Shown: positions 1 to 61,793, numbered from the whole stretch's first letter. The stretch: 61,793 nt of DNA, filler included, from 14 parts of 14 records of this genome joined end to end with filler, not necessarily neighbours in it, one strand, 5' to 3'. Translations and numbers: made by a program. Notes: generated by a model not told the origin, from the sequence alone.

Positions 1-1
1 C

Positions 2-2311
2 ATTGGCGAGCAATTCGGTCGCAGTAGGCCGAATCTACAGACTTTGGTGTTCTCGAATACACGCCTCAGTGGATCTTTGCCTCAATCTTTCGGCAATCTT
101 ACAGATCTGCAGGCACTTCTTGCCCACGGGATGAGACTCTCTGGCTCGATTCCAGCATCATGGGTGAGCAAAGTCCGCCGATCCAATGGCACGCGAGTGC
201 TCCCAAATCTCCGTACACTGTCTCTGGCTCGGAACTACCTCACCGGCCGGACTGACGTGTTGGATAAAGCAATCAATCTCACAACATTGCTGCTTAACGG
301 AAATCATCTTGCTGGAAACGTAGCTCAGCTTGATGGTGCACTTGGTCTTGCAAGCGGATACTTTGCAGAACCGCAGGGAGAAGCAATGAAGCGAGTAGGT
401 CAACTCATGCAAGAAACTGGCAACCCATACGATCCATTCGCTGGCGTAAATCCGCAAAACTTCTCAAATATCGCGCTGGCCTTTGCGGGCAATCCTGAGC
501 TCACCACTTCAGCTTCTCTCCTAACGGGGAGTGAAGCCAGCAATCTGCTGGCCAAGGATTTGATCCGACAGGGTACTTTCGGTTTGTTTCCGGGCCATGG
601 GGACTACAAGTTGCTGTGTTGGTTCTTAATTCCAGCTCTGCTGCTTGCCCATGTTCTGGCAGTGGTCATCTCTGTCTACTCTCAAACAGATAGATGGCGA
701 ACAGGACCAAGTCGGCTGCTGGCCTACTTTTATGGGAGGGGAATCAAAAGCAACACTTCAGAGAGTGTGTTGACACTTGTTTTCTTGCGGTCGCAGGTTT
801 TCATTTTAATTCTTGCATTGCTGGGCTGCGCGTTAGTGGCACTCAATGTTTATTCAGATGAACTGAATGCCCAGTGTGACTGTGGTGACCCTTTGACGCG
901 AGTAACCATCAGTCTTATTGTGCCTGACAGTCGCTACGAGTACATTTGGGTGCTCTTGGCTGTCCTGATAACGACTACAGCGGCAGGGCTTGTCGAGTGG
1001 CTAGCCTGGGGGAATGCTGAGCACTGGTTGCGAGTCAATGCCCTGCTGCGGACCCTGACGTCTTTATGCGAGAGACATACACCACGAAGCACTGCTGTCC
1101 AAAACTGGCAGCGCAACTACATTCTGGACGACCAAGTGACGTGGATTCGTTCATTGTGTCACTTCATCGCACACATTCCCATTCTTATTGCAGCTGCTGC
1201 TCCTGCGTTCCTGTTTGTGACCGCCAATAATGTGCAGCATTCCAGTTCCTTTTGGCTCGGCCTGTGCAGCAACTCGCTCTTTATCGTAGTCGTAAAGCTG
1301 CTCTTCACTTCTTTTGTGGTGCCGCCTGCCTGTTCTTGGCTTGCGCGAATCAAATACGGAAAGCACGCTGTGGGCATGCAAGCGGAGGCGGTATGGCAAC
1401 CAAAATTGATCGAATACTTAAAGTCGAGAGTGAACTCGTCAATGCTGATTCAGATCACTACAATAGTGTTGGCGCCGATGCTAGCCGTGTTCTTGCTTGA
1501 CGAGGACTGCCTCAGATTTTACCTGCTGCTGGACAGCGAGCTAAGATCTCTGCTAGAGAGCTGGGACATTGGCATGATTGGAAGTCCAGCATACCGCTAT
1601 GGCTTTTGCTCTCGTGAACTTCTGCAACACTTCATGTATGTCTGGTTACAGGTCCTTGTGATAAACAGTTTGGCCCGCCCATCTATCTATCTAGTGCTGG
1701 CACTACCAACAACCCGTCGGATCGGTGCTCGACTAGACGACTGCTGGACTCGTCTTTGGGCCTCGATCACAGGGCATTCAATGCCCGATGCGGACCATGA
1801 GAGCTACGCTCAGACTCAGAGCGCAATGCTTGAGACCCAGGAGCAGTGCGTTCGTGTGATGGCAACCAAAATGACTGTCGCAGTGTTTGGCCCAATGATA
1901 CCACCGCTATTGCTTTTGGCACCTTTGGGCGTCTGGCTACAAATGTATGCACGACGTTGGAGTGCCAAGAGTAACACGAGATCTTTTGGGAATCGATTGG
2001 CGGACAATGTCTTGGTGCAACTGCCAATCGATGTTTTCAGAACAATGGTTCTTGTGCTGGGAACAGTCATGATTGTTTTCATTATTGTAGATCTGGAGTT
2101 CGGGATCGGTCCAGTCGTCTTCTTTGCTGCGCTAAGCCTGACACAGCTGATATTTGTTTCCTGGCTGATTCGGCATAAGAACCGATCTCTCATGCTGCAC
2201 GTAGGCAAGGCCGGATCTAAGTCGTGGGCCGGTTTTAGTGCTCCGGAAAAGATTGTCTTCAACGCAAGTAGAAGAGAGGTTGTGGTGTTTGAAGATGACG
2301 AGCTACTCTAA
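2..2311 (+). CDS. LRR-ectodomain multi-pass membrane protein, 5'-partial
   Basis: Frame is open from base 2. Plant-type LRRs (LSGSLPQSFGNLTDLQALLAHGMRLSGSIPASW; LRTLSLARNYLTG; LTTLLLNGNHLAG) are followed by roughly ten hydrophobic helices. No kinase domain. Confidence 0.8.
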   Translation: MGEQFGRSRPNLQTLVFSNTRLSGSLPQSFGNLTDLQALLAHGMRLSGSIPASWVSKVRRSNGTRVLPNLRTLSLARNYLTGRTDVLDKAINLTTLLLNGNHLAGNVAQLDGALGLASGYFAEPQGEAMKRVGQLMQETGNPYDPFAGVNPQNFSNIALAFAGNPELTTSASLLTGSEASNLLAKDLIRQGTFGLFPGHGDYKLLCWFLIPALLLAHVLAVVISVYSQTDRWRTGPSRLLAYFYGRGIKSNTSESVLTLVFLRSQVFILILALLGCALVALNVYSDELNAQCDCGDPLTRVTISLIVPDSRYEYIWVLLAVLITTTAAGLVEWLAWGNAEHWLRVNALLRTLTSLCERHTPRSTAVQNWQRNYILDDQVTWIRSLCHFIAHIPILIAAAAPAFLFVTANNVQHSSSFWLGLCSNSLFIVVVKLLFTSFVVPPACSWLARIKYGKHAVGMQAEAVWQPKLIEYLKSRVNSSMLIQITTIVLAPMLAVFLLDEDCLRFYLLLDSELRSLLESWDIGMIGSPAYRYGFCSRELLQHFMYVWLQVLVINSLARPSIYLVLALPTTRRIGARLDDCWTRLWASITGHSMPDADHESYAQTQSAMLETQEQCVRVMATKMTVAVFGPMIPPLLLLAPLGVWLQMYARRWSAKSNTRSFGNRLADNVLVQLPIDVFRTMVLVLGTVMIVFIIVDLEFGIGPVVFFAALSLTQLIFVSWLIRHKNRSLMLHVGKAGSKSWAGFSAPEKIVFNASRREVVVFEDDELL

Positions 2312-2724
2312 TGCGACGTTCTGCTACGTACTTGAGTTTTCTATGGGCTTTCAGTGATCTACTTTCAATGTCATGTGGCTGCACAAGACTGAATCTCATA
2401 GTAGCCACAATCACCGACGTGCACACTGATATATAGATGTATCGAATTCGAGCGATGGTAGAACGTAGGTAGAACGATAGGTTACGGGTATAATTATCAT
2501 TGGCATAATACTAATGCACGAATGTACATAAAGATCACAGATGATCACGGCAATATGTTTGACTACAGGTCGGGCAGTTGTCCGTGCAATAGTCGGTTAA
2601 TTACGGCAAATAATTAATTGTCGGTTGCGGCTGTGCGTGCAATAGTGAGTGAATCACAGTACCTAGGTACTGGATACAGTACCACGCGTCCAATCATGAT
2701 TGTAGTTTACGGCATATTCTCCTT

Positions 2725-4218
2725 TCAATAGAAGTCGACTTCGATTTGAATATTCTTCTGCGTTCGGATGACGGCATTCTTCTTTGACCCATCCGGCTGC
2801 AATGAAGCTGCCAGTCTGCGAGCGCGGACCACGCAGTAGTATTCGCATGGACAACCACTCTGAAGCGCAGGGGCACAAGCAATGTGGCGATCAGTTTCAT
2901 AATCACAGCCGCATGGCTCAACTTTGAACATCTCACTATAACCCTTAGTCCCCTTCACGTGTGTGGCAAACTTCGCAAAGCCAGCAACACCCAGAGCCTT
3001 CTGCAGGAACTCACTACAGCACTGGATATCCGAATCAGTGCCAACCAAGTCCTGGGAATCTGCCATATGACATCCCCAGGAGTCTGGGAATGGCGGCCCG
3101 TATTTCAGGAAACTGAACAAATCGAGGAAAGCAGGCGCAAGCACAGGGACAAGAAGCTGGATATCTGGGCTCTCGGCAAAATTCAGGGAGGGCCACACGG
3201 CACAGGGCAAGCTGATTCGTTGCCTCTGGAGACTGATTCGTCGTAAAGTGCGACAGGAAGATGAGTTGCTGCGACTTGCTCCATCGGCCAATCATCACAG
3301 CCACCAGCTTTGCCTTTGCAGGGATTGGCCAGTCGTGGGAAAGCCGGCCCGCGTTACTGGCTAAGCCCTGGCAGCTGTAATTGCAAAACGTGCAGCGCCT
3401 TCGCGAATAAGTGTATTCCCAATCATCACTGTACTCACAAAGCTCACAGCGACCATCCCAATCCCAGATGAAAAAGAAGCCCGCGTCCTCTTCGTATCTG
3501 GGAAATTTTTCGTCGAGGACAGCACGGTTGGGCCCGCCAGCCATGACATAGAGAGCTTTCCCGATGACTTCGATGGAACTGTCGTCAGTTGGGAAGAGTC
3601 TGAGCTGCTCGAAGAGACATTTGAGCACAACTGCAGTATCAACGCTCCAAGCACTGAAGTGATCTCCAACAGATGCCCTGAAGCGACGGCCCCAATTGTA
3701 TTCAGCGTCATTGCCGTCGCCTTGCAAAGCAGAAATAAGTTCTTCACGCGGGCCCTCGGAGTCAATAATTTCTGGACGACACTCAATGAATAAGGCCACC
3801 CGATCGGTCAGCGGCCATGTGCGTGCCACACGCTGAAGCAGTTCCTCCTCTGCAAGTGCATCGCAGTCGCAGTCGTTCCGAAGGGCAGGGATTTCCAGGA
3901 TGCGAACTCGGGCGTCAGCCGGATTCGCCAGCACCAGCGCCAGTGAGGCCAGGCACGCTCTGACTGAGCGGTCGGTGTGGAACACCGCAGTGGGTGAGTC
4001 GATTATGAGGGGCAGCATGTGCGCCAGCACTGTGTGCATCGCCTTGCAACTGCCAGCCAGCAGAGAGACAAAGTGCGCTGCACGGCAACGCAGCATGATC
4101 ATTGAAATGTTTTCGGCGGGTAGCTCCAAGAGCGGGGTAGACCCGAGCAGCGGAGCCTTCTGGGCACCGGTGCTTGTGCTGAGCTTTGGCCGGTCCAGCT
4201 CTTCTGCCTCCCTCCTTG
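2725..4218 (-). CDS. Hypothetical protein with F-box-like N-terminal motif, 5'-partial; 3' exon structure uncertain
   Basis: Frame is open from the contig edge. LLELPAENISMIMLRC...LAGSCKAM resembles an F-box. ORFs 3035-4129 and 2725-3291 are probably parts of one gene. Confidence 0.4.
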
Positions 4219-4337
4219 NNNNNNNNNNNNNNNNNNNNNNNNNNNNNNNNNNNNNNNNNNNNTTAATTAATTAANNNNNNNNNNNNNNNNNNNNNNNNNN
4301 NNNNNNNNNNNNNNNNNNAATTTCGTCCGCTCTTTGT

Positions 4338-4461
4338 TGAGTGTTAATCGAGTGCTGGCCACAAAGCTGAGTGTTAATCATAATCGAAGTCCTCTTGTGA
4401 ACCAACCGGAAAGCCGGATGCCACAAATCTGAGAGAAAACAGCGCAAATCTGAGTGTTAAT
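4338..4461 (+). promoter_or_regulatory. Three copies of TGAGTGTTAAT upstream of the RWP-RK gene
   Basis: Exact 11-mer at 4338-4348, 4368-4378 and 4451-4461, two of them preceded by CAAA(G/T)C. Confidence 0.35.
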
Positions 4462-4571
4462 AGCGGGGTCTAGTCAAGGCGGATATCAGCTTTCAACCGC
4501 GAAGCGGATTCAGCGACCGCGTCTGAGACGCATTGCACGCATTGCCCGGCGCTCTCTTTCTCTCTCTCAAC

Positions 4572-5338
4572 ATGCGCCCGGGCAAGCACATCACCTTCGA
4601 ACAGCTGCAAGAGCACTTTGACAAGCCGCTCGTCGACGCGGCGCACATCCTTGGCGTGTGCACCACCTTCTTCAAGGTCCGAGGCCCGCCGGTTGGGGTT
4701 GTCACATTTTGGGCTGCAGAAGACGTGCCGCAAGCACGGGATCAAGCGATGGCCATGGCGCAAGGTGGCCACCCGCGTGTTCGTCCCGGGCTGAGCCGGT
4801 CGGCAGATGGCGCGTCTCCGCCGGCAGGAACTCGAGCGACAACATCGCGAGCCCTACCGCCAACCAATGGACGAGGCCCAACTCAAATACCACGGCCAAG
4901 TCTGGAGCTACGGGGTTCCGTACGCGGTCCGGATGCCGGCCGGGACCGGCTTGTTTCCGGTGAACCGACCCGGCTTCTGCGGATGGCCGCCGCGCGAGCA
5001 AGACTCGGAATACTCGGAAGATAGGAACGTTCCGAGCACGCCGGAAGGCGAGGGGCAAGAGGCGGAAGAGGAGACCGGCGACGAGGGGCGGCCACCGTCC
5101 ATCTCGGCGGCGGAGTCGGTACTGACGGAGCTCCTGGTGGACATGTACGTGAAGAACTCTCCAAAGGTTCGCATACCAGCCTTAGTCTTGAGCAAGCATC
5201 TAGAGGATGTGTCTTGACGTGGATCTGATGGGTCGCGGCAGATCAAGAGCCACGCGGCGCCCGAGTTGTGAGCCCGCCTGGAGTCGACCTGCTCGGTTGC
5301 AGTCCAGTGACCGCACCTGTCCAAGAGAGCGTGCATAG
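4572..5338 (+). CDS. RWP-RK domain transcription factor (exons 4572-4676, 4720-4764, 4807-; ends at 5217, or at 5338 if 5167-5203 is an intron)
   Basis: Removing GT-AG introns 4677-4719 and 4765-4806 gives ITFEQLQEHFDKPLVDAAHILGVCTTFFKKTCRKHGIKRWPWRK, the RWP-RK consensus. Confidence 0.9.
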
Positions 5339-5704
5339 CAGGATTATAGCCAGAGAGTCACCGCTGTCAACTGAGCGATCAGCGGAGGTCGCACTAATTG
5401 AGCGCAAAAGAGAGATCTGGATCCGAATGATGTCGGTTGCCCAAACTCCTTGTAGGATAACGTAATCACGGAGCGATGATCCGATCGTGAATAGTGCTTG
5501 AACTAAGTTAATTGAAACTAATCATAAATTTGTGTATATTTCAAATGCGGGACGGTTTATTGCATGAGATCAAGAATCTCTATCGAACGCCATGCCGTGA
5601 GCCCGATAGTTCCGTCCTTACACGTCCCGTCCAGACAGCGTAGCTAGACTCCTAACCATCTGATCCGCGAGTTTCTTCCCTAGCCTCCCGCTAGAATGGC
5701 CTCT

Positions 5705-6762
5705 TCACTTCTCCTTCTTCTGCTCGGCCTTGCCCACGTTGTTCTTGTAGTCCGGTGTCATAAAAGCGGTCACGGCTGTCATGAACGCCATGAAATTGTA
5801 GCCCAGAAAGTGCACGACCAGCCTCAAACCCATCGACACGCCGCCAATGTCCGCCACAACAGCGGCTCGGCCGACGTGCCGGGTGAAGAGCCCGGGAAGG
5901 TCCTCAGGCTGCACGCCAAACTTGTAGAACTGAGCCATAGCCTCGATTTTAGCCGACGTGAACCCGGTGTTGCCGCCTCCAGAGGTGAACCGGCTGTGCA
6001 CAGGCGAAGGGTGGATCGAATGTACATGCACCCCGCGCGCCCGGGCCTCGCAGGCCAGCGACGCGGCGAACGCCGACAGCCCAGCTTTGGTGGTGGCTGG
6101 AACACATGGCTCAGGAAGGCGGGTGGCAAGGGGCACCGTAGAGGCAGGCGAACGGGTTGGGGATGTACGAAGCCGAGCTGGAAGTGAATACGATGCAGCC
6201 CGGGAGCTGCTTGCTGATCATCCGGCTGTACAGGTGGTGGGCCAGCCAGATGTTGGCCGTGAGGTTGCAGTGCAGGTTGGCCAGGTGGGTCTGAACCTTG
6301 TGACTCTCAAACATCCCAGTGACGATGTACCCGGCGTTCAGGAAACAGACCTGCGGGTCCTTGTCCGTTGTAGCCGCGCGCACCTCCTCCATCCACGCCC
6401 CGGAGGCGTCGGACAAGTCAGCGTTGATCTGCACCAGCTCCCGGTCTGACCGGCCGGCTCAGCCAGCGCCCTGGCAACGAGCGGCCACCGGGGAACTTCT
6501 GCTTCATCTCGGCAACGGCCTGATCGAACATGGGCTCGCCCCGCGAGACGAGCACGAGGTCGAGCCCCTGGCCAAGCAGAGTATGGGCCAGTGCTTTGCC
6601 AATCCCGGAAGAGGCTCCTGTCACCAGGCCCCAGCTGGCCTTGTACTTGCGCTTGAGGTCCTGGGGCCCGGCCAACATGGGCAGCAGGCTGTTGAGCACA
6701 AGGTACATCACCGGCGAGAACAGCAAGACCGCCCAGAACACCCACGAAAGCAGACAGAGCAT
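5705..6762 (-). CDS. Membrane-anchored short-chain dehydrogenase/reductase, very-long-chain 3-oxoacyl-CoA reductase-like (introns 6446-6488, 6097-6136)
   Basis: N-terminal TM segment, TGASSGIG, NAG motif, and catalytic YATTK (YxxxK) formed across the second intron. Confidence 0.85.
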
Positions 6763-6840
6763 GTTGTATTACTTCGACCGAGCTACGGTCGCCCAAATCT
6801 AACGGAACGACGCCGTCTCCCCTCCGTCCGAGGCTGAGAG

Positions 6841-7358
6841 ATGGGTTGCTGCGGCTCTTCGGGCCGGCCCGTGCCCTCGCCCCGGGCCAACTCGGACCAC
6901 TCCGTCTCGACCCCACAGACTGGCGCCGTGGTCAAGGCACCTGTCATCGTGACTCCTGTCGTCGGCGCGCCAGTGGTCAGCAAGCACGAGTGCGCCAGGC
7001 CGCCGCGCACCGCACCGCTCACTCGGTCGGGCAGGCCGGCAGCGCAGCCCCGGCAGCCGCTCGAACAGCCCCGTTCGGAGTCGCCCGACGTGTCGGCCCC
7101 GCCCAGGCGGCGGCAGGCCTCCTCTGAGCTAGAGAGCGAACCCGCCCGACCGCGGGTGGCGGCAGTGGGCAGGCCGCGGCTGACGGGTGGGCAGGCGCTG
7201 AGTGGCGTATTGGACCCGGACGGGCCGGTGTCGCCCGAGGCGAGGGCACGGATGGACGCGCGGGTGGCGCAAGCTCAGCGGATATACCAATCGAAGAGCC
7301 CCCAGTCGAGCCCAAAGCAACCAGGCAGGGTATTGGACCGGGGCCAAAGCCCCAAGGC
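6841..7358 (+). CDS. Hypothetical Pro/Ser-rich protein with N-terminal dual-acylation motif, 3'-partial
   Basis: MGCCGSSG (myristoylation plus palmitoylation pattern); frame open to the contig end. Confidence 0.55.
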
Positions 7359-7458
7359 NNNNNNNNNNNNNNNNNNNNNNNNNNNNNNNNNNNNNNNNNN
7401 NNTTAATTAATTAANNNNNNNNNNNNNNNNNNNNNNNNNNNNNNNNNNNNNNNNNNNN

Positions 7459-7579
7459 CCCCGCCGCACTCCTTGCACTGCCTGCGCAACCGACCGTGGG
7501 GGCAGAAACCCTTCCCGCCGCACTCCTTGCAAACGTAGCGCAACCGGCCGTGTGGGCAACGCGCTCGAACGTAGGGCAT
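7459..7579 (-). CDS. CxHG-x4-CxECGG cysteine/histidine repeat protein, 3'-partial
   Basis: MPYVRARCPHGRLRYVCKECGGKGFCPHGRLRRQCKECGG; two 54-nt repeat units before the contig break. Confidence 0.7.
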
Positions 7580-7626
7580 CTCAAGAGAAACCGCAGCTGA
7601 AAGTCGGTTGGTGCTTTCTGATCGGC

Positions 7627-8198
7627 ATGCCAGCGCTACTGCTTGCGGTGGCACTAGCCTGCGGGCCGGCCTTGGGGCAACATATCTGGGACATGGGCCC
7701 CGCCCAGCCGCCCGCCGCCCCGCGTGACCCTTGGGAGCCCCGCGCACCCGCCGCCCCGGCCGCCCCCAAACCGCGCCGGCCATCCAAGACGCTCGCTCAG
7801 GAGCGTCAAGCGCACGCCTTTCAAGATGCGGTCTCGCAGGTGCGCTCTCCCGCCGCTTGGGAGCCTCACACGGGCCGCAGGCCGAAGCCACCGGCCCGGC
7901 CCCACCCATCAACGCGCCGGCCGCCCCCGCCTTGCCCGTGGTTGCGGAGCGGCCCCGAGCTGGACTGTCTCTCGAGCAGCTCGAGGGTACCGGGGGCGGG
8001 GGCGGGATCAACACCGAATCCAAAGTGCCGCTGTGGCTGCTCAAGATGAAACTGGGCGACAAGGCGGCCGGCGCCGTGGCCGCAAAGCCAGTAAATTCGG
8101 AGCCGGCGCAGGGCGATCCGTGGGCGCCGGTGCGAGGCAAGTACGCGCGGATGCAAAACAAGTTCCTGGACAAGATGGCTCCGAAAGGCCAGGACTGA
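7627..8198 (+). CDS. Secreted Pro/Ala-rich hypothetical protein (intron 7840-7880)
   Basis: Signal peptide MPALLLAVALACGPALG. A 41-nt GT-AG intron joins ORFs 7552-8049 and 7731-8198 in frame. Confidence 0.6.
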
Positions 8199-8487
8199 CC
8201 CTAACAATCGCCCAATGAGTTCTGCCGCCTATTGATTAAACTGGTGCTCGCAACCTTTTATTTATTTTACCGGTACAAGTAAGTACATGACATTGTACTG
8301 GTACTGTAATGCCTCATCCATGGCCTCATCATGTTGACCACACAACACTCACAACACTCGCCACTTGCAACATTATTCGTCTTAGGCTGGTCTCGCTCAT
8401 ACGCTCGCTCATACGCTCCGCTCAGAGGCCGCAGCTGCACTCCAACGGCGCAATCCCCCAAGAAGAGAGAAGCCGAGTGCGACCCTC

Positions 8488-9153
8488 ATGTCGGCCGGAT
8501 CTGCCCTCCGCTCCGCAGCCTTGCTTCGACCCAGATTGGCCGCCCACCGTTGGCTGAGCACCCCCGCGCACAGGCCGGGCAGACCCGTCACGCCTATCGC
8601 CCGACTGGGCACCGATGATGCGCGCATGTCGAGCGCTGTGGTCAACGCGGGCCTGGTCTATATCTCCGGCCAGGTCCCCGACCCGGGCAGCTCCGGAGTG
8701 GAGGAGCAAACGCGGGAGGTGCTCGCCAAGGTCGATGGGCTGCTCGAGCAGGCTGGGGCGTCCAAGTCCTCGCTGCTGACCGCCAACATTTGGCTAAGAG
8801 ACATCGGCAGAGACTTTGACGGGATGAATCGCGAATGGTGCAGCTGGCTGGACCCGGACAACAAGCCGGTGCGGGCGACGGTACAAGCGGCGATGGCCCG
8901 GCCCGAGATTTTAGTAGAAATCCAGGTCACCGCTGTGCTGGAGACCGAGCTACGATTCGGAATGGGCGAGCGAGTGGAGTGCAACATGGGGGCGGGTGCC
9001 TGGGCGCCAGGCACAGTGATTGCGCTCAACTACCGCGAGGAGGGCTGGCCGTCTGGCAAGACGGCGCCGTATCAGGTCAATCTGGACGGCGACAGCGACA
9101 GGCAGATTTATGCGCCTGAAGACCACGACGGGATCATCCGGCGTGCGCCCTAG
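8488..9153 (+). CDS. RidA/YjgF-family (YoaB/Rid6-like) protein with putative mitochondrial presequence and an extra C-terminal SH3/Tudor-like domain
   Basis: RMSSAVV...VYISGQV...EQTREVLAKVD...ANIWLRDI...DFDGMN...W...PVRATVQA...LVEIQVTA; Arg-rich, acid-free N-terminus. Confidence 0.9.
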   Translation: MSAGSALRSAALLRPRLAAHRWLSTPAHRPGRPVTPIARLGTDDARMSSAVVNAGLVYISGQVPDPGSSGVEEQTREVLAKVDGLLEQAGASKSSLLTANIWLRDIGRDFDGMNREWCSWLDPDNKPVRATVQAAMARPEILVEIQVTAVLETELRFGMGERVECNMGAGAWAPGTVIALNYREEGWPSGKTAPYQVNLDGDSDRQIYAPEDHDGIIRRAP

Positions 9154-9548
9154 CGGATTGCAGAACTGGGTCGCGTCAAAAGCACGGTTGTGGCCTCCGG
9201 CGAATGGCGCGCCACGGCTAGCGTACGCACTCACTACTGACTAACTACTCGTACTCGTAGTACATGTTCAGGATGTAACGACTCTACTCAATGCGTCTCG
9301 AACTGTGCATTGAACCAATGAGGCTTTAAACACTCCACGTATAGCCATACACATGAATTTAGATTGAGCGTGCACGTACTCGGCACATCAGACGTCAATC
9401 AACGGCTCAAATCATGCGTCGCGACGAGTTTATAATATTCATACGTAGAGACTCATTTGATGATTCATCAGAGTGATTGATGATTCAAATGAACTTGATT
9501 TTAAGTACTATACACGGCAGCTTGCACAATCACCCCAGCCCGCTCCGG

Positions 9549-10593
9549 TCAGATCTGCTGCCGCAACTGCTCCGGCTTGTGCTGGTCGTTGGACCTCTCA
9601 AAGTAAACCTTTCTCCCAGGCGATGGTGACAGACTCCGGCCCCGCGGCCTCGGGAGCTCTACTGTAGGCGAATCCAGCCGGGAGAAGATCGACTTGCCCC
9701 CGCCGAGCTGCCGGCCACCCGACGCCAGAAAGCCCCTCGGGGCCGGGCCGGAGGGGTCAGGGGCACTCGGTCGTTGGCGAGCTGGCGACTGGCTCCTGCT
9801 GACTGAGGGGCTGCCTTGCCGGGAGGGCGACCGGCCACGCTTGTGCCGTTTCTTGTGCTTCTTCCGCTTGGGGGAGCAGGTGCCCACACTGAACGCGCCC
9901 TGGAGGGTTTGGATGCCCTCGAACGGCTTGTGAAGCTCAAAGCCCCTCAGGATAGCTTCTAGATCGCACATACGCCGGCCAGTCACACGGAGCACGCGCA
10001 GCCGGCTGGCGTTGAGTGCCCGTTGGAGCTCGACGAAGATCTTGTCCTCGGACACCAGCACCAGAAGACCGGACGGGTTGGCATCGGCCAGGCTTGTCGC
10101 CGTCATCACCATACGGCAGTCGGCGCTATCTGCCCCCCCGCGGTCAGCCTAGCAGGTCAGGTGGCCCACCTTTGGTCTTGCTGGTCTCAACCAGCACCAG
10201 CCTCTCCCCGAGACCCCGGGCGCACCGGGTACCCACCAGCCGCTCCCTCGGGATGCTATCAGACCGATAGAACGCCGCCACATGGCACGGCAGCGCGCAG
10301 GGCACGGTCTGGAAGAACGTAGGCCAGTTGTCCAGGTCCACCAGCACCGTCAGCGGCCCGCCGGCCGCCGCGGCTCGCCAAGCCTCCAGGCTGGCCGCTA
10401 CGGCCGCCGGCCGGGCCGGGCTGGGCTCCCGACTGTTCGACCGGCTGTGGGACGGGCTGTTGGTCAAGTCAGCGAGCGGCCGCTTGACCGGTTTGCCAGG
10501 GACAGCCGATCCGAGCCGGTCGGCCAGCCGGGGGCGGACCGGTTGGGGGACGGCCGGCCCGTCGGGTAGGATGGTGAGCGCCGGCAGATCCAT
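9549..10593 (-). CDS. ZNF451-type PIN/NYN-like domain protein (intron 10130-10169)
   Basis: VLVDLDNWPTFF...TKDSAD (formed across the intron)...VLVSEDKIFVEL, the PIN acidic pattern; basic Lys/Arg/Ser-rich tail. Confidence 0.7.
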
Positions 10594-10994
10594 CGCCCCC
10601 CACCAACAACTCTCTGCGAAGAAGTTTCGGATTCATACCAAACAGAGTCCGTTGTTTGGCGATCGGTGGCCTGGATCAGTCCATCTGAACATTCAGTCAA
10701 CTTATTCAGTCTAGATAATCGATACGAGTGCGCGCATGTGCCACCGCCCGGGGAAGCGCCTGGGTGCGGCACCGGCCCGATTCAGTGGGCTGTTGCTAGA
10801 AGCGAGCCAGAGCCGAGATCGCGAGCAATTTCATTCAAGCTCGTCAACTGTAATTATGACAACGGCAACAAACAGTGCACGCACAACAACCACGGAATAC
10901 CAGCCCGCGCACACCGGCCACCGGTCCCATCCCAGCCCCCGCCCGGCTTCCACGGATCTGCGTAGGACGGACTAGGTCGGACAGGTAGGGGCGT

Positions 10995-11468
10995 CTACGC
11001 GTGGATAATCATGTCCTGCTCGGAGAGATGGACGAACCTTACCACGTAATGCTCCTGCCCCCGGGGCTCGCCGGCCAATAACGGACATCCAACGGACCAC
11101 GTGGTAGTGCAGCTTCAACAGGTCAGCAAGCTTCTCGGTGTACACGTGATTGACTGCCTGGGCGGACGAGGTAGGAGTCAGCTCCCCGATGTGCTCCACG
11201 ATGCAGTGGGCGCAGTTGGTCGAGGCCCCGCCCACCAGGATGTCCTCGGTCTCCACAGTGTGCACCTGCCCCGGCTGGCCCCGCCCCGCCCGGCGCCGCA
11301 CCGCCACAGTCGATTCGGGCTTGCCCAGCACGTCGGCGGACATCGCCGAGAGTTCCCGGAGGAAGAGGTTCTGCCGGGGCTGGCCGGGCCGGCCGGCGGG
11401 TGAGGCGCCTTGGCGGAGGGGTGCATCATCGCGCCGTCGGAGCGGAACCAGATCTTGATCGAGGCCAT
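10995..11468 (-). CDS. MIF/tautomerase-superfamily protein, 118 aa (exons 11468-11409, 11370-11302, 11265-11098, 11054-10995)
   Basis: Spliced product MASIKIWFRSD...FLRELSAMSADVLGKPESTVAVHT...VGGASTNCAHCIVEHIGEL...LADLLKL...HYVVRFVHL matches MIF length and motif spacing (LGKP, GG..CA, IG). Needs one GC-AG intron. Confidence 0.75.
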
Positions 11469-11529
11469 TGGGCGGTGTCGATTCGGTTGTTTGATGATCA
11501 ACAACGGAAATTCTGTTCTCAGGTGCCCC

Positions 11530-12084
11530 ATGTGGCGGTGGGTTGTGCTTGGGCTCTGGCTGGCCAGCGGGGGCGAGGCCGGGTTGCTGACCCAGGATCG
11601 GTGCACCCAGCAGCTCCGCGATTTCTACATCCGGATCGCCACCGGCAGCGACTGCAAAGGCCCCGGCTGCTCTGAGCAATGCCAGGCGCTCGTCACTCAC
11701 GCGCTCAACAGCTGTGCCGGCTTCAAGGCACCGTCCATGCGAGGACTGGACTGACCGGTGGGGTCAGATCCCGAACACGCTGGTCGATTTCATACCGGAG
11801 GGTGTGGAGCAGATGCGGCACGCAGTTGATCTGGACGAGCCGTCATCGGCCGCTTGCGACTGGACCTGCAAACGGTGTGCGGAGGTGACCGGCACTCGCA
11901 GGGCCGAGACCGGCAAGGAGGCGCACTGGTCGACTGGCGACCCGGAGGACGCATGGGCCAAGGCGGCCGGGCTGCCGCCCCCAGCCAAGCGGCCGGCAGC
12001 GGAGGAGGAGGCGGCTAGGGCCAAGGCTAGGGCTGCGGACGAGGCTGAAGCGGTCAGAGTGAAGGCTGCTGAGGAGGAGGCAGC
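11530..12084 (+). CDS. Secreted Cys-rich protein with Ala/Glu-rich tail, 3'-partial (GC-AG intron 11728-11767)
   Basis: Signal peptide MWRWVVLGLWLASGGEAG. AAG|GC...CTGAC...CAG joins two ORFs in frame. AAEEEA repeats at the contig end. Confidence 0.6.
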
Positions 12085-12184
12085 NNNNNNNNNNNNNNNN
12101 NNNNNNNNNNNNNNNNNNNNNNNNNNNNTTAATTAATTAANNNNNNNNNNNNNNNNNNNNNNNNNNNNNNNNNNNNNNNNNNNN

Positions 12185-12345
12185 GCCACCTCCGGGTGAC
12201 CCTCCTGGCTCGCCGCGAGCAGTGGCGTATGCCCATTCTCGTTTGCCTGGTTCACCTCCGCCTTTGCCTCAAGCAGTGCCACCACCGTGCCGAGCTCCCC
12301 GCCGAGGGACGCCCAGAGCAGGCTCATCTTCTCCCCGGCCGGCAT
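12185..12345 (-). CDS. Ankyrin-repeat protein, 3'-partial
   Basis: VVALLEAKAEVNQANENGHTPLLAASQEGHPEV ankyrin consensus. Confidence 0.85.
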
Positions 12346-12474
12346 CTTCTTCCGTCGCTCGCCCCAAGTGGCCCAACGGCGAGTTCGTTCATTTCGTTGA
12401 GAGTTGCCAAGTGCTTACCTCAGCAGGGGGGAGGGCGAGGCTGACTGCCGCCGGTCTGGCGTGGCACGGTAGCA

Positions 12475-15400
12475 ATGCCGATGTCACACAAGGACGGGGC
12501 GCTTCACGACCGAGATGGTCAGTTCTTGGGCCTCTCGATCGGCGACAGCCGGGCCAAACGTGCCGCCAAAGCGGCCGATGGAAGTCCCAGCCGGCGCCGT
12601 GGGTCTAGCCCGAGCCGGCCGAGAGGAGGGGAGGAGTCGGAAGTGGTGGAGCTGACGAAGAAGGACTGGCAGGACATCTTTGACCGGTACCGCAAGGAGA
12701 TAGACTTTGTGCAGGTGCTGCTGCCCGCTGCCCGCCCACTCAGTCGGCGCAGATGGGCCTGGCCAAAGGCCGGCACGAGGACGCCATACAGGACCTGAAC
12801 GAACTGCTGACGGTGATGGTGCACGACATGCAGAACACCCCGTCCACCTGCGAGATGCCGGCCCGAACGGTGGTGATTGCTTTCTTCAAGCTCCACCCTG
12901 ACATGATGCATCTGCATCGCGAGATCAGCGTGGAAGGTGATGCCAGACTCGGCTGGCCGGCCCGAGTGCCGGGCGGCAGGTTACGACGCGGGGACTGATT
13001 ACTGGTGGGCCCACCGCTGCTGTGGGTGGGGCGAGCTCGAGCCGGCAGGTGGGAAGCGTGCGACTCGGGCAAGTCGCTGTGCATTTTCAGTGCGGATAAT
13101 TCTTTCCGAAAGCTCTGCGGGAGGATTGCCACCAATGAGTAAGCGCTAGTATTGGGGCTCGTCATGACGTTTGAGTGCAGCTCGTTTGACTATTTCATTC
13201 TGTTTCTGATTGTTATTGGGACGATTTGTCTGGCGATCGACAGCCCCGTCACCTGTACCTCCAAGTGGTGCAGTTACTTGGACGTAATCGACCTGATCAT
13301 CAACATCATCTTCACTCTAGAAATGTGCATCAGGGTGGTTTATATGGGCCTCTACATGAGCAAAACAGCATACTTACAAGACACCTGGTTTATTTTAGAC
13401 TTTTTTGTTGTAACTACCAGCTGGCTCGCGCTGCTCGACGGTAAGCCCCCCCCCCCCTCCAGCGCCCAACGGACTGCGCTTGCAGGATTTCCGAGCTTCA
13501 AGCCTTTCCGAGCTTTCAGGGCTCTGAAGACTGTAAAGGCTGTCCGTCTGCTCTCATATTGCGCTGCCGTGCTCGATGCGCTGGTCGCTGCGCTTCCGTT
13601 GTTTTTTGACGTTATGATTGTGACGTTGTTCCTTCTTGCAATCTTCGGTGCCAGCTGCTCTGCCCCGGGGACTGAGCTCCGGGTAGGAATCATGGGCCTC
13701 CAGTTCTTTAATAAGAGTATCCACAGGAGGTACTACATCTCAATCAGCCGGCGGCGATCTTATCCTGAATGATGCGATGCAGGTGCCAGGTGCTGGATTC
13801 GGACCCAGCGGGCACCGACGGGATCTTGCAAGTCGGTGGTGGCCAAGAGATGTATTGTGGCCAGGATCTATACGGCGGCCGGTACACTCAGGGCAGCAAC
13901 GAGGCGTGCTGCACCGCGGTGATGAACGGCACTCAAACGTTCTGCGCGGCGTGCAAGATGTTCTCTGCCACCGGGCTGACCTGTCCGAGGGGGTCCTTCT
14001 GCAACGTAATCAACGACAAGGGAAGGCTCCCGGACGATGGTTGGATGACCTTCGACAATATCGGGCTGGCTATGCTCACTCTGTTTCAAATTATGACCCT
14101 TGAGGTCGGGCTCGGGCCGGCTGTGCATCTAACTGTGGGTGGGCACAGGGCTGGACAGGGCTGATGTATTCAGTCCAGATGGCTACTGGGAGCCCGTCAT
14201 CGTGGTATTTTATCACTGTTGTGCTGCTGTTCGCGTTCATTATCATTAATCTATGTGAGCCAAGCACATACCTGCGGTGTGAGAGGGCGGGCAGATATCG
14301 CTGTCGTTGTGCAGACGTTTGCCCTGATCAGAGCCGAAAGAGATGCCGAGGAAAGCGAAGAAGCGTTGTACAGGGACGAAAAGGAAGCCCAGGAGCGGGA
14401 AGCAATCCGCCTTGAGCAGGAGAATCGCATGCTCAGCATCAAGCAAGCAAATCCTCTCGCGAAATTCGAACCAGACAAGCCAGACTTCGGATCCCAAGAC
14501 CTGCCCGCAGATGAGCAGGTCACGTCGCCTATAATTAAAAATGGCCAGTGTGCTAGGCACTCTTTGAGAACGGACTTGTCATTTGCTGAACTTTGAATGG
14601 TGATGGGTGCAGATTTCAATCTTTCTGAGATCCCTTGAGCTGGATCAATACTATGAAACAGTGATGCACATGGTCGACACCATTGACGAGCTGTATTTGA
14701 TCACGGAGGACGAATTAGCTGCCGCAGGATGGAAGCTGGTCCACATCCGACGGTTCCGAGACGGTAAGCCTCCGCATGATCTGATAGCTGAGTAAGGGCT
14801 TGCAGCTGTCCTCGCCCCTCCCGCCTACCGCTCCAATGCTTCCTACCACGGGGTCCAAGACTGGAACCCGCTGAGTCCGAATGCAAAGACGCCCGGCGAA
14901 GAGATGTACGCATTCCTGCGGCACGCCAACCTTGAGCAATACCACAACACGTGCGTTGATCGCGATTTGGCCTAGAGCTTGATTGTTTGGTGCTTGTAGG
15001 CTCATTCAGTTGGCGGATACACTTGATGAGCTTCAAAGGCTTTCGATCGAGGACTTTGAGTTTGCGGGGCTGAAGCTTGTTCACGCCCGTGCGCTGCAAG
15101 AAGCACTCATCGACCGTGCCACTGCCAGGCCTCAAGAGAACGAAGAGTACCTCAACGCGCAACTCGTCGGAATGCTTGGTGGCGAAAGTGTCGGGATGTG
15201 GAGGTCGAAGATGATGCGAGGCTCCCCGTTTTGGCAGTCGTCATTTGGTCAGTTCTTGATGTCAATTTGGTGGAACGCAGACCCCATGGTAGATTGGGAA
15301 AACCCTCCTCCTCCTGCCCTTCGAGAGAAGTTCATTGAGCCGTGGCAATGGAGCGGCTGTGTGGGCTCAATCGTTGCATCCGACGTATTTGAGGGAATCA

Positions 15401-17401
15401 TTGCCTTTTCTATCGTCACAAATCTGATTTTTATGGCAATGGATTACGACAACGCCCCAACAGGCTACCGGAAAATGTTGAAAGCCATCAGTTTCGTCCA
15501 TTTCGATATCTTCTTCGCTGAGATGCTGCTAAAGATGAAAGGAATGGGAGGGTTGAAGTGGTGCTGCATTCGCTTGATCAACCGCACTGACCCGGACTGT
15601 TCAGGTATTTTTCATACCCTTTCAATTGCCTTGACTTCTTCTTGGTCGTGACTGCTATCCCGGATGCAATTGCCTTCGTCATGGGGAGGAAACCTTTCAT
15701 GAATCTTTCGATGCTCAGAGTCTTGCGCCTCTTGAGGATGTTCAAGCTGATCAGAAGCATGCGTCAGCTCCTGGAAGTTGTAGCATCTGCAAGCAAAGCA
15801 ATCACAAAGTGAGCCCCTCCCAGGCCTTTGAAGAATCTCACAACCATGCGGTGCAGCCTAATCATTTTCATTGCCTTCTTTGTCTTTGTTTTTGCTATTT
15901 TTGGGATGCAAATGTTCGCTGGCCATGTCAAGGACGCAGATGGAAATCTACCAAGAGTGAATTTCGACGACACAGGAAATGCAATGATTGCTTTATTCCA
16001 AACAATGACAGGGGAGGACTGGACCGTTATCTTGTGGAATGTCATGAGAGAAAATCCAGTGGGGGGCGCAATTTTCTTCATTGTCTTCTATGTCCTCGCT
16101 AATTTCATCTTGATGGAGATGTTTTATGCCGTGATCCTTGAGAACTTCATGCTTTCTAGAGAAGAAAAGGACGCACTGCAAAAGGAATTGTACAATGTTC
16201 TGCAGCGAAAAAAGCAGGCACAGAAAGCACTAGCTGACTCTGTGGACAAGGAGCTGGCTGCAAAACTAAAGGCTGAGCTCGAAGAGCAAGAGCGTAAAGA
16301 GGTGCGGGCACGCTTCATGAATGCAACTGACCCATGCGTGTGTGCACAGTCGAGGGAACGGCAAAGAAAAATCAGAGAAATGAACGAAACCGAGAGGCTT
16401 GCACATACAGATACCGAAGTCAGTGAAGAGCAAAAAGAAAAACTTCGCAAAAGTCGCGAAGATATGCTCAAAGCAAAGATTACTAAGGAGCTTTCAGAAA
16501 AGCAAGAAAACTTGGACGGGCTTGTGCCAGATCGGGGTTTGGAGTATGCGGAGAAAGAGGAGGGGAATAGCGACCGAATGGTTATCGATCAGCTTGATGA
16601 CGGCCCAAAGGAAAAGGTGAAGAAAAGCAAGTTGCCACCTTCGGCCATTGTGGAGAAGACCTGCGGCTGCCTTACACAGGATAATGCCCTCCGAGAATGG
16701 ATGTACAAATTCGAAAACACGTGGATTTTCACGTGGACGGTGTTCTTTGCTATACTGTTGGGCTGCGTCCTCTTGGCTCTTGACACTCCTTACAAGCCCG
16801 AGCCGTGGGTGAAACCCCTGATAGAGATCTGCAGTCCAATTATTTTGGCCATATATAATTTGGAGCTCGCTGTGAAAGTCATCTCCAAAGGATTCTCTGG
16901 TAAGCCTTCGGCATATATCAATGACCCCTGGAACCGTGTTGACTTCTTTGTACTTACGCTTTCGGACCTTGCAGCTTTCATGGCTATTGTTGGCCTTGAC
17001 GACATAATGCCATCGACATTCATTCTTTCGATCAGAACTTTGCGAGTCATTCGGCCTCTGCGACTAATCAACCAGAACGAGAGGATCCAAATTGTGTTCA
17101 ACGCTTTATTCATGTCCTTGCCGGCCATTGTCAATGTCCTGACCTTGTTTTTCTTTGTGGTGTTGATGTTTGCTACCCTTGGGCTCAGTTTATATATGGG
17201 GCTCTTCTACCACTGCAACATGGAGGTTGAAAACAAAGACCAGTGCTTGGGCACCACAAGCACAACTCTCGATGGGGATCTCGGATACGTTGTCCCGACC
17301 CACTGGAAGAACCCTCGCTATAACTTCGATAATGTCTTTCAAGGTATACTAGTCCTTTTCGAGGCTGCCACGTTAGAGGGATGGGTGGATGTGATGCAAT
17401 C
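12475..17401 (+). CDS. Four-domain-type voltage-gated Ca2+ channel alpha subunit (domains I-III seen), about 14 introns, tandem SAM domains in the I-II linker; 3'-partial
   Basis: S4 helices FKPFRAFRALKTVK, LRVLRLLRMFKLIR and IRTLRVIRPLRLI; pore loops TLEGW, TGEDW and TLEGW (E-E-E); pre-S1 KSLCIFSADNSFRK. Confidence 0.92.
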
Positions 17402-17776
17402 NNNNNNNNNNNNNNNNNNNNNNNNNNNNNNNNNNNNNNNNNNNNTTAATTAATTAANNNNNNNNNNNNNNNNNNNNNNNNNNNNNNNNNNNNNNNNNNN
17501 NCTCCTTTTTCATAAACGTTGTAATACCCTGCACGGCACTCACCAACAATTGGCCGCTACCACAAAGACATGGCGTTCATTTGCAGTGCACCGGACCATG
17601 ACGCCGTGGCAGGATGGCACACTCGGCTGTTCGCCTCTCTTACATGCATGTATTGCGATTCGCGATCGGATAATTCGGATTCGGTTGCTCGAATGCTCGT
17701 TCCGATCCTGACAATTAAGGCAGCGGTGGGATTGTTCAATGTTGACGATTGAGGGTTTCCTGCTGTTCAGCAAAAA

Positions 17777-20700
17777 TGTCTCGCCGCCTGGTGCTCTTGG
17801 TTGGCCTGCTGGCCGCCGCCGGGTGCGGGGCGCAGGACAGGCCGGCCGAGCTCCGGCGGTCCATGCTCAAAGCTATCTCGGAGTGCGCGGTGGCCAAGAG
17901 CTTGATCGACCAGTATGGGGCTGTGTTGGACCTAGCCAATGATGAGACTTATGTCTGCGCCCAGCCGCTGGTCGAGACTATATCCGAGCTGTGCAACGAG
18001 TGCGGGGCCGGCGACGAGGCTGTCCTCGAGTTTGCCGAGCAGAGCTTCAACCTCACCCAGTTCGATGCTGAGCTTATCTGCCCGCGGGGAGGCTGCATTC
18101 AAGCCTACATCTCAAGCATGACCGGGCTGCTCGGCCTATACCAGGACAACCCAACCTGTACCGGCTACCTGGCACTCTTCACCCCGGGCACCCGCCGGGC
18201 CGCGCGCCAGCTGATGGGCGGGTTTGTCCCGCCTATCGCGGAAGGGGCCTCCACCGAGGCGGCGCTGGTGACAGCCGAAGTGTCGTTGGCGAGCTCGTGT
18301 ACAGCGAACAGCGCCGGGCAGTACTGCGTCAACCTGTGGCACCAGTGGGGCCAGCTCAACGTTAGCGCGCTCGAGGGCGGCAACGGCACCAGCTGCAATC
18401 TGGATCCAGCAGTTGAGGAGCAGCTTCAAACGATCGGGTGCTGCTGGGGCGTCTGGGCGCTGCTGGTGCTTCTAAAGGCTCGGGCCCATACTGAGTCATA
18501 GAGGGACAGGCGAGTGCCGGGATCGGCCCTTTCCCGGACCAGATGTCTACGCAGAACGCGCTGCTGCAGCTGGAGGCTGAAGCAGTAAGCTGCAATCTCA
18601 ATCTGAGCGCTGTACCTTGTCCGATCAATCTGGACGCTGCAGCCATAGGACTCAAATGCAAGTTTAGTCCGGTGGTAGATGAAGTGCTCGGTGAGGCGGC
18701 CCAGGACGAGTACAGGGAGGCAGTAGCAGCCGTTGCCGGGGTGGACAAGGCTGCGGTTGTGATACTGGCGGCAGTCGGAGGTACATACCGACGGTTCAGC
18801 AGTCATCGCAGGACCACTTACATCAACATGGAGGCGCAGGTGCTGCCCGATTGGCTTGCAGGGCTGACGCGCTCTCGAGGTGATTCTAACTGGAAGCCAG
18901 GCACAGCAGGCAAGCTCAACTGCACAGAGTTTGACTATGGCAGCGCTCCAGGAATCGCTCGGCTCTTTCGGGGTGCTCAAGACCCACGAGGTTTCCATTA
19001 CATGGGCGACCACGCACTCCAACGACGAGGAAGCGGGCGACTCGAGCCCCTCGTCATCAGCAAGTGCCTCTGCCCTCTAGACCGTCTGGAATGCTACAGT
19101 TGGCTGAGCCCCGGGCAGGCATTGCGCATCAAGTCGGTTTCTATGTATCGGCAGCCGGCTATGTTCTGATGGTCTGCCTTGTGATGCACCTTTATGGAAG
19201 GTACCTCTGATCTGGCTGCTTAGTTAGCACCTTCCTAATTAGGGAATGGGCATAGCTTAACTATAGCTCAACAGGTACCTCCGATCTGGCCGCGACAAAA
19301 TCTTGCAGAAGAAGGTCCGATTCACAGATCAGCACAATCCAGAGGTCCAGCTTGAAGTGAATCCAGTGCACAATGGCGTCTCGTCCGTCGGCGTTCCAAC
19401 AAGCAATCCGCTCCAAGGAGTGCTTCCGCTCCAAGAACTGAGCAAGCCTGATGACAACGGATCCGAAACAATCGACCTGGACGAATGTCTGGAGGATCAG
19501 GATGCAAGCGAGGGCAAGTCCAAGGGCGTTTGCCTGGTGATATCTGGTCCCAACGGTACCCTACCTGCAAGCGTTGTGCGAGCTAGAGTGGTGTTGCAGG
19601 TGGCGGGAAAAGCCATTTCCTCAACGTGGTGCACAGAGGACTCGATGCATCTTGCGAGGCGGCCAAACTCGAATTTGTTGCATTGCGGCTCGGGGCCTCG
19701 TGGGACCTGGAGCCGAACTGGGAAGCTGAGCACCTAGACCCGATTTTGACAGCCCGAGGGATCAAGTATCTGTTTGGCGGATGCAGTCCGTTCAACAAGC
19801 CGGTGCTCTTGTGGCAGTGCTTTCCCTGTAAGTCACCCGCGGGGGCAGATCCCAGGGCTGTCCCGGGCCAATCAAATGTTTATCATGTGGCTGGAGATGC
19901 TCGAGGCAGTCAAGCAGCACCACATGGGCAAGAAGGTGATGCTGATCTTTGACGAGACCTTTGCCTGTGTCGACGTGGTTCGGATGCGCGCGTGTGTGAA
20001 GGCGCTGAAGAAGCTTGCGCTCGAGACTGAAATCAGCATTATGGTGGTCACTCACGATCCACTGGTGAGCTGGTGGTCCAAGCTAGGCAAACCTATGTGC
20101 CCGCAGGTGCTCAAAAGTCTGGATGGCGTCTTTCAATACATTTACATCAACGAGCGAGTGTGCCATTCCCAAGGACGCGAGTTCTCAAATTCGGACAACC
20201 CTTTCGACAATGAGACAGTTCCAGTGGTTGTCAACACATTGCCTAATATCATCGACATGGTCATTAAACCGCCTTGGGTTGGGACTCACCGATTGGCAGT
20301 TGAACGTGGACTTCAATAATGACGCCGTCATCCCATCGATGTTTGACCTCAAGACACACGTTTTTGTACTCATTATTGCTGAGCCCTGCAAATATCTATT
20401 GACTGTGGCACTCTACTCACAACTGAGCAACACCAGGGACACAAACTTGAGAGGAACTCTATTTATCATGCAGCTCTTCACCATTATTTTGATCCAGCCA
20501 GTTGTGAGTTCCAATTGTGCTAGCAGGCTAATGCAGCATCCGGGCAGGTACCGTACCTGTTCAAGAACTTCCAACGGTGGACTCTACCTTCGTAGTTAGG
20601 AATAATACTAAGAACAATTTGACATGTGCCAGGTGGAAATTCAAGCAGACCCTGACAGGCAAGCTGATGCATTTGACCAATTTGGTGCCGATTCTTGAAT

Positions 20701-21127
20701 TGATGCTGGTAAGCAATTTGAACGTCGCCTTATACTTGTGGTGGTTCTACGTCACCTATGCCTACAACTCGGAATTCCAGATCTTTACATATGTGAGTAG
20801 CTTGAGATGCATCCGGAACTGAGCGGCAGTTCGTAACAGGGGTTCCTGAATTTGTACATCTCTGGATTGCTGTGCTTCAATGCCGTGATTACAGGGCCAA
20901 TGACTGTCCTTATCATGTGTGTGGGCTACATTCCGTTCTTCCTATTCAATGGGCTGACGCCTCAAGTCAAGATGTCAGACTGGATGCCCTGGCTCTCAAT
21001 CAATGTAGCCGTACTCGATCAGAGGGAGGACTGCGTGATAACCGTATCGATTGTATTTACCCTTTTGGGCGTTCTATGTTATCTTCATGGGGTACGTTCC
21101 AAAAACAGCTGGCTACCATCCATGTAA
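17777..21127 (+). CDS. ABCG-type (NBD-TMD) half transporter with signal peptide, Cys-rich ectodomain and an extra TM helix; about 11 introns
   Basis: Walker A GPNGGGKS (across intron 19556-19599), Walker B MLIFDE, H-loop VVTHD, ABC2-like TMD (IPFFLFNGL...WMPWLS). The ectodomain joins in frame through intron 19201-19274. Confidence 0.7.
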
Positions 21128-21311
21128 GCTTAGTCTTCTTTTGTAATGGACTGATGCATGCCAACCGTCCATATCAATTGTTGTACATAACACGATGATC
21201 ATAACACCAGCTACTTGTAGCAAACAGGATTGTCTGCGCGACTGTCCACGACTGTTTGTCGCAAAAGTTTGAATTTGTCATTTGAAATGTCAAAAACACA
21301 ACAGCCACCCA

Positions 21312-21363
21312 ACTGAATCCCAACAGAATCCCAAATGAATCCCAACAGAAAACTAACAGAAAA
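21312..21363 (+). repeat. Short tandem repeat, 11-nt period (GAATCCCAA core x3 plus degenerate copies)
   Basis: ACTGAATCCCAACAGAATCCCAAATGAATCCCAACAGAAAACTAACAGAAAA. Confidence 0.7.
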
Positions 21364-21759
21364 TTAAATCATAATCCAAATCTCCTTGAGCAGGCTTTGT
21401 GCCCAAAGTCCTACACTGTGTACAATGTCATGATTGTAACATTTGTAAGCTAGTTGACTCTTGTCCAGTATGGACTGTCATCGCTGCGAACGCAACTCTC
21501 TGCAATGGCGGCGTGAACTTGATTAGGAGTTTAGGGTACAGCGACCGACTGAGTTCAGTGAGTTGTGGGTTTTAAATTTTAATAACTGAACCGCGGTGCT
21601 GGACTTCCGCCGAGACCGCGGGAGCGCCACTCGGCAGTTGGTGCCGCCGCGGCCCGCGANNNNNNNNNNNNNNNNNNNNNNNNNNNNNNNNNNNNNNNNN
21701 NNNTTAATTAATTAANNNNNNNNNNNNNNNNNNNNNNNNNNNNNNNNNNNNNNNNNNNN

Positions 21760-22180
21760 TGAGGCCGGCACACGACCGCGGCCGTTATTCTCCACGCCTC
21801 GAGGAACACTCGGGGCAGGTTGGCAGGTTGGCAGGCGGCTGGGCGGGATGGTGCAGTGCTACAGCTACCAAGTGTTTGACGAGGCCTCCGACGACGCGGT
21901 GGACGCCCGGGCCAGGCTGCTCGAGCGGCTGCTGCTCGAGTCGTACCTGGCCAACGGCGCCTTCGGGCCCGAAGCGCTCAAGAAGCAGGTCACAGCCTGG
22001 AACACCAGCATGGCGGCCGGGCAGCCGGACGACCCGGACTTTATACCAACCGACCGGCTGACCGGGGAGGATCCGGCCGGCTACCTGGCCAGGATCTGCG
22101 AAGCCTTCGCGGCTCGGCTGGCCCCGCGCAAATGGACCGAGTACGGGCATGTGGTCTCCGGCGTGCCCCGACTCAACTAA
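21760..22180 (+). CDS. Hypothetical protein, 3' end only
   Basis: ORF with strong GC3 codon bias ending at TAA 22178-22180; no family recognised. Confidence 0.55.
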
Positions 22181-22516
22181 GCGGCGCCTGCTGGGCTGGC
22201 GGCAGCACACCGGGGGTGGCGACTGCGGGCCAGGCCGATGCGGGTCTCGCGAATGACAAGGAAGCAGGCGGTGCTCCCTTCCTCACATAGATTTATTTTA
22301 AAATCGATTTAATGTTACACGATGCTTACACGCTACCTCGTCCGTGTACTCGTACACCATTTACTTCCTATAATTGCGTAAAAATACATTGCCTCGGTCC
22401 CTGCCCGTTACGAATCTGACAATCGAAATCGTAAGGCACGCTCCCAATGCCCCCATGCTTCATAATTATGTACTGGACTCGTACTCGTACTTTGCATCGT
22501 AACAAGAGGCCCAAGG

Positions 22517-24064
22517 CTAGTTTGCAACTATCCGAGTCCGGTAGCCAGGGTCGGCCCGGAGCACTTTCTCCACCTCGATAGACAGCTTGTCCGCCTGGCC
22601 ACCCATCAGCGGCCCCCACCTGCGAGCCCGCACCTCAATCTTGCCTTCCGTCCATTGCGGCTGGTCCGGGTCGAGAACTCGCTCGAACCCGGGCGGGAGC
22701 GGGGCGTTGACCGGGTCGACCATGAACCGGTTGAGCTTGAAGCTGTACTCGTCGTCCAGCAACTCGAGGCTGAGCTCATCCAAGTACTTGTCGCCCCCTA
22801 TCAGCTGCTCACCATCCCTCGATTCGCGCTTGAGGCAGGGCGCCACAAATATGTTCTGATCTGTGGCGCTGGCCTCGTTCTCGCGGATCACAGTGGTGGC
22901 CATATTGCAAAGCATCCCATCGCCCAGCTCCACAATGTGCAGAATCGGATCGGCCTGCTGCTTGCCGGTCGGCTGGTCGGCTACCTGCCTGTGGATCTCG
23001 AGCACCGCCTCCACGGCCTTGTCGAACTTGACCGCGCCCTCGTTGTGTTCCACCCAATAATTGGCGCTGGCCATCGCTGCGACTGAGTTCTCTCCACAAG
23101 TAGTGGAGTCCTCCCCCTCGCAGTAGACTTTCAGTTCTATACCACGCACGCTGGACACCACCCGCGTCCCCGTGAGCTGCTGCACCGGCATCTCTTCCAG
23201 CAGCGCCGCCGCCTTCTGTGCGAGCCGGTCCGAGATCACAGACATGAGCGGCGAGTGGTCTGCGTGTGAGGCCTTCACCCTGGTGCTCTGGACCTCATCG
23301 CCCAGCTGGTCCACCACAGCCGACACGGTGGCCCAATCGCCGGAGAGCACGCACGATTCCTTGGAGTTGTAAGAGGCCACCGCCACCTTGGCCGCTGCGG
23401 TCGGGTCCTCTTGGACTACAGCGTCGATTGCTTTGCGCGTCTGCTCGGGGCCTGTGCGGAGGGCGAGCATCGAGCCGTTGGACGGGGTGTGGTGCATCAG
23501 AGTGGCCCGCTCGCACACAATCTTGAACGCGGTGGGCATGTCCATCACCCCGGCGGCCACCGCGCACATGAGCTCCCCGACTGAGTGTCCGAGCACAACA
23601 TCCGGTCTGATCTGGCGGGACTCTAGGTATTTGTACAGGCCGTACTGGACAGCAAAGAGGCAGGGCTGGGCGTACTGGGCCGAGTTGATCGCCTCGGTGC
23701 ACATGTCCTCGTCCCTGGCGCTCGGGTAGAGCACCTTGACCAGCTCCATCGGGAGCAGCGGCTTGCTCACCGCGTTGCACGCGAGCACTGCTTCCTTATA
23801 TACCTCCACGAACTCGTACAGGTCCCGGCCCAGGTTGCACCGCTGTCCGCCCACCGGCGGGAACAGGAAGCACTTGAGCACCGGCTGCACTTTGAGCGCG
23901 GCCTCCTCGGCAGACGGCACGTACACCAGCTGATCTCCGGTCTGGACCGCTACTATTGTGCCCCCCTCCGGGAGCTCCACGCCCTCTGGCACCGGAAAGT
24001 TGGACTGGTTGGTCCCGGGCGGCAGCACGTACGGCTCGACCACCTGCTCCTCCGCTGCAGCCAT
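22517..24064 (-). CDS. Stand-alone PKS/FAS-type acyltransferase (malonyl-CoA:ACP transacylase fold)
   Basis: AQPCLFAVQYGL, PDVVLGHSVGE (GHSxG nucleophile), conserved Arg in ERATLM, VASYNS...VLSG, HADHSPLM, YWVEH...VKF. No KS or ACP domain; intronless. Confidence 0.88.
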   Translation of the reverse strand: MAAAEEQVVEPYVLPPGTNQSNFPVPEGVELPEGGTIVAVQTGDQLVYVPSAEEAALKVQPVLKCFLFPPVGGQRCNLGRDLYEFVEVYKEAVLACNAVSKPLLPMELVKVLYPSARDEDMCTEAINSAQYAQPCLFAVQYGLYKYLESRQIRPDVVLGHSVGELMCAVAAGVMDMPTAFKIVCERATLMHHTPSNGSMLALRTGPEQTRKAIDAVVQEDPTAAAKVAVASYNSKESCVLSGDWATVSAVVDQLGDEVQSTRVKASHADHSPLMSVISDRLAQKAAALLEEMPVQQLTGTRVVSSVRGIELKVYCEGEDSTTCGENSVAAMASANYWVEHNEGAVKFDKAVEAVLEIHRQVADQPTGKQQADPILHIVELGDGMLCNMATTVIRENEASATDQNIFVAPCLKRESRDGEQLIGGDKYLDELSLELLDDEYSFKLNRFMVDPVNAPLPPGFERVLDPDQPQWTEGKIEVRARRWGPLMGGQADKLSIEVEKVLRADPGYRTRIVAN

Positions 24065-25087
24065 CGTTAACTCTTTCCGTTGATTTCCCGGGCCGGTGGT
24101 GCACTGGTGCACCACTCAGGATGCAGCGGCTGCGCGGCTGCGGCCCGCGCGCGTTTGGATACATGGTGGACTGTTGGGTGCCTACCGAGGCAATCGATTA
24201 ATCGACTGTTGGATTCAGTATGCGGCTACTGCCAACGAGACGACAGAGACACTTCAACAAGCCAGAGCGCGCGCCAGCAACTGCCGCAGCGACGATGTCT
24301 ATGAGGTGGTGGAACTACTCCAAGATGATTCGCAGAATTCATCGTTGCAATTAGATCTGTCACCTATCAGTGCCTACGAACCCAAACTTCATGAGCCGTA
24401 TGCCCCCCTGGCTCCCCCTCTTCGAGGCTGCGGAACAACGTCTCGTTGACGTTTATCATTCTTGGACTGGCCTCCAACCGCTTAATCTGCATGATAGGAT
24501 CCAATTCGTCACGGCCAGGATGCCCAACATTGTGGCTTCGGAGTATGTAAGCTTAAATCCATAGGGTGGAAATATTGTCGTTTCCAGAGCAAAACGGAAT
24601 TCTGAGCCTCCGGAAGCAGCACCCACAAGCAACACCCGTAACCTGCACCGAAGGCCGCCGAGCTCTGGTGCGGCCCCTGGGCTCCGGGGACGGGGGCGGG
24701 GGGCTGAGGGAGGTCGGTCCAGACCCAGCCACCCATCCGGAAGGCTCCGACCTTGGAGATCGGCCGGCGCGACCTGGAGCATGAGCGAGCGGCCGGTGTG
24801 CCAAGGGCTCGGCTTGGCTGGCTGAGCTTGGGGGCTGGCAGAAGAGACAGGTTGCCCGCAAGCGGAAGAATCCTGGCAACACGGACGAAGACAACCCGGA
24901 CGCCCGGATGAGTCCAAACCCGTTCATGATCTCCAGCCGGGAGGCCAGCCCGCGCGACAGTCATACTGTGAGACAAGGTCTTGTACCNNNNNNNNNNNNN
25001 NNNNNNNNNNNNNNNNNNNNNNNNNNNNNNNTTAATTAATTAANNNNNNNNNNNNNNNNNNNNNNNNNNNNNNNNNNNNNNNNNNNN

Positions 25088-25544
25088 TCGGGTTTGAATA
25101 GTAGGTCGCTTGGGCACTGAGGTCGACCTCACGCGCTCACGCTTGTTGTCAGCACGCTGCTCAGCCTCTTCATCCTTGGGCCGGAGGAAGAAGAAGACCA
25201 AGTAGCAGATGAGAGCAATCAGCGTGAACAGGATGGCCACCAGCTGGCAGATGAACGAGAAGCTCATCTTCAACTCGCCGAATCCGAAGCTGAACGTCTA
25301 AGTCGGTTGTCAATGCGATAATAGCGAGCACGACCGCGGCCAATCCCCAGCCGAACGCGCATCTGAGGCACAGTTTCTGCCCCCGCCCGGTGAGCCCAAC
25401 TCCCTTTGGCAACCCACCTGCATCTTCGATGGCAGTTGCAACTGACAGTTGTCCGAGCGGGCTGGCCTGTTTCGCCGGGAGAATCGGCTTTACCACCAGC
25501 CCCCGCTGAATTATAGAATAGCGAAAGACGTACGATAAAGCCAT
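25088..25544 (-). CDS. Hypothetical membrane protein, 3'-partial; exon structure uncertain
   Basis: Hydrophobic segment FICQLVAILFTLIALICYLVFFFL followed by a charged tail, downstream of a probable intron ending near 25299. Confidence 0.35.
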
Positions 25545-25587
25545 AAAGCAATAGAGCTAAATCGCAAGCGAAAGAATCCAACGTAGC

Positions 25588-26559
25588 CTAACCTTCTAGT
25601 GGCTTGGAGGCTAAGGTGACTACCTCCCCCCCGAGGTCTGTAGGCACCGATTGGTAAGATTGATAGCCGCCTGACTGATAGCTCCAGCCAACCGCTGGCA
25701 CCGCGGCGAACAGCTCCGCGCCCGACTCCTCCGCGAGCCTAGGTGACGCAGCTGGGGGTGGTGGGAAGGCCCGCCGCTCTAGCTCCCACGCGCGGAGGTT
25801 GCCAGAGATCCGCGGCTCGGGGAAGTCTGGAGTGCACAGCGACACAGTTGAGCCATAATGGTGGCCGGTCGGGCCAAACTTGCGGAGCAGGCAATCCGGC
25901 GGGTCCAGGTCATACACCACATCCTGGTATATGTAGGAAGGCCCGCTGATCTGCAGCCCAGCGGCTCAGGCGCAACACAGCCAGCCGGGTGGCGCCTGAA
26001 ACGCGAGCACTAGCACGCCGATGCAGATCATGCCGAGCTGGACGTAGCAGTAGATGAGATAGGCCAGGCACACGTCCTTGAGCTCGGACGGACAGCCGTA
26101 GTCTTGCATCAGAAAGCCCCAATACCAGAAATTCAGAATGCCCCAGCCACAAAAGCCCACCACCGCGGTCAGCAGCCAGTCTAGCACCAGCACCGTCCTG
26201 CCGGCCGGCTCGGCCCGGCAACCCAGGGGGGAGGCACGGGAGGGGGAACTGCTCGTCGCCCACGTAGGTGGTCTTCTTGACTGCCAGCCCCGCCAGGAAT
26301 ACGAGCGCCCCCACACAGAGCCCGGCCCCGACCGCGATCTCCATCGCGGCGATGTTCTTGGCACAGTGGTGGTCCGAGTACTTGGTGCCGTAGTAGAGCA
26401 GCACGGTGCCTGCCCTCGGGGGGTGAGGGCGCCAGCTGGGAACTCGGGCGCACCCCACCCAGCGTACAGGACGGCGTAGAAACTCCTGTAGATGGGGTGG
26501 AGCTGGAGCTTGAACATGGTGTGCTTGTTGACGAACCGGAACTCGTCGATCCAACCCAT
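25588..26559 (-). CDS. Multi-TM protein, TMEM272-like, with about 3 introns (probable GC-AG intron 25951-25995)
   Basis: GTKYSDHHCAKNIAAMEIAVG and WGILNFWYWGF...GCPSELKDVCLAYLIYCY resemble the paired-Cys TM pattern of TMEM272. Confidence 0.5.
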
Positions 26560-27616
26560 CCCGCCCCCGCCCGCCCCCGGGCTCAAGCCGCCCTGGGCAC
26601 GCCTGCGAACAGCAGCCAAGGGAGCGGCCCAGCAGCTGCGCTGCAACGCTTTCAAGTTTTGTGAGCCTGCTGGTAAATCGGGCCCCTGTGTGGGGTGGTG
26701 TGTCTGGATGCCGGCTGGCCCCGGGCCAGATCCGCGCCCCTGGAGCTCTGCCAGTCGAGGCCTGAGCCATCGGCCCGGGCTGCGCACCGGCAGACCGCTT
26801 CAGGCCCCGTGGCCCCCGATACGGCCCGAGCTAACCGCGCGGAGTGGGCCGCCCCGCAGCTGCAGATCCGGCACCGGACGGCGCCCCGCCACAGCCAGCC
26901 CTCCGGTGCTGATCGGGAGCCCCGCGAGGCCGCTGTTCTGGTGCCTCCCCAGCCCGGCCGCCCCCCGAGCCCAGATGACAGGGAGCCCGGAGAGAGCCGG
27001 CCGGCCACTGCATCGAGCGACTTTCAGTTCATCAGGTGCCTCGATAGCTCGCCGTAGATCTAAGCCGCGCCTGGCGCTGATGGACGGCCCGGTGCAGCAT
27101 CAGGGACCCGGATTTTGTGCCGCTCAACAAGTTTCGGCGGTGAGTACAAGCTAGCTGGCCTGTTGGATAAAGGGCGTGCCGCAGGACCCCAGGCCAGTTC
27201 ACGTTGTTCTCCATTCAAGAGAAGGTGCGCGGATTGACGGCAAGATATGTGATCTAGCTGGGTTACGCAACGAGAGCTACGAGCTAGCGGGCTAGCGAGT
27301 CGTAGCTGACGTACGTAGCACTGATTTCAATAGAAGTTTCCTATATACTTGTATACGTACGGTAGACCCCCATACTTGTCCGGGCAGCTGCTGCGGCTGG
27401 TGGCGCCGCATCTCATGGGGAGTATGGGGGACAGTGGCTACATGATTGTACGGTAAGTAGATTGTGCGCTAGTGTACGTACGAGTACGAGTAGCCTTGAG
27501 CAAACAGTGTGCACACAACAAGCGAAACTTGCTTCCTCGTGAAAGCCAACTATACCACTGTAGCAATAGATACAGACGTCTATCTTTATTCGAAACAAGT
27601 AGCAGGCGCTTTGACA

Positions 27617-28885
27617 TTAATCGAGTAGCTCACCCGTCCTGTCTTCAACCACCTTCATCGTCGTAAGCGTCTTCTCACGCCAATCGCAGATGTTGTCTTT
27701 GACTAAAGCAATCTGATCCAGGTCGAGCGCGTGCGGTAGAGCCCAAGTGATGGCGATCGTTTGGTTCACCTCGTCGATACGGCCCTTGATCAGCTCAAGA
27801 GACATGGCCTTCATCAGCAGCAACTCGACCTCCTCCAGTGCAATCACCGCCCCCGCCGCGATGTCACTGAACGGGATCAGCCTGCCAGGTCCGGCTCAGC
27901 CAGCGCGTGCGCAGGCACGCACCTCTCATCTGATTTCCTGCGGAAGATCAGCTCGAGCAGCGCGGCGATCGCCACCTTCTGCTTCAACAGCTGCGCCCCC
28001 ACAATCAGCACCGGCAGCTCACCCCACGCTCGGCACCTGCCTATTGCTGCCCACGATCGGGTGGGCCCCGATCGCTGCGGCGTGTGAGGTCCAGAGCTGC
28101 TCATACTCGCTGATCCTCCCGTAGTTGAGCGCGGCGATCATCAGGAGCATCCACTCGTGTTCGGAGCCCTTGAGCGCCTCCAGGATCGGGTGCATCAGGA
28201 TCTCGCCGAACGTGAATATCGAGTCCGTCACGAGCGCCGCAAGGCACAAGTCGCGCGCCAGCTCAGTTTTCTGCTGCGGCTCGATGGTTTCAATTGGCGT
28301 GTAGGTGAGGTACCGGAGCGCGGCCTTGTAGAACTCGCCGGAGGCAGCCTTGCGCTTAAAGTACTGGGCCTTGGTGTTGTAGAACGCCGAGGAGATGACG
28401 TTGTCCGTCTCGAGCAGCACGTCGAGCAGCGCCTGGCACTCATCGATGATAGCCTTGCAGGTGTCGACCTCGCCCAGCTCCAGCCGGTGCCAGGCGATGC
28501 GCATTTTGACATAGATCCCGGCCTCGGTGTCGCTCACCTTCTCCATCCGCCGGTTGGTGATGCGGTCGAGTACAGCCTGCAGGAAGGTGAGCGCGGTGCT
28601 GTGGTCGGTGTGCTGCTTGGACACGGCCACCGCCATCATGACCACCTGGAGCGGGTTGCATTTGGTCTCGATCGCCTTGATCACGCACTCGTAGAACATG
28701 ATCAGCGTGTCTCCGCTCAGCATGCCGCTCTTGATCGAGTCTACGATCAGCACGGTCAGCTGGTGCCACAGCTTGCGATGGAACAGGTCCTCCATTTGCT
28801 CCACCGCGGCCGCGTCCATCCCCGGGTTGGATTTGATCCCCGCCAGGTACTGCCCGGCGGCGGCCTCCAGCTCCTTGTCACTCAT
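27617..28885 (-). CDS. PSMD13: 26S proteasome lid subunit Rpn9/PSMD13 (two introns near 27991-28036 and 27882-27922)
   Basis: LFHRKLWHQLT, FYKAALRYL, IFTFGEILMHPIL, EVELLLMKAMSLELIKGRIDEV...ITW PCI domain. Confidence 0.95.
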
Positions 28886-29105
28886 GCTGGCGCGCTGGTG
28901 GTAGGTCCCTGGTACACCCGAGGCCCTGGCTTTGTCGAAGCCGGAGCTTTGAGGAAGCCAACGGAACTGAACGCCAGTCCTCCGAGATCACCTCACTGAT
29001 GGCTANNNNNNNNNNNNNNNNNNNNNNNNNNNNNNNNNNNNNNNNNNNNTTAATTAATTAANNNNNNNNNNNNNNNNNNNNNNNNNNNNNNNNNNNNNNN
29101 NNNNN

Positions 29106-30195
29106 CCAATACTGTCCAAGTTTCGCCGGCGTCTCCTGTACGTAATATCAGGGGTTGGGAGTACGTACTATCATGTCCCACGATAAAGCCGTCTGTGACA
29201 GTTGGGAGCGCGACGCTCCGACAGGTGTGGCCAGCCACGGCCGGCGGCAGGCTCTTTTGGGTCCAGGTGCTGCCCGCCGGGTTGCCTCCATCCGTGGTTA
29301 CCAGAACAGCCCCGGACTCGCCGACAGCCATCCACACAGATGCGGAGGCGAAGGCCACTGCATACAAAGTTGATTGGGTGCCACTGGGCTGGGTACCCCA
29401 GTTGAAGCCTCCATCGGAGGATGCTCGAATGGCCCCGCCGTCCCCAACGGCGATCACCAGTTGTGATGCCGACCCAGTCATGGTCGGCATCACCACGCCT
29501 CTCAACTCCCCGGGCGCCGGCGGCAGTCCTTGCACAGGGTTCCGCACTACGTAATCATCAGACCCTCTCGCGCCGTCGGGGCGGAAGACGAGGGCCACCG
29601 CGATGAGCAGCAGCCTGCAGGCAGCAAAGGCGCTCCCCGAGCTCCTCCTCCCACCGCTGTTTGTCGGCAGAGCTCCAGCCGCCCCGGCCCCGGCGGCCAT
29701 TGCCTCGCCGGGCCGCCGCTCGCCCGAACCCGGGTCTCGGCGCTCGCCCTCCGGCTGGCCGCGAGCGCCGGCCCGCGGGGGCTGGCCCTTTGGAGATGCC
29801 GGGCTCGGGCCGCCTACAGGTTGCTGCGCGGCTCGGCGACCGTCGGGCGCCGGCCGAGCGTCTTGTCCACCGGGCGCACCTGCTTGGGCATGCCCTTGAA
29901 AGCCCATGGTTGACGCCGCATGTGAAGCGGCGAGAAACTTGCCCCCCTTGCTTACCGACCGCTCCAACTCGGCCTTCAGCTGCTCCACCCGGGTGGCCCG
30001 ACCGCTCGCTGGTTCGTTGGCTGGCCGCTGCCGAACGGGCGACGACGGCCGGCTGCCTGCCAGCTCGGCCACCCGCTGCTCGGCGGCAACGATCTGCTGC
30101 TTGAGCTTCCGCCGGTCGGGCTTGGGGGCAGAGAGCAGTTGACACAGCTGGCTGTGCCTGGCCGCCATCTCGGCCCGCCACTCGGCCTCCTCCAT
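29106..30195 (-). CDS. BNR/Ycf48-like beta-propeller protein, 3'-partial; true start may be ATG 29700
   Basis: AVGDGGAIRASSDGGFNW, AVGESGAVLVTTDGG and ILRTGDAGETW Asp-box repeats after a signal-like segment (LLLIAVALVF). Confidence 0.7.
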
Positions 30196-30441
30196 CACGC
30201 ACTGCTGTCTCGCGGTGCTTGACCCCAAAGAATCCCGACCCCAGGCCGTTGCGGACTCAAACTGAGCTTGGCCAATCCTGCTCTCTGACCGATCTAATTC
30301 TTCTTCATTAGAATAAGAAGTAGAATAGATTAATCTTGAGTAGGAAGTACATAGATTAAAGCGAGATCTATTGAGATGTGAGACTACCTACGGAGCTTGA
30401 TCCAAAACGATCAATGAGCGAAGAGAGCTGATTCTACAAGT

Positions 30442-32074
30442 TTACAGCGTCCTCTTGTCTTTTGGATGTGTCCATTGCCCGCCCAATTGCTTGACATTCG
30501 GTAGCTCCGAGTAAAAGTACATATCGTGGTCCGGATTCAGCTTGCCCTTGGCGAAGTTGATCAGATTCTCGATTGGAGCCTTGCCCGAGAAAGGGTTGAC
30601 CATCTGGTCGCCTGTGCCGTCCTGCAAGTACCGCAGCTTGATCCAGTTGGCCATCTCGTGCATGTACAGGTTGCTGAACGGGGTCGACATCAGCCTGCTG
30701 TTCCGGAGCCCCTCGGTGACCAGCACCACGAAGAACCAGCACGTCCAGAGCGTGAACAGAGTGTAACGCCAGTTTGTTAGATTGTGCCACAGCCACATGT
30801 GCACACGAAGTATAGAGGGCGAGCCCGGGCTTGAGGAGATGACATCCACAGACACGAATACCATCAATAGCGCATCCAGCAGAACGAGCAGGCACACGAG
30901 CGCGAAGTGCCGGTAATTCTCTCCGCAGATGTGAACTCCGAGCGGCTTGCACACGTGGCTGAAGTGCCTCACCAGCAACCCGCTGTCCGGCGCCACCGCG
31001 GCACGGAATGGGCGCGGCATTTTGGCTGTAACGTCGACCGTCACGCTGTGGAAGAACTGATCGTTGGCCGGGGCGGCAGGGTTGCCGGATATTTGAAGCT
31101 CTGGCTCCACGATCACGCCGACTTCTTTCTTCTGAGAGATCCTGTAACCAACGTACACAGCCAGTCCGGCCAGGGTCATCTGAATCAGGAGCAGCAGCCG
31201 GTACGGCGTGTACGAGAAGACGTTCAACCAGAACCAGGGCATCGACATGCCCAGCGTGCTGACCACTGCGACCACTTGCATGTTCTCTCGGTTGCCTCTC
31301 TCATTCCATAGATATTGCATACGGTGCCGCCTCGACAGGTACGAGTGGATCTCGGCTGCCAGCTCCGGGTGGTTCTCGTCCATGGCCAGCTGCTCGGCGG
31401 TCCGGCCGGCCTTGTCTTGGATAGTCAGGTCAGTCCCACACTTAATCAGCACCAGCGCAGGCAGCCTGTGCCCACCCCTTGCCGCCCAATGCAGCGCGGT
31501 CCGCTTCTCCTCGGTGTCCTGGGCGTTGAGCGCGTTGCCTCGCTGGATCAGGAACCGGGCCACGCAGGTGTGCCCTAGGTGGGCCGCCCACATGAGCGGG
31601 GTGCGGCCCTTGGCGTCCAGACACTCGCAGGCGGCCCCTTCCATCAGCAGAATTTGAGTGCAAAGCACCTGGCCGTACTGGGCCCCATAGTGCACTGGGG
31701 TGCAGCCGGCCGAGTCCTCTTCGTCCAGCGAGGCCCCGGCGTGGATCAGCATGCGCACCATGTTGTGGTGGCCCTTCAGCACCGCCCAATGCAGCGGCGT
31801 CTGGCGAAAGTCGGTCTCCACCGCGTCGAGCGGGGAGCCCTGGCTGATCAGCAGCCGGGCCGCCTTGCGCGAGTCATGTAGCGCGGCCCAGTGGAGCGGG
31901 GTGTGCGCCTTGTCGTCCAGGCTGCTCGCCGAGGCCTCCCCTTGCTCGATCAGCCTCTGAACCTGAAGCACATCCTGCCCCACCCCGCTCGCCCCGGGCA
32001 AGACGACGGCGCCGCACATTCCGGGCGGACGCCTCGAAGATGTTGCGCTCGCTCGGCAACTTGAGCACCGACAT
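30442..32074 (-). CDS. Ankyrin-repeat DHHC-family (Akr1/TIP1-like) protein with a degenerate DHHC domain (intron 31975-32017)
   Basis: About six ankyrin repeats (TPLHWAA), TM pairs, RPFRA...FSHVCKPLGVHICGENYRHF, and C-terminal NPFSG...N. Confidence 0.85.
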
Positions 32075-32160
32075 CACTGCTTGTCTCCTCGCCCCGGGTG
32101 TGCCCGATCCTTCTCGCTCGCAACAAAAACAAAGTCGGCGAGGGCCGCCACAACAGCGAC

Positions 32161-33519
32161 ATGCCTGGGAAGAAGGCGCGGGACCCGCTCGACGAGGCCT
32201 TTGAGGCCCAGTACGCCAAGGAGGAGAAGACCCCAGTCCCCACGACATCCTTCCACGGCTACGAGTTCGGCGGCCCGACCGGCTCGGCCGGGATGATGGT
32301 GGGTCTGCCGGTGGGGGTCTACGCTCTCAGCTGGGCCGCGTCCAAACGTGGACTTACCCAGGCCCTGACCGGGCTGCAGCCGGCGCTCGGCCAGATGTTC
32401 GAGGGGGTGCTTCCGTCGGCTGCGACTGGGCTGGGTCTGGTCTCGCTCTGGATGGGCTTTCAGGCTGTGCTCGATCGGGTGCTCCCTGCCAACATGGTCG
32501 AGGGCTCGCCTCTGCCGTGCCAGCCGCCCCGCCGGCTCAAGTACGCCATCAACGGCCACATGGCCTTCTGGGTGACCGCGCTAGTGGCGCTGCTCGTCAC
32601 GCGGTTCCGAAAGGCTGGGCGCGGGCTCTCACTGATCTATGATTGCTACCCGATGCTGAGGCATGGTGCGCTGCTGTTCGCGGCGCTGCTCTCTGTCCGT
32701 CTGTACCAGAAGTCGTTCGAGGAGCCGGCGGAGGGCGAGGTTAAGATCATCGCCGACGCGGGCAAGAGTCCGTCCAAGCTGTACAACTTCTTCATGGGTC
32801 GCGAACTCAACCCTCGGATTGGCGGATTCGACCTGAAGGTCTTCTGCGAGCTGCGTCCCGGGCTGATAGGCTGGGCGCTGATCAACGCCGGGATGGCCGC
32901 CAAGCAGTACGACCGGACCGGCCGGCTCTCGCTCCCAATGGCAATGGTAAATCTGTTCCAGGGCCTATATGTGTGGGATGCTCTGTACTTTGAGCGGTCC
33001 ATCCTGAGCACGATGGACGTAACCACCGAGGGCTTTGGTTACATGCTCGCGTTCGGCGACCTGGTGTGGGTGCCGTTCGTTTACTCGCTCCAGGCGCGGC
33101 ACCTGGCAGATCACATGCCCGTGCTCTCGAACCGGTACTGCCTAGCGGTGGCAGCACTCGCAGGATTTGGGTACTGGGTGTTCCGTGGGTCGAATCTGCA
33201 GAAGGACCAGTACCGGCGCAACCCTGAGCTGTTCAAGGACTACAAGACGCTCAAGACCAAGAGGGGCACCACGCTGCTGGTGGACGGCTGGTGGAAGCTG
33301 GCTCGCAAGATCAACTACACCGGAGATATCATCATGGCGACGGCCTGGAGCCTGTTCTGCGGGCCCAACCCGATCACCTACTTTTACCCGGTCTACCTGG
33401 CCGGGCTGCTCTACCACCGGGCGCTCCGCGACGACGCGTTCTGCTTGCAGAAGCACGGAGAGGACTGGCAGGAGTACAAGAGGCAAGTGCCCTACTTGCT
33501 TGTGCCCGGGCTTCTCTAG
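32161..33519 (+). CDS. ERG24: Delta14-sterol reductase (ERG24/TM7SF2/FACKEL family)
   Basis: YEFGGP, YNFFMGRELNPRIG.FDLK.F.ELRPG, TMDVTTEGFGYMLAFGDLVWVPF.YSLQA, GWWKLARKINYTGD, HRALRDD. Confidence 0.92.
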   Translation: MPGKKARDPLDEAFEAQYAKEEKTPVPTTSFHGYEFGGPTGSAGMMVGLPVGVYALSWAASKRGLTQALTGLQPALGQMFEGVLPSAATGLGLVSLWMGFQAVLDRVLPANMVEGSPLPCQPPRRLKYAINGHMAFWVTALVALLVTRFRKAGRGLSLIYDCYPMLRHGALLFAALLSVRLYQKSFEEPAEGEVKIIADAGKSPSKLYNFFMGRELNPRIGGFDLKVFCELRPGLIGWALINAGMAAKQYDRTGRLSLPMAMVNLFQGLYVWDALYFERSILSTMDVTTEGFGYMLAFGDLVWVPFVYSLQARHLADHMPVLSNRYCLAVAALAGFGYWVFRGSNLQKDQYRRNPELFKDYKTLKTKRGTTLLVDGWWKLARKINYTGDIIMATAWSLFCGPNPITYFYPVYLAGLLYHRALRDDAFCLQKHGEDWQEYKRQVPYLLVPGLL

Positions 33520-33745
33520 ATCGCCCGGAACGGCACAACCATGTCAAACATCCGGCGTGTTAAAGCATGCAAGTAAATTACAAGTCATTGTCCCATAGCG
33601 AAACTGGCTACTGGAAGCTGGTGAAACCGAAAAGTGTTTTATTGCNNNNNNNNNNNNNNNNNNNNNNNNNNNNNNNNNNNNNNNNNNNNTTAATTAATTA
33701 ANNNNNNNNNNNNNNNNNNNNNNNNNNNNNNNNNNNNNNNNNNNN

Positions 33746-34411
33746 TCAGCCGCAAAGAAGCCCGCGGCGAAGAAGGCCACACCGGCCAAGAAGGCGGCCG
33801 ACCCGCAGCAGTTCGCGGAGGTGCTGATGGACACGTGCAAGACCGTGATGCTCTGCGCTAGGACCGAGCTGGAGGTGGACTGCACCAAGAAGTTCTGTGT
33901 CACAGAGAAGGAGGACTTCAGCGCAGCTGCCGCCGTGCTCAAGCTGCTGCCGGAGGAGGCGCGCACCCCTCTGATGAAGCTCGCCATGTACTACAGCAGG
34001 CTGTTTGACGAGGAGATCAACAGCTGGGATGGGGACGATGATGACACGGATGACGAGGAGGACGACGAGGAGGATGAGGATGACGACGCGGCCAAGACAG
34101 CCGCGATCATGGAGGAGTTTGTGGACTCGCTCGACGAGGACGACGACCACGATTACCTGTTCGGGCACATCATTGAGCGTGAGCACTTCTATGCGTTCAA
34201 GTCTCTGTTCACCAAGAAGGAGGCCGCTGACCTGATTCTCAGCTTCGGTGAGGGCGGCAAGCTTGGCAAGGCGCTGGCGGATGCGCTCGAGCACTGCGAT
34301 GACGATGATGACGATTTCGAAGATGATGAGGACGAGGAGGACGAGGAGGACGAGTTGGACGAGGAGGAGTGGGAGGAGGAGGACATCGACACGCCCTGGA
34401 AGGACGAGTAG
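33746..34411 (+). CDS. Highly acidic hypothetical protein, 5'-partial
   Basis: KKPAAKK stretch, then two Asp/Glu tracts; strong GC3 codon bias. Confidence 0.7.
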   Translation, partial: SAAKKPAAKKATPAKKAADPQQFAEVLMDTCKTVMLCARTELEVDCTKKFCVTEKEDFSAAAAVLKLLPEEARTPLMKLAMYYSRLFDEEINSWDGDDDDTDDEEDDEEDEDDDAAKTAAIMEEFVDSLDEDDDHDYLFGHIIEREHFYAFKSLFTKKEAADLILSFGEGGKLGKALADALEHCDDDDDDFEDDEDEEDEEDELDEEEWEEEDIDTPWKDE

Positions 34412-34643
34412 ACGGTGTGATAGATCCGCTTATACAATGATCACGCACCCGATTGACAAAGATAAATTAAAATTGATTCTACTTTTGCTCCATTGTGCAG
34501 CTAAGTAAACTGCTTTGCCGATCGTACGTAGGTCGTTACGTAGGTCGTACGACTAGCATTACGTATTGAATAGTGTGTGCAAAAGCGACGTTGCCTATAT
34601 TGTCTTTATTTTTGATTCATTTTTAATTCGTACACGTTTTACA

Positions 34644-35457
34644 TTACAGTATGTTGTACATGTGGGCCTGAGACCTAGGCCTAGGCCACAACCTCAGCAC
34701 TCGAACTCCGTGAGGAGGGACCACTAGCGTTAGATTCGGAAGGGACCACTTGCCCGCTTGCATCGTTAGATTCTTATGAAGCCACAAATCGCGTACACGA
34801 TAGTGGGAGTGGAGCGAGTCTCCGACATCCTCAGCGAGCCCAGGACTTGCCAAAGCCGCCGGGCCAAACGCCATACAACATGTTTGGATTGGTGCTGTTT
34901 GCTATCGCGCGGCCTATTAGAGCATACTCCATCTTCGTCTTGAGCGGATCGACGTAGCTTCGGCACCAATCAACCATCACGTGATCGCAACCTATCCGAG
35001 CGAAGAATGCCATGTCGACCATCTCGTACCCGAGACTCCCCGGTTCCCCACAGCAGTTGGTCTTTGCCGGCGAGGTGTAGCAGCCAAGCTTCATCTTGCG
35101 CGAGTGAAGCCATGTTGCAAAGCTGGCGATACCGTTGGGCCAGTACTCTTTGTTCTCCTGGAGCTCATGCGTCACTGGGTCTCGTCCTGTCCACCCGTTG
35201 CACACAACGTTCACCGTGTCATACCCAGCCTCGGCCATCCCAGTCGCGAGCAGCGCCTCTGCCATCTGACGCATGTTTGTCTCATTCACCATGTTCTCCG
35301 CACAGAAGGTGTTCCAGGAGTGCCAGTGCATCGGGGGGTAAGGAGCGATCTCTGCTGCTGGCATGGGTGGAGCTCCCGCTGCGAGGTTGCCGCGGATAAT
35401 AAGCATGATCATCAGAAGGGGCATCAACGACAACATCCTTATACCGCGCTGTATCAT
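34644..35457 (-). pseudogene. GH27 alpha-galactosidase-like gene, internally deleted and frameshifted near 34840 (or misassembled)
   Basis: PPMHWHSWNTF, GMAEAGY, WPNGI, HSRKMKLGCY, PGSLGYE..D, DHVMVDWC, then a stop at 34831. The C-terminal beta domain (VRDLW...VPPHGVRVLRL) follows directly in another frame; the second half of the barrel is absent. Confidence 0.65.
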
Positions 35458-35550
35458 CGGGTCACCGAGCACCCTCGCAGCACGCCCATCTATCACACCG
35501 TCTTTCACACGGACGTTTATTTTATTTATTTTTATTTTTAATTGGTGTTT

Positions 35551-36751
35551 TTACATTATGTTGTGGGTTGCTGACGCGACGGTGCTCCACTCGAGCTCAA
35601 ACTTAGCCGATGTGTTTCCCTGGGCCCACAGAGTACCGTTCAGGCCAGCACTCGCGCTGTAGAGTGCTGGATAGAACGCGCTGAGCGAGCTGGAACAGTT
35701 AGTAGCAAACACCTCCACAAGCCCGTTATCCAGCCAGAGCTCAGCATCGACCTCGACTGCCCACGGGCCACCCGGATGTTGGGTGCCCGCGCTTCTGATT
35801 GGAGCGCAGCCCTGCCGCGGGGAAACGGTGACACACGTGCCCTGCGAGCTCACAACGAAGCTAAGCGCCAGCTCTGCCAGTCCAAATGTGCCGGCTGAGT
35901 TAGGCCCTGCGACCAAATTGATCCCAAAGCTCGCAGGGACTGTGGCCCCCGATGCCTGCGCCGACACCCGGAGCGTAGCCTGCTGCGCGACCGGCTGTGG
36001 CAGCGGGGCCGGGGCAGTCAGGGTAGCTTGGGTCGTGCTCGAGCCCACGATGAGCGCTTCAAGCTCGGGCGCCGGCTGTACTGTCAAAGCCCCGGCCGCG
36101 GTCAGGCCCAGCTCGCGTGGCAGGCTCTGGGCACCAACGAAGCTCGACCGGTCGCTCACCCCGCGCAGCCAGGAGAACAGCACCAGCCGGCCGGGCAAGC
36201 TGCTGGTCATTTCTGCTGCGTAGCCAATCCCGTACTCAAGCTGGCCACGCTGGCCAGTTGGACTGAAAGAGCCGTTGGCAGCCTGGACGCCACTGGCCCA
36301 CCACTGGGCGTACCCGCGGGCCGGGAGTGAGTACACTAGCAGGGCCTGGCTGTGGTTGAGTGGGGCGTAGCTGGGGCACTCGAGCCGGTTGGAGTCGGGC
36401 CTCTCGGCGGTGTACAAGGCGCCTGCAAACCGCCAGCCCGAGAGCAGATCGCCGTCACTCTCGTACTGGAGCAGCGCCGGCGGGGTGCCTTTGGCGAACA
36501 CGCCAGAGGTGATCAGTCGGTAGACACCCCGCTGCGGGTCGTGGAAAGCATGGACGTCGGCGGTGGCCAGCAAGCCGGGCAGATTGGGCGGGCTGGGGAG
36601 CTTGACGAGCCCGGCCTGGCGCCACGTGGTCAGGTTCTGGTCGGAGGAGACCCAAAGCTCCGGGGCGAACGGCCGGGCGCTGGCGGTGAAGATGGCCACC
36701 CTCCCGCCGAGCTTGGCCCTGGGCTGGCTGCCGGCCGGGAGGGCCACGGCA
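35551..36751 (-). CDS. GH32 beta-fructofuranosidase-like protein, 5'-partial
   Basis: LECP (acid/base motif), LEYGIGYAA, RLVLFSWL, GAQSLPREL, QPAPELEAL, LDNGLVEVF. Confidence 0.8.
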
Positions 36752-37168
36752 NNNNNNNNNNNNNNNNNNNNNNNNNNNNNNNNNNNNNNNNNNNNTTAAT
36801 TAATTAANNNNNNNNNNNNNNNNNNNNNNNNNNNNNNNNNNNNNNNNNNNNGTGTCCATACCGGTGTAGGGCGTAGACCTATGGAGTGTGTGGGCACTAC
36901 CCACTACAGTCTCAGTTTACATGTAAAAAATTTATGGTCATGATCAATTCATTTGATGATCTTTACGTAGTTGTTTTAAGTTAGATAAGTTACAGTAGAT
37001 ATAAGGTAGATTTGAAATAAAAAATTGTACTTTTTTAACATGTGGGTCTAAAATCTCTGAATTAAATCCCTATAGCTAGTACGGTGCCAGCAGACACTAG
37101 CATTGTTAGCTGACAATGTTAGCTGGATGACATCATTGTACTATACAATATTGCAGCCGGGTGCTTAA

Positions 37169-40100
37169 CTAACTGCTCGTACTTTTGGTTACAGCTTGTT
37201 CTTTGTACCCATTAGCCTTCCATTCAGCGTAAAAGGCATGATTCTCTGGCGAGTTCAACCGCAATCGGATATGGGGCAACCCCTTGTCGCGCAAGCTGTC
37301 GATTTCGAGCAAGGGGGTGAGGTCTGGCAGCGATTCGAGGGCAAAGTTGTCTTCGATATACAACATAGCAAGCTTGCATACAGGCAGCGCGGGAAGCCGC
37401 TTCAGACTGGAGCAGCCTCGACAGAAGAAGCACAGCAGCTGAATGTTGGTTGTAAGGTCGGGGATGGCAGTGAGCGCAGGACAGCGATGAATATCCAGCC
37501 ACTCCAGGCAGCTCAGCACTGAAAGATCCGGCAGACTAGCCAGGACCGGGCAATTTCCTAATTCAAGCGTCCGCAGCTTGGTCAGGCTCGACAGCCTAGG
37601 GAACGCAACCAGAGGTAAGCCATCCAAAATGCTATCGAATCGCAACTCGGCCAAGCTGTCGGGCAACGACGCTTGAATCCGTTCAAATGTCTCTGGCGTA
37701 AAGGCGACCCCTGTATTAAAGGCGACTTGAATGGTAGTCAGGCGAGCGGCCGGATGAGCCAAAGCGGCGAGCGCGTCATCAAGCACTTGGCCTCCTTGCA
37801 TTACCGCAGCCTTCAGCGAGGCCGCAGCAACCTGGCCGCCACAATTGGCCGACTCAAAGCCAGTGTACCACACCTGGCTATTGAGCAATCCATTCATCAA
37901 GTCGAAACTCTCGTGCTCAGATGGAGGCGTGTCCTCGAGCGGTAGTCCGGCGATCGCATTCAAACTGCCACACAATCAAGACACACTCTGTCACGTGGGA
38001 GGCTGTACATGTGCTTTTTGTCGCTTTCCACCGATGCGTTGCCATTCTGGAGCCTCGCAGACAGCCCGGCCGATAGCACCGCGTCCGGAAAGTGCCCTTC
38101 GCGATCCCCTTGTCCACTCATCCCAGTCCCGTCGCATCTTCCATCGGGATCCACTGGCCCGTCTGTGATACCGACGGCGTGCTTGACTTCACTACAGCTC
38201 AGCTCGTCGCCGTAATAGTGATGCTCCTGCATACGCAGCATTGGCACAAGAGCTCAGCACAGCGCACCATGTGCTCGAATGCGGTGTACATGTCGAATGT
38301 GAAGCCGCCGGCGTTAGATGTCTCTTCGAAGCTCGAGACCTCCATGTATTGGTCCTGCCGGAGGCGTTGGAAGAAGCTCTCTTCGGGCTCCCAGGGGCTC
38401 AGCCCGGCCGCAGCCAGAGCCTCTTTCCGTGCCTGGACTGCTACGGCGTTCTGGGCCAGCCATTCTCGCTCCCTGTTGCCCGAATGAGCAGGGTCGGCGT
38501 GCTTGAACGATAAAGCAACGGATATCTCGTAGCAGCACCAGATCCTAGTGAAGTAGCAGCCTTTCGAGTCGATGACCGAGACCATTCCTCGCGACATGCG
38601 CAGCGCCCGATGGAACGACGACTCGGCCGGATCAAACGTGACATCGTCGCCCAAATTCCACTGCCTGTTTGCGTATGCGCAAACCCTACAAACAAGCCAC
38701 ATCAGACCGCCCAGTTGCTAGCTGCCCACCAGAAGTGCGCAAGGTCCCCGTCGGCTCCTTGGTCGAACGTACGTGAGCCGTCGTCGAGCTCGAGCCACTT
38801 TGCTGTGCGGCCGCCGCCGTGCCCTCGGTCGCGGGTGTGTTGCACCAGACACGCCACAAAGTCGGCAACTGGCTCTGCCCAGAACTGCAAACCAAACTGT
38901 CAGGCCGTGCGTCTGAGGGGGGGCACGTGGCTGACAAAGTAGTCTGGGGGCTGGCTGGCCGAGGCGACCATCTCTACATAGCTTGGCTTGGCATCCCATG
39001 CCTTGCCCTTCTGATCCGACCACGCGATTAGCTCTGCGGTGTGCGTGACTGGTAGGATCACGTGCGATGCTAGATCATATAAGTTGACATCCTTAGGCGC
39101 TAGCCTCACGTACTGCCAAACACCATCAATCGGCCTCTTGCCCAGCCACTGTTCCTTCCGACAACGGAATTGCACGTGAGCGAGCACATTCTTGAGCTGC
39201 GCAAGTGAGATGGCCCGCTCCTCTGTCTTGGGGATGGCGACGGGCAACGGGTTGACCAGCGACGAGAACACGTCTTCACCCGCAGGTGGAGGCCGGAGCG
39301 CCATCATTCTCACTATGGGAGGGAGGCCGTTGGCGTGCTCCAGCACAGCAGTGAGCAGCTCTTCTTCGGTTACAATTCCATCCTTGTTGGAGTCGAGCCC
39401 AGCCATTAAGTCCGCCACCTCCTCTTCATTGCACCAGACGTCTCTCGCGAGCATATACTTTTTGAAGTCGTTCAGTGTGATCTGACCGTCGGTGCTGAGT
39501 GCAGCTACGATGTGCGTTGCCATTTCGGGACTGATGGCCTCGACTGTATTCGCCAGGGCGGCACGCGGGGTCGCTAGCACCATTGTGTACTCTCGACAGC
39601 AGCTCACCGACATCACTCTATGGCCTGGCAACGTGCAGCTGCAGTTCGCTGCTTCAGCCGGTTGCTGGTTGGGGAGCAGATTGCCCAGCTGGCCCTGATC
39701 GTTGTTGCCACACATATGCAGCTCCGCACTCGCCTCGGAAGAGATGGCCATATGCTCCGGGCCGCACCAGATACCGTTAGCGTAGCTCATTTCTAGACAC
39801 ATCCCAGCCTCAAAGCTTGTCACGGGTTCGGTCCGGTCAGTCAGCGCCCTGGTGACCTCCCCGCTGCCACACACATACACCCCGCCCTTTGACGTCATAC
39901 AGGCCGAGTACGTCAGCCCACATCCGATCTGTGTCACGAAATCACCCGCATCCAACGGATAATCCGCCGAAGCTGGGAGCAATCGCCGCTCAGTTGGTAC
40001 CAGGCAAGGCTCCCTGCTGCCGTTGCCCAGTTGCCCGTGCTCGTTGGCCCCCCACGAGTACACAGCCCCTCGCGAGCTAAGCGCCAGCACGTGCGTGGGG

Positions 40101-40262
40101 CCGCACTCGACTTGGATGATTCTGAGCCCAAACAGGCCATCGACCGGCCGCGGACAGGCTCGGGTCTCTTCGTTGCCATGCCCAAGCATCCCGTGCGCTC
40201 CGCTCCCACATGTCATGAGTTGGCCGGAATTGCTCAGCGCAACAGTCATCCGGGGGAAGCAC
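37169..40262 (-). CDS. RCC1 repeats - EF-hand - HET/TIR-like domain - LRR protein, 5'-partial, several introns
   Basis: RCC1 repeats (YSWGANEHGQLG), EF-hand DSNKDGIVTEEE, YFVSH|FWAEPV, FW|VCAYANRQ, YFTRIWCCYE, and C-terminal LRRs (LRTLELGNCPVLASLPDL). Confidence 0.8.
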
Positions 40263-40642
40263 NNNNNNNNNNNNNNNNNNNNNNNNNNNNNNNNNNNNNN
40301 NNNNNNTTAATTAATTAANNNNNNNNNNNNNNNNNNNNNNNNNNNNNNNNNNNNNNNNNNNNGTCCAGGTTTGCAAGACACTCACTCGAAGGACCCGATC
40401 TGCCAGGCAGTTCTGAACTTCCTAAACTTAGCTGCGTTTTAAGGACAAGCGTTTAGAACAGAACGAGCTATTTTGTATGTTGAAACTCAGTTTGATCAAT
40501 CGATTTCTAAATTTTGAGTAGATCACTCAATTATAGCTTTTAGAGTTTAGTTAATAGACGGTTGGGACCTCAAAGCTGAAAGCTCAGCTCACTAGCTATC
40601 AGTAACCGGATACTTGGTGGACAATACTCGTGGCCCGTGAAC

Positions 40643-41545
40643 TCAGGCCTTTGCCGCCTTCGTGCTCTGGTTATAGCGACGCTTGTAGAAGACGTAGAAG
40701 AGGTAAAAGTAGCTAGCGTACATGACCATCGTGCTGGCATTCATCAGGCCCATGTACTGGCCACGGCAAATGACCCCGGGCACGCACTGGCTGTCGAGCA
40801 TGACCAACGCCATCGAGCTCAAGCTCCAGACCAGCCCAAACGCCATCTGGGCCAGCTGAATCTGGGTCACATACCTTGCAAATGCCACCTTCACTCCCTT
40901 TGAGGCGCAGTAGTAATAGTAGTACATTATGCTGTGCACCAGGGCATTGGCCAGTCCAAAGGGCACGGTCGGGCACTGGATCTGGCAGGAGAGCCAGCAG
41001 TAGAGCAGCACCGAAATGTGGTGGTACCAGTGCAGGAAAGGTATGTCCCGGCCGCGAGCCACCAGGAAACAGGTGTCCACCAACTCCACCAGCTTGCTCA
41101 GCCCAAACCCGATGTACCACATCCCCAGCAACGGGTCGTGCAGGTCGCCGTCACAAAACGGGGCTCGCCAACCCGTCTGGAGCAGCCGGAGAGCCCCGCG
41201 CGCGACCCCGCCCAAAAAGAGGGCCGAGAGGCCGGTCATCGCCATATTCCACAGCGTGAGCAGCAGCCCGACGAGCGCGCCCGGGGCGTTGGCCCGCTCG
41301 GCGGCCCGGGCCTTGGCCGCGGCCGGCCGCAGGTGCAGGTGCCAGTGGACCATGGCGTAGTAGGCGGCCACGCACACGAACGGCACCCAGTTGGGCAGCA
41401 GGTAGTAAAGTTCGATGGCCCGGCCGCAGGCCTCCGGGCCGAGGGTGCGCTCGACCGCGATGCTCGCCACCGTGCCCAGAGAGATCCAGCTCACCAGGTT
41501 CTTGGCCGACTGGCTGAGCGACTCGGCGTGCGTCCGGGCCGCCAT
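40643..41545 (-). CDS. Very-long-chain fatty acid elongase (ELO/GNS1 family)
   Basis: SKLVELVDT, FLHWYHH, NALVHSIMYYYY, TQIQLAQM, MYASYFYLF. Confidence 0.93.
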   Translation of the reverse strand: MAARTHAESLSQSAKNLVSWISLGTVASIAVERTLGPEACGRAIELYYLLPNWVPFVCVAAYYAMVHWHLHLRPAAAKARAAERANAPGALVGLLLTLWNMAMTGLSALFLGGVARGALRLLQTGWRAPFCDGDLHDPLLGMWYIGFGLSKLVELVDTCFLVARGRDIPFLHWYHHISVLLYCWLSCQIQCPTVPFGLANALVHSIMYYYYYCASKGVKVAFARYVTQIQLAQMAFGLVWSLSSMALVMLDSQCVPGVICRGQYMGLMNASTMVMYASYFYLFYVFYKRRYNQSTKAAKA

Positions 41546-41669
41546 CGTCTCACCAGCGCGTGGAGCCTCCCGACCGGAGACGCTCGGTGTTGATCGCTGT
41601 CCGTTGGAAACTTGAACTGGCAGCCGCAGCACCGGACAGTAGACGCCGACCCTCGACGCTCGATCGGGG

Positions 41670-44600
41670 ATGCGCTCGGCCGGCCAGCAGTCTCCCCGGA
41701 CGGCCCGGACGGCCGAGTCGAACTTTGCCCGAGACCGCCGGAGCAATGTGGACGGGCTCGTGGAGCGGCTGGTCCTCTCGTTCGGGATCGAGCGGTGCTG
41801 CCCGGCCCGTCCGCCGCTGAGTGGCGGGGGGCAGCGACAGCGAGAACTTCGAGATCGCGGAGGAGTTCGTGCAGGGCAACCTGAGCCAGCACACGTTCAT
41901 GGCCAGTGACCGGCACGCGATCGTGAGCACCTATCAGGGGCTGATCGCAAACCTGCGCGCGCACAGCCAGCGGAACAAGGCCGGGGCGCTGCGACGGATG
42001 TACGAGCAGGTGCTCAGCCGGCAGCCAGAGAGCGACAATTTCGACCTGCACGAGGACATCCTGCGGCTCCTAGTCGAGGTGCGCGGTCGGGCGGCCGCTG
42101 GCGAGCAGGCGCCTGGGCAGCTGGCGCAGTCACCGCTGCGGACGCACTACCAGCCGTCGTCTGCCGAGGTGCCGCGACGGGCGGTGCGCAGGCGATCGGT
42201 TGGTGGGGCAGCTGGGGGGCGACGGCGGGCTGGCGGCGGACGAGGAGCAGGGCCAGGAGAAGGTGGTTCGACGCACTGGCTGCTGCTAATCTGTTCGAGC
42301 AGGAGTGCACCGTGCTGAGTGCCTGGCTGGGGGACTACTTGGACGACTACGACACAGACGAGGAGCAGGAGGACGGCTCGAGGTCGTCTGGCTGCCCGCT
42401 GCATGGGGCGACGCCGGACAGCTCCGACGATGCTGAGTCGACTGAAGATCAGCCGGGCTCGCTGCCACCAAGCACAAAGCAGGTCGGCCCAGCGCCAGTC
42501 CTGCTGGATGCTGATCTGGCCCACAGATCCGGACGCTGCCAGCGTCCTGGCTGGAGGTGCCTGCGCTGGTTGAGTACCCTGCAGTCAAGCTAGGTAGCAC
42601 CGGGCTCGCCAGCGAGGCCGTGAGTGTGTCGGGAAGGCGCCAGCTGCCAGGACAACGAGTTCGACCTGCACAAGCCGTGCACGCTGAGCGCCACCTACCA
42701 CCAGTGGCTGGCGGAGCACACGCTATTCGAGACGGCGACTGAGCTGAATTTGATTCCTGAGGAGGAGATTGTTCAAGAGGCGAGACAGCTTGCCTTCCGG
42801 GCGCTGATGGAGATGCAGGCGCTGTGGGCTCTGCACGGCATCGGGGGCCAGATTTTCAAATTGACTGCCGACGACAATGATAGCTTCCAGTTTAAGATCA
42901 GTATTCGAGGTGCCGATCCCAGCCGGCTATCAGCTGACACTGCTTCCGCTCCAGTTGCAGTGTCGCACCTGACCCAATCGGCGCTGCACAACATTCTATC
43001 GAGGATTGCCGAGACCTCCACTGTGCTGGCTCGTATCATGCACAGAATCGAGGGCGTGACTGCTCACAAGTGCGCCCATCTTCGAACGCCGGCTCAGTTT
43101 GGGTGCAGCAAACGCTCGTGCAACACTGTCGACGCTTTCAAGGCGTCTGCAATGGGACTGCTCCGGGAGTTCCACTGCGAAGCCAGCAAGCTATGCGGTG
43201 CGCTCCCCCTGCTGCTGTGTCAGGCCCGCTGTTGATGGCTCAGCTGGCTGTTGCAGAGAATGCCACTTTGCTTCAACTAGTGCACTGGTTGGAAGAGGAT
43301 CCTTGCGTCCCCTATCTTATACACGAAGTTCTAGTCAAAGCCGACCTACTCGCCATCGACATGGTATCACGCCGGCCCTGCCGAGAGCTCAATGCCAGGG
43401 CGCAGGCAAAGCAGCCACGGGCATCGATGCCTCTAATTGCTGCACGACTGCTGTCCTCACTCTACACCCTCGCTGCAGACGAATCCATGCTCTGCCACCG
43501 ACCGGTGCGCCGACGTGTGCTGGTGACTTTCGCGTGTAAAACTAGTGCGCCTAAGTGGGTTGGCTGCAGCTGCAGCTCTTTGCAGACACGGTGAGCCCTT
43601 ACACGGTGATGCTGGAGCATTGGTTGCACCTGGGGCAAGTGCAAGACCCGAAGGGCGAGTTCATGGTACTCGAGCAGAATTCAAACATTGATGCGATCAC
43701 AGCTTCACTCGACCACTGGTCGCTGCGGCAACCTAGTCCAACCAAAGCTGCTGTTGCTGACGACTCGTTGGAGGAAGAGTTGTACCAGCCAACTGCTGCA
43801 GTGGCCGACAAAGACAACCCAGCTGTGCCATGCTTCCTCCAATCAGTAGCGCGGGAAATTCTGATGACAGGCAAAGCCGTGCAGTTGCTACATGTAATGG
43901 GGTTGTCTGTGGCCTCCGAGCTTTCTAGGATCTCCCAGAACCGGCTCGAGTCTGCCAGGCAAGTGCTGGCTGAAGCACAGCGCAAGCAGAAGATGGAGTT
44001 GACAATACAGCGCACCATGTCGCGAGAGCGGCTGCAGCATGCTTCCATAGTCTTAAAGCTTCAAAAGGCAGAAGCTCTCCATCAAAGAGTGATAGAAAAC
44101 TCGCCGATGCCCAAACAGTCTCTTCAAGTGAAGCTGTGGCAAGGGATTCTCGAGTCTCAGAAGCAGCAGTGGCCGGAAACAACTGATAACGCTAGCCAAC
44201 TCGAACTGGCTCAAAGCAAAGATCTGCTCTGCGACCTGTCGGCTGTGATGCCTGAAGCGCTGGTCGAACGCCGTGGGCACCAGAGTACGGGACTGATCAA
44301 AGAGCCCGCATGCTGGCTCACGACAAAGGCTAATGCAACCCCGCTGACTGCTGCATATTTTGCTGCGGTGGCATTCGACGAGACTGATCACATCAGAACA
44401 GCAAAGCACAAGACGTGCACCGCTGCGGAATTTGAGCAGGCTGCTTGTAATGAGTTATGCACACCGCTCGACAGCACGCTCGAGGTGCACCTGTTAGAAC
44501 ACATCAAAATCCAGCACGAGCTGATGAGTGCAGCGGTGATCTGATTGATTGGCGGCGTCATTATGTGTCTCGTACAGGTGCTGCGGGTGCTTATGGAAGA

Positions 44601-45835
44601 TTGCAACTTGATGGATCACCTCTCCGCCCTGAGGGCATTCTACTTCCTGGCGCAGGTGCCTTCTGTAGGCTGCACTGTGCTCACTGTGCGACAGGGCGAC
44701 GCCATCCATGACTTTACTACAGCGCTGTTCTTCAAATTAGAAGACAATGGGCACATTGGCAGCTCGTACGAGGTCAACATGCTCCTGCAGCAATCGCTTC
44801 TCACCTCCAAGACGTAGCACCTGCATGCCTGTCGATTATCTTATCTGGGTTTGTCTGTGCAGGTTCGGAGTGTCACTTGTCTCATGTGAACTTGAGGACG
44901 AAGCTCAAACAGGCAGCGGGGTGGACGCCCTAGCCCCAATTAAGCTCAAGTACGCCAACCATGTGCGCATCTGACAAATCTGTTTCCAGCTACAGCGCTG
45001 AATGGCCGCTGAATCTAGTGATTACTCAGTCATGCCTTGTCAAATATAACCGCATCTTTGTCTTCATCCTGCAGGTGCCCCGGCGCCCTGTGCGGCAGGC
45101 CTGCTCACTGTGCACTCTGAGCAGATCAAGCGAGCGCTCTTCTGTTTGAACCAGCTTTTCGACTGGTCCAAGACGACGCCCTTGGTTGGTTCGCATGCAG
45201 CCCAGCTGTTTCAGGTCATGCTGCCCGTGTCTTAGACTGTGTCTGTCGAATGTCGACTGTTTGTCAGAGACCTGAGTTTTGCGCGTCGTTTGCAGGCGGA
45301 ACTGAGGAATTTTGTGACCGCGCTGAACCACTATGTAATGACTCGCGTGGTGGAAACAATCTGGACAGACCACCAGGAGCAAGTTGCAGCTGCACCAGAC
45401 GTGTCGCAGCTGGCAGCGTTACACTCGTGGTACGTGGATAGCGTCCTACGATGTTGCCTCCTCAGCCCAGATGGCAGCCAGACAAGGGTAATGGAGTTTT
45501 TGCTGGGGATACTGAGCCTCGTGCTCGACTTCTCTGCGATGTATAAGGAATACCTGGAGGCAATCGGTGTCCTGCGGAAGGATTTTGGTGTCAAGGAGAC
45601 TAGCGGGTACTTTGATGAGCCAGAGGAGGCACCGCAGACGACACTTAGAGACAGAGACCGCCATCGGCTAAGCAAGGAGCTGTCGGCATCTCTGGAGGGA
45701 CTGAAGGCCAGTTTCAGACAAAAGCATCGATTGTTGCTCCTAATTTTACAGAAGAAGATTGAGAAAGGCAAGTATTTGTTCTTGGAAGATTTATACACCC
45801 GACTAAACTTCAACGACTTCTACGAACAGAACTAA
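41670..45835 (+). CDS. TUBGCP5: Gamma-tubulin complex component 5-like, many short introns
   Basis: N-terminal ENFEIAEEFVQGNLSQHTF...ILRLLVELAQSP; IVQE|ALWALHG; VSHLT; DPKGEFMV; VPCFLQSVAREILMTGKA; WPLNLVI; YTRLNFNDFY. Confidence 0.85.
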
Positions 45836-46059
45836 TGAATAAATGCACATGTGCAGATTAATTGTGCTCGCTTATGACAAGTTTTACTAAGTTTTACTAA
45901 CTTGCCTATTTACACACACGCGCGAATGGTTAGAAATCGTTCTCGAGTGTAGTTCTCCCNNNNNNNNNNNNNNNNNNNNNNNNNNNNNNNNNNNNNNNNN
46001 NNNTTAATTAATTAANNNNNNNNNNNNNNNNNNNNNNNNNNNNNNNNNNNNNNNNNNNN

Positions 46060-49000
46060 GATCGTGCCGGATGCGGCGGAGGATAGCTTCGAGGGCCGTG
46101 ACGAGTACAAGGCAGTCCTCCTTTTGTCGGCCTTGGAGCAGTTCTGGACGGCGGGTTCTTCTGGCGAGATGGAGCCAGCCACGTCAGAGAGGCACATCAC
46201 TGTTGGGGCGCAGAGCTGGGACAGCCGCACTGACACATCCACGCTGCAGACCACAGTCGGGATGTCGGCCTGCGACGGTTTTGGAGACTTGGAGCAGCCT
46301 GGGATTGCCGCCCGGCTCACACAGGTGGACAGAGGGCACGCTGATAATACCACGCACGCCTTCCATCTAATCACGCTTGCCTCTAACGAACGGCACATCA
46401 AAGCCCCGCACGTGGAGCTTGACCCATTCAACACCACGTGCGCCCCAGTGGGCGACCCGGTCCAGCACGCAGCTGCCTACGCTCAAACAGCCGGCGAGGC
46501 CGTGTACGTAGATGACATTCCGGTGCCCAACGGCTGCCTCTTTGGAGCGATCGTGACTTCGCCCGCACCGTTTGGCAAGATCACCGCTGTGCCCGTCGAA
46601 GAAGCGCTTCAACTCACAGGACGAAGGGGGGCTGCGGTGCGTGGCTACTTCGATTTGAGAGACGCTGCAGGCAGCAAGGTTACCAAAGGGATGCGGTTTC
46701 GTCACACCAGCGTGGAGCACACCCCGTTCGCCACTGGGTACTTGATGTGCATCGGAGCCACCGTCGGGATGGTTGTTGCGGACACGCAAGACCTCGCCAA
46801 TAGGGCTGCAGCTCTTATTTCAAACAGCATCGAGTATTATGAAGAGGGAGACCGGTTGCCCAGCCCGCTTGCCGGTGCCGTATTCACAATCGACGAGGCA
46901 ATTGAGAAAGAGGCCAAGCTTGCAGAGTACAGAAAGGAGCTTCATTCCAACCTCGCAACACTGGAGGGCGAAGCGCTCTTGGAAGAGGCGTGCAGATGGG
47001 GACTTGATGCAGAAGAGAACCAGACCTTTGACGCCGAAAGCAGCGCCAATCGCAAGACAAGCCTCGGTCAGGTCTATGACGAGATGTTCTCTGCGTACTA
47101 CCCTTACACGCACAATATTGTTCACGGCAAAGTGGATGATGAACTTGAGGCTTGCGAGACCGGAGACGGCGTAGTGGTAAGCGGCACAGTCCGAGTGGGT
47201 GGGCAGGAGCATTTCTATCTGGAGCCGCACTGCTTGATGATGGTGCCCGGAGAGCACGGCGAGATGACCGTCTTTTCGATGACCCAGTGCGTACAAAAGA
47301 CGCAGCGGCTGGTGGCTTCTGCCATCGGTGTGCCGTGTGCCAAGGTTGTTGTGAAAGTCAAGCGAATGGGAGGAGCGTTTGGCGGCAAGGAGACCTTGAG
47401 TGCTTACTTGACACCAGCGCTGGCGATAGCTGCCGCACAGCTCAGGCGGCCTGTGCGGCTCCTCTTGACCAGGGATCTGGACATGAATATCTCAGGCCAG
47501 CGCCATCCGTTCAAGTACGAGTATCGGGCTGGCTTTTCTAAAGACGGCATCTTCCAGGCGCTTGACGTCCGCTTATGGAACAACGGCGGGGCTTCGTCAG
47601 AGATCTCCCGCGAGGTAATGGACCGTGGCATGTTCCATGCAATGAATGCATACAATGTGCGGAAGGCATTTCGGACTGAGGGCTTTGCCTGCAAGACCAA
47701 CATTACCTCCAACACGGCGTTCCGTGGCTTTGGGGCCACCCAGACCATGCTCATGACTGAGACTGTGATGGAGCAGGCTGCTATCGCTCTGGGCATCACT
47801 CGAGAGCAAATTGTCCAGCGCAACTTGCTGCATGCAGGTGCAAAGCTGCCATATGGTCAACTGGTCCCCCAGTGCCACCTCAGTGACATGTGGCAAGAAC
47901 TATGCGGCGTGGATAATGCTCGGCTGGCTGCTCGGCGGGCTGAGATTCTCTCCTGGAACCAAAGCAATGAGCGATACAAGAAAGGCCTGGCTGTTGTGCC
48001 TACCATGTATGGTATCAATTTCCCTGTGGCCTGGCTCAACCAAGGTGCGGCATTGGTGCTAGTCTACACGGATGGTTCGGTGCTCGTCAGGTCTGATCTG
48101 TCCTAAAGTGCCTAAACTGACTTGCTGCTGGCAGCCATGGTGGAACTGAAATGGGACAAGGATTGAACACTAAAATGATTCAGATTGCTGCTCAGGTGCC
48201 TGCACAGTCCTTCTCCCTTTAAGCTGAGACTCTACGGCAGGTGTTTGGTATTTCAACCGAGTTTGTCCACGTCGCAGAGACGGCGAGTGATAAAGTGCCC
48301 AACACTCCACCGACTGCAGCTTCGGTCGGATCTGACGTGCATGGAATGGCTGTGCTCAACGCGTGTGAGAAAATCAAGGCCCGACTCAAGCCGTTCAAAC
48401 TGCGGCACCCAGACTGGTCCTTCCAACAGCTCTGTGAAGCTGCTTGGTTTGAGCGGGTGGACATGGCCGCTGAGGGATTCTATGCCACCCCAAAGGGGGC
48501 TGAGTACGACTTCAGCTGCGATGTGGAGGACAATGCCGAGCGTGGGGATATGTGGAACTACTTCTGCTTTGGGGTCGCTATGGCTGAGGTGCAGGTTGAT
48601 ACCTTGACCGGCCAGTTTTTGGTTGGAAAGGCGGAAGTTATCATGGATGTGGGCCAGAGCTTAAGCCCAGCGATCGACATAGGCCAGGTCGAAGGAGCCT
48701 TCATTCAGGGGATGGGCTACTTCACCACAGAGGAGCTTATCTGGGGCGACCCAGCACACCCGTGGGCCAAGCAAGGCGTGCTTGCCAATGCAGGACCCCA
48801 CTACGGCATTCCTACCCCATCCGATGTGCCACTCGAGCTCAGTGTCACACTGTGGTCCAAGGACGCACCCAATCCTTATGCAGTTCATTCTTCAAAGGCG
48901 GTAGGCGAACCGCCGACATTCCTGTCCGCGAGCGTTTTCTTTGCCATCAAAGATGCGATCAAAGAAGCTCGGGCTGCCAATGGTGTGCAGGGGTTCTTTA

Positions 49001-49104
49001 GGCTTGATGCGCCCGCCACGTATGAAAAGATCCGGATGCTATGCGTAGACCCACACACACGCAGGTTGGTGGGAGATGAGTTTGTGGCGCAGGGCTCGTA
49101 CTAA
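46060..49104 (+). CDS. XDH: Xanthine dehydrogenase/oxidase, molybdopterin-binding part, 5'-partial (two introns near 48088-48240)
   Basis: GEAVYVDDIP, GGQEHFYLE, RMGGAFGGKET, TAFRGFG, HGGTEMGQGLNTKM, SLSPAIDIGQVEGAF, SSKAVGEPP. Confidence 0.95.
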
Positions 49105-49290
49105 GCTCGCGCAATCACGTCGCGAACACAATTATTGTGGTCGATTGACCTCTCGTGATCATGCTCCTATAGCTTGATCTTTAGTGCATGTACGATGAAT
49201 ACGAGTACATGATTTGACAATGTATTGTCCATGAAGCAGTTGTGCATTAGTTGTGCATTTAACATTTGTACAATCATGTACTACTTACCC

Positions 49291-49360
49291 GTACGAGTAC
49301 CGTACGAGTACTTAACGAGTACTCGTACTCTATCTATGTCTACTCGTACGTACTCGTACT
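49291..49360. repeat. Cluster of TACGAGTA/TACTCGTA motifs between convergent stop codons
   Basis: GTACGAGTACCGTACGAGTACTTAACGAGTACTCGTACTC...TACTCGTACGTACTCGTAC; the same motif occurs at other 3' ends. Confidence 0.75.
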
Positions 49361-49451
49361 CTATCTATCTCTGCTCGTATCTTTGTGACTGCCTTATCGT
49401 AGCCAGTTTGAACAATTTTGAACCCCATGAGCATGAACCAGAACCAGATCA

Positions 49452-50186
49452 TCACGAAGGAGTGCGCTCTAACCACCGAGCCATGCTGTCAAGATGCCCA
49501 AAGAATTGCTGAAAAGGCGGTCCGCCGTGCGAATGGTGAAGGCAATGGTCGCGCACGCCTGGAAAGAGCGAATTGCGGAACACCCGGGGCCACTTGGCTA
49601 CCGAGTGCGACTCAGTTAGCATGAACGTAACGATTATGTTGTGCAGGAAGCGGGCCAACCGGCTCTTGCTCACTCCGTATATCGGCGAGTGCCGCTGGAC
49701 TGCAATGTTGACCAGAACCTGCAGGGCCCCGTCGACCAACGAGTGGTCCAGCACCTTGGTTGCGGACATGTTCTTGCCCGACGAGTGGTGCCGCGTGTGC
49801 TGGGCGCAGCGGCCCAAGGCGGCCACCTTGTGGTAGCCCCAGTGTATGCAGAAGAAGATGGCGTCGTAAGCAACTAGCCCGTATGCAACTTCTACTACAA
49901 GCCGCAGGTGGCCGCCTTCAGTAGATCCGGGGCAGCCGTCCTCCAGGAGGGCCGGGGGCGGGACCAGGGCCCGCCACACCAGGATCCCGACCCAGTACAT
50001 GGCCAGCGCAGGCAGCAGCACCCACTCGTCCCTGAAAAAGGCCCCGCGCTCCGAGGCCGCCGATTCGCGATGCTCCCGGGCGCGCCAGAACCAGATGCTC
50101 AGGGCGAAGGATCCGGAGGCCACCGCAGGGTCGACCCACCACTGGCGCAGCAGCCCCCCGGCGAACGCCGCCTCGCAGAGGGACAT
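49452..50186 (-). CDS. Fatty acid hydroxylase / sterol desaturase superfamily protein
   Basis: His boxes YD..FF..HWGYH, HTRHH, ESHS and HCLHH, then FFGHLD. Confidence 0.85.
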   Translation of the reverse strand: MSLCEAAFAGGLLRQWWVDPAVASGSFALSIWFWRAREHRESAASERGAFFRDEWVLLPALAMYWVGILVWRALVPPPALLEDGCPGSTEGGHLRLVVEVAYGLVAYDAIFFCIHWGYHKVAALGRCAQHTRHHSSGKNMSATKVLDHSLVDGALQVLVNIAVQRHSPIYGVSKSRLARFLHNIIVTFMLTESHSVAKWPRVFRNSLFPGVRDHCLHHSHGGPPFQQFFGHLDSMARWLERTPS

Positions 50187-50266
50187 AGTGCCGCAGAGGG
50201 ACCTGCGGTCCGGCGCTCCGTCACAGCTGCAGCTGCCAGTTCGGATCGTGCCGTTGTTCCAACATC

Positions 50267-50557
50267 ATGGTTGCACCCGAGGCCGTCCGGCAGGGCCTGG
50301 CACGGGCCGGGCTCGGGCCCCGGCAGTGCACCGAGCTGAGCGAGCGAGCACCGCCCCGATCGGCGCAGGCCTGGCCCGGGGAGCCGGTCGAACAGTTAGT
50401 GCACCAGGTCCTGACCCAGCGGCGACGGGAGCTCCGGGGCAAGCGGGCCTGGCTCCAGTGGCTGCTGGGCCGGCTCCGGTACGGCGCGCTGGGGCTGGTG
50501 GTCGGGCTGGGGGCGCGGTACGCCTGGAAGCTCTACCGGGCGGGGATGCTGGTGTGA
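50267..50557 (+). CDS. Small hypothetical membrane protein (96 aa)
   Basis: ATG-started ORF with a C-terminal hydrophobic helix, divergent from the hydroxylase gene. Confidence 0.45.
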   Translation: MVAPEAVRQGLARAGLGPRQCTELSERAPPRSAQAWPGEPVEQLVHQVLTQRRRELRGKRAWLQWLLGRLRYGALGLVVGLGARYAWKLYRAGMLV

Positions 50558-51750
50558 GCTGCGGCCAGTTCGGACGCGCTGCCCCCGGGCCAATATCGAC
50601 CCAGCGAGGAGCCCCCTCTTCCAGTGCTCGCGACCCGAGCTGTACTCGCGACCCGGCGTTGGAGGCGATTCGGTACGGCGGTCGGCCCTCCGTCGGCTGC
50701 TGGTTGCTACGACGTCCACGGGTATCGACGTGCTGCGAGTACCAATGCTGATGAAAGTGTGTGTTGGCACCCGGCCGGAGCCTCAGCTGCGGAAAACCGA
50801 GCCGCGGCCAGCTGCACACCCCAGGCGCAGCCCTAGCCGCAGGAGTAAGGGTGTACACGTATATGCCACGATTGTGCTGTGCGGTTGGTTGTTGGGGCCT
50901 TGATGCGTGCCCGGCGAGCTCGTAACTCCAAATGCACACAGCCCCATACCTAGAGCTTACAATGAAACTTGATTTATACGTCTACGAACCAATGACTCGG
51001 CCCGCGCACTATATACGGCCCTCTCTCTATCTCTTGGCTCGTCCGCACTTCCACAAAGCTGAAAGTGGCCACCCTCCGGGCGCCTCGTCCAATCGGCCAA
51101 GGCCCCACGTTCGTCATCGCGCCAGGCGCGACGTGTGTATTGCCTGCAGCGGGCATCCCGCTCCCGCTGCCCCATCAATTTTAAAACACGCTTCCCTCCA
51201 CACCACGCGTCCCGCCCCGTCCTCCGGGACTGCCGGGCTGGGCTGCGGCGTGCCCCGACAGGGCTCAGCAGCCCTGGCTGCCAAACTCCCAGCTCGGCTC
51301 GCCACCCCCCTCGCGCAGCTCGGTCATCCTCCGCGTCCGCCGGTTGAGAGGCCGGGCCTCCCGGTCGGGGAACTCGCCGGCTTCGCTTCCGAGGGTGAGC
51401 TCGGGGTCTGTTGGCTCCGGGCTGCTCCGGCAGCGGGTCGGGTCGTGGTGCGGGCGCTCGGCTGGAGCCCAGCTGCGGGCCAGCCGCCGCCAGCCGGGGC
51501 TGCTCGCGTCGGAGGTCGGTGAGTCGGCAGGGACCAGCATGTGTTTCCCGCAAGTTTCCCGCGTAAAACACTGAGGGACGTCGCCAAAAATAGATGTCGG
51601 TTGATTAGCTCAACTTTTGCGGGTGTCTGTTCAGTTCCCTCGAGTTGCGGGGCACACGTCGCGCTTCGTTCTAGCCCTCTCAGGTCGACACGGGTGGGGG
51701 GCACACGCGGCCAGCGGACCCTGCGGACAAGTCCATATATAGCACCAAGC

Positions 51751-52927
51751 ATGGGCAAGCACAGCAAGCGGGCCAAGGCTCGGGCCAAGGCTCGCCAACT
51801 CGAGGAGGAGGACTCCGATTACCTCGCATCCTCGCCGGAGCTCCTGCTCAGGCACACCTCCGGCCGGCAGCTCAAGGTGGTGGTCATCGGCGCCGGAGGT
51901 GCCCTCCTTGCCCTCTCGCCCGGGCTAACCCGATCGGGCCAGCCGCCGGGCTGAGCGCTGCGCGAGGACTGGAGGAGCACCCAACCGTTGATTGCCAAGT
52001 GACGGTTCTTGAGGCCAGGCCGCGGACTGGCGGCCGGATGCACACGTTCGAATTTGAAGCGAGCGGGGAGCATCCGGCGGTGAGCGTCGATCTGGGCGCC
52101 AACTACATTACCGGGGATGCCGAGAGTGCCGGGCCGGTGGTTCGGCCGGGTAGGCGCGGCTTGAGGATGGTCAGGTGTGGAACCGGGCGATTTCGACCGG
52201 CCTCAAGTGCGCGATGGCGCCTGGGCGCCACTGGGACTCGACGCAGCAAGCGCGCTGGCACGATCCAGCCACGAGTGAGCCGATTGCGCCCGAGGAGATC
52301 TTGCTGGTCCACGCTATCGCCGACAAGGCAACCCGTGGCGAGCCGGGGCATGAGAGATGGCGGCAGGTGCTGGGCAGGCTTGCCCGAATGGGGCTCACCG
52401 CCGACCGGCAAGCCACGGTGGCGGATTCTATCCCGGCCGCCACGCGCTTTGTTCTGGACAAGCTGGGGCGTGCTGAGCTGACCCAGACCCAGCTGAGCTG
52501 CCTGAGCTCCGTGCTCCAGAAGGCGCTGGGCTACGTGTGCCGGCTGGACGAGCTGCCGTTGTATGAGATGGCCGAGCCGGCCGCGGATTATGCGGTCGAG
52601 CTCGACGATCAGTATGGCAGCGAGGAGTGGCTGCAGCTGCAGCTGCCTGAGTACGAGGCAGAGCTGGATGAGCTGGAGCCGCCGGTGATCGGGCCGGCCC
52701 GGAACGAGGACGGGCCCGGCTGTCGGCTGGTAGTGGATGGGTACCGCCAGTTCCTTGTGGATCCCCTCGCTCAAGGGCTGGACATCAGGCTGAATGCAGC
52801 TGTCAGTAGTGTCGAGGCCGGCCAGGACGGCGTAACAGTGCGCACGCGAGGCGGCCAAGCGCACGAGGCCGATTACGTGGTGGTCACGGTGCCGCTGGGC
52901 GTGCTCAAGAATCGGCATCCGGACAGT
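51751..52927 (+). CDS. Flavin-containing amine oxidase (polyamine oxidase/LSD1-like, no SWIRM seen), 3'-partial, with introns
   Basis: KVVVIGAG|AAGLSAA, VTVLEARPRTGGR, VDLGANYI, LAQGLDIRLN, ADYVVVTVPLGVLK. Confidence 0.88.
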
Positions 52928-53220
52928 NNNNNNNNNNNNNNNNNNNNNNNNNNNNNNNNNNNNNNNNNNNNTTAATTAATTAANNNNNNNNNNNNNNNNN
53001 NNNNNNNNNNNNNNNNNNNNNNNNNNNTCGAAATCGATCCGTGGTATCGGGTTCATCACCCATGTAGATCTGCGCGGCTGTCCATGCTAGGGTCGTGGTC
53101 CTCGATAGCGTTAGAGTATCGCACTATCGCTTAGGCCGTGATACCAAGTTTAACACGATACTCTCTCCTTGCGCCTTACTTGCTCCCCATCAATCAAGCG
53201 CCCTCGCGCTACACTGACCC

Positions 53221-54171
53221 TTATGGCGCCGCTGTTATCATCAGCAGCTCATTGGTGACAACATGCGGAAAAGGTCTCCAGTCAGGCGGTGGCGGTGCAA
53301 CAACAATAGGCGGGAAGGTGACCCCAAACGGTACGGGCAGCGCTATCTCATGGCACCTGACTTTTGCAGGCATCGAAAGATTCTGGCAATGCTCGTTCAA
53401 AGCACCCTGGAGCATTCGTGTATCCTCAGGATCCCCACAAGGCATACTCAAGGTAAACCTCCACGGAACCAGATTCAAATATGCATACCGCAGCGCCTGC
53501 AGCGCTCCACTAGCTATCAGATCTCTCAACGATGCTGGTTCTGGGCCTCGCGTAGGCGCCTCGATACACAAGGAGCGCAGTGTGGCAGCGGTGCGCCGAA
53601 TCAACGCAATCGCACAGTGACGCAAGTGCACCCAATCTTGGGGAACGTTCATCAGTGTGGCTCCGCGTGAATAATGTACGATGTGGAGTACCCGCAGAGC
53701 CGTAAACTGCTGCCCCAGCTCGGCAAGCGCTCCTGAGAGGTTCCGTGTGCACTCCGCACCCCCACCCCCTTGGTACGCGCCCAGAAACAGATGAGTAATT
53801 TCACCTCCGTGCCGCTGGGACACCAGCTCGAGGCGTCTGTACGCCGAGTGGTCACTCCCGTGGATGACATCAAGCTGGATTTGGATCCCAGCCTGTAGGG
53901 CCGGGTGCTCGGTCCAACGGTGTGCGCGGAGTGAGCCGGCTCCGATGGCGAGGACGCGTACCGGCGGCTGGCTCCGGCGATAGCTCGAGCAGGTGGCTCC
54001 CCACATGAGGCCTCGGGGGCCATTCGCTAACAGCGCCACCTGGCTAATGGCCGAATTGGGCAGGTCGGACCATGCTGCAAGTGGCCGAATTGGGCAGGTC
54101 GCTGCACTGTGGTTCGCGACTACGGAGCATTTGGCCTGCAGCAAGCGCATGGTGAGGGGTGCCCATCCCAT
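53221..54171 (-). CDS. F-box-like protein
   Basis: WSDLPNSAISQVALL...GATCSSYRR F-box pattern, followed by degenerate LRR-like segments (TALRVLHI, TLRSLCI). Confidence 0.55.
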   Translation of the reverse strand: MGWAPLTMRLLQAKCSVVANHSAATCPIRPLAAWSDLPNSAISQVALLANGPRGLMWGATCSSYRRSQPPVRVLAIGAGSLRAHRWTEHPALQAGIQIQLDVIHGSDHSAYRRLELVSQRHGGEITHLFLGAYQGGGGAECTRNLSGALAELGQQFTALRVLHIVHYSRGATLMNVPQDWVHLRHCAIALIRRTAATLRSLCIEAPTRGPEPASLRDLIASGALQALRYAYLNLVPWRFTLSMPCGDPEDTRMLQGALNEHCQNLSMPAKVRCHEIALPVPFGVTFPPIVVAPPPPDWRPFPHVVTNELLMITAAP

Positions 54172-54355
54172 CACAGGCGGAGCTGGGCGTCAGGCGGCGC
54201 ACCATGATGAGCTTGGCCGGCACCTTGCCTGTCGGCTGGTAAGAGGACTCGTGAGGACCGGTCAGACCCAGGTGGCAGCCGCCAACTCAATCGATCATCA
54301 ACGGCATCCATCAATTTCAGGCTCGAGGGTTGGGCTTTGGTCGACATTCTTCACG

Positions 54356-56308
54356 ATGCGCAGCCCGGCGGCCTCCGGCCGGACGACCCCTCCTACCGAG
54401 CCAAGGGAGGAGAGCGATGTGGAGCTGGCGCCCTTCCTGGGGCCCGACACGCCGCCCAGGGGCTCGCCCACCTCCTCCCCCCGTTGCTCCCCGCGCACGA
54501 TGTTCCGGCGGGCTTCGGCCAAGATCAACCAAATGCCCCGGTTCAGGCGCAACATGCTGGGGGGCGTACTAGCCGCCGTCGGTCTCGGATTGCTCGGGTA
54601 CATGCTGTACAAGCTGCTCCCTACCCGGATGCGTCACGGCTGCCCCGCCGGCAACCGATGCCCTGATCCTACTTTTGTCCGGCCTTCTCGCGACGAGACA
54701 CAGGCTCGCTGCGGGCTCATGCCGTGGGGGTCGCCCGAGAAGCTGAAGGTAAGCAGCTTCTCGTCGCAGGCGGCGTCGGTGATGGGAACGGCGGCCGAGG
54801 CCGCGGGGCTGCTCAAGCCCGGTCTCAGGGCGACCGAGGCCGAGGCGCGGGCTCTGGTGGAGGGGTATGCTAAGCTGCACCGTCGGATGATGGACCCTCA
54901 CGACAAGAAGCCCAAGCGGTTCTACGTGGCGAACTCGATCATGGCCAACTCAGGCAACCGGGCGATGGGCCTGGTTTCTCACCTGGTGCTGGCCATCATG
55001 TCTGGCCGCGCGCTGGTATATGACGGCTGGCTGCCCGGATTCGATTTCCCCATAGATCTGGACTATCAGCACGTGCCCGGCTCGTACGGCTGCGTGCTCA
55101 GAAGCGAGTGGGAGGGGAGCGGGAACACGGAGTGGCTTGCATACGACCCGAAGGAGACGTTCTGTGATGCGTACCAGCTGGACAGCCTGATGGGCAACGA
55201 TCCTCTTTTCTACTGGACCACGTTCACGCCGGACTGGTGGGCCAAAAACCCGACCCCAGGGCTGAACGGCCTGCCGGGGGCGCTGGACATTCTAGGCACT
55301 TCGACCAATGTGCACCACCGTGCTTGGATCCAGCGTCACATCGGGGATCACGTGCGGGTGCTCACAAACTGGTTCCTCAAGCCGGACCCGCATCTGATGC
55401 AGGAGGTGCTCGCGATAGAGTCAAAGCTGTGCGGCGGGCAGTGCGAGCTCGGAGTGCACATCAGGCGCGGCAAGGACAACGACCTCTACTTCCCTCTTAA
55501 AGACGAGCGAGCAGAGATCAAACAGTTTGCCACCTGCGCCGAGAGGGTGGCGCGGGCGAAGAACCTTGGCCACGACTGGAAGGCGTATGTGGCTTCGGAC
55601 ACGGCATCGGTAGTGAACACGGCTCGAGAGTTCCTTGGAGGATCTCGCACCAGGGTAGCAGATGTGACCCGTGCTTGTGACGTGACAAGTAAGTGTGACG
55701 ACATGAAAATGAGGGCGAACATGAACGCTCTGAACGAGAGCTTGAAGGAGGTGTTTTTGATGACGCGGACAAAGTACTTTATCGGCACGCGCTTCTCGAC
55801 CTTCAGCATGCTGGTGGCCTCGATGCGAGAAGACAAGCATTTCATGGTCTACCCAGGCGTGTATGATGAATGCCTGCAGGCTTCTAGCCCGTTCAACTCA
55901 CTCAGCAGGTTCGAGCAAACAAACCTGGTCACCTCCAGCGGCGACGCCTCGTTCTCGATTTACGGCAGAATGGGCCAAGTGTACTGCATTGATCAAGAGA
56001 TGATAAACGATGCTCAGGCGCTCGGAGGGACTTTCAACCCGCACACGGAGACGCTCCAGGGAGTGCTCCATTGGGACAAGCCGACCCAGCACCCAAAGGC
56101 CTGCGCCAGAGACTACACCGAGGACTGCCCCGAGCTGTGGAACCTGGACGTGGCCTCGGGGCTCTGCCACAGCCCCAAAACGTACTTGGGCAACTGCGGC
56201 AAGACGCTATATCCAAAGATTTCAGTAGAGGAGAAGCAAAAGTGGGCCTTCCTGTGCAGCGCCGATTGGCCGTGCAAGTACGACCTGGACCGGTTCATCA
56301 GTCGTTGA
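54356..56308 (+). CDS. Type II membrane alpha-fucosyltransferase-like enzyme (GT23/GT37-like) with a C-terminal CPW-WPC domain
   Basis: TM anchor; SGNR...LAIMSGRAL; GVHIRRG; YVASD; EVFLM..TKYFIGTRFSTFS; C-terminal RDYTEDCPELW...C..P..Y.G.C...EKQKW...C...WPC. Confidence 0.85.
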   Translation: MRSPAASGRTTPPTEPREESDVELAPFLGPDTPPRGSPTSSPRCSPRTMFRRASAKINQMPRFRRNMLGGVLAAVGLGLLGYMLYKLLPTRMRHGCPAGNRCPDPTFVRPSRDETQARCGLMPWGSPEKLKVSSFSSQAASVMGTAAEAAGLLKPGLRATEAEARALVEGYAKLHRRMMDPHDKKPKRFYVANSIMANSGNRAMGLVSHLVLAIMSGRALVYDGWLPGFDFPIDLDYQHVPGSYGCVLRSEWEGSGNTEWLAYDPKETFCDAYQLDSLMGNDPLFYWTTFTPDWWAKNPTPGLNGLPGALDILGTSTNVHHRAWIQRHIGDHVRVLTNWFLKPDPHLMQEVLAIESKLCGGQCELGVHIRRGKDNDLYFPLKDERAEIKQFATCAERVARAKNLGHDWKAYVASDTASVVNTAREFLGGSRTRVADVTRACDVTSKCDDMKMRANMNALNESLKEVFLMTRTKYFIGTRFSTFSMLVASMREDKHFMVYPGVYDECLQASSPFNSLSRFEQTNLVTSSGDASFSIYGRMGQVYCIDQEMINDAQALGGTFNPHTETLQGVLHWDKPTQHPKACARDYTEDCPELWNLDVASGLCHSPKTYLGNCGKTLYPKISVEEKQKWAFLCSADWPCKYDLDRFISR

Positions 56309-56539
56309 CCCGCAAGCTGAGAAGGCAAAGCGATCGATGTCCACCGACAAGCCTCGTTGGCTATAGGATGTACGTACGAGTACTGTAATTGTTTGTTCAT
56401 GCTGAATCATGCATTGATCTAAAATGTGCACATCGACTGTCCAACTAGACTAAAGAAGAAACGAAACAATCAGGAATCAATCAGCCTGATGGACTGACAT
56501 TGTATTTTATACAACGCGTACTGTAAGCAAGACTTAGTA

Positions 56540-58020
56540 TCAAATCCCAACGGCGGCGCAATAATCTAATATAGATTGCGAATCGAGCCAACTGCGGTCC
56601 CGGTCGAGCTTGTCGGGTGGCTGCATGTAGCTCGGACCGTACATCTGGGCCAGCATCACATGTGGCCGGTGTGGCACCGCCATCTGCCGCACTCATCATC
56701 AGCATTCCCACCACGGCACTCCCACCTGAGTCCCGAGCATACTCATGTTCCGAATAGGAAACACCTGCCCCGCCCGCTCCCGGCCGCCCGCTCCCCGTGG
56801 CACGTCCTGCGCATCAAACCGCCGTCGGCACCGCCGCGGGATGTCCACCACCACCTTGCCGTCCACAAAATCAAAACCAAACAGGTCCAGCCTCGTCGCG
56901 CCACGCGACACTGACCAATACTCGCCCGGAGCCGCACCCTCCGACCCGTTAGACGGCACACACACCTGTCACCCGGTCCGGCCCCTCCGACCGCACCCGA
57001 CCTGCCCATAGTACTGCCCGCCGCCGCCCTTGTCATGGTACATAAAGTACCGCAGCCCAGAGAGAGTCTCTAGCGAAGCATCCAGTTCACGAATGCGGTC
57101 CAGCTCCGGGCGCCACACAGCCAGGTCCAGATCGTCGGTCCACCAGATGACGTCCCTGTCTCTCATCGCCCCAAGCAACGTCCCAGAGAACAGAAACCTG
57201 CCACAGCCTCAGGCGCGGCCCCAGCGCTGAGTCACCAAGTCACTCCGAGCCGATTTAGCCAGCCCGCCGCCCGCTGGAGCAGCCCCCGGAGTGGCAGGTG
57301 GCAACATGGCGCCCCTGGGTGGTGCCCCGGGTCGCAAACTGTGCACTGGGCCAGCCCGCAGAGCGCACACTCGGCCGGCTCCACCCCCGCATGACGGGCC
57401 AGCAGCGGCAGCGGCACAGCCAGCCGGCCGTCCCCTCTGGCGGCCTGAGCGCCGGCCCAGCAGCGCCCGGCCGCGTCCTTGCGCTCTGCCTGCGGCGGGA
57501 GTGGGAGCTTGTTCCTGCAGAGGACTCATGATGCAGCCTAGTCGGGTACTCTTACCAAAACCCGCTGAACTTTCTCCGGGCGAGCAACACCCGAACAGCC
57601 GCGGGCAGCTGTGCCGAGGGCTCGGGCAGGGCGGCCAGTCGCGGGACTGAGGGCAGCCCCCGGGCCGGGCTCTCCGAGGCTTCTCCAAGACCCGGCCCGG
57701 CCCGGCCTCCAAGGCTTGTCTCTGCTGCGTCTCTTTCGAGCGCGAGGACACGGGCCTGGGCAGCTGCCAGTGCGGCGGCCTGTACGCCGTGTGTGGATCG
57801 CCAGAGCCAGGCACAGCTGGCGAGCAGCGCGACGGGGGCTAGCACTGCCGACGCAGCCAGCAACTGCCGCCCCCCGCCCCGCCGCCGTCGCTCCCACCAC
57901 GGCGCCACGGCTAGGCACTCGGCCAGCCGCCGAGCAGTCCGACGAGCTCGTGGCCGTTTGTTGCGGCCGGTCGGATTCCCAGAAGCATGGCCCTGCTCAG
58001 TCGGCTGGACGACCACGTGC
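56540..58020 (-). CDS. LicD/fukutin-family nucleotidyltransferase-fold phosphotransferase, several introns; start uncertain
   Basis: W|FLFSGTLLGAMRDRDVIWWTDDLDL, RLDLF, VFPI...VGVP...LAQMYGPSYMQPP; probable N-terminal TM anchor. Confidence 0.85.
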
Positions 58021-58387
58021 NNNNNNNNNNNNNNNNNNNNNNNNNNNNNNNNNNNNNNNNNNNNTTAATTAATTAANNNNNNNNNNNNNNNNNNNNNNNN
58101 NNNNNNNNNNNNNNNNNNNNGTCGCCGTTTGGAAAATCGTTGTGCGATACGAGTATTTGAGTACATGTATTTTATAATATTAAGAGAGCCATTCACTACC
58201 TCGAGTTAACCTCGAGTACCTCCGGTGGCATCACGGGATAATCACGAGGACTCGCGTTCCTTCTCTAAGCAAATTCCAGATCAATGATTGTACAAATGCC
58301 AATTGCAAGGCATATGATACGATACGATACGCTTGTTAAAACACCGAAGAGCATTCTGGCTATCTTCGGCCCTGCAGTTGCACCACA

Positions 58388-61087
58388 TCAAGACTTACGT
58401 GCCAAGATACACACCTTAGTGTGGCAAATGCAGTCCGGTTTGTGCCCAAAGCGCCCACATGGTTTAATCGGTTTGATCGGCGCTGCGTCCTGCCGGCCAG
58501 CTCAATCCACAAGCCAAGTGCAAGGACGCGCCTGCCCTGACCCGTCGGGTGCTACTGGCCTGCAGATGGGGACGGCACTGGCTGATCGGTCAGCTGGCTT
58601 CGACCCTGCGCTCCTGCCTCGTCCAGCCGGCCCCGCTGCCATAAGCCGTCAACCCGCGCCACAGTCAGCACACACCTCGCCCCCTGCCTCTGCCTCGCCC
58701 CCTGGTGGGCGCTGGCTGAAGAGCGGCACGGCGTCCAGCGGCTGTCACTGGCTGGGCAGGCGCCTGGATCGCCCTGTTAGGATAAAGGCCCGAGTGTTCC
58801 TAACAAGCTAAAGAGGATCCAGGCCAGTTGTTTGAGCAACAACCAAATTCGTGAATAAACTAGGGCAAAACATGCCTGCTCTGGGACAGTAAGCATGGTG
58901 CGTAGCTCGTGCTCGCCGTATTCCTCCTCGTCGCCGTCGAAGAACTCAACTTTAAACATCTCAGCCTTCGGGACCCACGCCGTGACGGTCCCCCTGCACA
59001 AGCCATAGCCCTGGAAGAACTTTTCGACCACAACGCCGATATAATCCTCAGGCTGGTTGTCTCTGGCAGATAGCAGCTGCTCCTGCTCGGTGTCAGCCGC
59101 GCCTTCTGCCGCCTGAGCAGCCCTGCTCCGCCCTCGGCTCTCGACGCACCACTTGCAGATTGACAGCCCACCAGCCCTTTGGACCACTGTGGCCGTCCCC
59201 CACCTAGTGTAACAGTTAACACGCCTTCCTAATCAGGCAACTCACCTCCCGCAAGAGTCGCACATCCGCTGCTGCGCCGTGTCATCCCCCTCGATCCCAG
59301 GCAGAGCGTCCCCTCGCTGTTGGCCGGGTGCGCTGATCTGCAGCCGGTTTTGTACTGAGCTGTACGCCCGTGCGATCTCCACTCCTCCTTGCTGTCTCCT
59401 CGCAGCCCCGCCGCCGGTGCCGCCCGTCGGGCGCAGCACGTCTTGCAGCGATCGCAGCAGTGGCACCCGGTGCTTCTGACGCTTGGTGCACCAGTAGGCG
59501 TAGCAGCGCACAATCTGCTCGCTCAGTACGTGCCCATAGCAACGGCTCTCAATCTCACTAACCAGGCTCGGCCTCAGGTCCTCCTCAGTTGGTACTTCCC
59601 CCTCTGTCGCTGTAAAAATCGAGCCAGTCGCGCACCTGAAGCCACACAGCCGCTCAGCGGCCGGAAGAGCGAGTCCCTACCTGTGGTGCTGTGCGTAGTC
59701 GTATTCAAAGTGGGTGATCAATAACTCAAACAGGTCGGACGCTCTGTCGAGCCCGGGCGCCAGCTGCATTTCGACCGGCAGCTTGCGGAGCCAGCGCTCG
59801 TCGTGCTCGTCTAGATCGTACATTTCGTGTATCGGCCTGGCCTTAGCGTACTGTCCCGGACGAGTCCACTTATCCCGTTCGAGCACTTCCGGTACGATCT
59901 GCGCCCCGCTTACGCACACACATTGCACACAGACGCACATTGCACACAGGCGTGCCCACATCCTGGGCCGGCAACCGCGACTCGCACGGTACGTATACTG
60001 CAGCCACGCCTGCTCGCCGGATCAGCCCACATTGATGAATGCAAAGCGGCACCAGACATCTGTTGGTCGTGTCTGAAATCGTCATGGCTGGAAGCTCGCC
60101 GCGGGGTGAGCGTGTCCCGTTCACCTGCCAACGGTAAACCCCGGGCGGGCGCGGCCTGCCACCCCTGCCAGACCGGGCCGGGCCAGCCAGCGGTGAACGG
60201 CTTCGCTTCCTGAGCGAGCTTTCGGACTGTGTCCTCCGCACCTTTTCAGGGGCCTGACACCGCCAGTTTAGCCGCGGGCGCACGGACCGGCCACCTTTTT
60301 GGGCTGGACCTTCTTGGCTGCCCTCCGCTCGGGGTGCTTCTCACGAGGGGAGTCGGGCGGCTCAGTCTTTTGTTTCTTGGAAGCCCTCTCTTTGGCTGGG
60401 GCAGACACAGTGCCACTCATGGTGGGGCCACAGCGGGCGGCGCACCTGCGGTGGGGCTGCCGGGCTCCTTCTTGTACTTAGATTTAGGCGCGATGAGCGT
60501 GCTCCCCCCCTCGCCGCTGCCCCCCTGTTCAGCGGGCGTGGCAGCACACCAAGGCACCGGGAACCGTCCGACGGCTTGCCTGGTCCGCCCTGCAGCGAGG
60601 ACCCGCCCAGTGTATAGGGCATCGGTACGTTTGCCGCAGTCTCGACAGGCCGCGGCACATAAGGCTCTTGGAGCAGACCCCATCCTGGCGGTTCGGGGGC
60701 TTTGGCAGTCAGCCGAGTCCTTGCGGGCGAGTGCAGCCCCAGCGCCATGGGGGAGACCAGCGGCCAGGGTAGTAGCGCCGAGATCACCACCGTTTGGGCC
60801 GGGGGGGGCGGCTTTGGCGGTCTGAGCTGCGTCACCCGGCCGGCGGGAGCCGGCAATGACTTGGGCGCGGGCGCGGGGGTCTTTACCTCCGGGGCTCGAG
60901 GGACCACCGGAGCCGTATACGCCCCCCGGGGAGGTGGGGGGAGCGTTGGGGCCCGCGGCCGCTGGACATCGCTGCTCAGACTAGAGTCGATCGTGAGCCC
61001 GGTCTGGGAGTGGCCTGGGCTCACTCCCCTCTGGCCGGAGGGCTGGACCGCGGGCTGGTTGACCGTCATCATGCCGCTGGTCTCCAA
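58388..61087 (-). CDS. Enhancer-of-polycomb (EPL1/EPC)-like chromatin protein with a Tudor-like domain; both ends uncertain
   Basis: YDLDEHDERWL...FELLITHFE; YAYWCTKRQKHRVPLLRSL; YIGVVVEKFFQGYGLCRGTV...FKVEFFDGDEEE; long Pro-rich N-terminal region. Confidence 0.7.
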
Positions 61088-61213
61088 ACGAGCCCACCGC
61101 GGCCGGCCCGTCCAACCTCACCGGCGCTCTCAACCCGGCCGGTGCCTTGGCCCCCAGCCACACGGCTCCTTCATACACGACTCGTCCGCCTTGCCGTTCA
61201 GTTGAGCAGACAG

Positions 61214-61732
61214 ATGGAGGACAACCTCCGGTTCCGGAAGGGGGTGGCTCACCAGATCCACCTCAAGCTCAAGGAGGTCCTGGGATCCCGGCTGGCCACG
61301 CTCAGCCTCGAAGAGCTCATGGTCGTGCTGGGGAGCCCCGAGATGGACGCCGCGCTCCGGACCCTCCCGGCCAACGAGTACCAGCTGGGTCAACTGGTGG
61401 GTGCCCAGAAAAACATTTTTTTAGCACTGATCAACTTCAATGTGGTGGAGACGTCTCGGGTGGATTTTGCGTACGGTGGCTTTTATCTGCCCACAGATTA
61501 TTTGGCACGGTTGTCCAAGGTCAACACAGCCATCGCCCAAATCTGCAGTGGTATCACAACTCAGGAGATCCAGGCGTTCTTGGACACAAGCTTGTCTGCG
61601 GAGCAGAAAATGTGCGAAATTTACAGGGCAGCTCGAAGGTTGCACTTGGAACTCTCAAAGTCCCAATCTTGTCGATTATATCGATTGGACACATTCTCTA
61701 TATGTTCGAGTATATCATTCCGGGGAATTTAA
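61214..61732 (+). CDS. Hypothetical protein
   Basis: ATG-started ORF (MEDNLRFRKG...) with coding-like composition; no family recognised. Confidence 0.5.
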   Translation: MEDNLRFRKGVAHQIHLKLKEVLGSRLATLSLEELMVVLGSPEMDAALRTLPANEYQLGQLVGAQKNIFLALINFNVVETSRVDFAYGGFYLPTDYLARLSKVNTAIAQICSGITTQEIQAFLDTSLSAEQKMCEIYRAARRLHLELSKSQSCRLYRLDTFSICSSISFRGI

Positions 61733-61793
61733 TTACTGTCAGCATTCACCCCAAAATTCCACAGTAGAGTTTCCTATATAAAAAAGGGGGTAA

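Follow-up and report, generated by a model that had tools for sequence, protein, structure and literature searches.

Short introns of fission yeast and other fungi are about 40–60 nt long, with a CTRAY branch site near the terminal AG and a pyrimidine tract that is weak or lacking; their spacers are not G-rich, and the donors resemble GTAAGT or GTATGT rather than GTGCG. In the non-conventional introns of euglenids, pairing between the ends brings the splice sites together.

Several other designs are described in the portions of the published accounts that we draw upon. In the canonical introns of Mamiellophyceae (the GC-rich marine picoeukaryotes Micromonas and Ostreococcus), the donor AG/GTGCGT(G) goes together with a (GA)CTGAC(G) branch motif and a preference for CGCAG at the acceptor, and the printed branch-to-acceptor distances are 43–52 nt in Micromonas and about 20–35 nt in O. 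lucimarinus (PMC3879977, PMC2483917); the BOC1 introns of Mamiellophyceae are short (<75 nt), AT-rich (<43% GC) and numerous within a gene, with no discernible branch motif (PMC3879977). Trichomonas, Giardia, Yarrowia and other yeasts have no 3' pyrimidine tract and keep the distance between branch and AG fixed (PMC2483917). Human G-rich ultra-short introns span 37–65 nt, with G as the commonest base, frequent G triplets and splice-site scores that are poor under the usual models (PMC4463651), and in human SPF45-dependent short introns, the handling of short pyrimidine tracts does not involve U2AF (10.1101/784868).

Validated short introns in the window

The window analyzed here (61,793 nt, filler included) consists of 14 contigs of a marine eukaryote bin, each 3–7 kb long, joined by N spacers. 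The host is GC-rich and probably belongs to a green-algal lineage; the nearest proteins (PSD13 homologues) are 66–74% identical. The window contains genuine spliceosomal introns of about 43 nt. An earlier note had called them a genome-wide class; the scope of the observation is these 14 short contigs, and there the short introns are real. The validated set comprises 20 introns, each checked independently of any length prior, three of them by RNA contigs and 17 more by homologue-guided spliced alignment (two in PSD13, ten in an ion-channel gene) or by continuity of Pfam profiles (five). The three introns of the MIF gene are skipped exactly by RNA contigs:

11055..11097, minus strand: 43-nt GT-AG intron, GTCCGT...CCCCGGGGGCAG; RNA contigs of runs X1, X6 and X7
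11266..11301, minus strand: 36-nt in-frame GT-AG intron, GTGCGG...CCGGGGCAG; RNA contigs of X1 and X7
11371..11408, minus strand: 38-nt GC-AG intron, GCGCCT...CCCCGGCAG; RNA contigs of X1 and X7

These metatranscriptome contigs come from three runs of separate studies and reach a poly(A) end at about 10815. The first two introns had been named earlier and are confirmed by exact skips in three runs and two runs, respectively; the third was absent from the earlier list, and its coordinates are the sole placement that gives an AG acceptor. Two further introns are missing, as residues, from transcript-derived homologues. Spliced alignment to homologues supports the following introns in the genes for the proteasome subunit Rpn9/PSD13 and for a four-domain ion channel:

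27991..28036, minus strand: 46-nt PSD13 intron, GTGCCG...CTGAT...GTGGGGGCGCAG; 5 of 5 homologues, 66–74% identical
27882..27922, minus strand: 41-nt PSD13 intron, GTGCGT...GGCTGAGCC...CTGGCAG; 5 of 5 homologues
13139..13180, plus strand: 42-nt ion-channel intron; P0075, P0110, P0143
13648..13686, plus strand: 39-nt ion-channel intron, …GGACTGAGCTCCGGGTAG; P0075, P0110, P0143
13730..13782, plus strand: 53-nt ion-channel intron; P0110 and both gene models (weaker support)
14105..14148, plus strand: 44-nt ion-channel intron, …CTAACTGTGGGTGGGCACAG; P0071, P0075, P0110, P0143
14255..14294, plus strand: 40-nt ion-channel intron, …GAGAGGGCGGGCAG; P0071, P0075, P0110, P0143
14764..14805, plus strand: 42-nt ion-channel intron, GTAAGC…CTGAGTAAGGGCTTGCAG; P0071, both gene models, and P0110 for the acceptor
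14951..14999, plus strand: 49-nt ion-channel intron; the single homologue P0071 and the gene model
15561..15604, plus strand: 44-nt ion-channel intron, …CACTGACCCGGACTGTTCAG, donor possibly 3 nt upstream; P0070, P0071, P0110
15809..15856, plus strand: 48-nt ion-channel intron, GTGAGC…CTCAC…GCGGTGCAG; P0070, P0110, P0143
16302..16349, plus strand: 48-nt in-frame ion-channel intron within a charged, low-complexity region (lowest certainty among the 20); P0070, P0071

The ion-channel gene, with up to 10 introns in 3.2 kb, alone supplies half of the validated set, and each of its ten introns is supported by up to 4 of the 5 aligned homologues. The remaining five introns are supported by Pfam profiles that continue across the joint:

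4677..4719, plus strand: 43-nt intron splitting an RWP-RK domain; profile positions 1–30 end at 4676 and position 31 follows from 4720 in the +1 frame
6446..6488, minus strand: 43-nt intron of a short-chain dehydrogenase, …GGCTGAGCCGGCCGGTCAG; adh_short_C2 runs to 44, then from about 45–47
6097..6136, minus strand: 40-nt intron of a short-chain dehydrogenase, …CCTGAGCCATGTGTTCCAG; adh_short runs to about 149, then from 150
48091..48134, plus strand: 44-nt xanthine dehydrogenase intron 5' of a 61-nt mini-exon; MoCoBD_2 continuity, VSHGGTEMGQG stretch restored
48196..48240, plus strand: 45-nt xanthine dehydrogenase intron 3' of the mini-exon; MoCoBD_2 positions 83/84 across the joint

A wider set of 65 candidates includes 45 introns predicted by the gene model only, and this model carried a length prior. 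Of the 20 validated introns it reproduced 9 to the nucleotide and misplaced the junctions of the other 11, so the 45 model-only introns are error-prone and figures for the 65 are diluted. Four other introns named in the earlier note lie outside the validated set:

10130..10169, minus strand: probable 40-nt intron with a G7 run, GTGGGC…GGCTGACCGCGGGGGGGCAG; gene model, weak NYN Pfam match
41795..41834, plus strand: probable 40-nt intron, GTGCTGCCC…GCTGAGTGGCGGGGGGCAG; both gene models, joins two frames with coding signal
31975..32017, minus strand: plausible 43-nt intron near the start of an ankyrin-repeat gene; reading of frames, fit to an ankyrin-cap motif
19064..19118, plus strand: plausible 55-nt intron, GTGCCTCTGCCC…GGCTGAGCCCCGGGCAG; sequence and frames, good signals

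The first two of these are probably true introns, given agreement with the gene model and the joining of frames with coding signal rather than proof by RNA or homologues; no RNA contig covers 10130–10169, where the weak NYN match begins 2–3 residues from the acceptor. The other two fit the frames and signals and are plausible as introns, but the gene model places the junctions otherwise, choosing 31988–32030, shifted by 13 nt, in the ankyrin-repeat gene and differing likewise at 19064–19118.

Splice sites and a branch-like motif

All 20 validated introns are 36–53 nt long (median 43), in line with the previous estimate that most measure 36–55 nt; their G+C content is about 0.64, and the termini are all canonical (GT-AG in 19, GC-AG in one). 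The preference for GTGC, GTGG and GTCC donors over GTRAG, reported earlier, is borne out by counts of 9, 1 and 2 of the 20, respectively, against only 4 for GTRAG. Most donors read GTGCG (4/20) or GTGCC, the position-by-position consensus is G-T-G-C-G, and the preceding exon position (−1) is G in 16/20. To call these donors weak is misleading, given that GTGCGT is the canonical consensus donor of Mamiellophyceae as printed in the cited portions of the literature (PMC3879977, PMC2483917). The acceptor is GCAG, with G at −4 in 15 and C at −3 in 18 of the 20 introns. U12-type introns, for which the donor (A/G)TATCCTT is expected, are ruled out, with none of the 65 candidate donors starting with GTATC or ATATC.

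The strongest signal, missed by the earlier note, is a CT[GCA]A[GCT] motif with its A near position −15. With the A at −11 to −19, this motif occurs in 11 of the 20 validated introns compared with 1.1 ± 1.1 in 500 shuffles (maximum 7), and in 29 of the 65 candidates compared with 3.6 ± 1.8 in shuffled sequences; its frequency in exon decoys is 6.3%. The A lies at −12 to −17, with the mode exactly at −15 (12 matches), and 26–32 nt from the 5' end, and in 10 of the 11 validated introns that carry it, no other AG intervenes between the motif and the terminal AG. The strict motif is absent from the other 9, which contain only degenerate words; the three RNA-proven MIF introns are among the introns that lack it and have only words like CCAGC or CGAGC. 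Given this tight geometry of motif and ends, the earlier proposal that the introns are defined by fixed length or branch-point distance fits.

We consider it likely that these are ordinary U2-type introns of a minimal "intron-definition" design in a GC-rich uncultured marine eukaryote. Under this design, a lineage-typical GTGCG or GTGCC donor with G at exon position −1 would be followed, at 26–32 nt from the 5' end, by a putative branch-site motif (CTGAG, CTGAC, CTCAC, CTGAT or CTAAC), and the acceptor would be the first AG about 15 nt past the branch A, in a GCAG context. The A of the motif presumably serves as branch point; the 3' site would be chosen by its distance from this A. The spacer between the motif and AG, about 10 nt in length, is rich in G (~0.45 compared with ~0.23 for C) and poor in A, so that a premature AG is avoided; such a spacer is too short for a classical pyrimidine tract and is not tract-like in composition either.

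The G-rich tail and competing readings

The earlier note had reported that the pyrimidine tract is missing and that many introns have a G-run in its place. At positions −12 to −4 of the validated introns, C+T is 0.44, that is, lower than the 0.54 of the interior, and thus there is no pyrimidine tract; a pyrimidine run of at least 5 nt occurs within the last 20 nt of a single intron out of 20. The G fraction at the same positions is 0.47, compared with 0.30 in the intron interior (Fisher p = 5.4e-5) and 0.29–0.31 in exon decoys, so G at −4 to −12 does exceed the level of the interior. The excess holds in 18 of the 20 introns (bootstrap difference 0.11–0.23), in each contig group tail G is at least as high as interior G, and A in the tail is 0.09. 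The enrichment is accordingly real but moderate, and the frequency of G-runs was overstated: GGGG is found in the last 13 nt of 3/20 validated introns and 9/65 candidates, and GGG in 8/20.

Conceivably, the tail functionally replaces the pyrimidine tract. Its reader would then be an altered large subunit of U2AF or some other factor, for example a protein that binds G-runs or, as in human short introns, one resembling SPF45, and recognition of the 3' site in the host lineage would be different in kind. The significance and breadth of the G excess and the depletion of pyrimidines are compatible with such reading, and the G excess goes beyond A-avoidance alone: G outnumbers C by about 2:1 in the tail, compared with a ratio of 1:1 in the interior, so that a genuine factor reading G is conceivable; routes of this kind exist in human G-rich ultra-short and SPF45-dependent introns, as far as the cited parts of these reports go (PMC4463651, 10.1101/784868). 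Nevertheless, introns with the tails TTGCTGCTGGCAG, GACTCTACGGCAG and CATGTGTTCCAG are spliced too, GGGG is rare, only −4 is consistently G, and the well-placed branch motif already accounts for site choice, which makes this explanation unlikely. Similarly improbable, in our estimate, is a default 3' code without a pyrimidine tract, in which a U2AF of changed specificity, or a U2AF-independent factor, would recognise a G/U-rich 10-nt spacer along with the G at −4, the 5' end of U1 being matched to GTGCG; if true, this code would be a whole-genome version of the rare G-rich ultra-short introns of humans. No snRNA or splicing-factor genes were found in the window. Under the intron-definition design, the G excess would be a tolerated or weakly selected composition, not a sequence bound by some altered factor.

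The introns might also owe their definition to complementary ends, with CTGCCC in a C-rich 5' end pairing to GGGCAG in the G-rich 3' end and so drawing the splice sites together. Positions +4 to +12 are C-rich (0.39) opposite the G-rich tail, and the complementary hexamers pointed out earlier are present in both 41795–41834 and 19064–19118, but exact hexamer complements are at the chance level (1/63 introns compared with 0.7 expected), and CTGC is a mere complement of the acceptor word GCAG. The duplex between an intron's own ends (−8.6 kcal/mol) is indistinguishable from cross-paired ends (−8.2; p = 0.14, pooled), the validated introns (15 at that stage) give −9.3 and −9.5, respectively (p = 0.61), and the mean z-score of whole-intron folds, −0.23, is not significant. 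End-to-end pairing is thus absent and, as the defining principle, extremely unlikely; introns of the non-conventional euglenid type are ruled out by the lack of stable end pairing and by the canonical borders. Shared words such as GCTGGCTGAGCCGG could point to the spread of a mobile introner-like element through the genome, with the introns as its copies, and the unlinked introns 27882–27922 and 6446–6488 indeed share 16 identical bases, a length reached in 0 of 30 dinucleotide shuffles. That pair aside, sharing is as in shuffles (12 pairs of at least 10 compared with a mean of 6.6 and a maximum of 15), the shared words coincide with the branch motif and the GC-rich sequence around it, and the introner classes printed in the cited part of the source are longer, the shortest averaging 67 nt (PMC3879977); an introner origin is therefore very unlikely. 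Finally, the window derives from a fragmented bin whose contigs measure 3–7 kb, and the gene model misplaced 11 of 20 validated junctions, so assembly indels, frameshifts or mis-inferred hand junctions could in principle mimic introns. However, in RNA contigs of separate studies precisely the GT..AG or GC..AG stretches are missing, the intron-coded residues have no counterpart in transcript-derived homologues, and the termini are canonical in 20/20; the chance that the class is artefactual is next to nil. For the 20 validated introns this explanation is refuted, and individual model-only introns may be artefacts.

Relationship to known short introns

Compared with the published systems, as these are described in the cited portions of the accounts, the introns in the window resemble those of Mamiellophyceae in the GTGCG/GTGCC donor consensus, the CTGAG/CTGAC branch-like motif, the GCAG acceptor and the GC-rich marine genome, although the host may lie outside that lineage. 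The canonical introns of Mamiellophyceae are longer and the genomes intron-poor, whereas here introns of 36–53 nt reach 10 in 3.2 kb; the canonical CTGAC lies 20–52 nt from the acceptor, unlike the putative branch A at −12 to −17 (~15 nt) found here, and position −5 is C there but G or T here. BOC1 introns are likewise short and numerous within a gene, but membership in that class is ruled out by the G+C content of about 64% and the enriched branch motif. The absence of a pyrimidine tract and a branch motif anchored relative to the terminal AG are shared with Trichomonas, Giardia and Yarrowia; these, however, are intron-poor, with a near-invariant ACTAAC at a distance of 2–8 nt, whereas the genes analyzed here are intron-rich, with a looser motif (strict form in 11/20) at 12–17 nt and a G-rich spacer. 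In humans, the G-rich ultra-short and SPF45-dependent introns are uncommon, and many of them have no branch site that can be recognised; in the window, short introns of this sort are the default type, mostly with a well-placed branch-like motif. Fungal short introns are alike in length, near branch site and poor pyrimidine tract, and differ in spacer G content and donor. The introns described here are a variant of an already known short-intron design.

Contigs, host and validated junctions

The window comprises 14 contigs, each 3.0–6.9 kb long, separated by spacers of the form N44-TTAATTAATTAA-N44 at 4219-4318 and in 12 other places (e.g., 29006-29105), which features cannot cross; the "genome-wide" scope of the earlier note amounts to 14 fragments of one bin. 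The G+C content per contig is 51–64%, and the Pfam matches are eukaryotic, including RWP-RK, a four-domain ion channel, proteasome Rpn9/PSD13, ERG4/ERG24, ELO, gamma-tubulin complex, xanthine dehydrogenase, MIF and CPW_WPC. The public runs that have words in common with one contig are, without exception, metagenomes or metatranscriptomes from marine or seawater sources (word share ≤0.14), and the closest proteins to PSD13 are transcript-like, with 66–74% identity. The RWP-RK, PTM/DIR17-type Tudor and CPW_WPC domains lie in the regions 4527-5021 (+), 58780-59232 (-) and 53984-56305 (+); the first two domains hint at the green lineage, and the Plasmodium-named CPW_WPC domain occurs in the same bin. 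Rfam and tRNA scans of the whole window found no RNA gene. Elsewhere, palindromic repeats resembling GTACGAGTAC follow one another in the intergenic region 49281-49359. In the alpha-galactosidase gene 34647-35550 (-), Melibiase_2 profile positions 2-167 are followed by Melibiase_C positions 38-71, and the ~117 residues that are missing would not fit between the two; the gene may be a pseudogene or otherwise truncated, or the contig misassembled.

Twenty introns, the validated set, are supported by RNA contigs, spliced alignment of homologues or continuity of Pfam matches. Ten of these belong to the ion channel gene; the others are:

11055-11097 (-), 43-nt intron in the MIF gene, skipped in RNA contigs of the metatranscriptome runs X1, X6 and X7
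11266-11301 (-), 36-nt intron in the MIF gene, skipped in RNA contigs of X1 and X7
11371-11408 (-), 38-nt GC-AG intron in the MIF gene, skipped in RNA contigs of X1 and X7
27991-28036, 46-nt intron in the PSD13 gene, spliced alignment of 5/5 homologues
27882-27922, 41-nt intron in the PSD13 gene, spliced alignment of 5/5 homologues
4677-4719, RWP-RK intron, abutting Pfam matches in neighbouring frames (profile 30/31)
6446-6488, short-chain dehydrogenase intron, abutting Pfam matches in neighbouring frames
6097-6136, short-chain dehydrogenase intron, abutting Pfam matches in neighbouring frames
48091-48134, 44-nt xanthine dehydrogenase intron, abutting Pfam matches
48196-48240, 45-nt xanthine dehydrogenase intron, abutting Pfam matches

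The RNA comparison addressed contig 7459-12084, where usable cover is confined to the minus-strand MIF gene; RNA contigs, 90–99% alike, omit three stretches of this gene. The intron 10130-10169 of the earlier note has no RNA cover, which speaks neither for nor against it. Two of the skips match exactly the introns 11055-11097 and 11266-11301 that the earlier note had placed by hand, and the third was assigned as a GC-AG intron because this is the sole placement that gives an AG acceptor. The RNA-proven intron 11266-11301 (-) is in frame and stop-free within a 263-codon open frame, and ORF-based calling through it would give the MIF protein 12 spurious residues. One metatranscriptome contig is closed by a poly(A) tail at ~10815 (-), ~180 nt past the stop codon of MIF, and the sequence immediately before this tail shows no TGTAA signal.

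Homologues were aligned with a protein-to-genome spliced aligner written for this analysis, in which GT/GC-AG introns of 20–500 nt were permitted. At both PSD13 intron sites, stop-containing insertions are also apparent in plain tblastn; a metagenome scan with the PSD13 alignment yielded one transcript-like related contig with an uninterrupted 400-aa frame and no genomic relative. A full HMMER search produced ion channel homologues with 48%, 38% and ~30% identity, and the alignment of five of them led to the ten accepted introns of 39–53 nt. Several candidates in this gene were discarded: 14552-14612 and 13904-13957, which have GC donors and one homologue each; 13857-13896/13903 and 13441-13485 (three alternatives), each proposed by a single distant homologue; and gaps of 84–475 nt that were proposed only by the homologues P0075, P0110 and P0143 and were taken as alignment skips. 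Between the two xanthine dehydrogenase introns lies a 61-nt mini-exon, 48135-48195 (+), which carries an HGGTEMGQG stretch and is absent from our gene model. The validated set comes from five contigs. No homologues of the 17746-18498 gene or of the gamma-tubulin-complex gene were found among longer proteins, and therefore the introns in contigs 5 and 11 have gene-model support only.

Additional introns came from a Viterbi model based on codon scores. Under a flat length prior, it predicted 88 introns, 37 of them ≤70 nt, with many implausible calls among the long ones; with a length prior, it predicted 74, the lengths of which are not evidence because the prior is built into the model. Restriction to accepted gene regions outside the validated spans reduced the 74 to 49, and removal of one 112-nt intron and three later validated ones left the 45 introns of the model-only set (65 candidates in all). 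This set is noisy, given that the model exactly recovered only 9/20 validated introns and missed 11/20. Since the model takes no account of the intron interior, wrong junctions would mainly dilute an internal signal rather than create one.

Length, splice sites and the G-rich tail

The validated introns are all 36–53 nt long (median 43, n = 20), in agreement with the short-intron class proposed in the earlier note, and its assertion that donors often depart from GTRAG is borne out as well: GTGCG (4), GTGCC (4) and GTCCG (2) compare with GTGAG (2) and GTAAG (2), with 6 others, and a full RAGT at donor positions +3 to +6 occurs in 0/20. The last exon base is G in 16 of the 20; at the acceptor, C occupies position -3 in 18/20 and G position -4 in 15/20. 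Near-identical donor-like copies (GTACCTC.GATCTGGC.GC) are present 74 nt apart at 19201-19219 and 19275-19293 (+) and may reflect a small duplication or serve as alternative donors.

The intron tail, defined as positions -12 to -4 counted from the intron 3' end, is enriched in G: its composition in the validated set is A 0.09, C 0.23, G 0.47, T 0.21, compared to A 0.16, C 0.31, G 0.30, T 0.23 in the interior (Fisher p = 5.4e-5; bootstrap difference 0.11–0.23). The excess is present in 18/20 introns, tail G is still 0.43 when position -4 is left out, and tail G is at least equal to interior G in all five contig groups. Exonic GT..AG decoys have a G content of 0.29–0.31, and local G+C affects tail G only weakly (0.40 vs 0.44). 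In the model-only set, where the codon-score choice of boundaries could draw G-rich, codon-poor stretches into introns, the excess is smaller (0.40 vs 0.33 interior, p = 0.004). The G-runs described in the earlier note hence hold as enrichment: tail G exceeds the intron-wide level, and the note's own refuting condition, a G content at -4 to -12 no higher than across the intron, does not apply. Only a minority of introns has true runs, however: 3/20 validated introns and 9/65 overall carry GGGG within their last 13 nt (2–3% of decoys), and 8/20 carry GGG. The tails of the validated introns also seemed to show a G periodicity of 2, but the model set does not bear this out. According to PMC10946897 (in part), avoidance of AG shapes the sequence that precedes the acceptor.

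A candidate branch site and the test of end pairing

Many of the introns carry a branch-like motif, a signal that is absent from the earlier note. An EM search recovered s-C-T-G-A-G-y in 24/63 introns vs 3.9 ± 1.9 in shuffles. The strict word CT[GCA]A[GCT], with its A at -11 to -19, is found in 11/20 validated introns vs 1.1 ± 1.1 (500 shuffles, maximum 7), and in 29/65 of all candidates vs 3.6 ± 1.8, compared to 6.3% of decoys. The modal position of the A is exactly -15 (12 hits); in the validated introns with the strict motif, it lies 26–32 nt from the intron 5' end, and in 10 of these 11, the terminal AG is the first past the motif. The remaining 9/20, the three RNA-proven ones among them, contain degenerate words only. 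Judged by its sequence and placement, the motif reads as a candidate branch site at a near-fixed distance to both intron ends, which fits the suggestion that these introns are defined by fixed length or branch-point distance.

The alternative offered in the same note, pairing between the intron ends, fared poorly. Within one intron, the mean duplex energy of the 15 nt at the 5' end with the 15 nt at the 3' end is -8.6 kcal/mol vs -8.2 between different introns (permutation p = 0.14), or -9.3 vs -9.5 for the 15 introns validated at that stage (p = 0.61), and the z-scores of whole-intron folds (mean -0.23) are not significant. The CTGCCC/GGGCAG complementarity pointed out there is at the chance level (exact complement of the terminal hexamer within the first 20 nt in 1/63 introns vs 0.7 expected) and arises because the acceptor word is GCAG and donors read GTGCTGC. 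Introners were sought as well: words common to introns are as in dinucleotide shuffles, with one exception. The unlinked introns 27882-27922 (-) and 6446-6488 (-) are identical over 16 bases surrounding the branch motif, a length reached in 0/30 shuffles; no wider family beyond this pair was seen. Overall, the earlier observation is largely correct. Its interpretation is borne out for the geometry and contradicted for the pairing, and the modified 3' splice-site machinery that it proposed is hypothetical.

Annotation and comparison with known introns

Gene callers whose training relies on pyrimidine tracts and GTRAGT donors would mis-annotate the host organism, as illustrated by the 11/20 junctions missed by the codon model, the false residues contributed by the 36-nt intron and the lost mini-exon. 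The motif-at-minus-15 rule is a usable annotation signal for such marine genomes. These intron-rich genes are also a natural example of splicing without a pyrimidine tract, relevant to the extent to which the distance from the branch site can by itself determine the 3' site; a G preference that proved functional would also bear on the evolution of U2AF specificity.

In a non-exhaustive literature search, supplements aside, we found no description of marine-protist introns of ~43 nt that combine a G-rich spacer with a motif at -15. Related features are on record. For canonical Micromonas introns, PMC3879977 (in part) gives AG|GTGCGT as the donor and NCTGAC, 43–52 bp upstream of the acceptor, as the branch motif; BOC1 introns are characterized there by short length, AT richness and the lack of a motif. 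For Ostreococcus lucimarinus, GTGCGTG, GACTGACG and a preference for CGCAG are given, with a branch distance of ~20–35 bp, and Trichomonas, Giardia and Yarrowia lack the pyrimidine tract and have an anchored branch-to-AG distance (PMC2483917, in part). Many human ultra-short introns (37–65 nt) are rich in G and have poor signals (PMC4463651, in part), and for a subset of human short introns, SPF45 acts in place of U2AF (10.1101/784868, in part). The canonical introns of Mamiellophyceae have similar words, but the distance from the candidate branch site to the AG is much shorter in the window introns, and the spacer is G-rich rather than pyrimidine-rich. We file the window introns as U2-type and of the short, intron-definition kind, with words like those of Mamiellophyceae, a candidate branch site close to the AG and a G-rich spacer.
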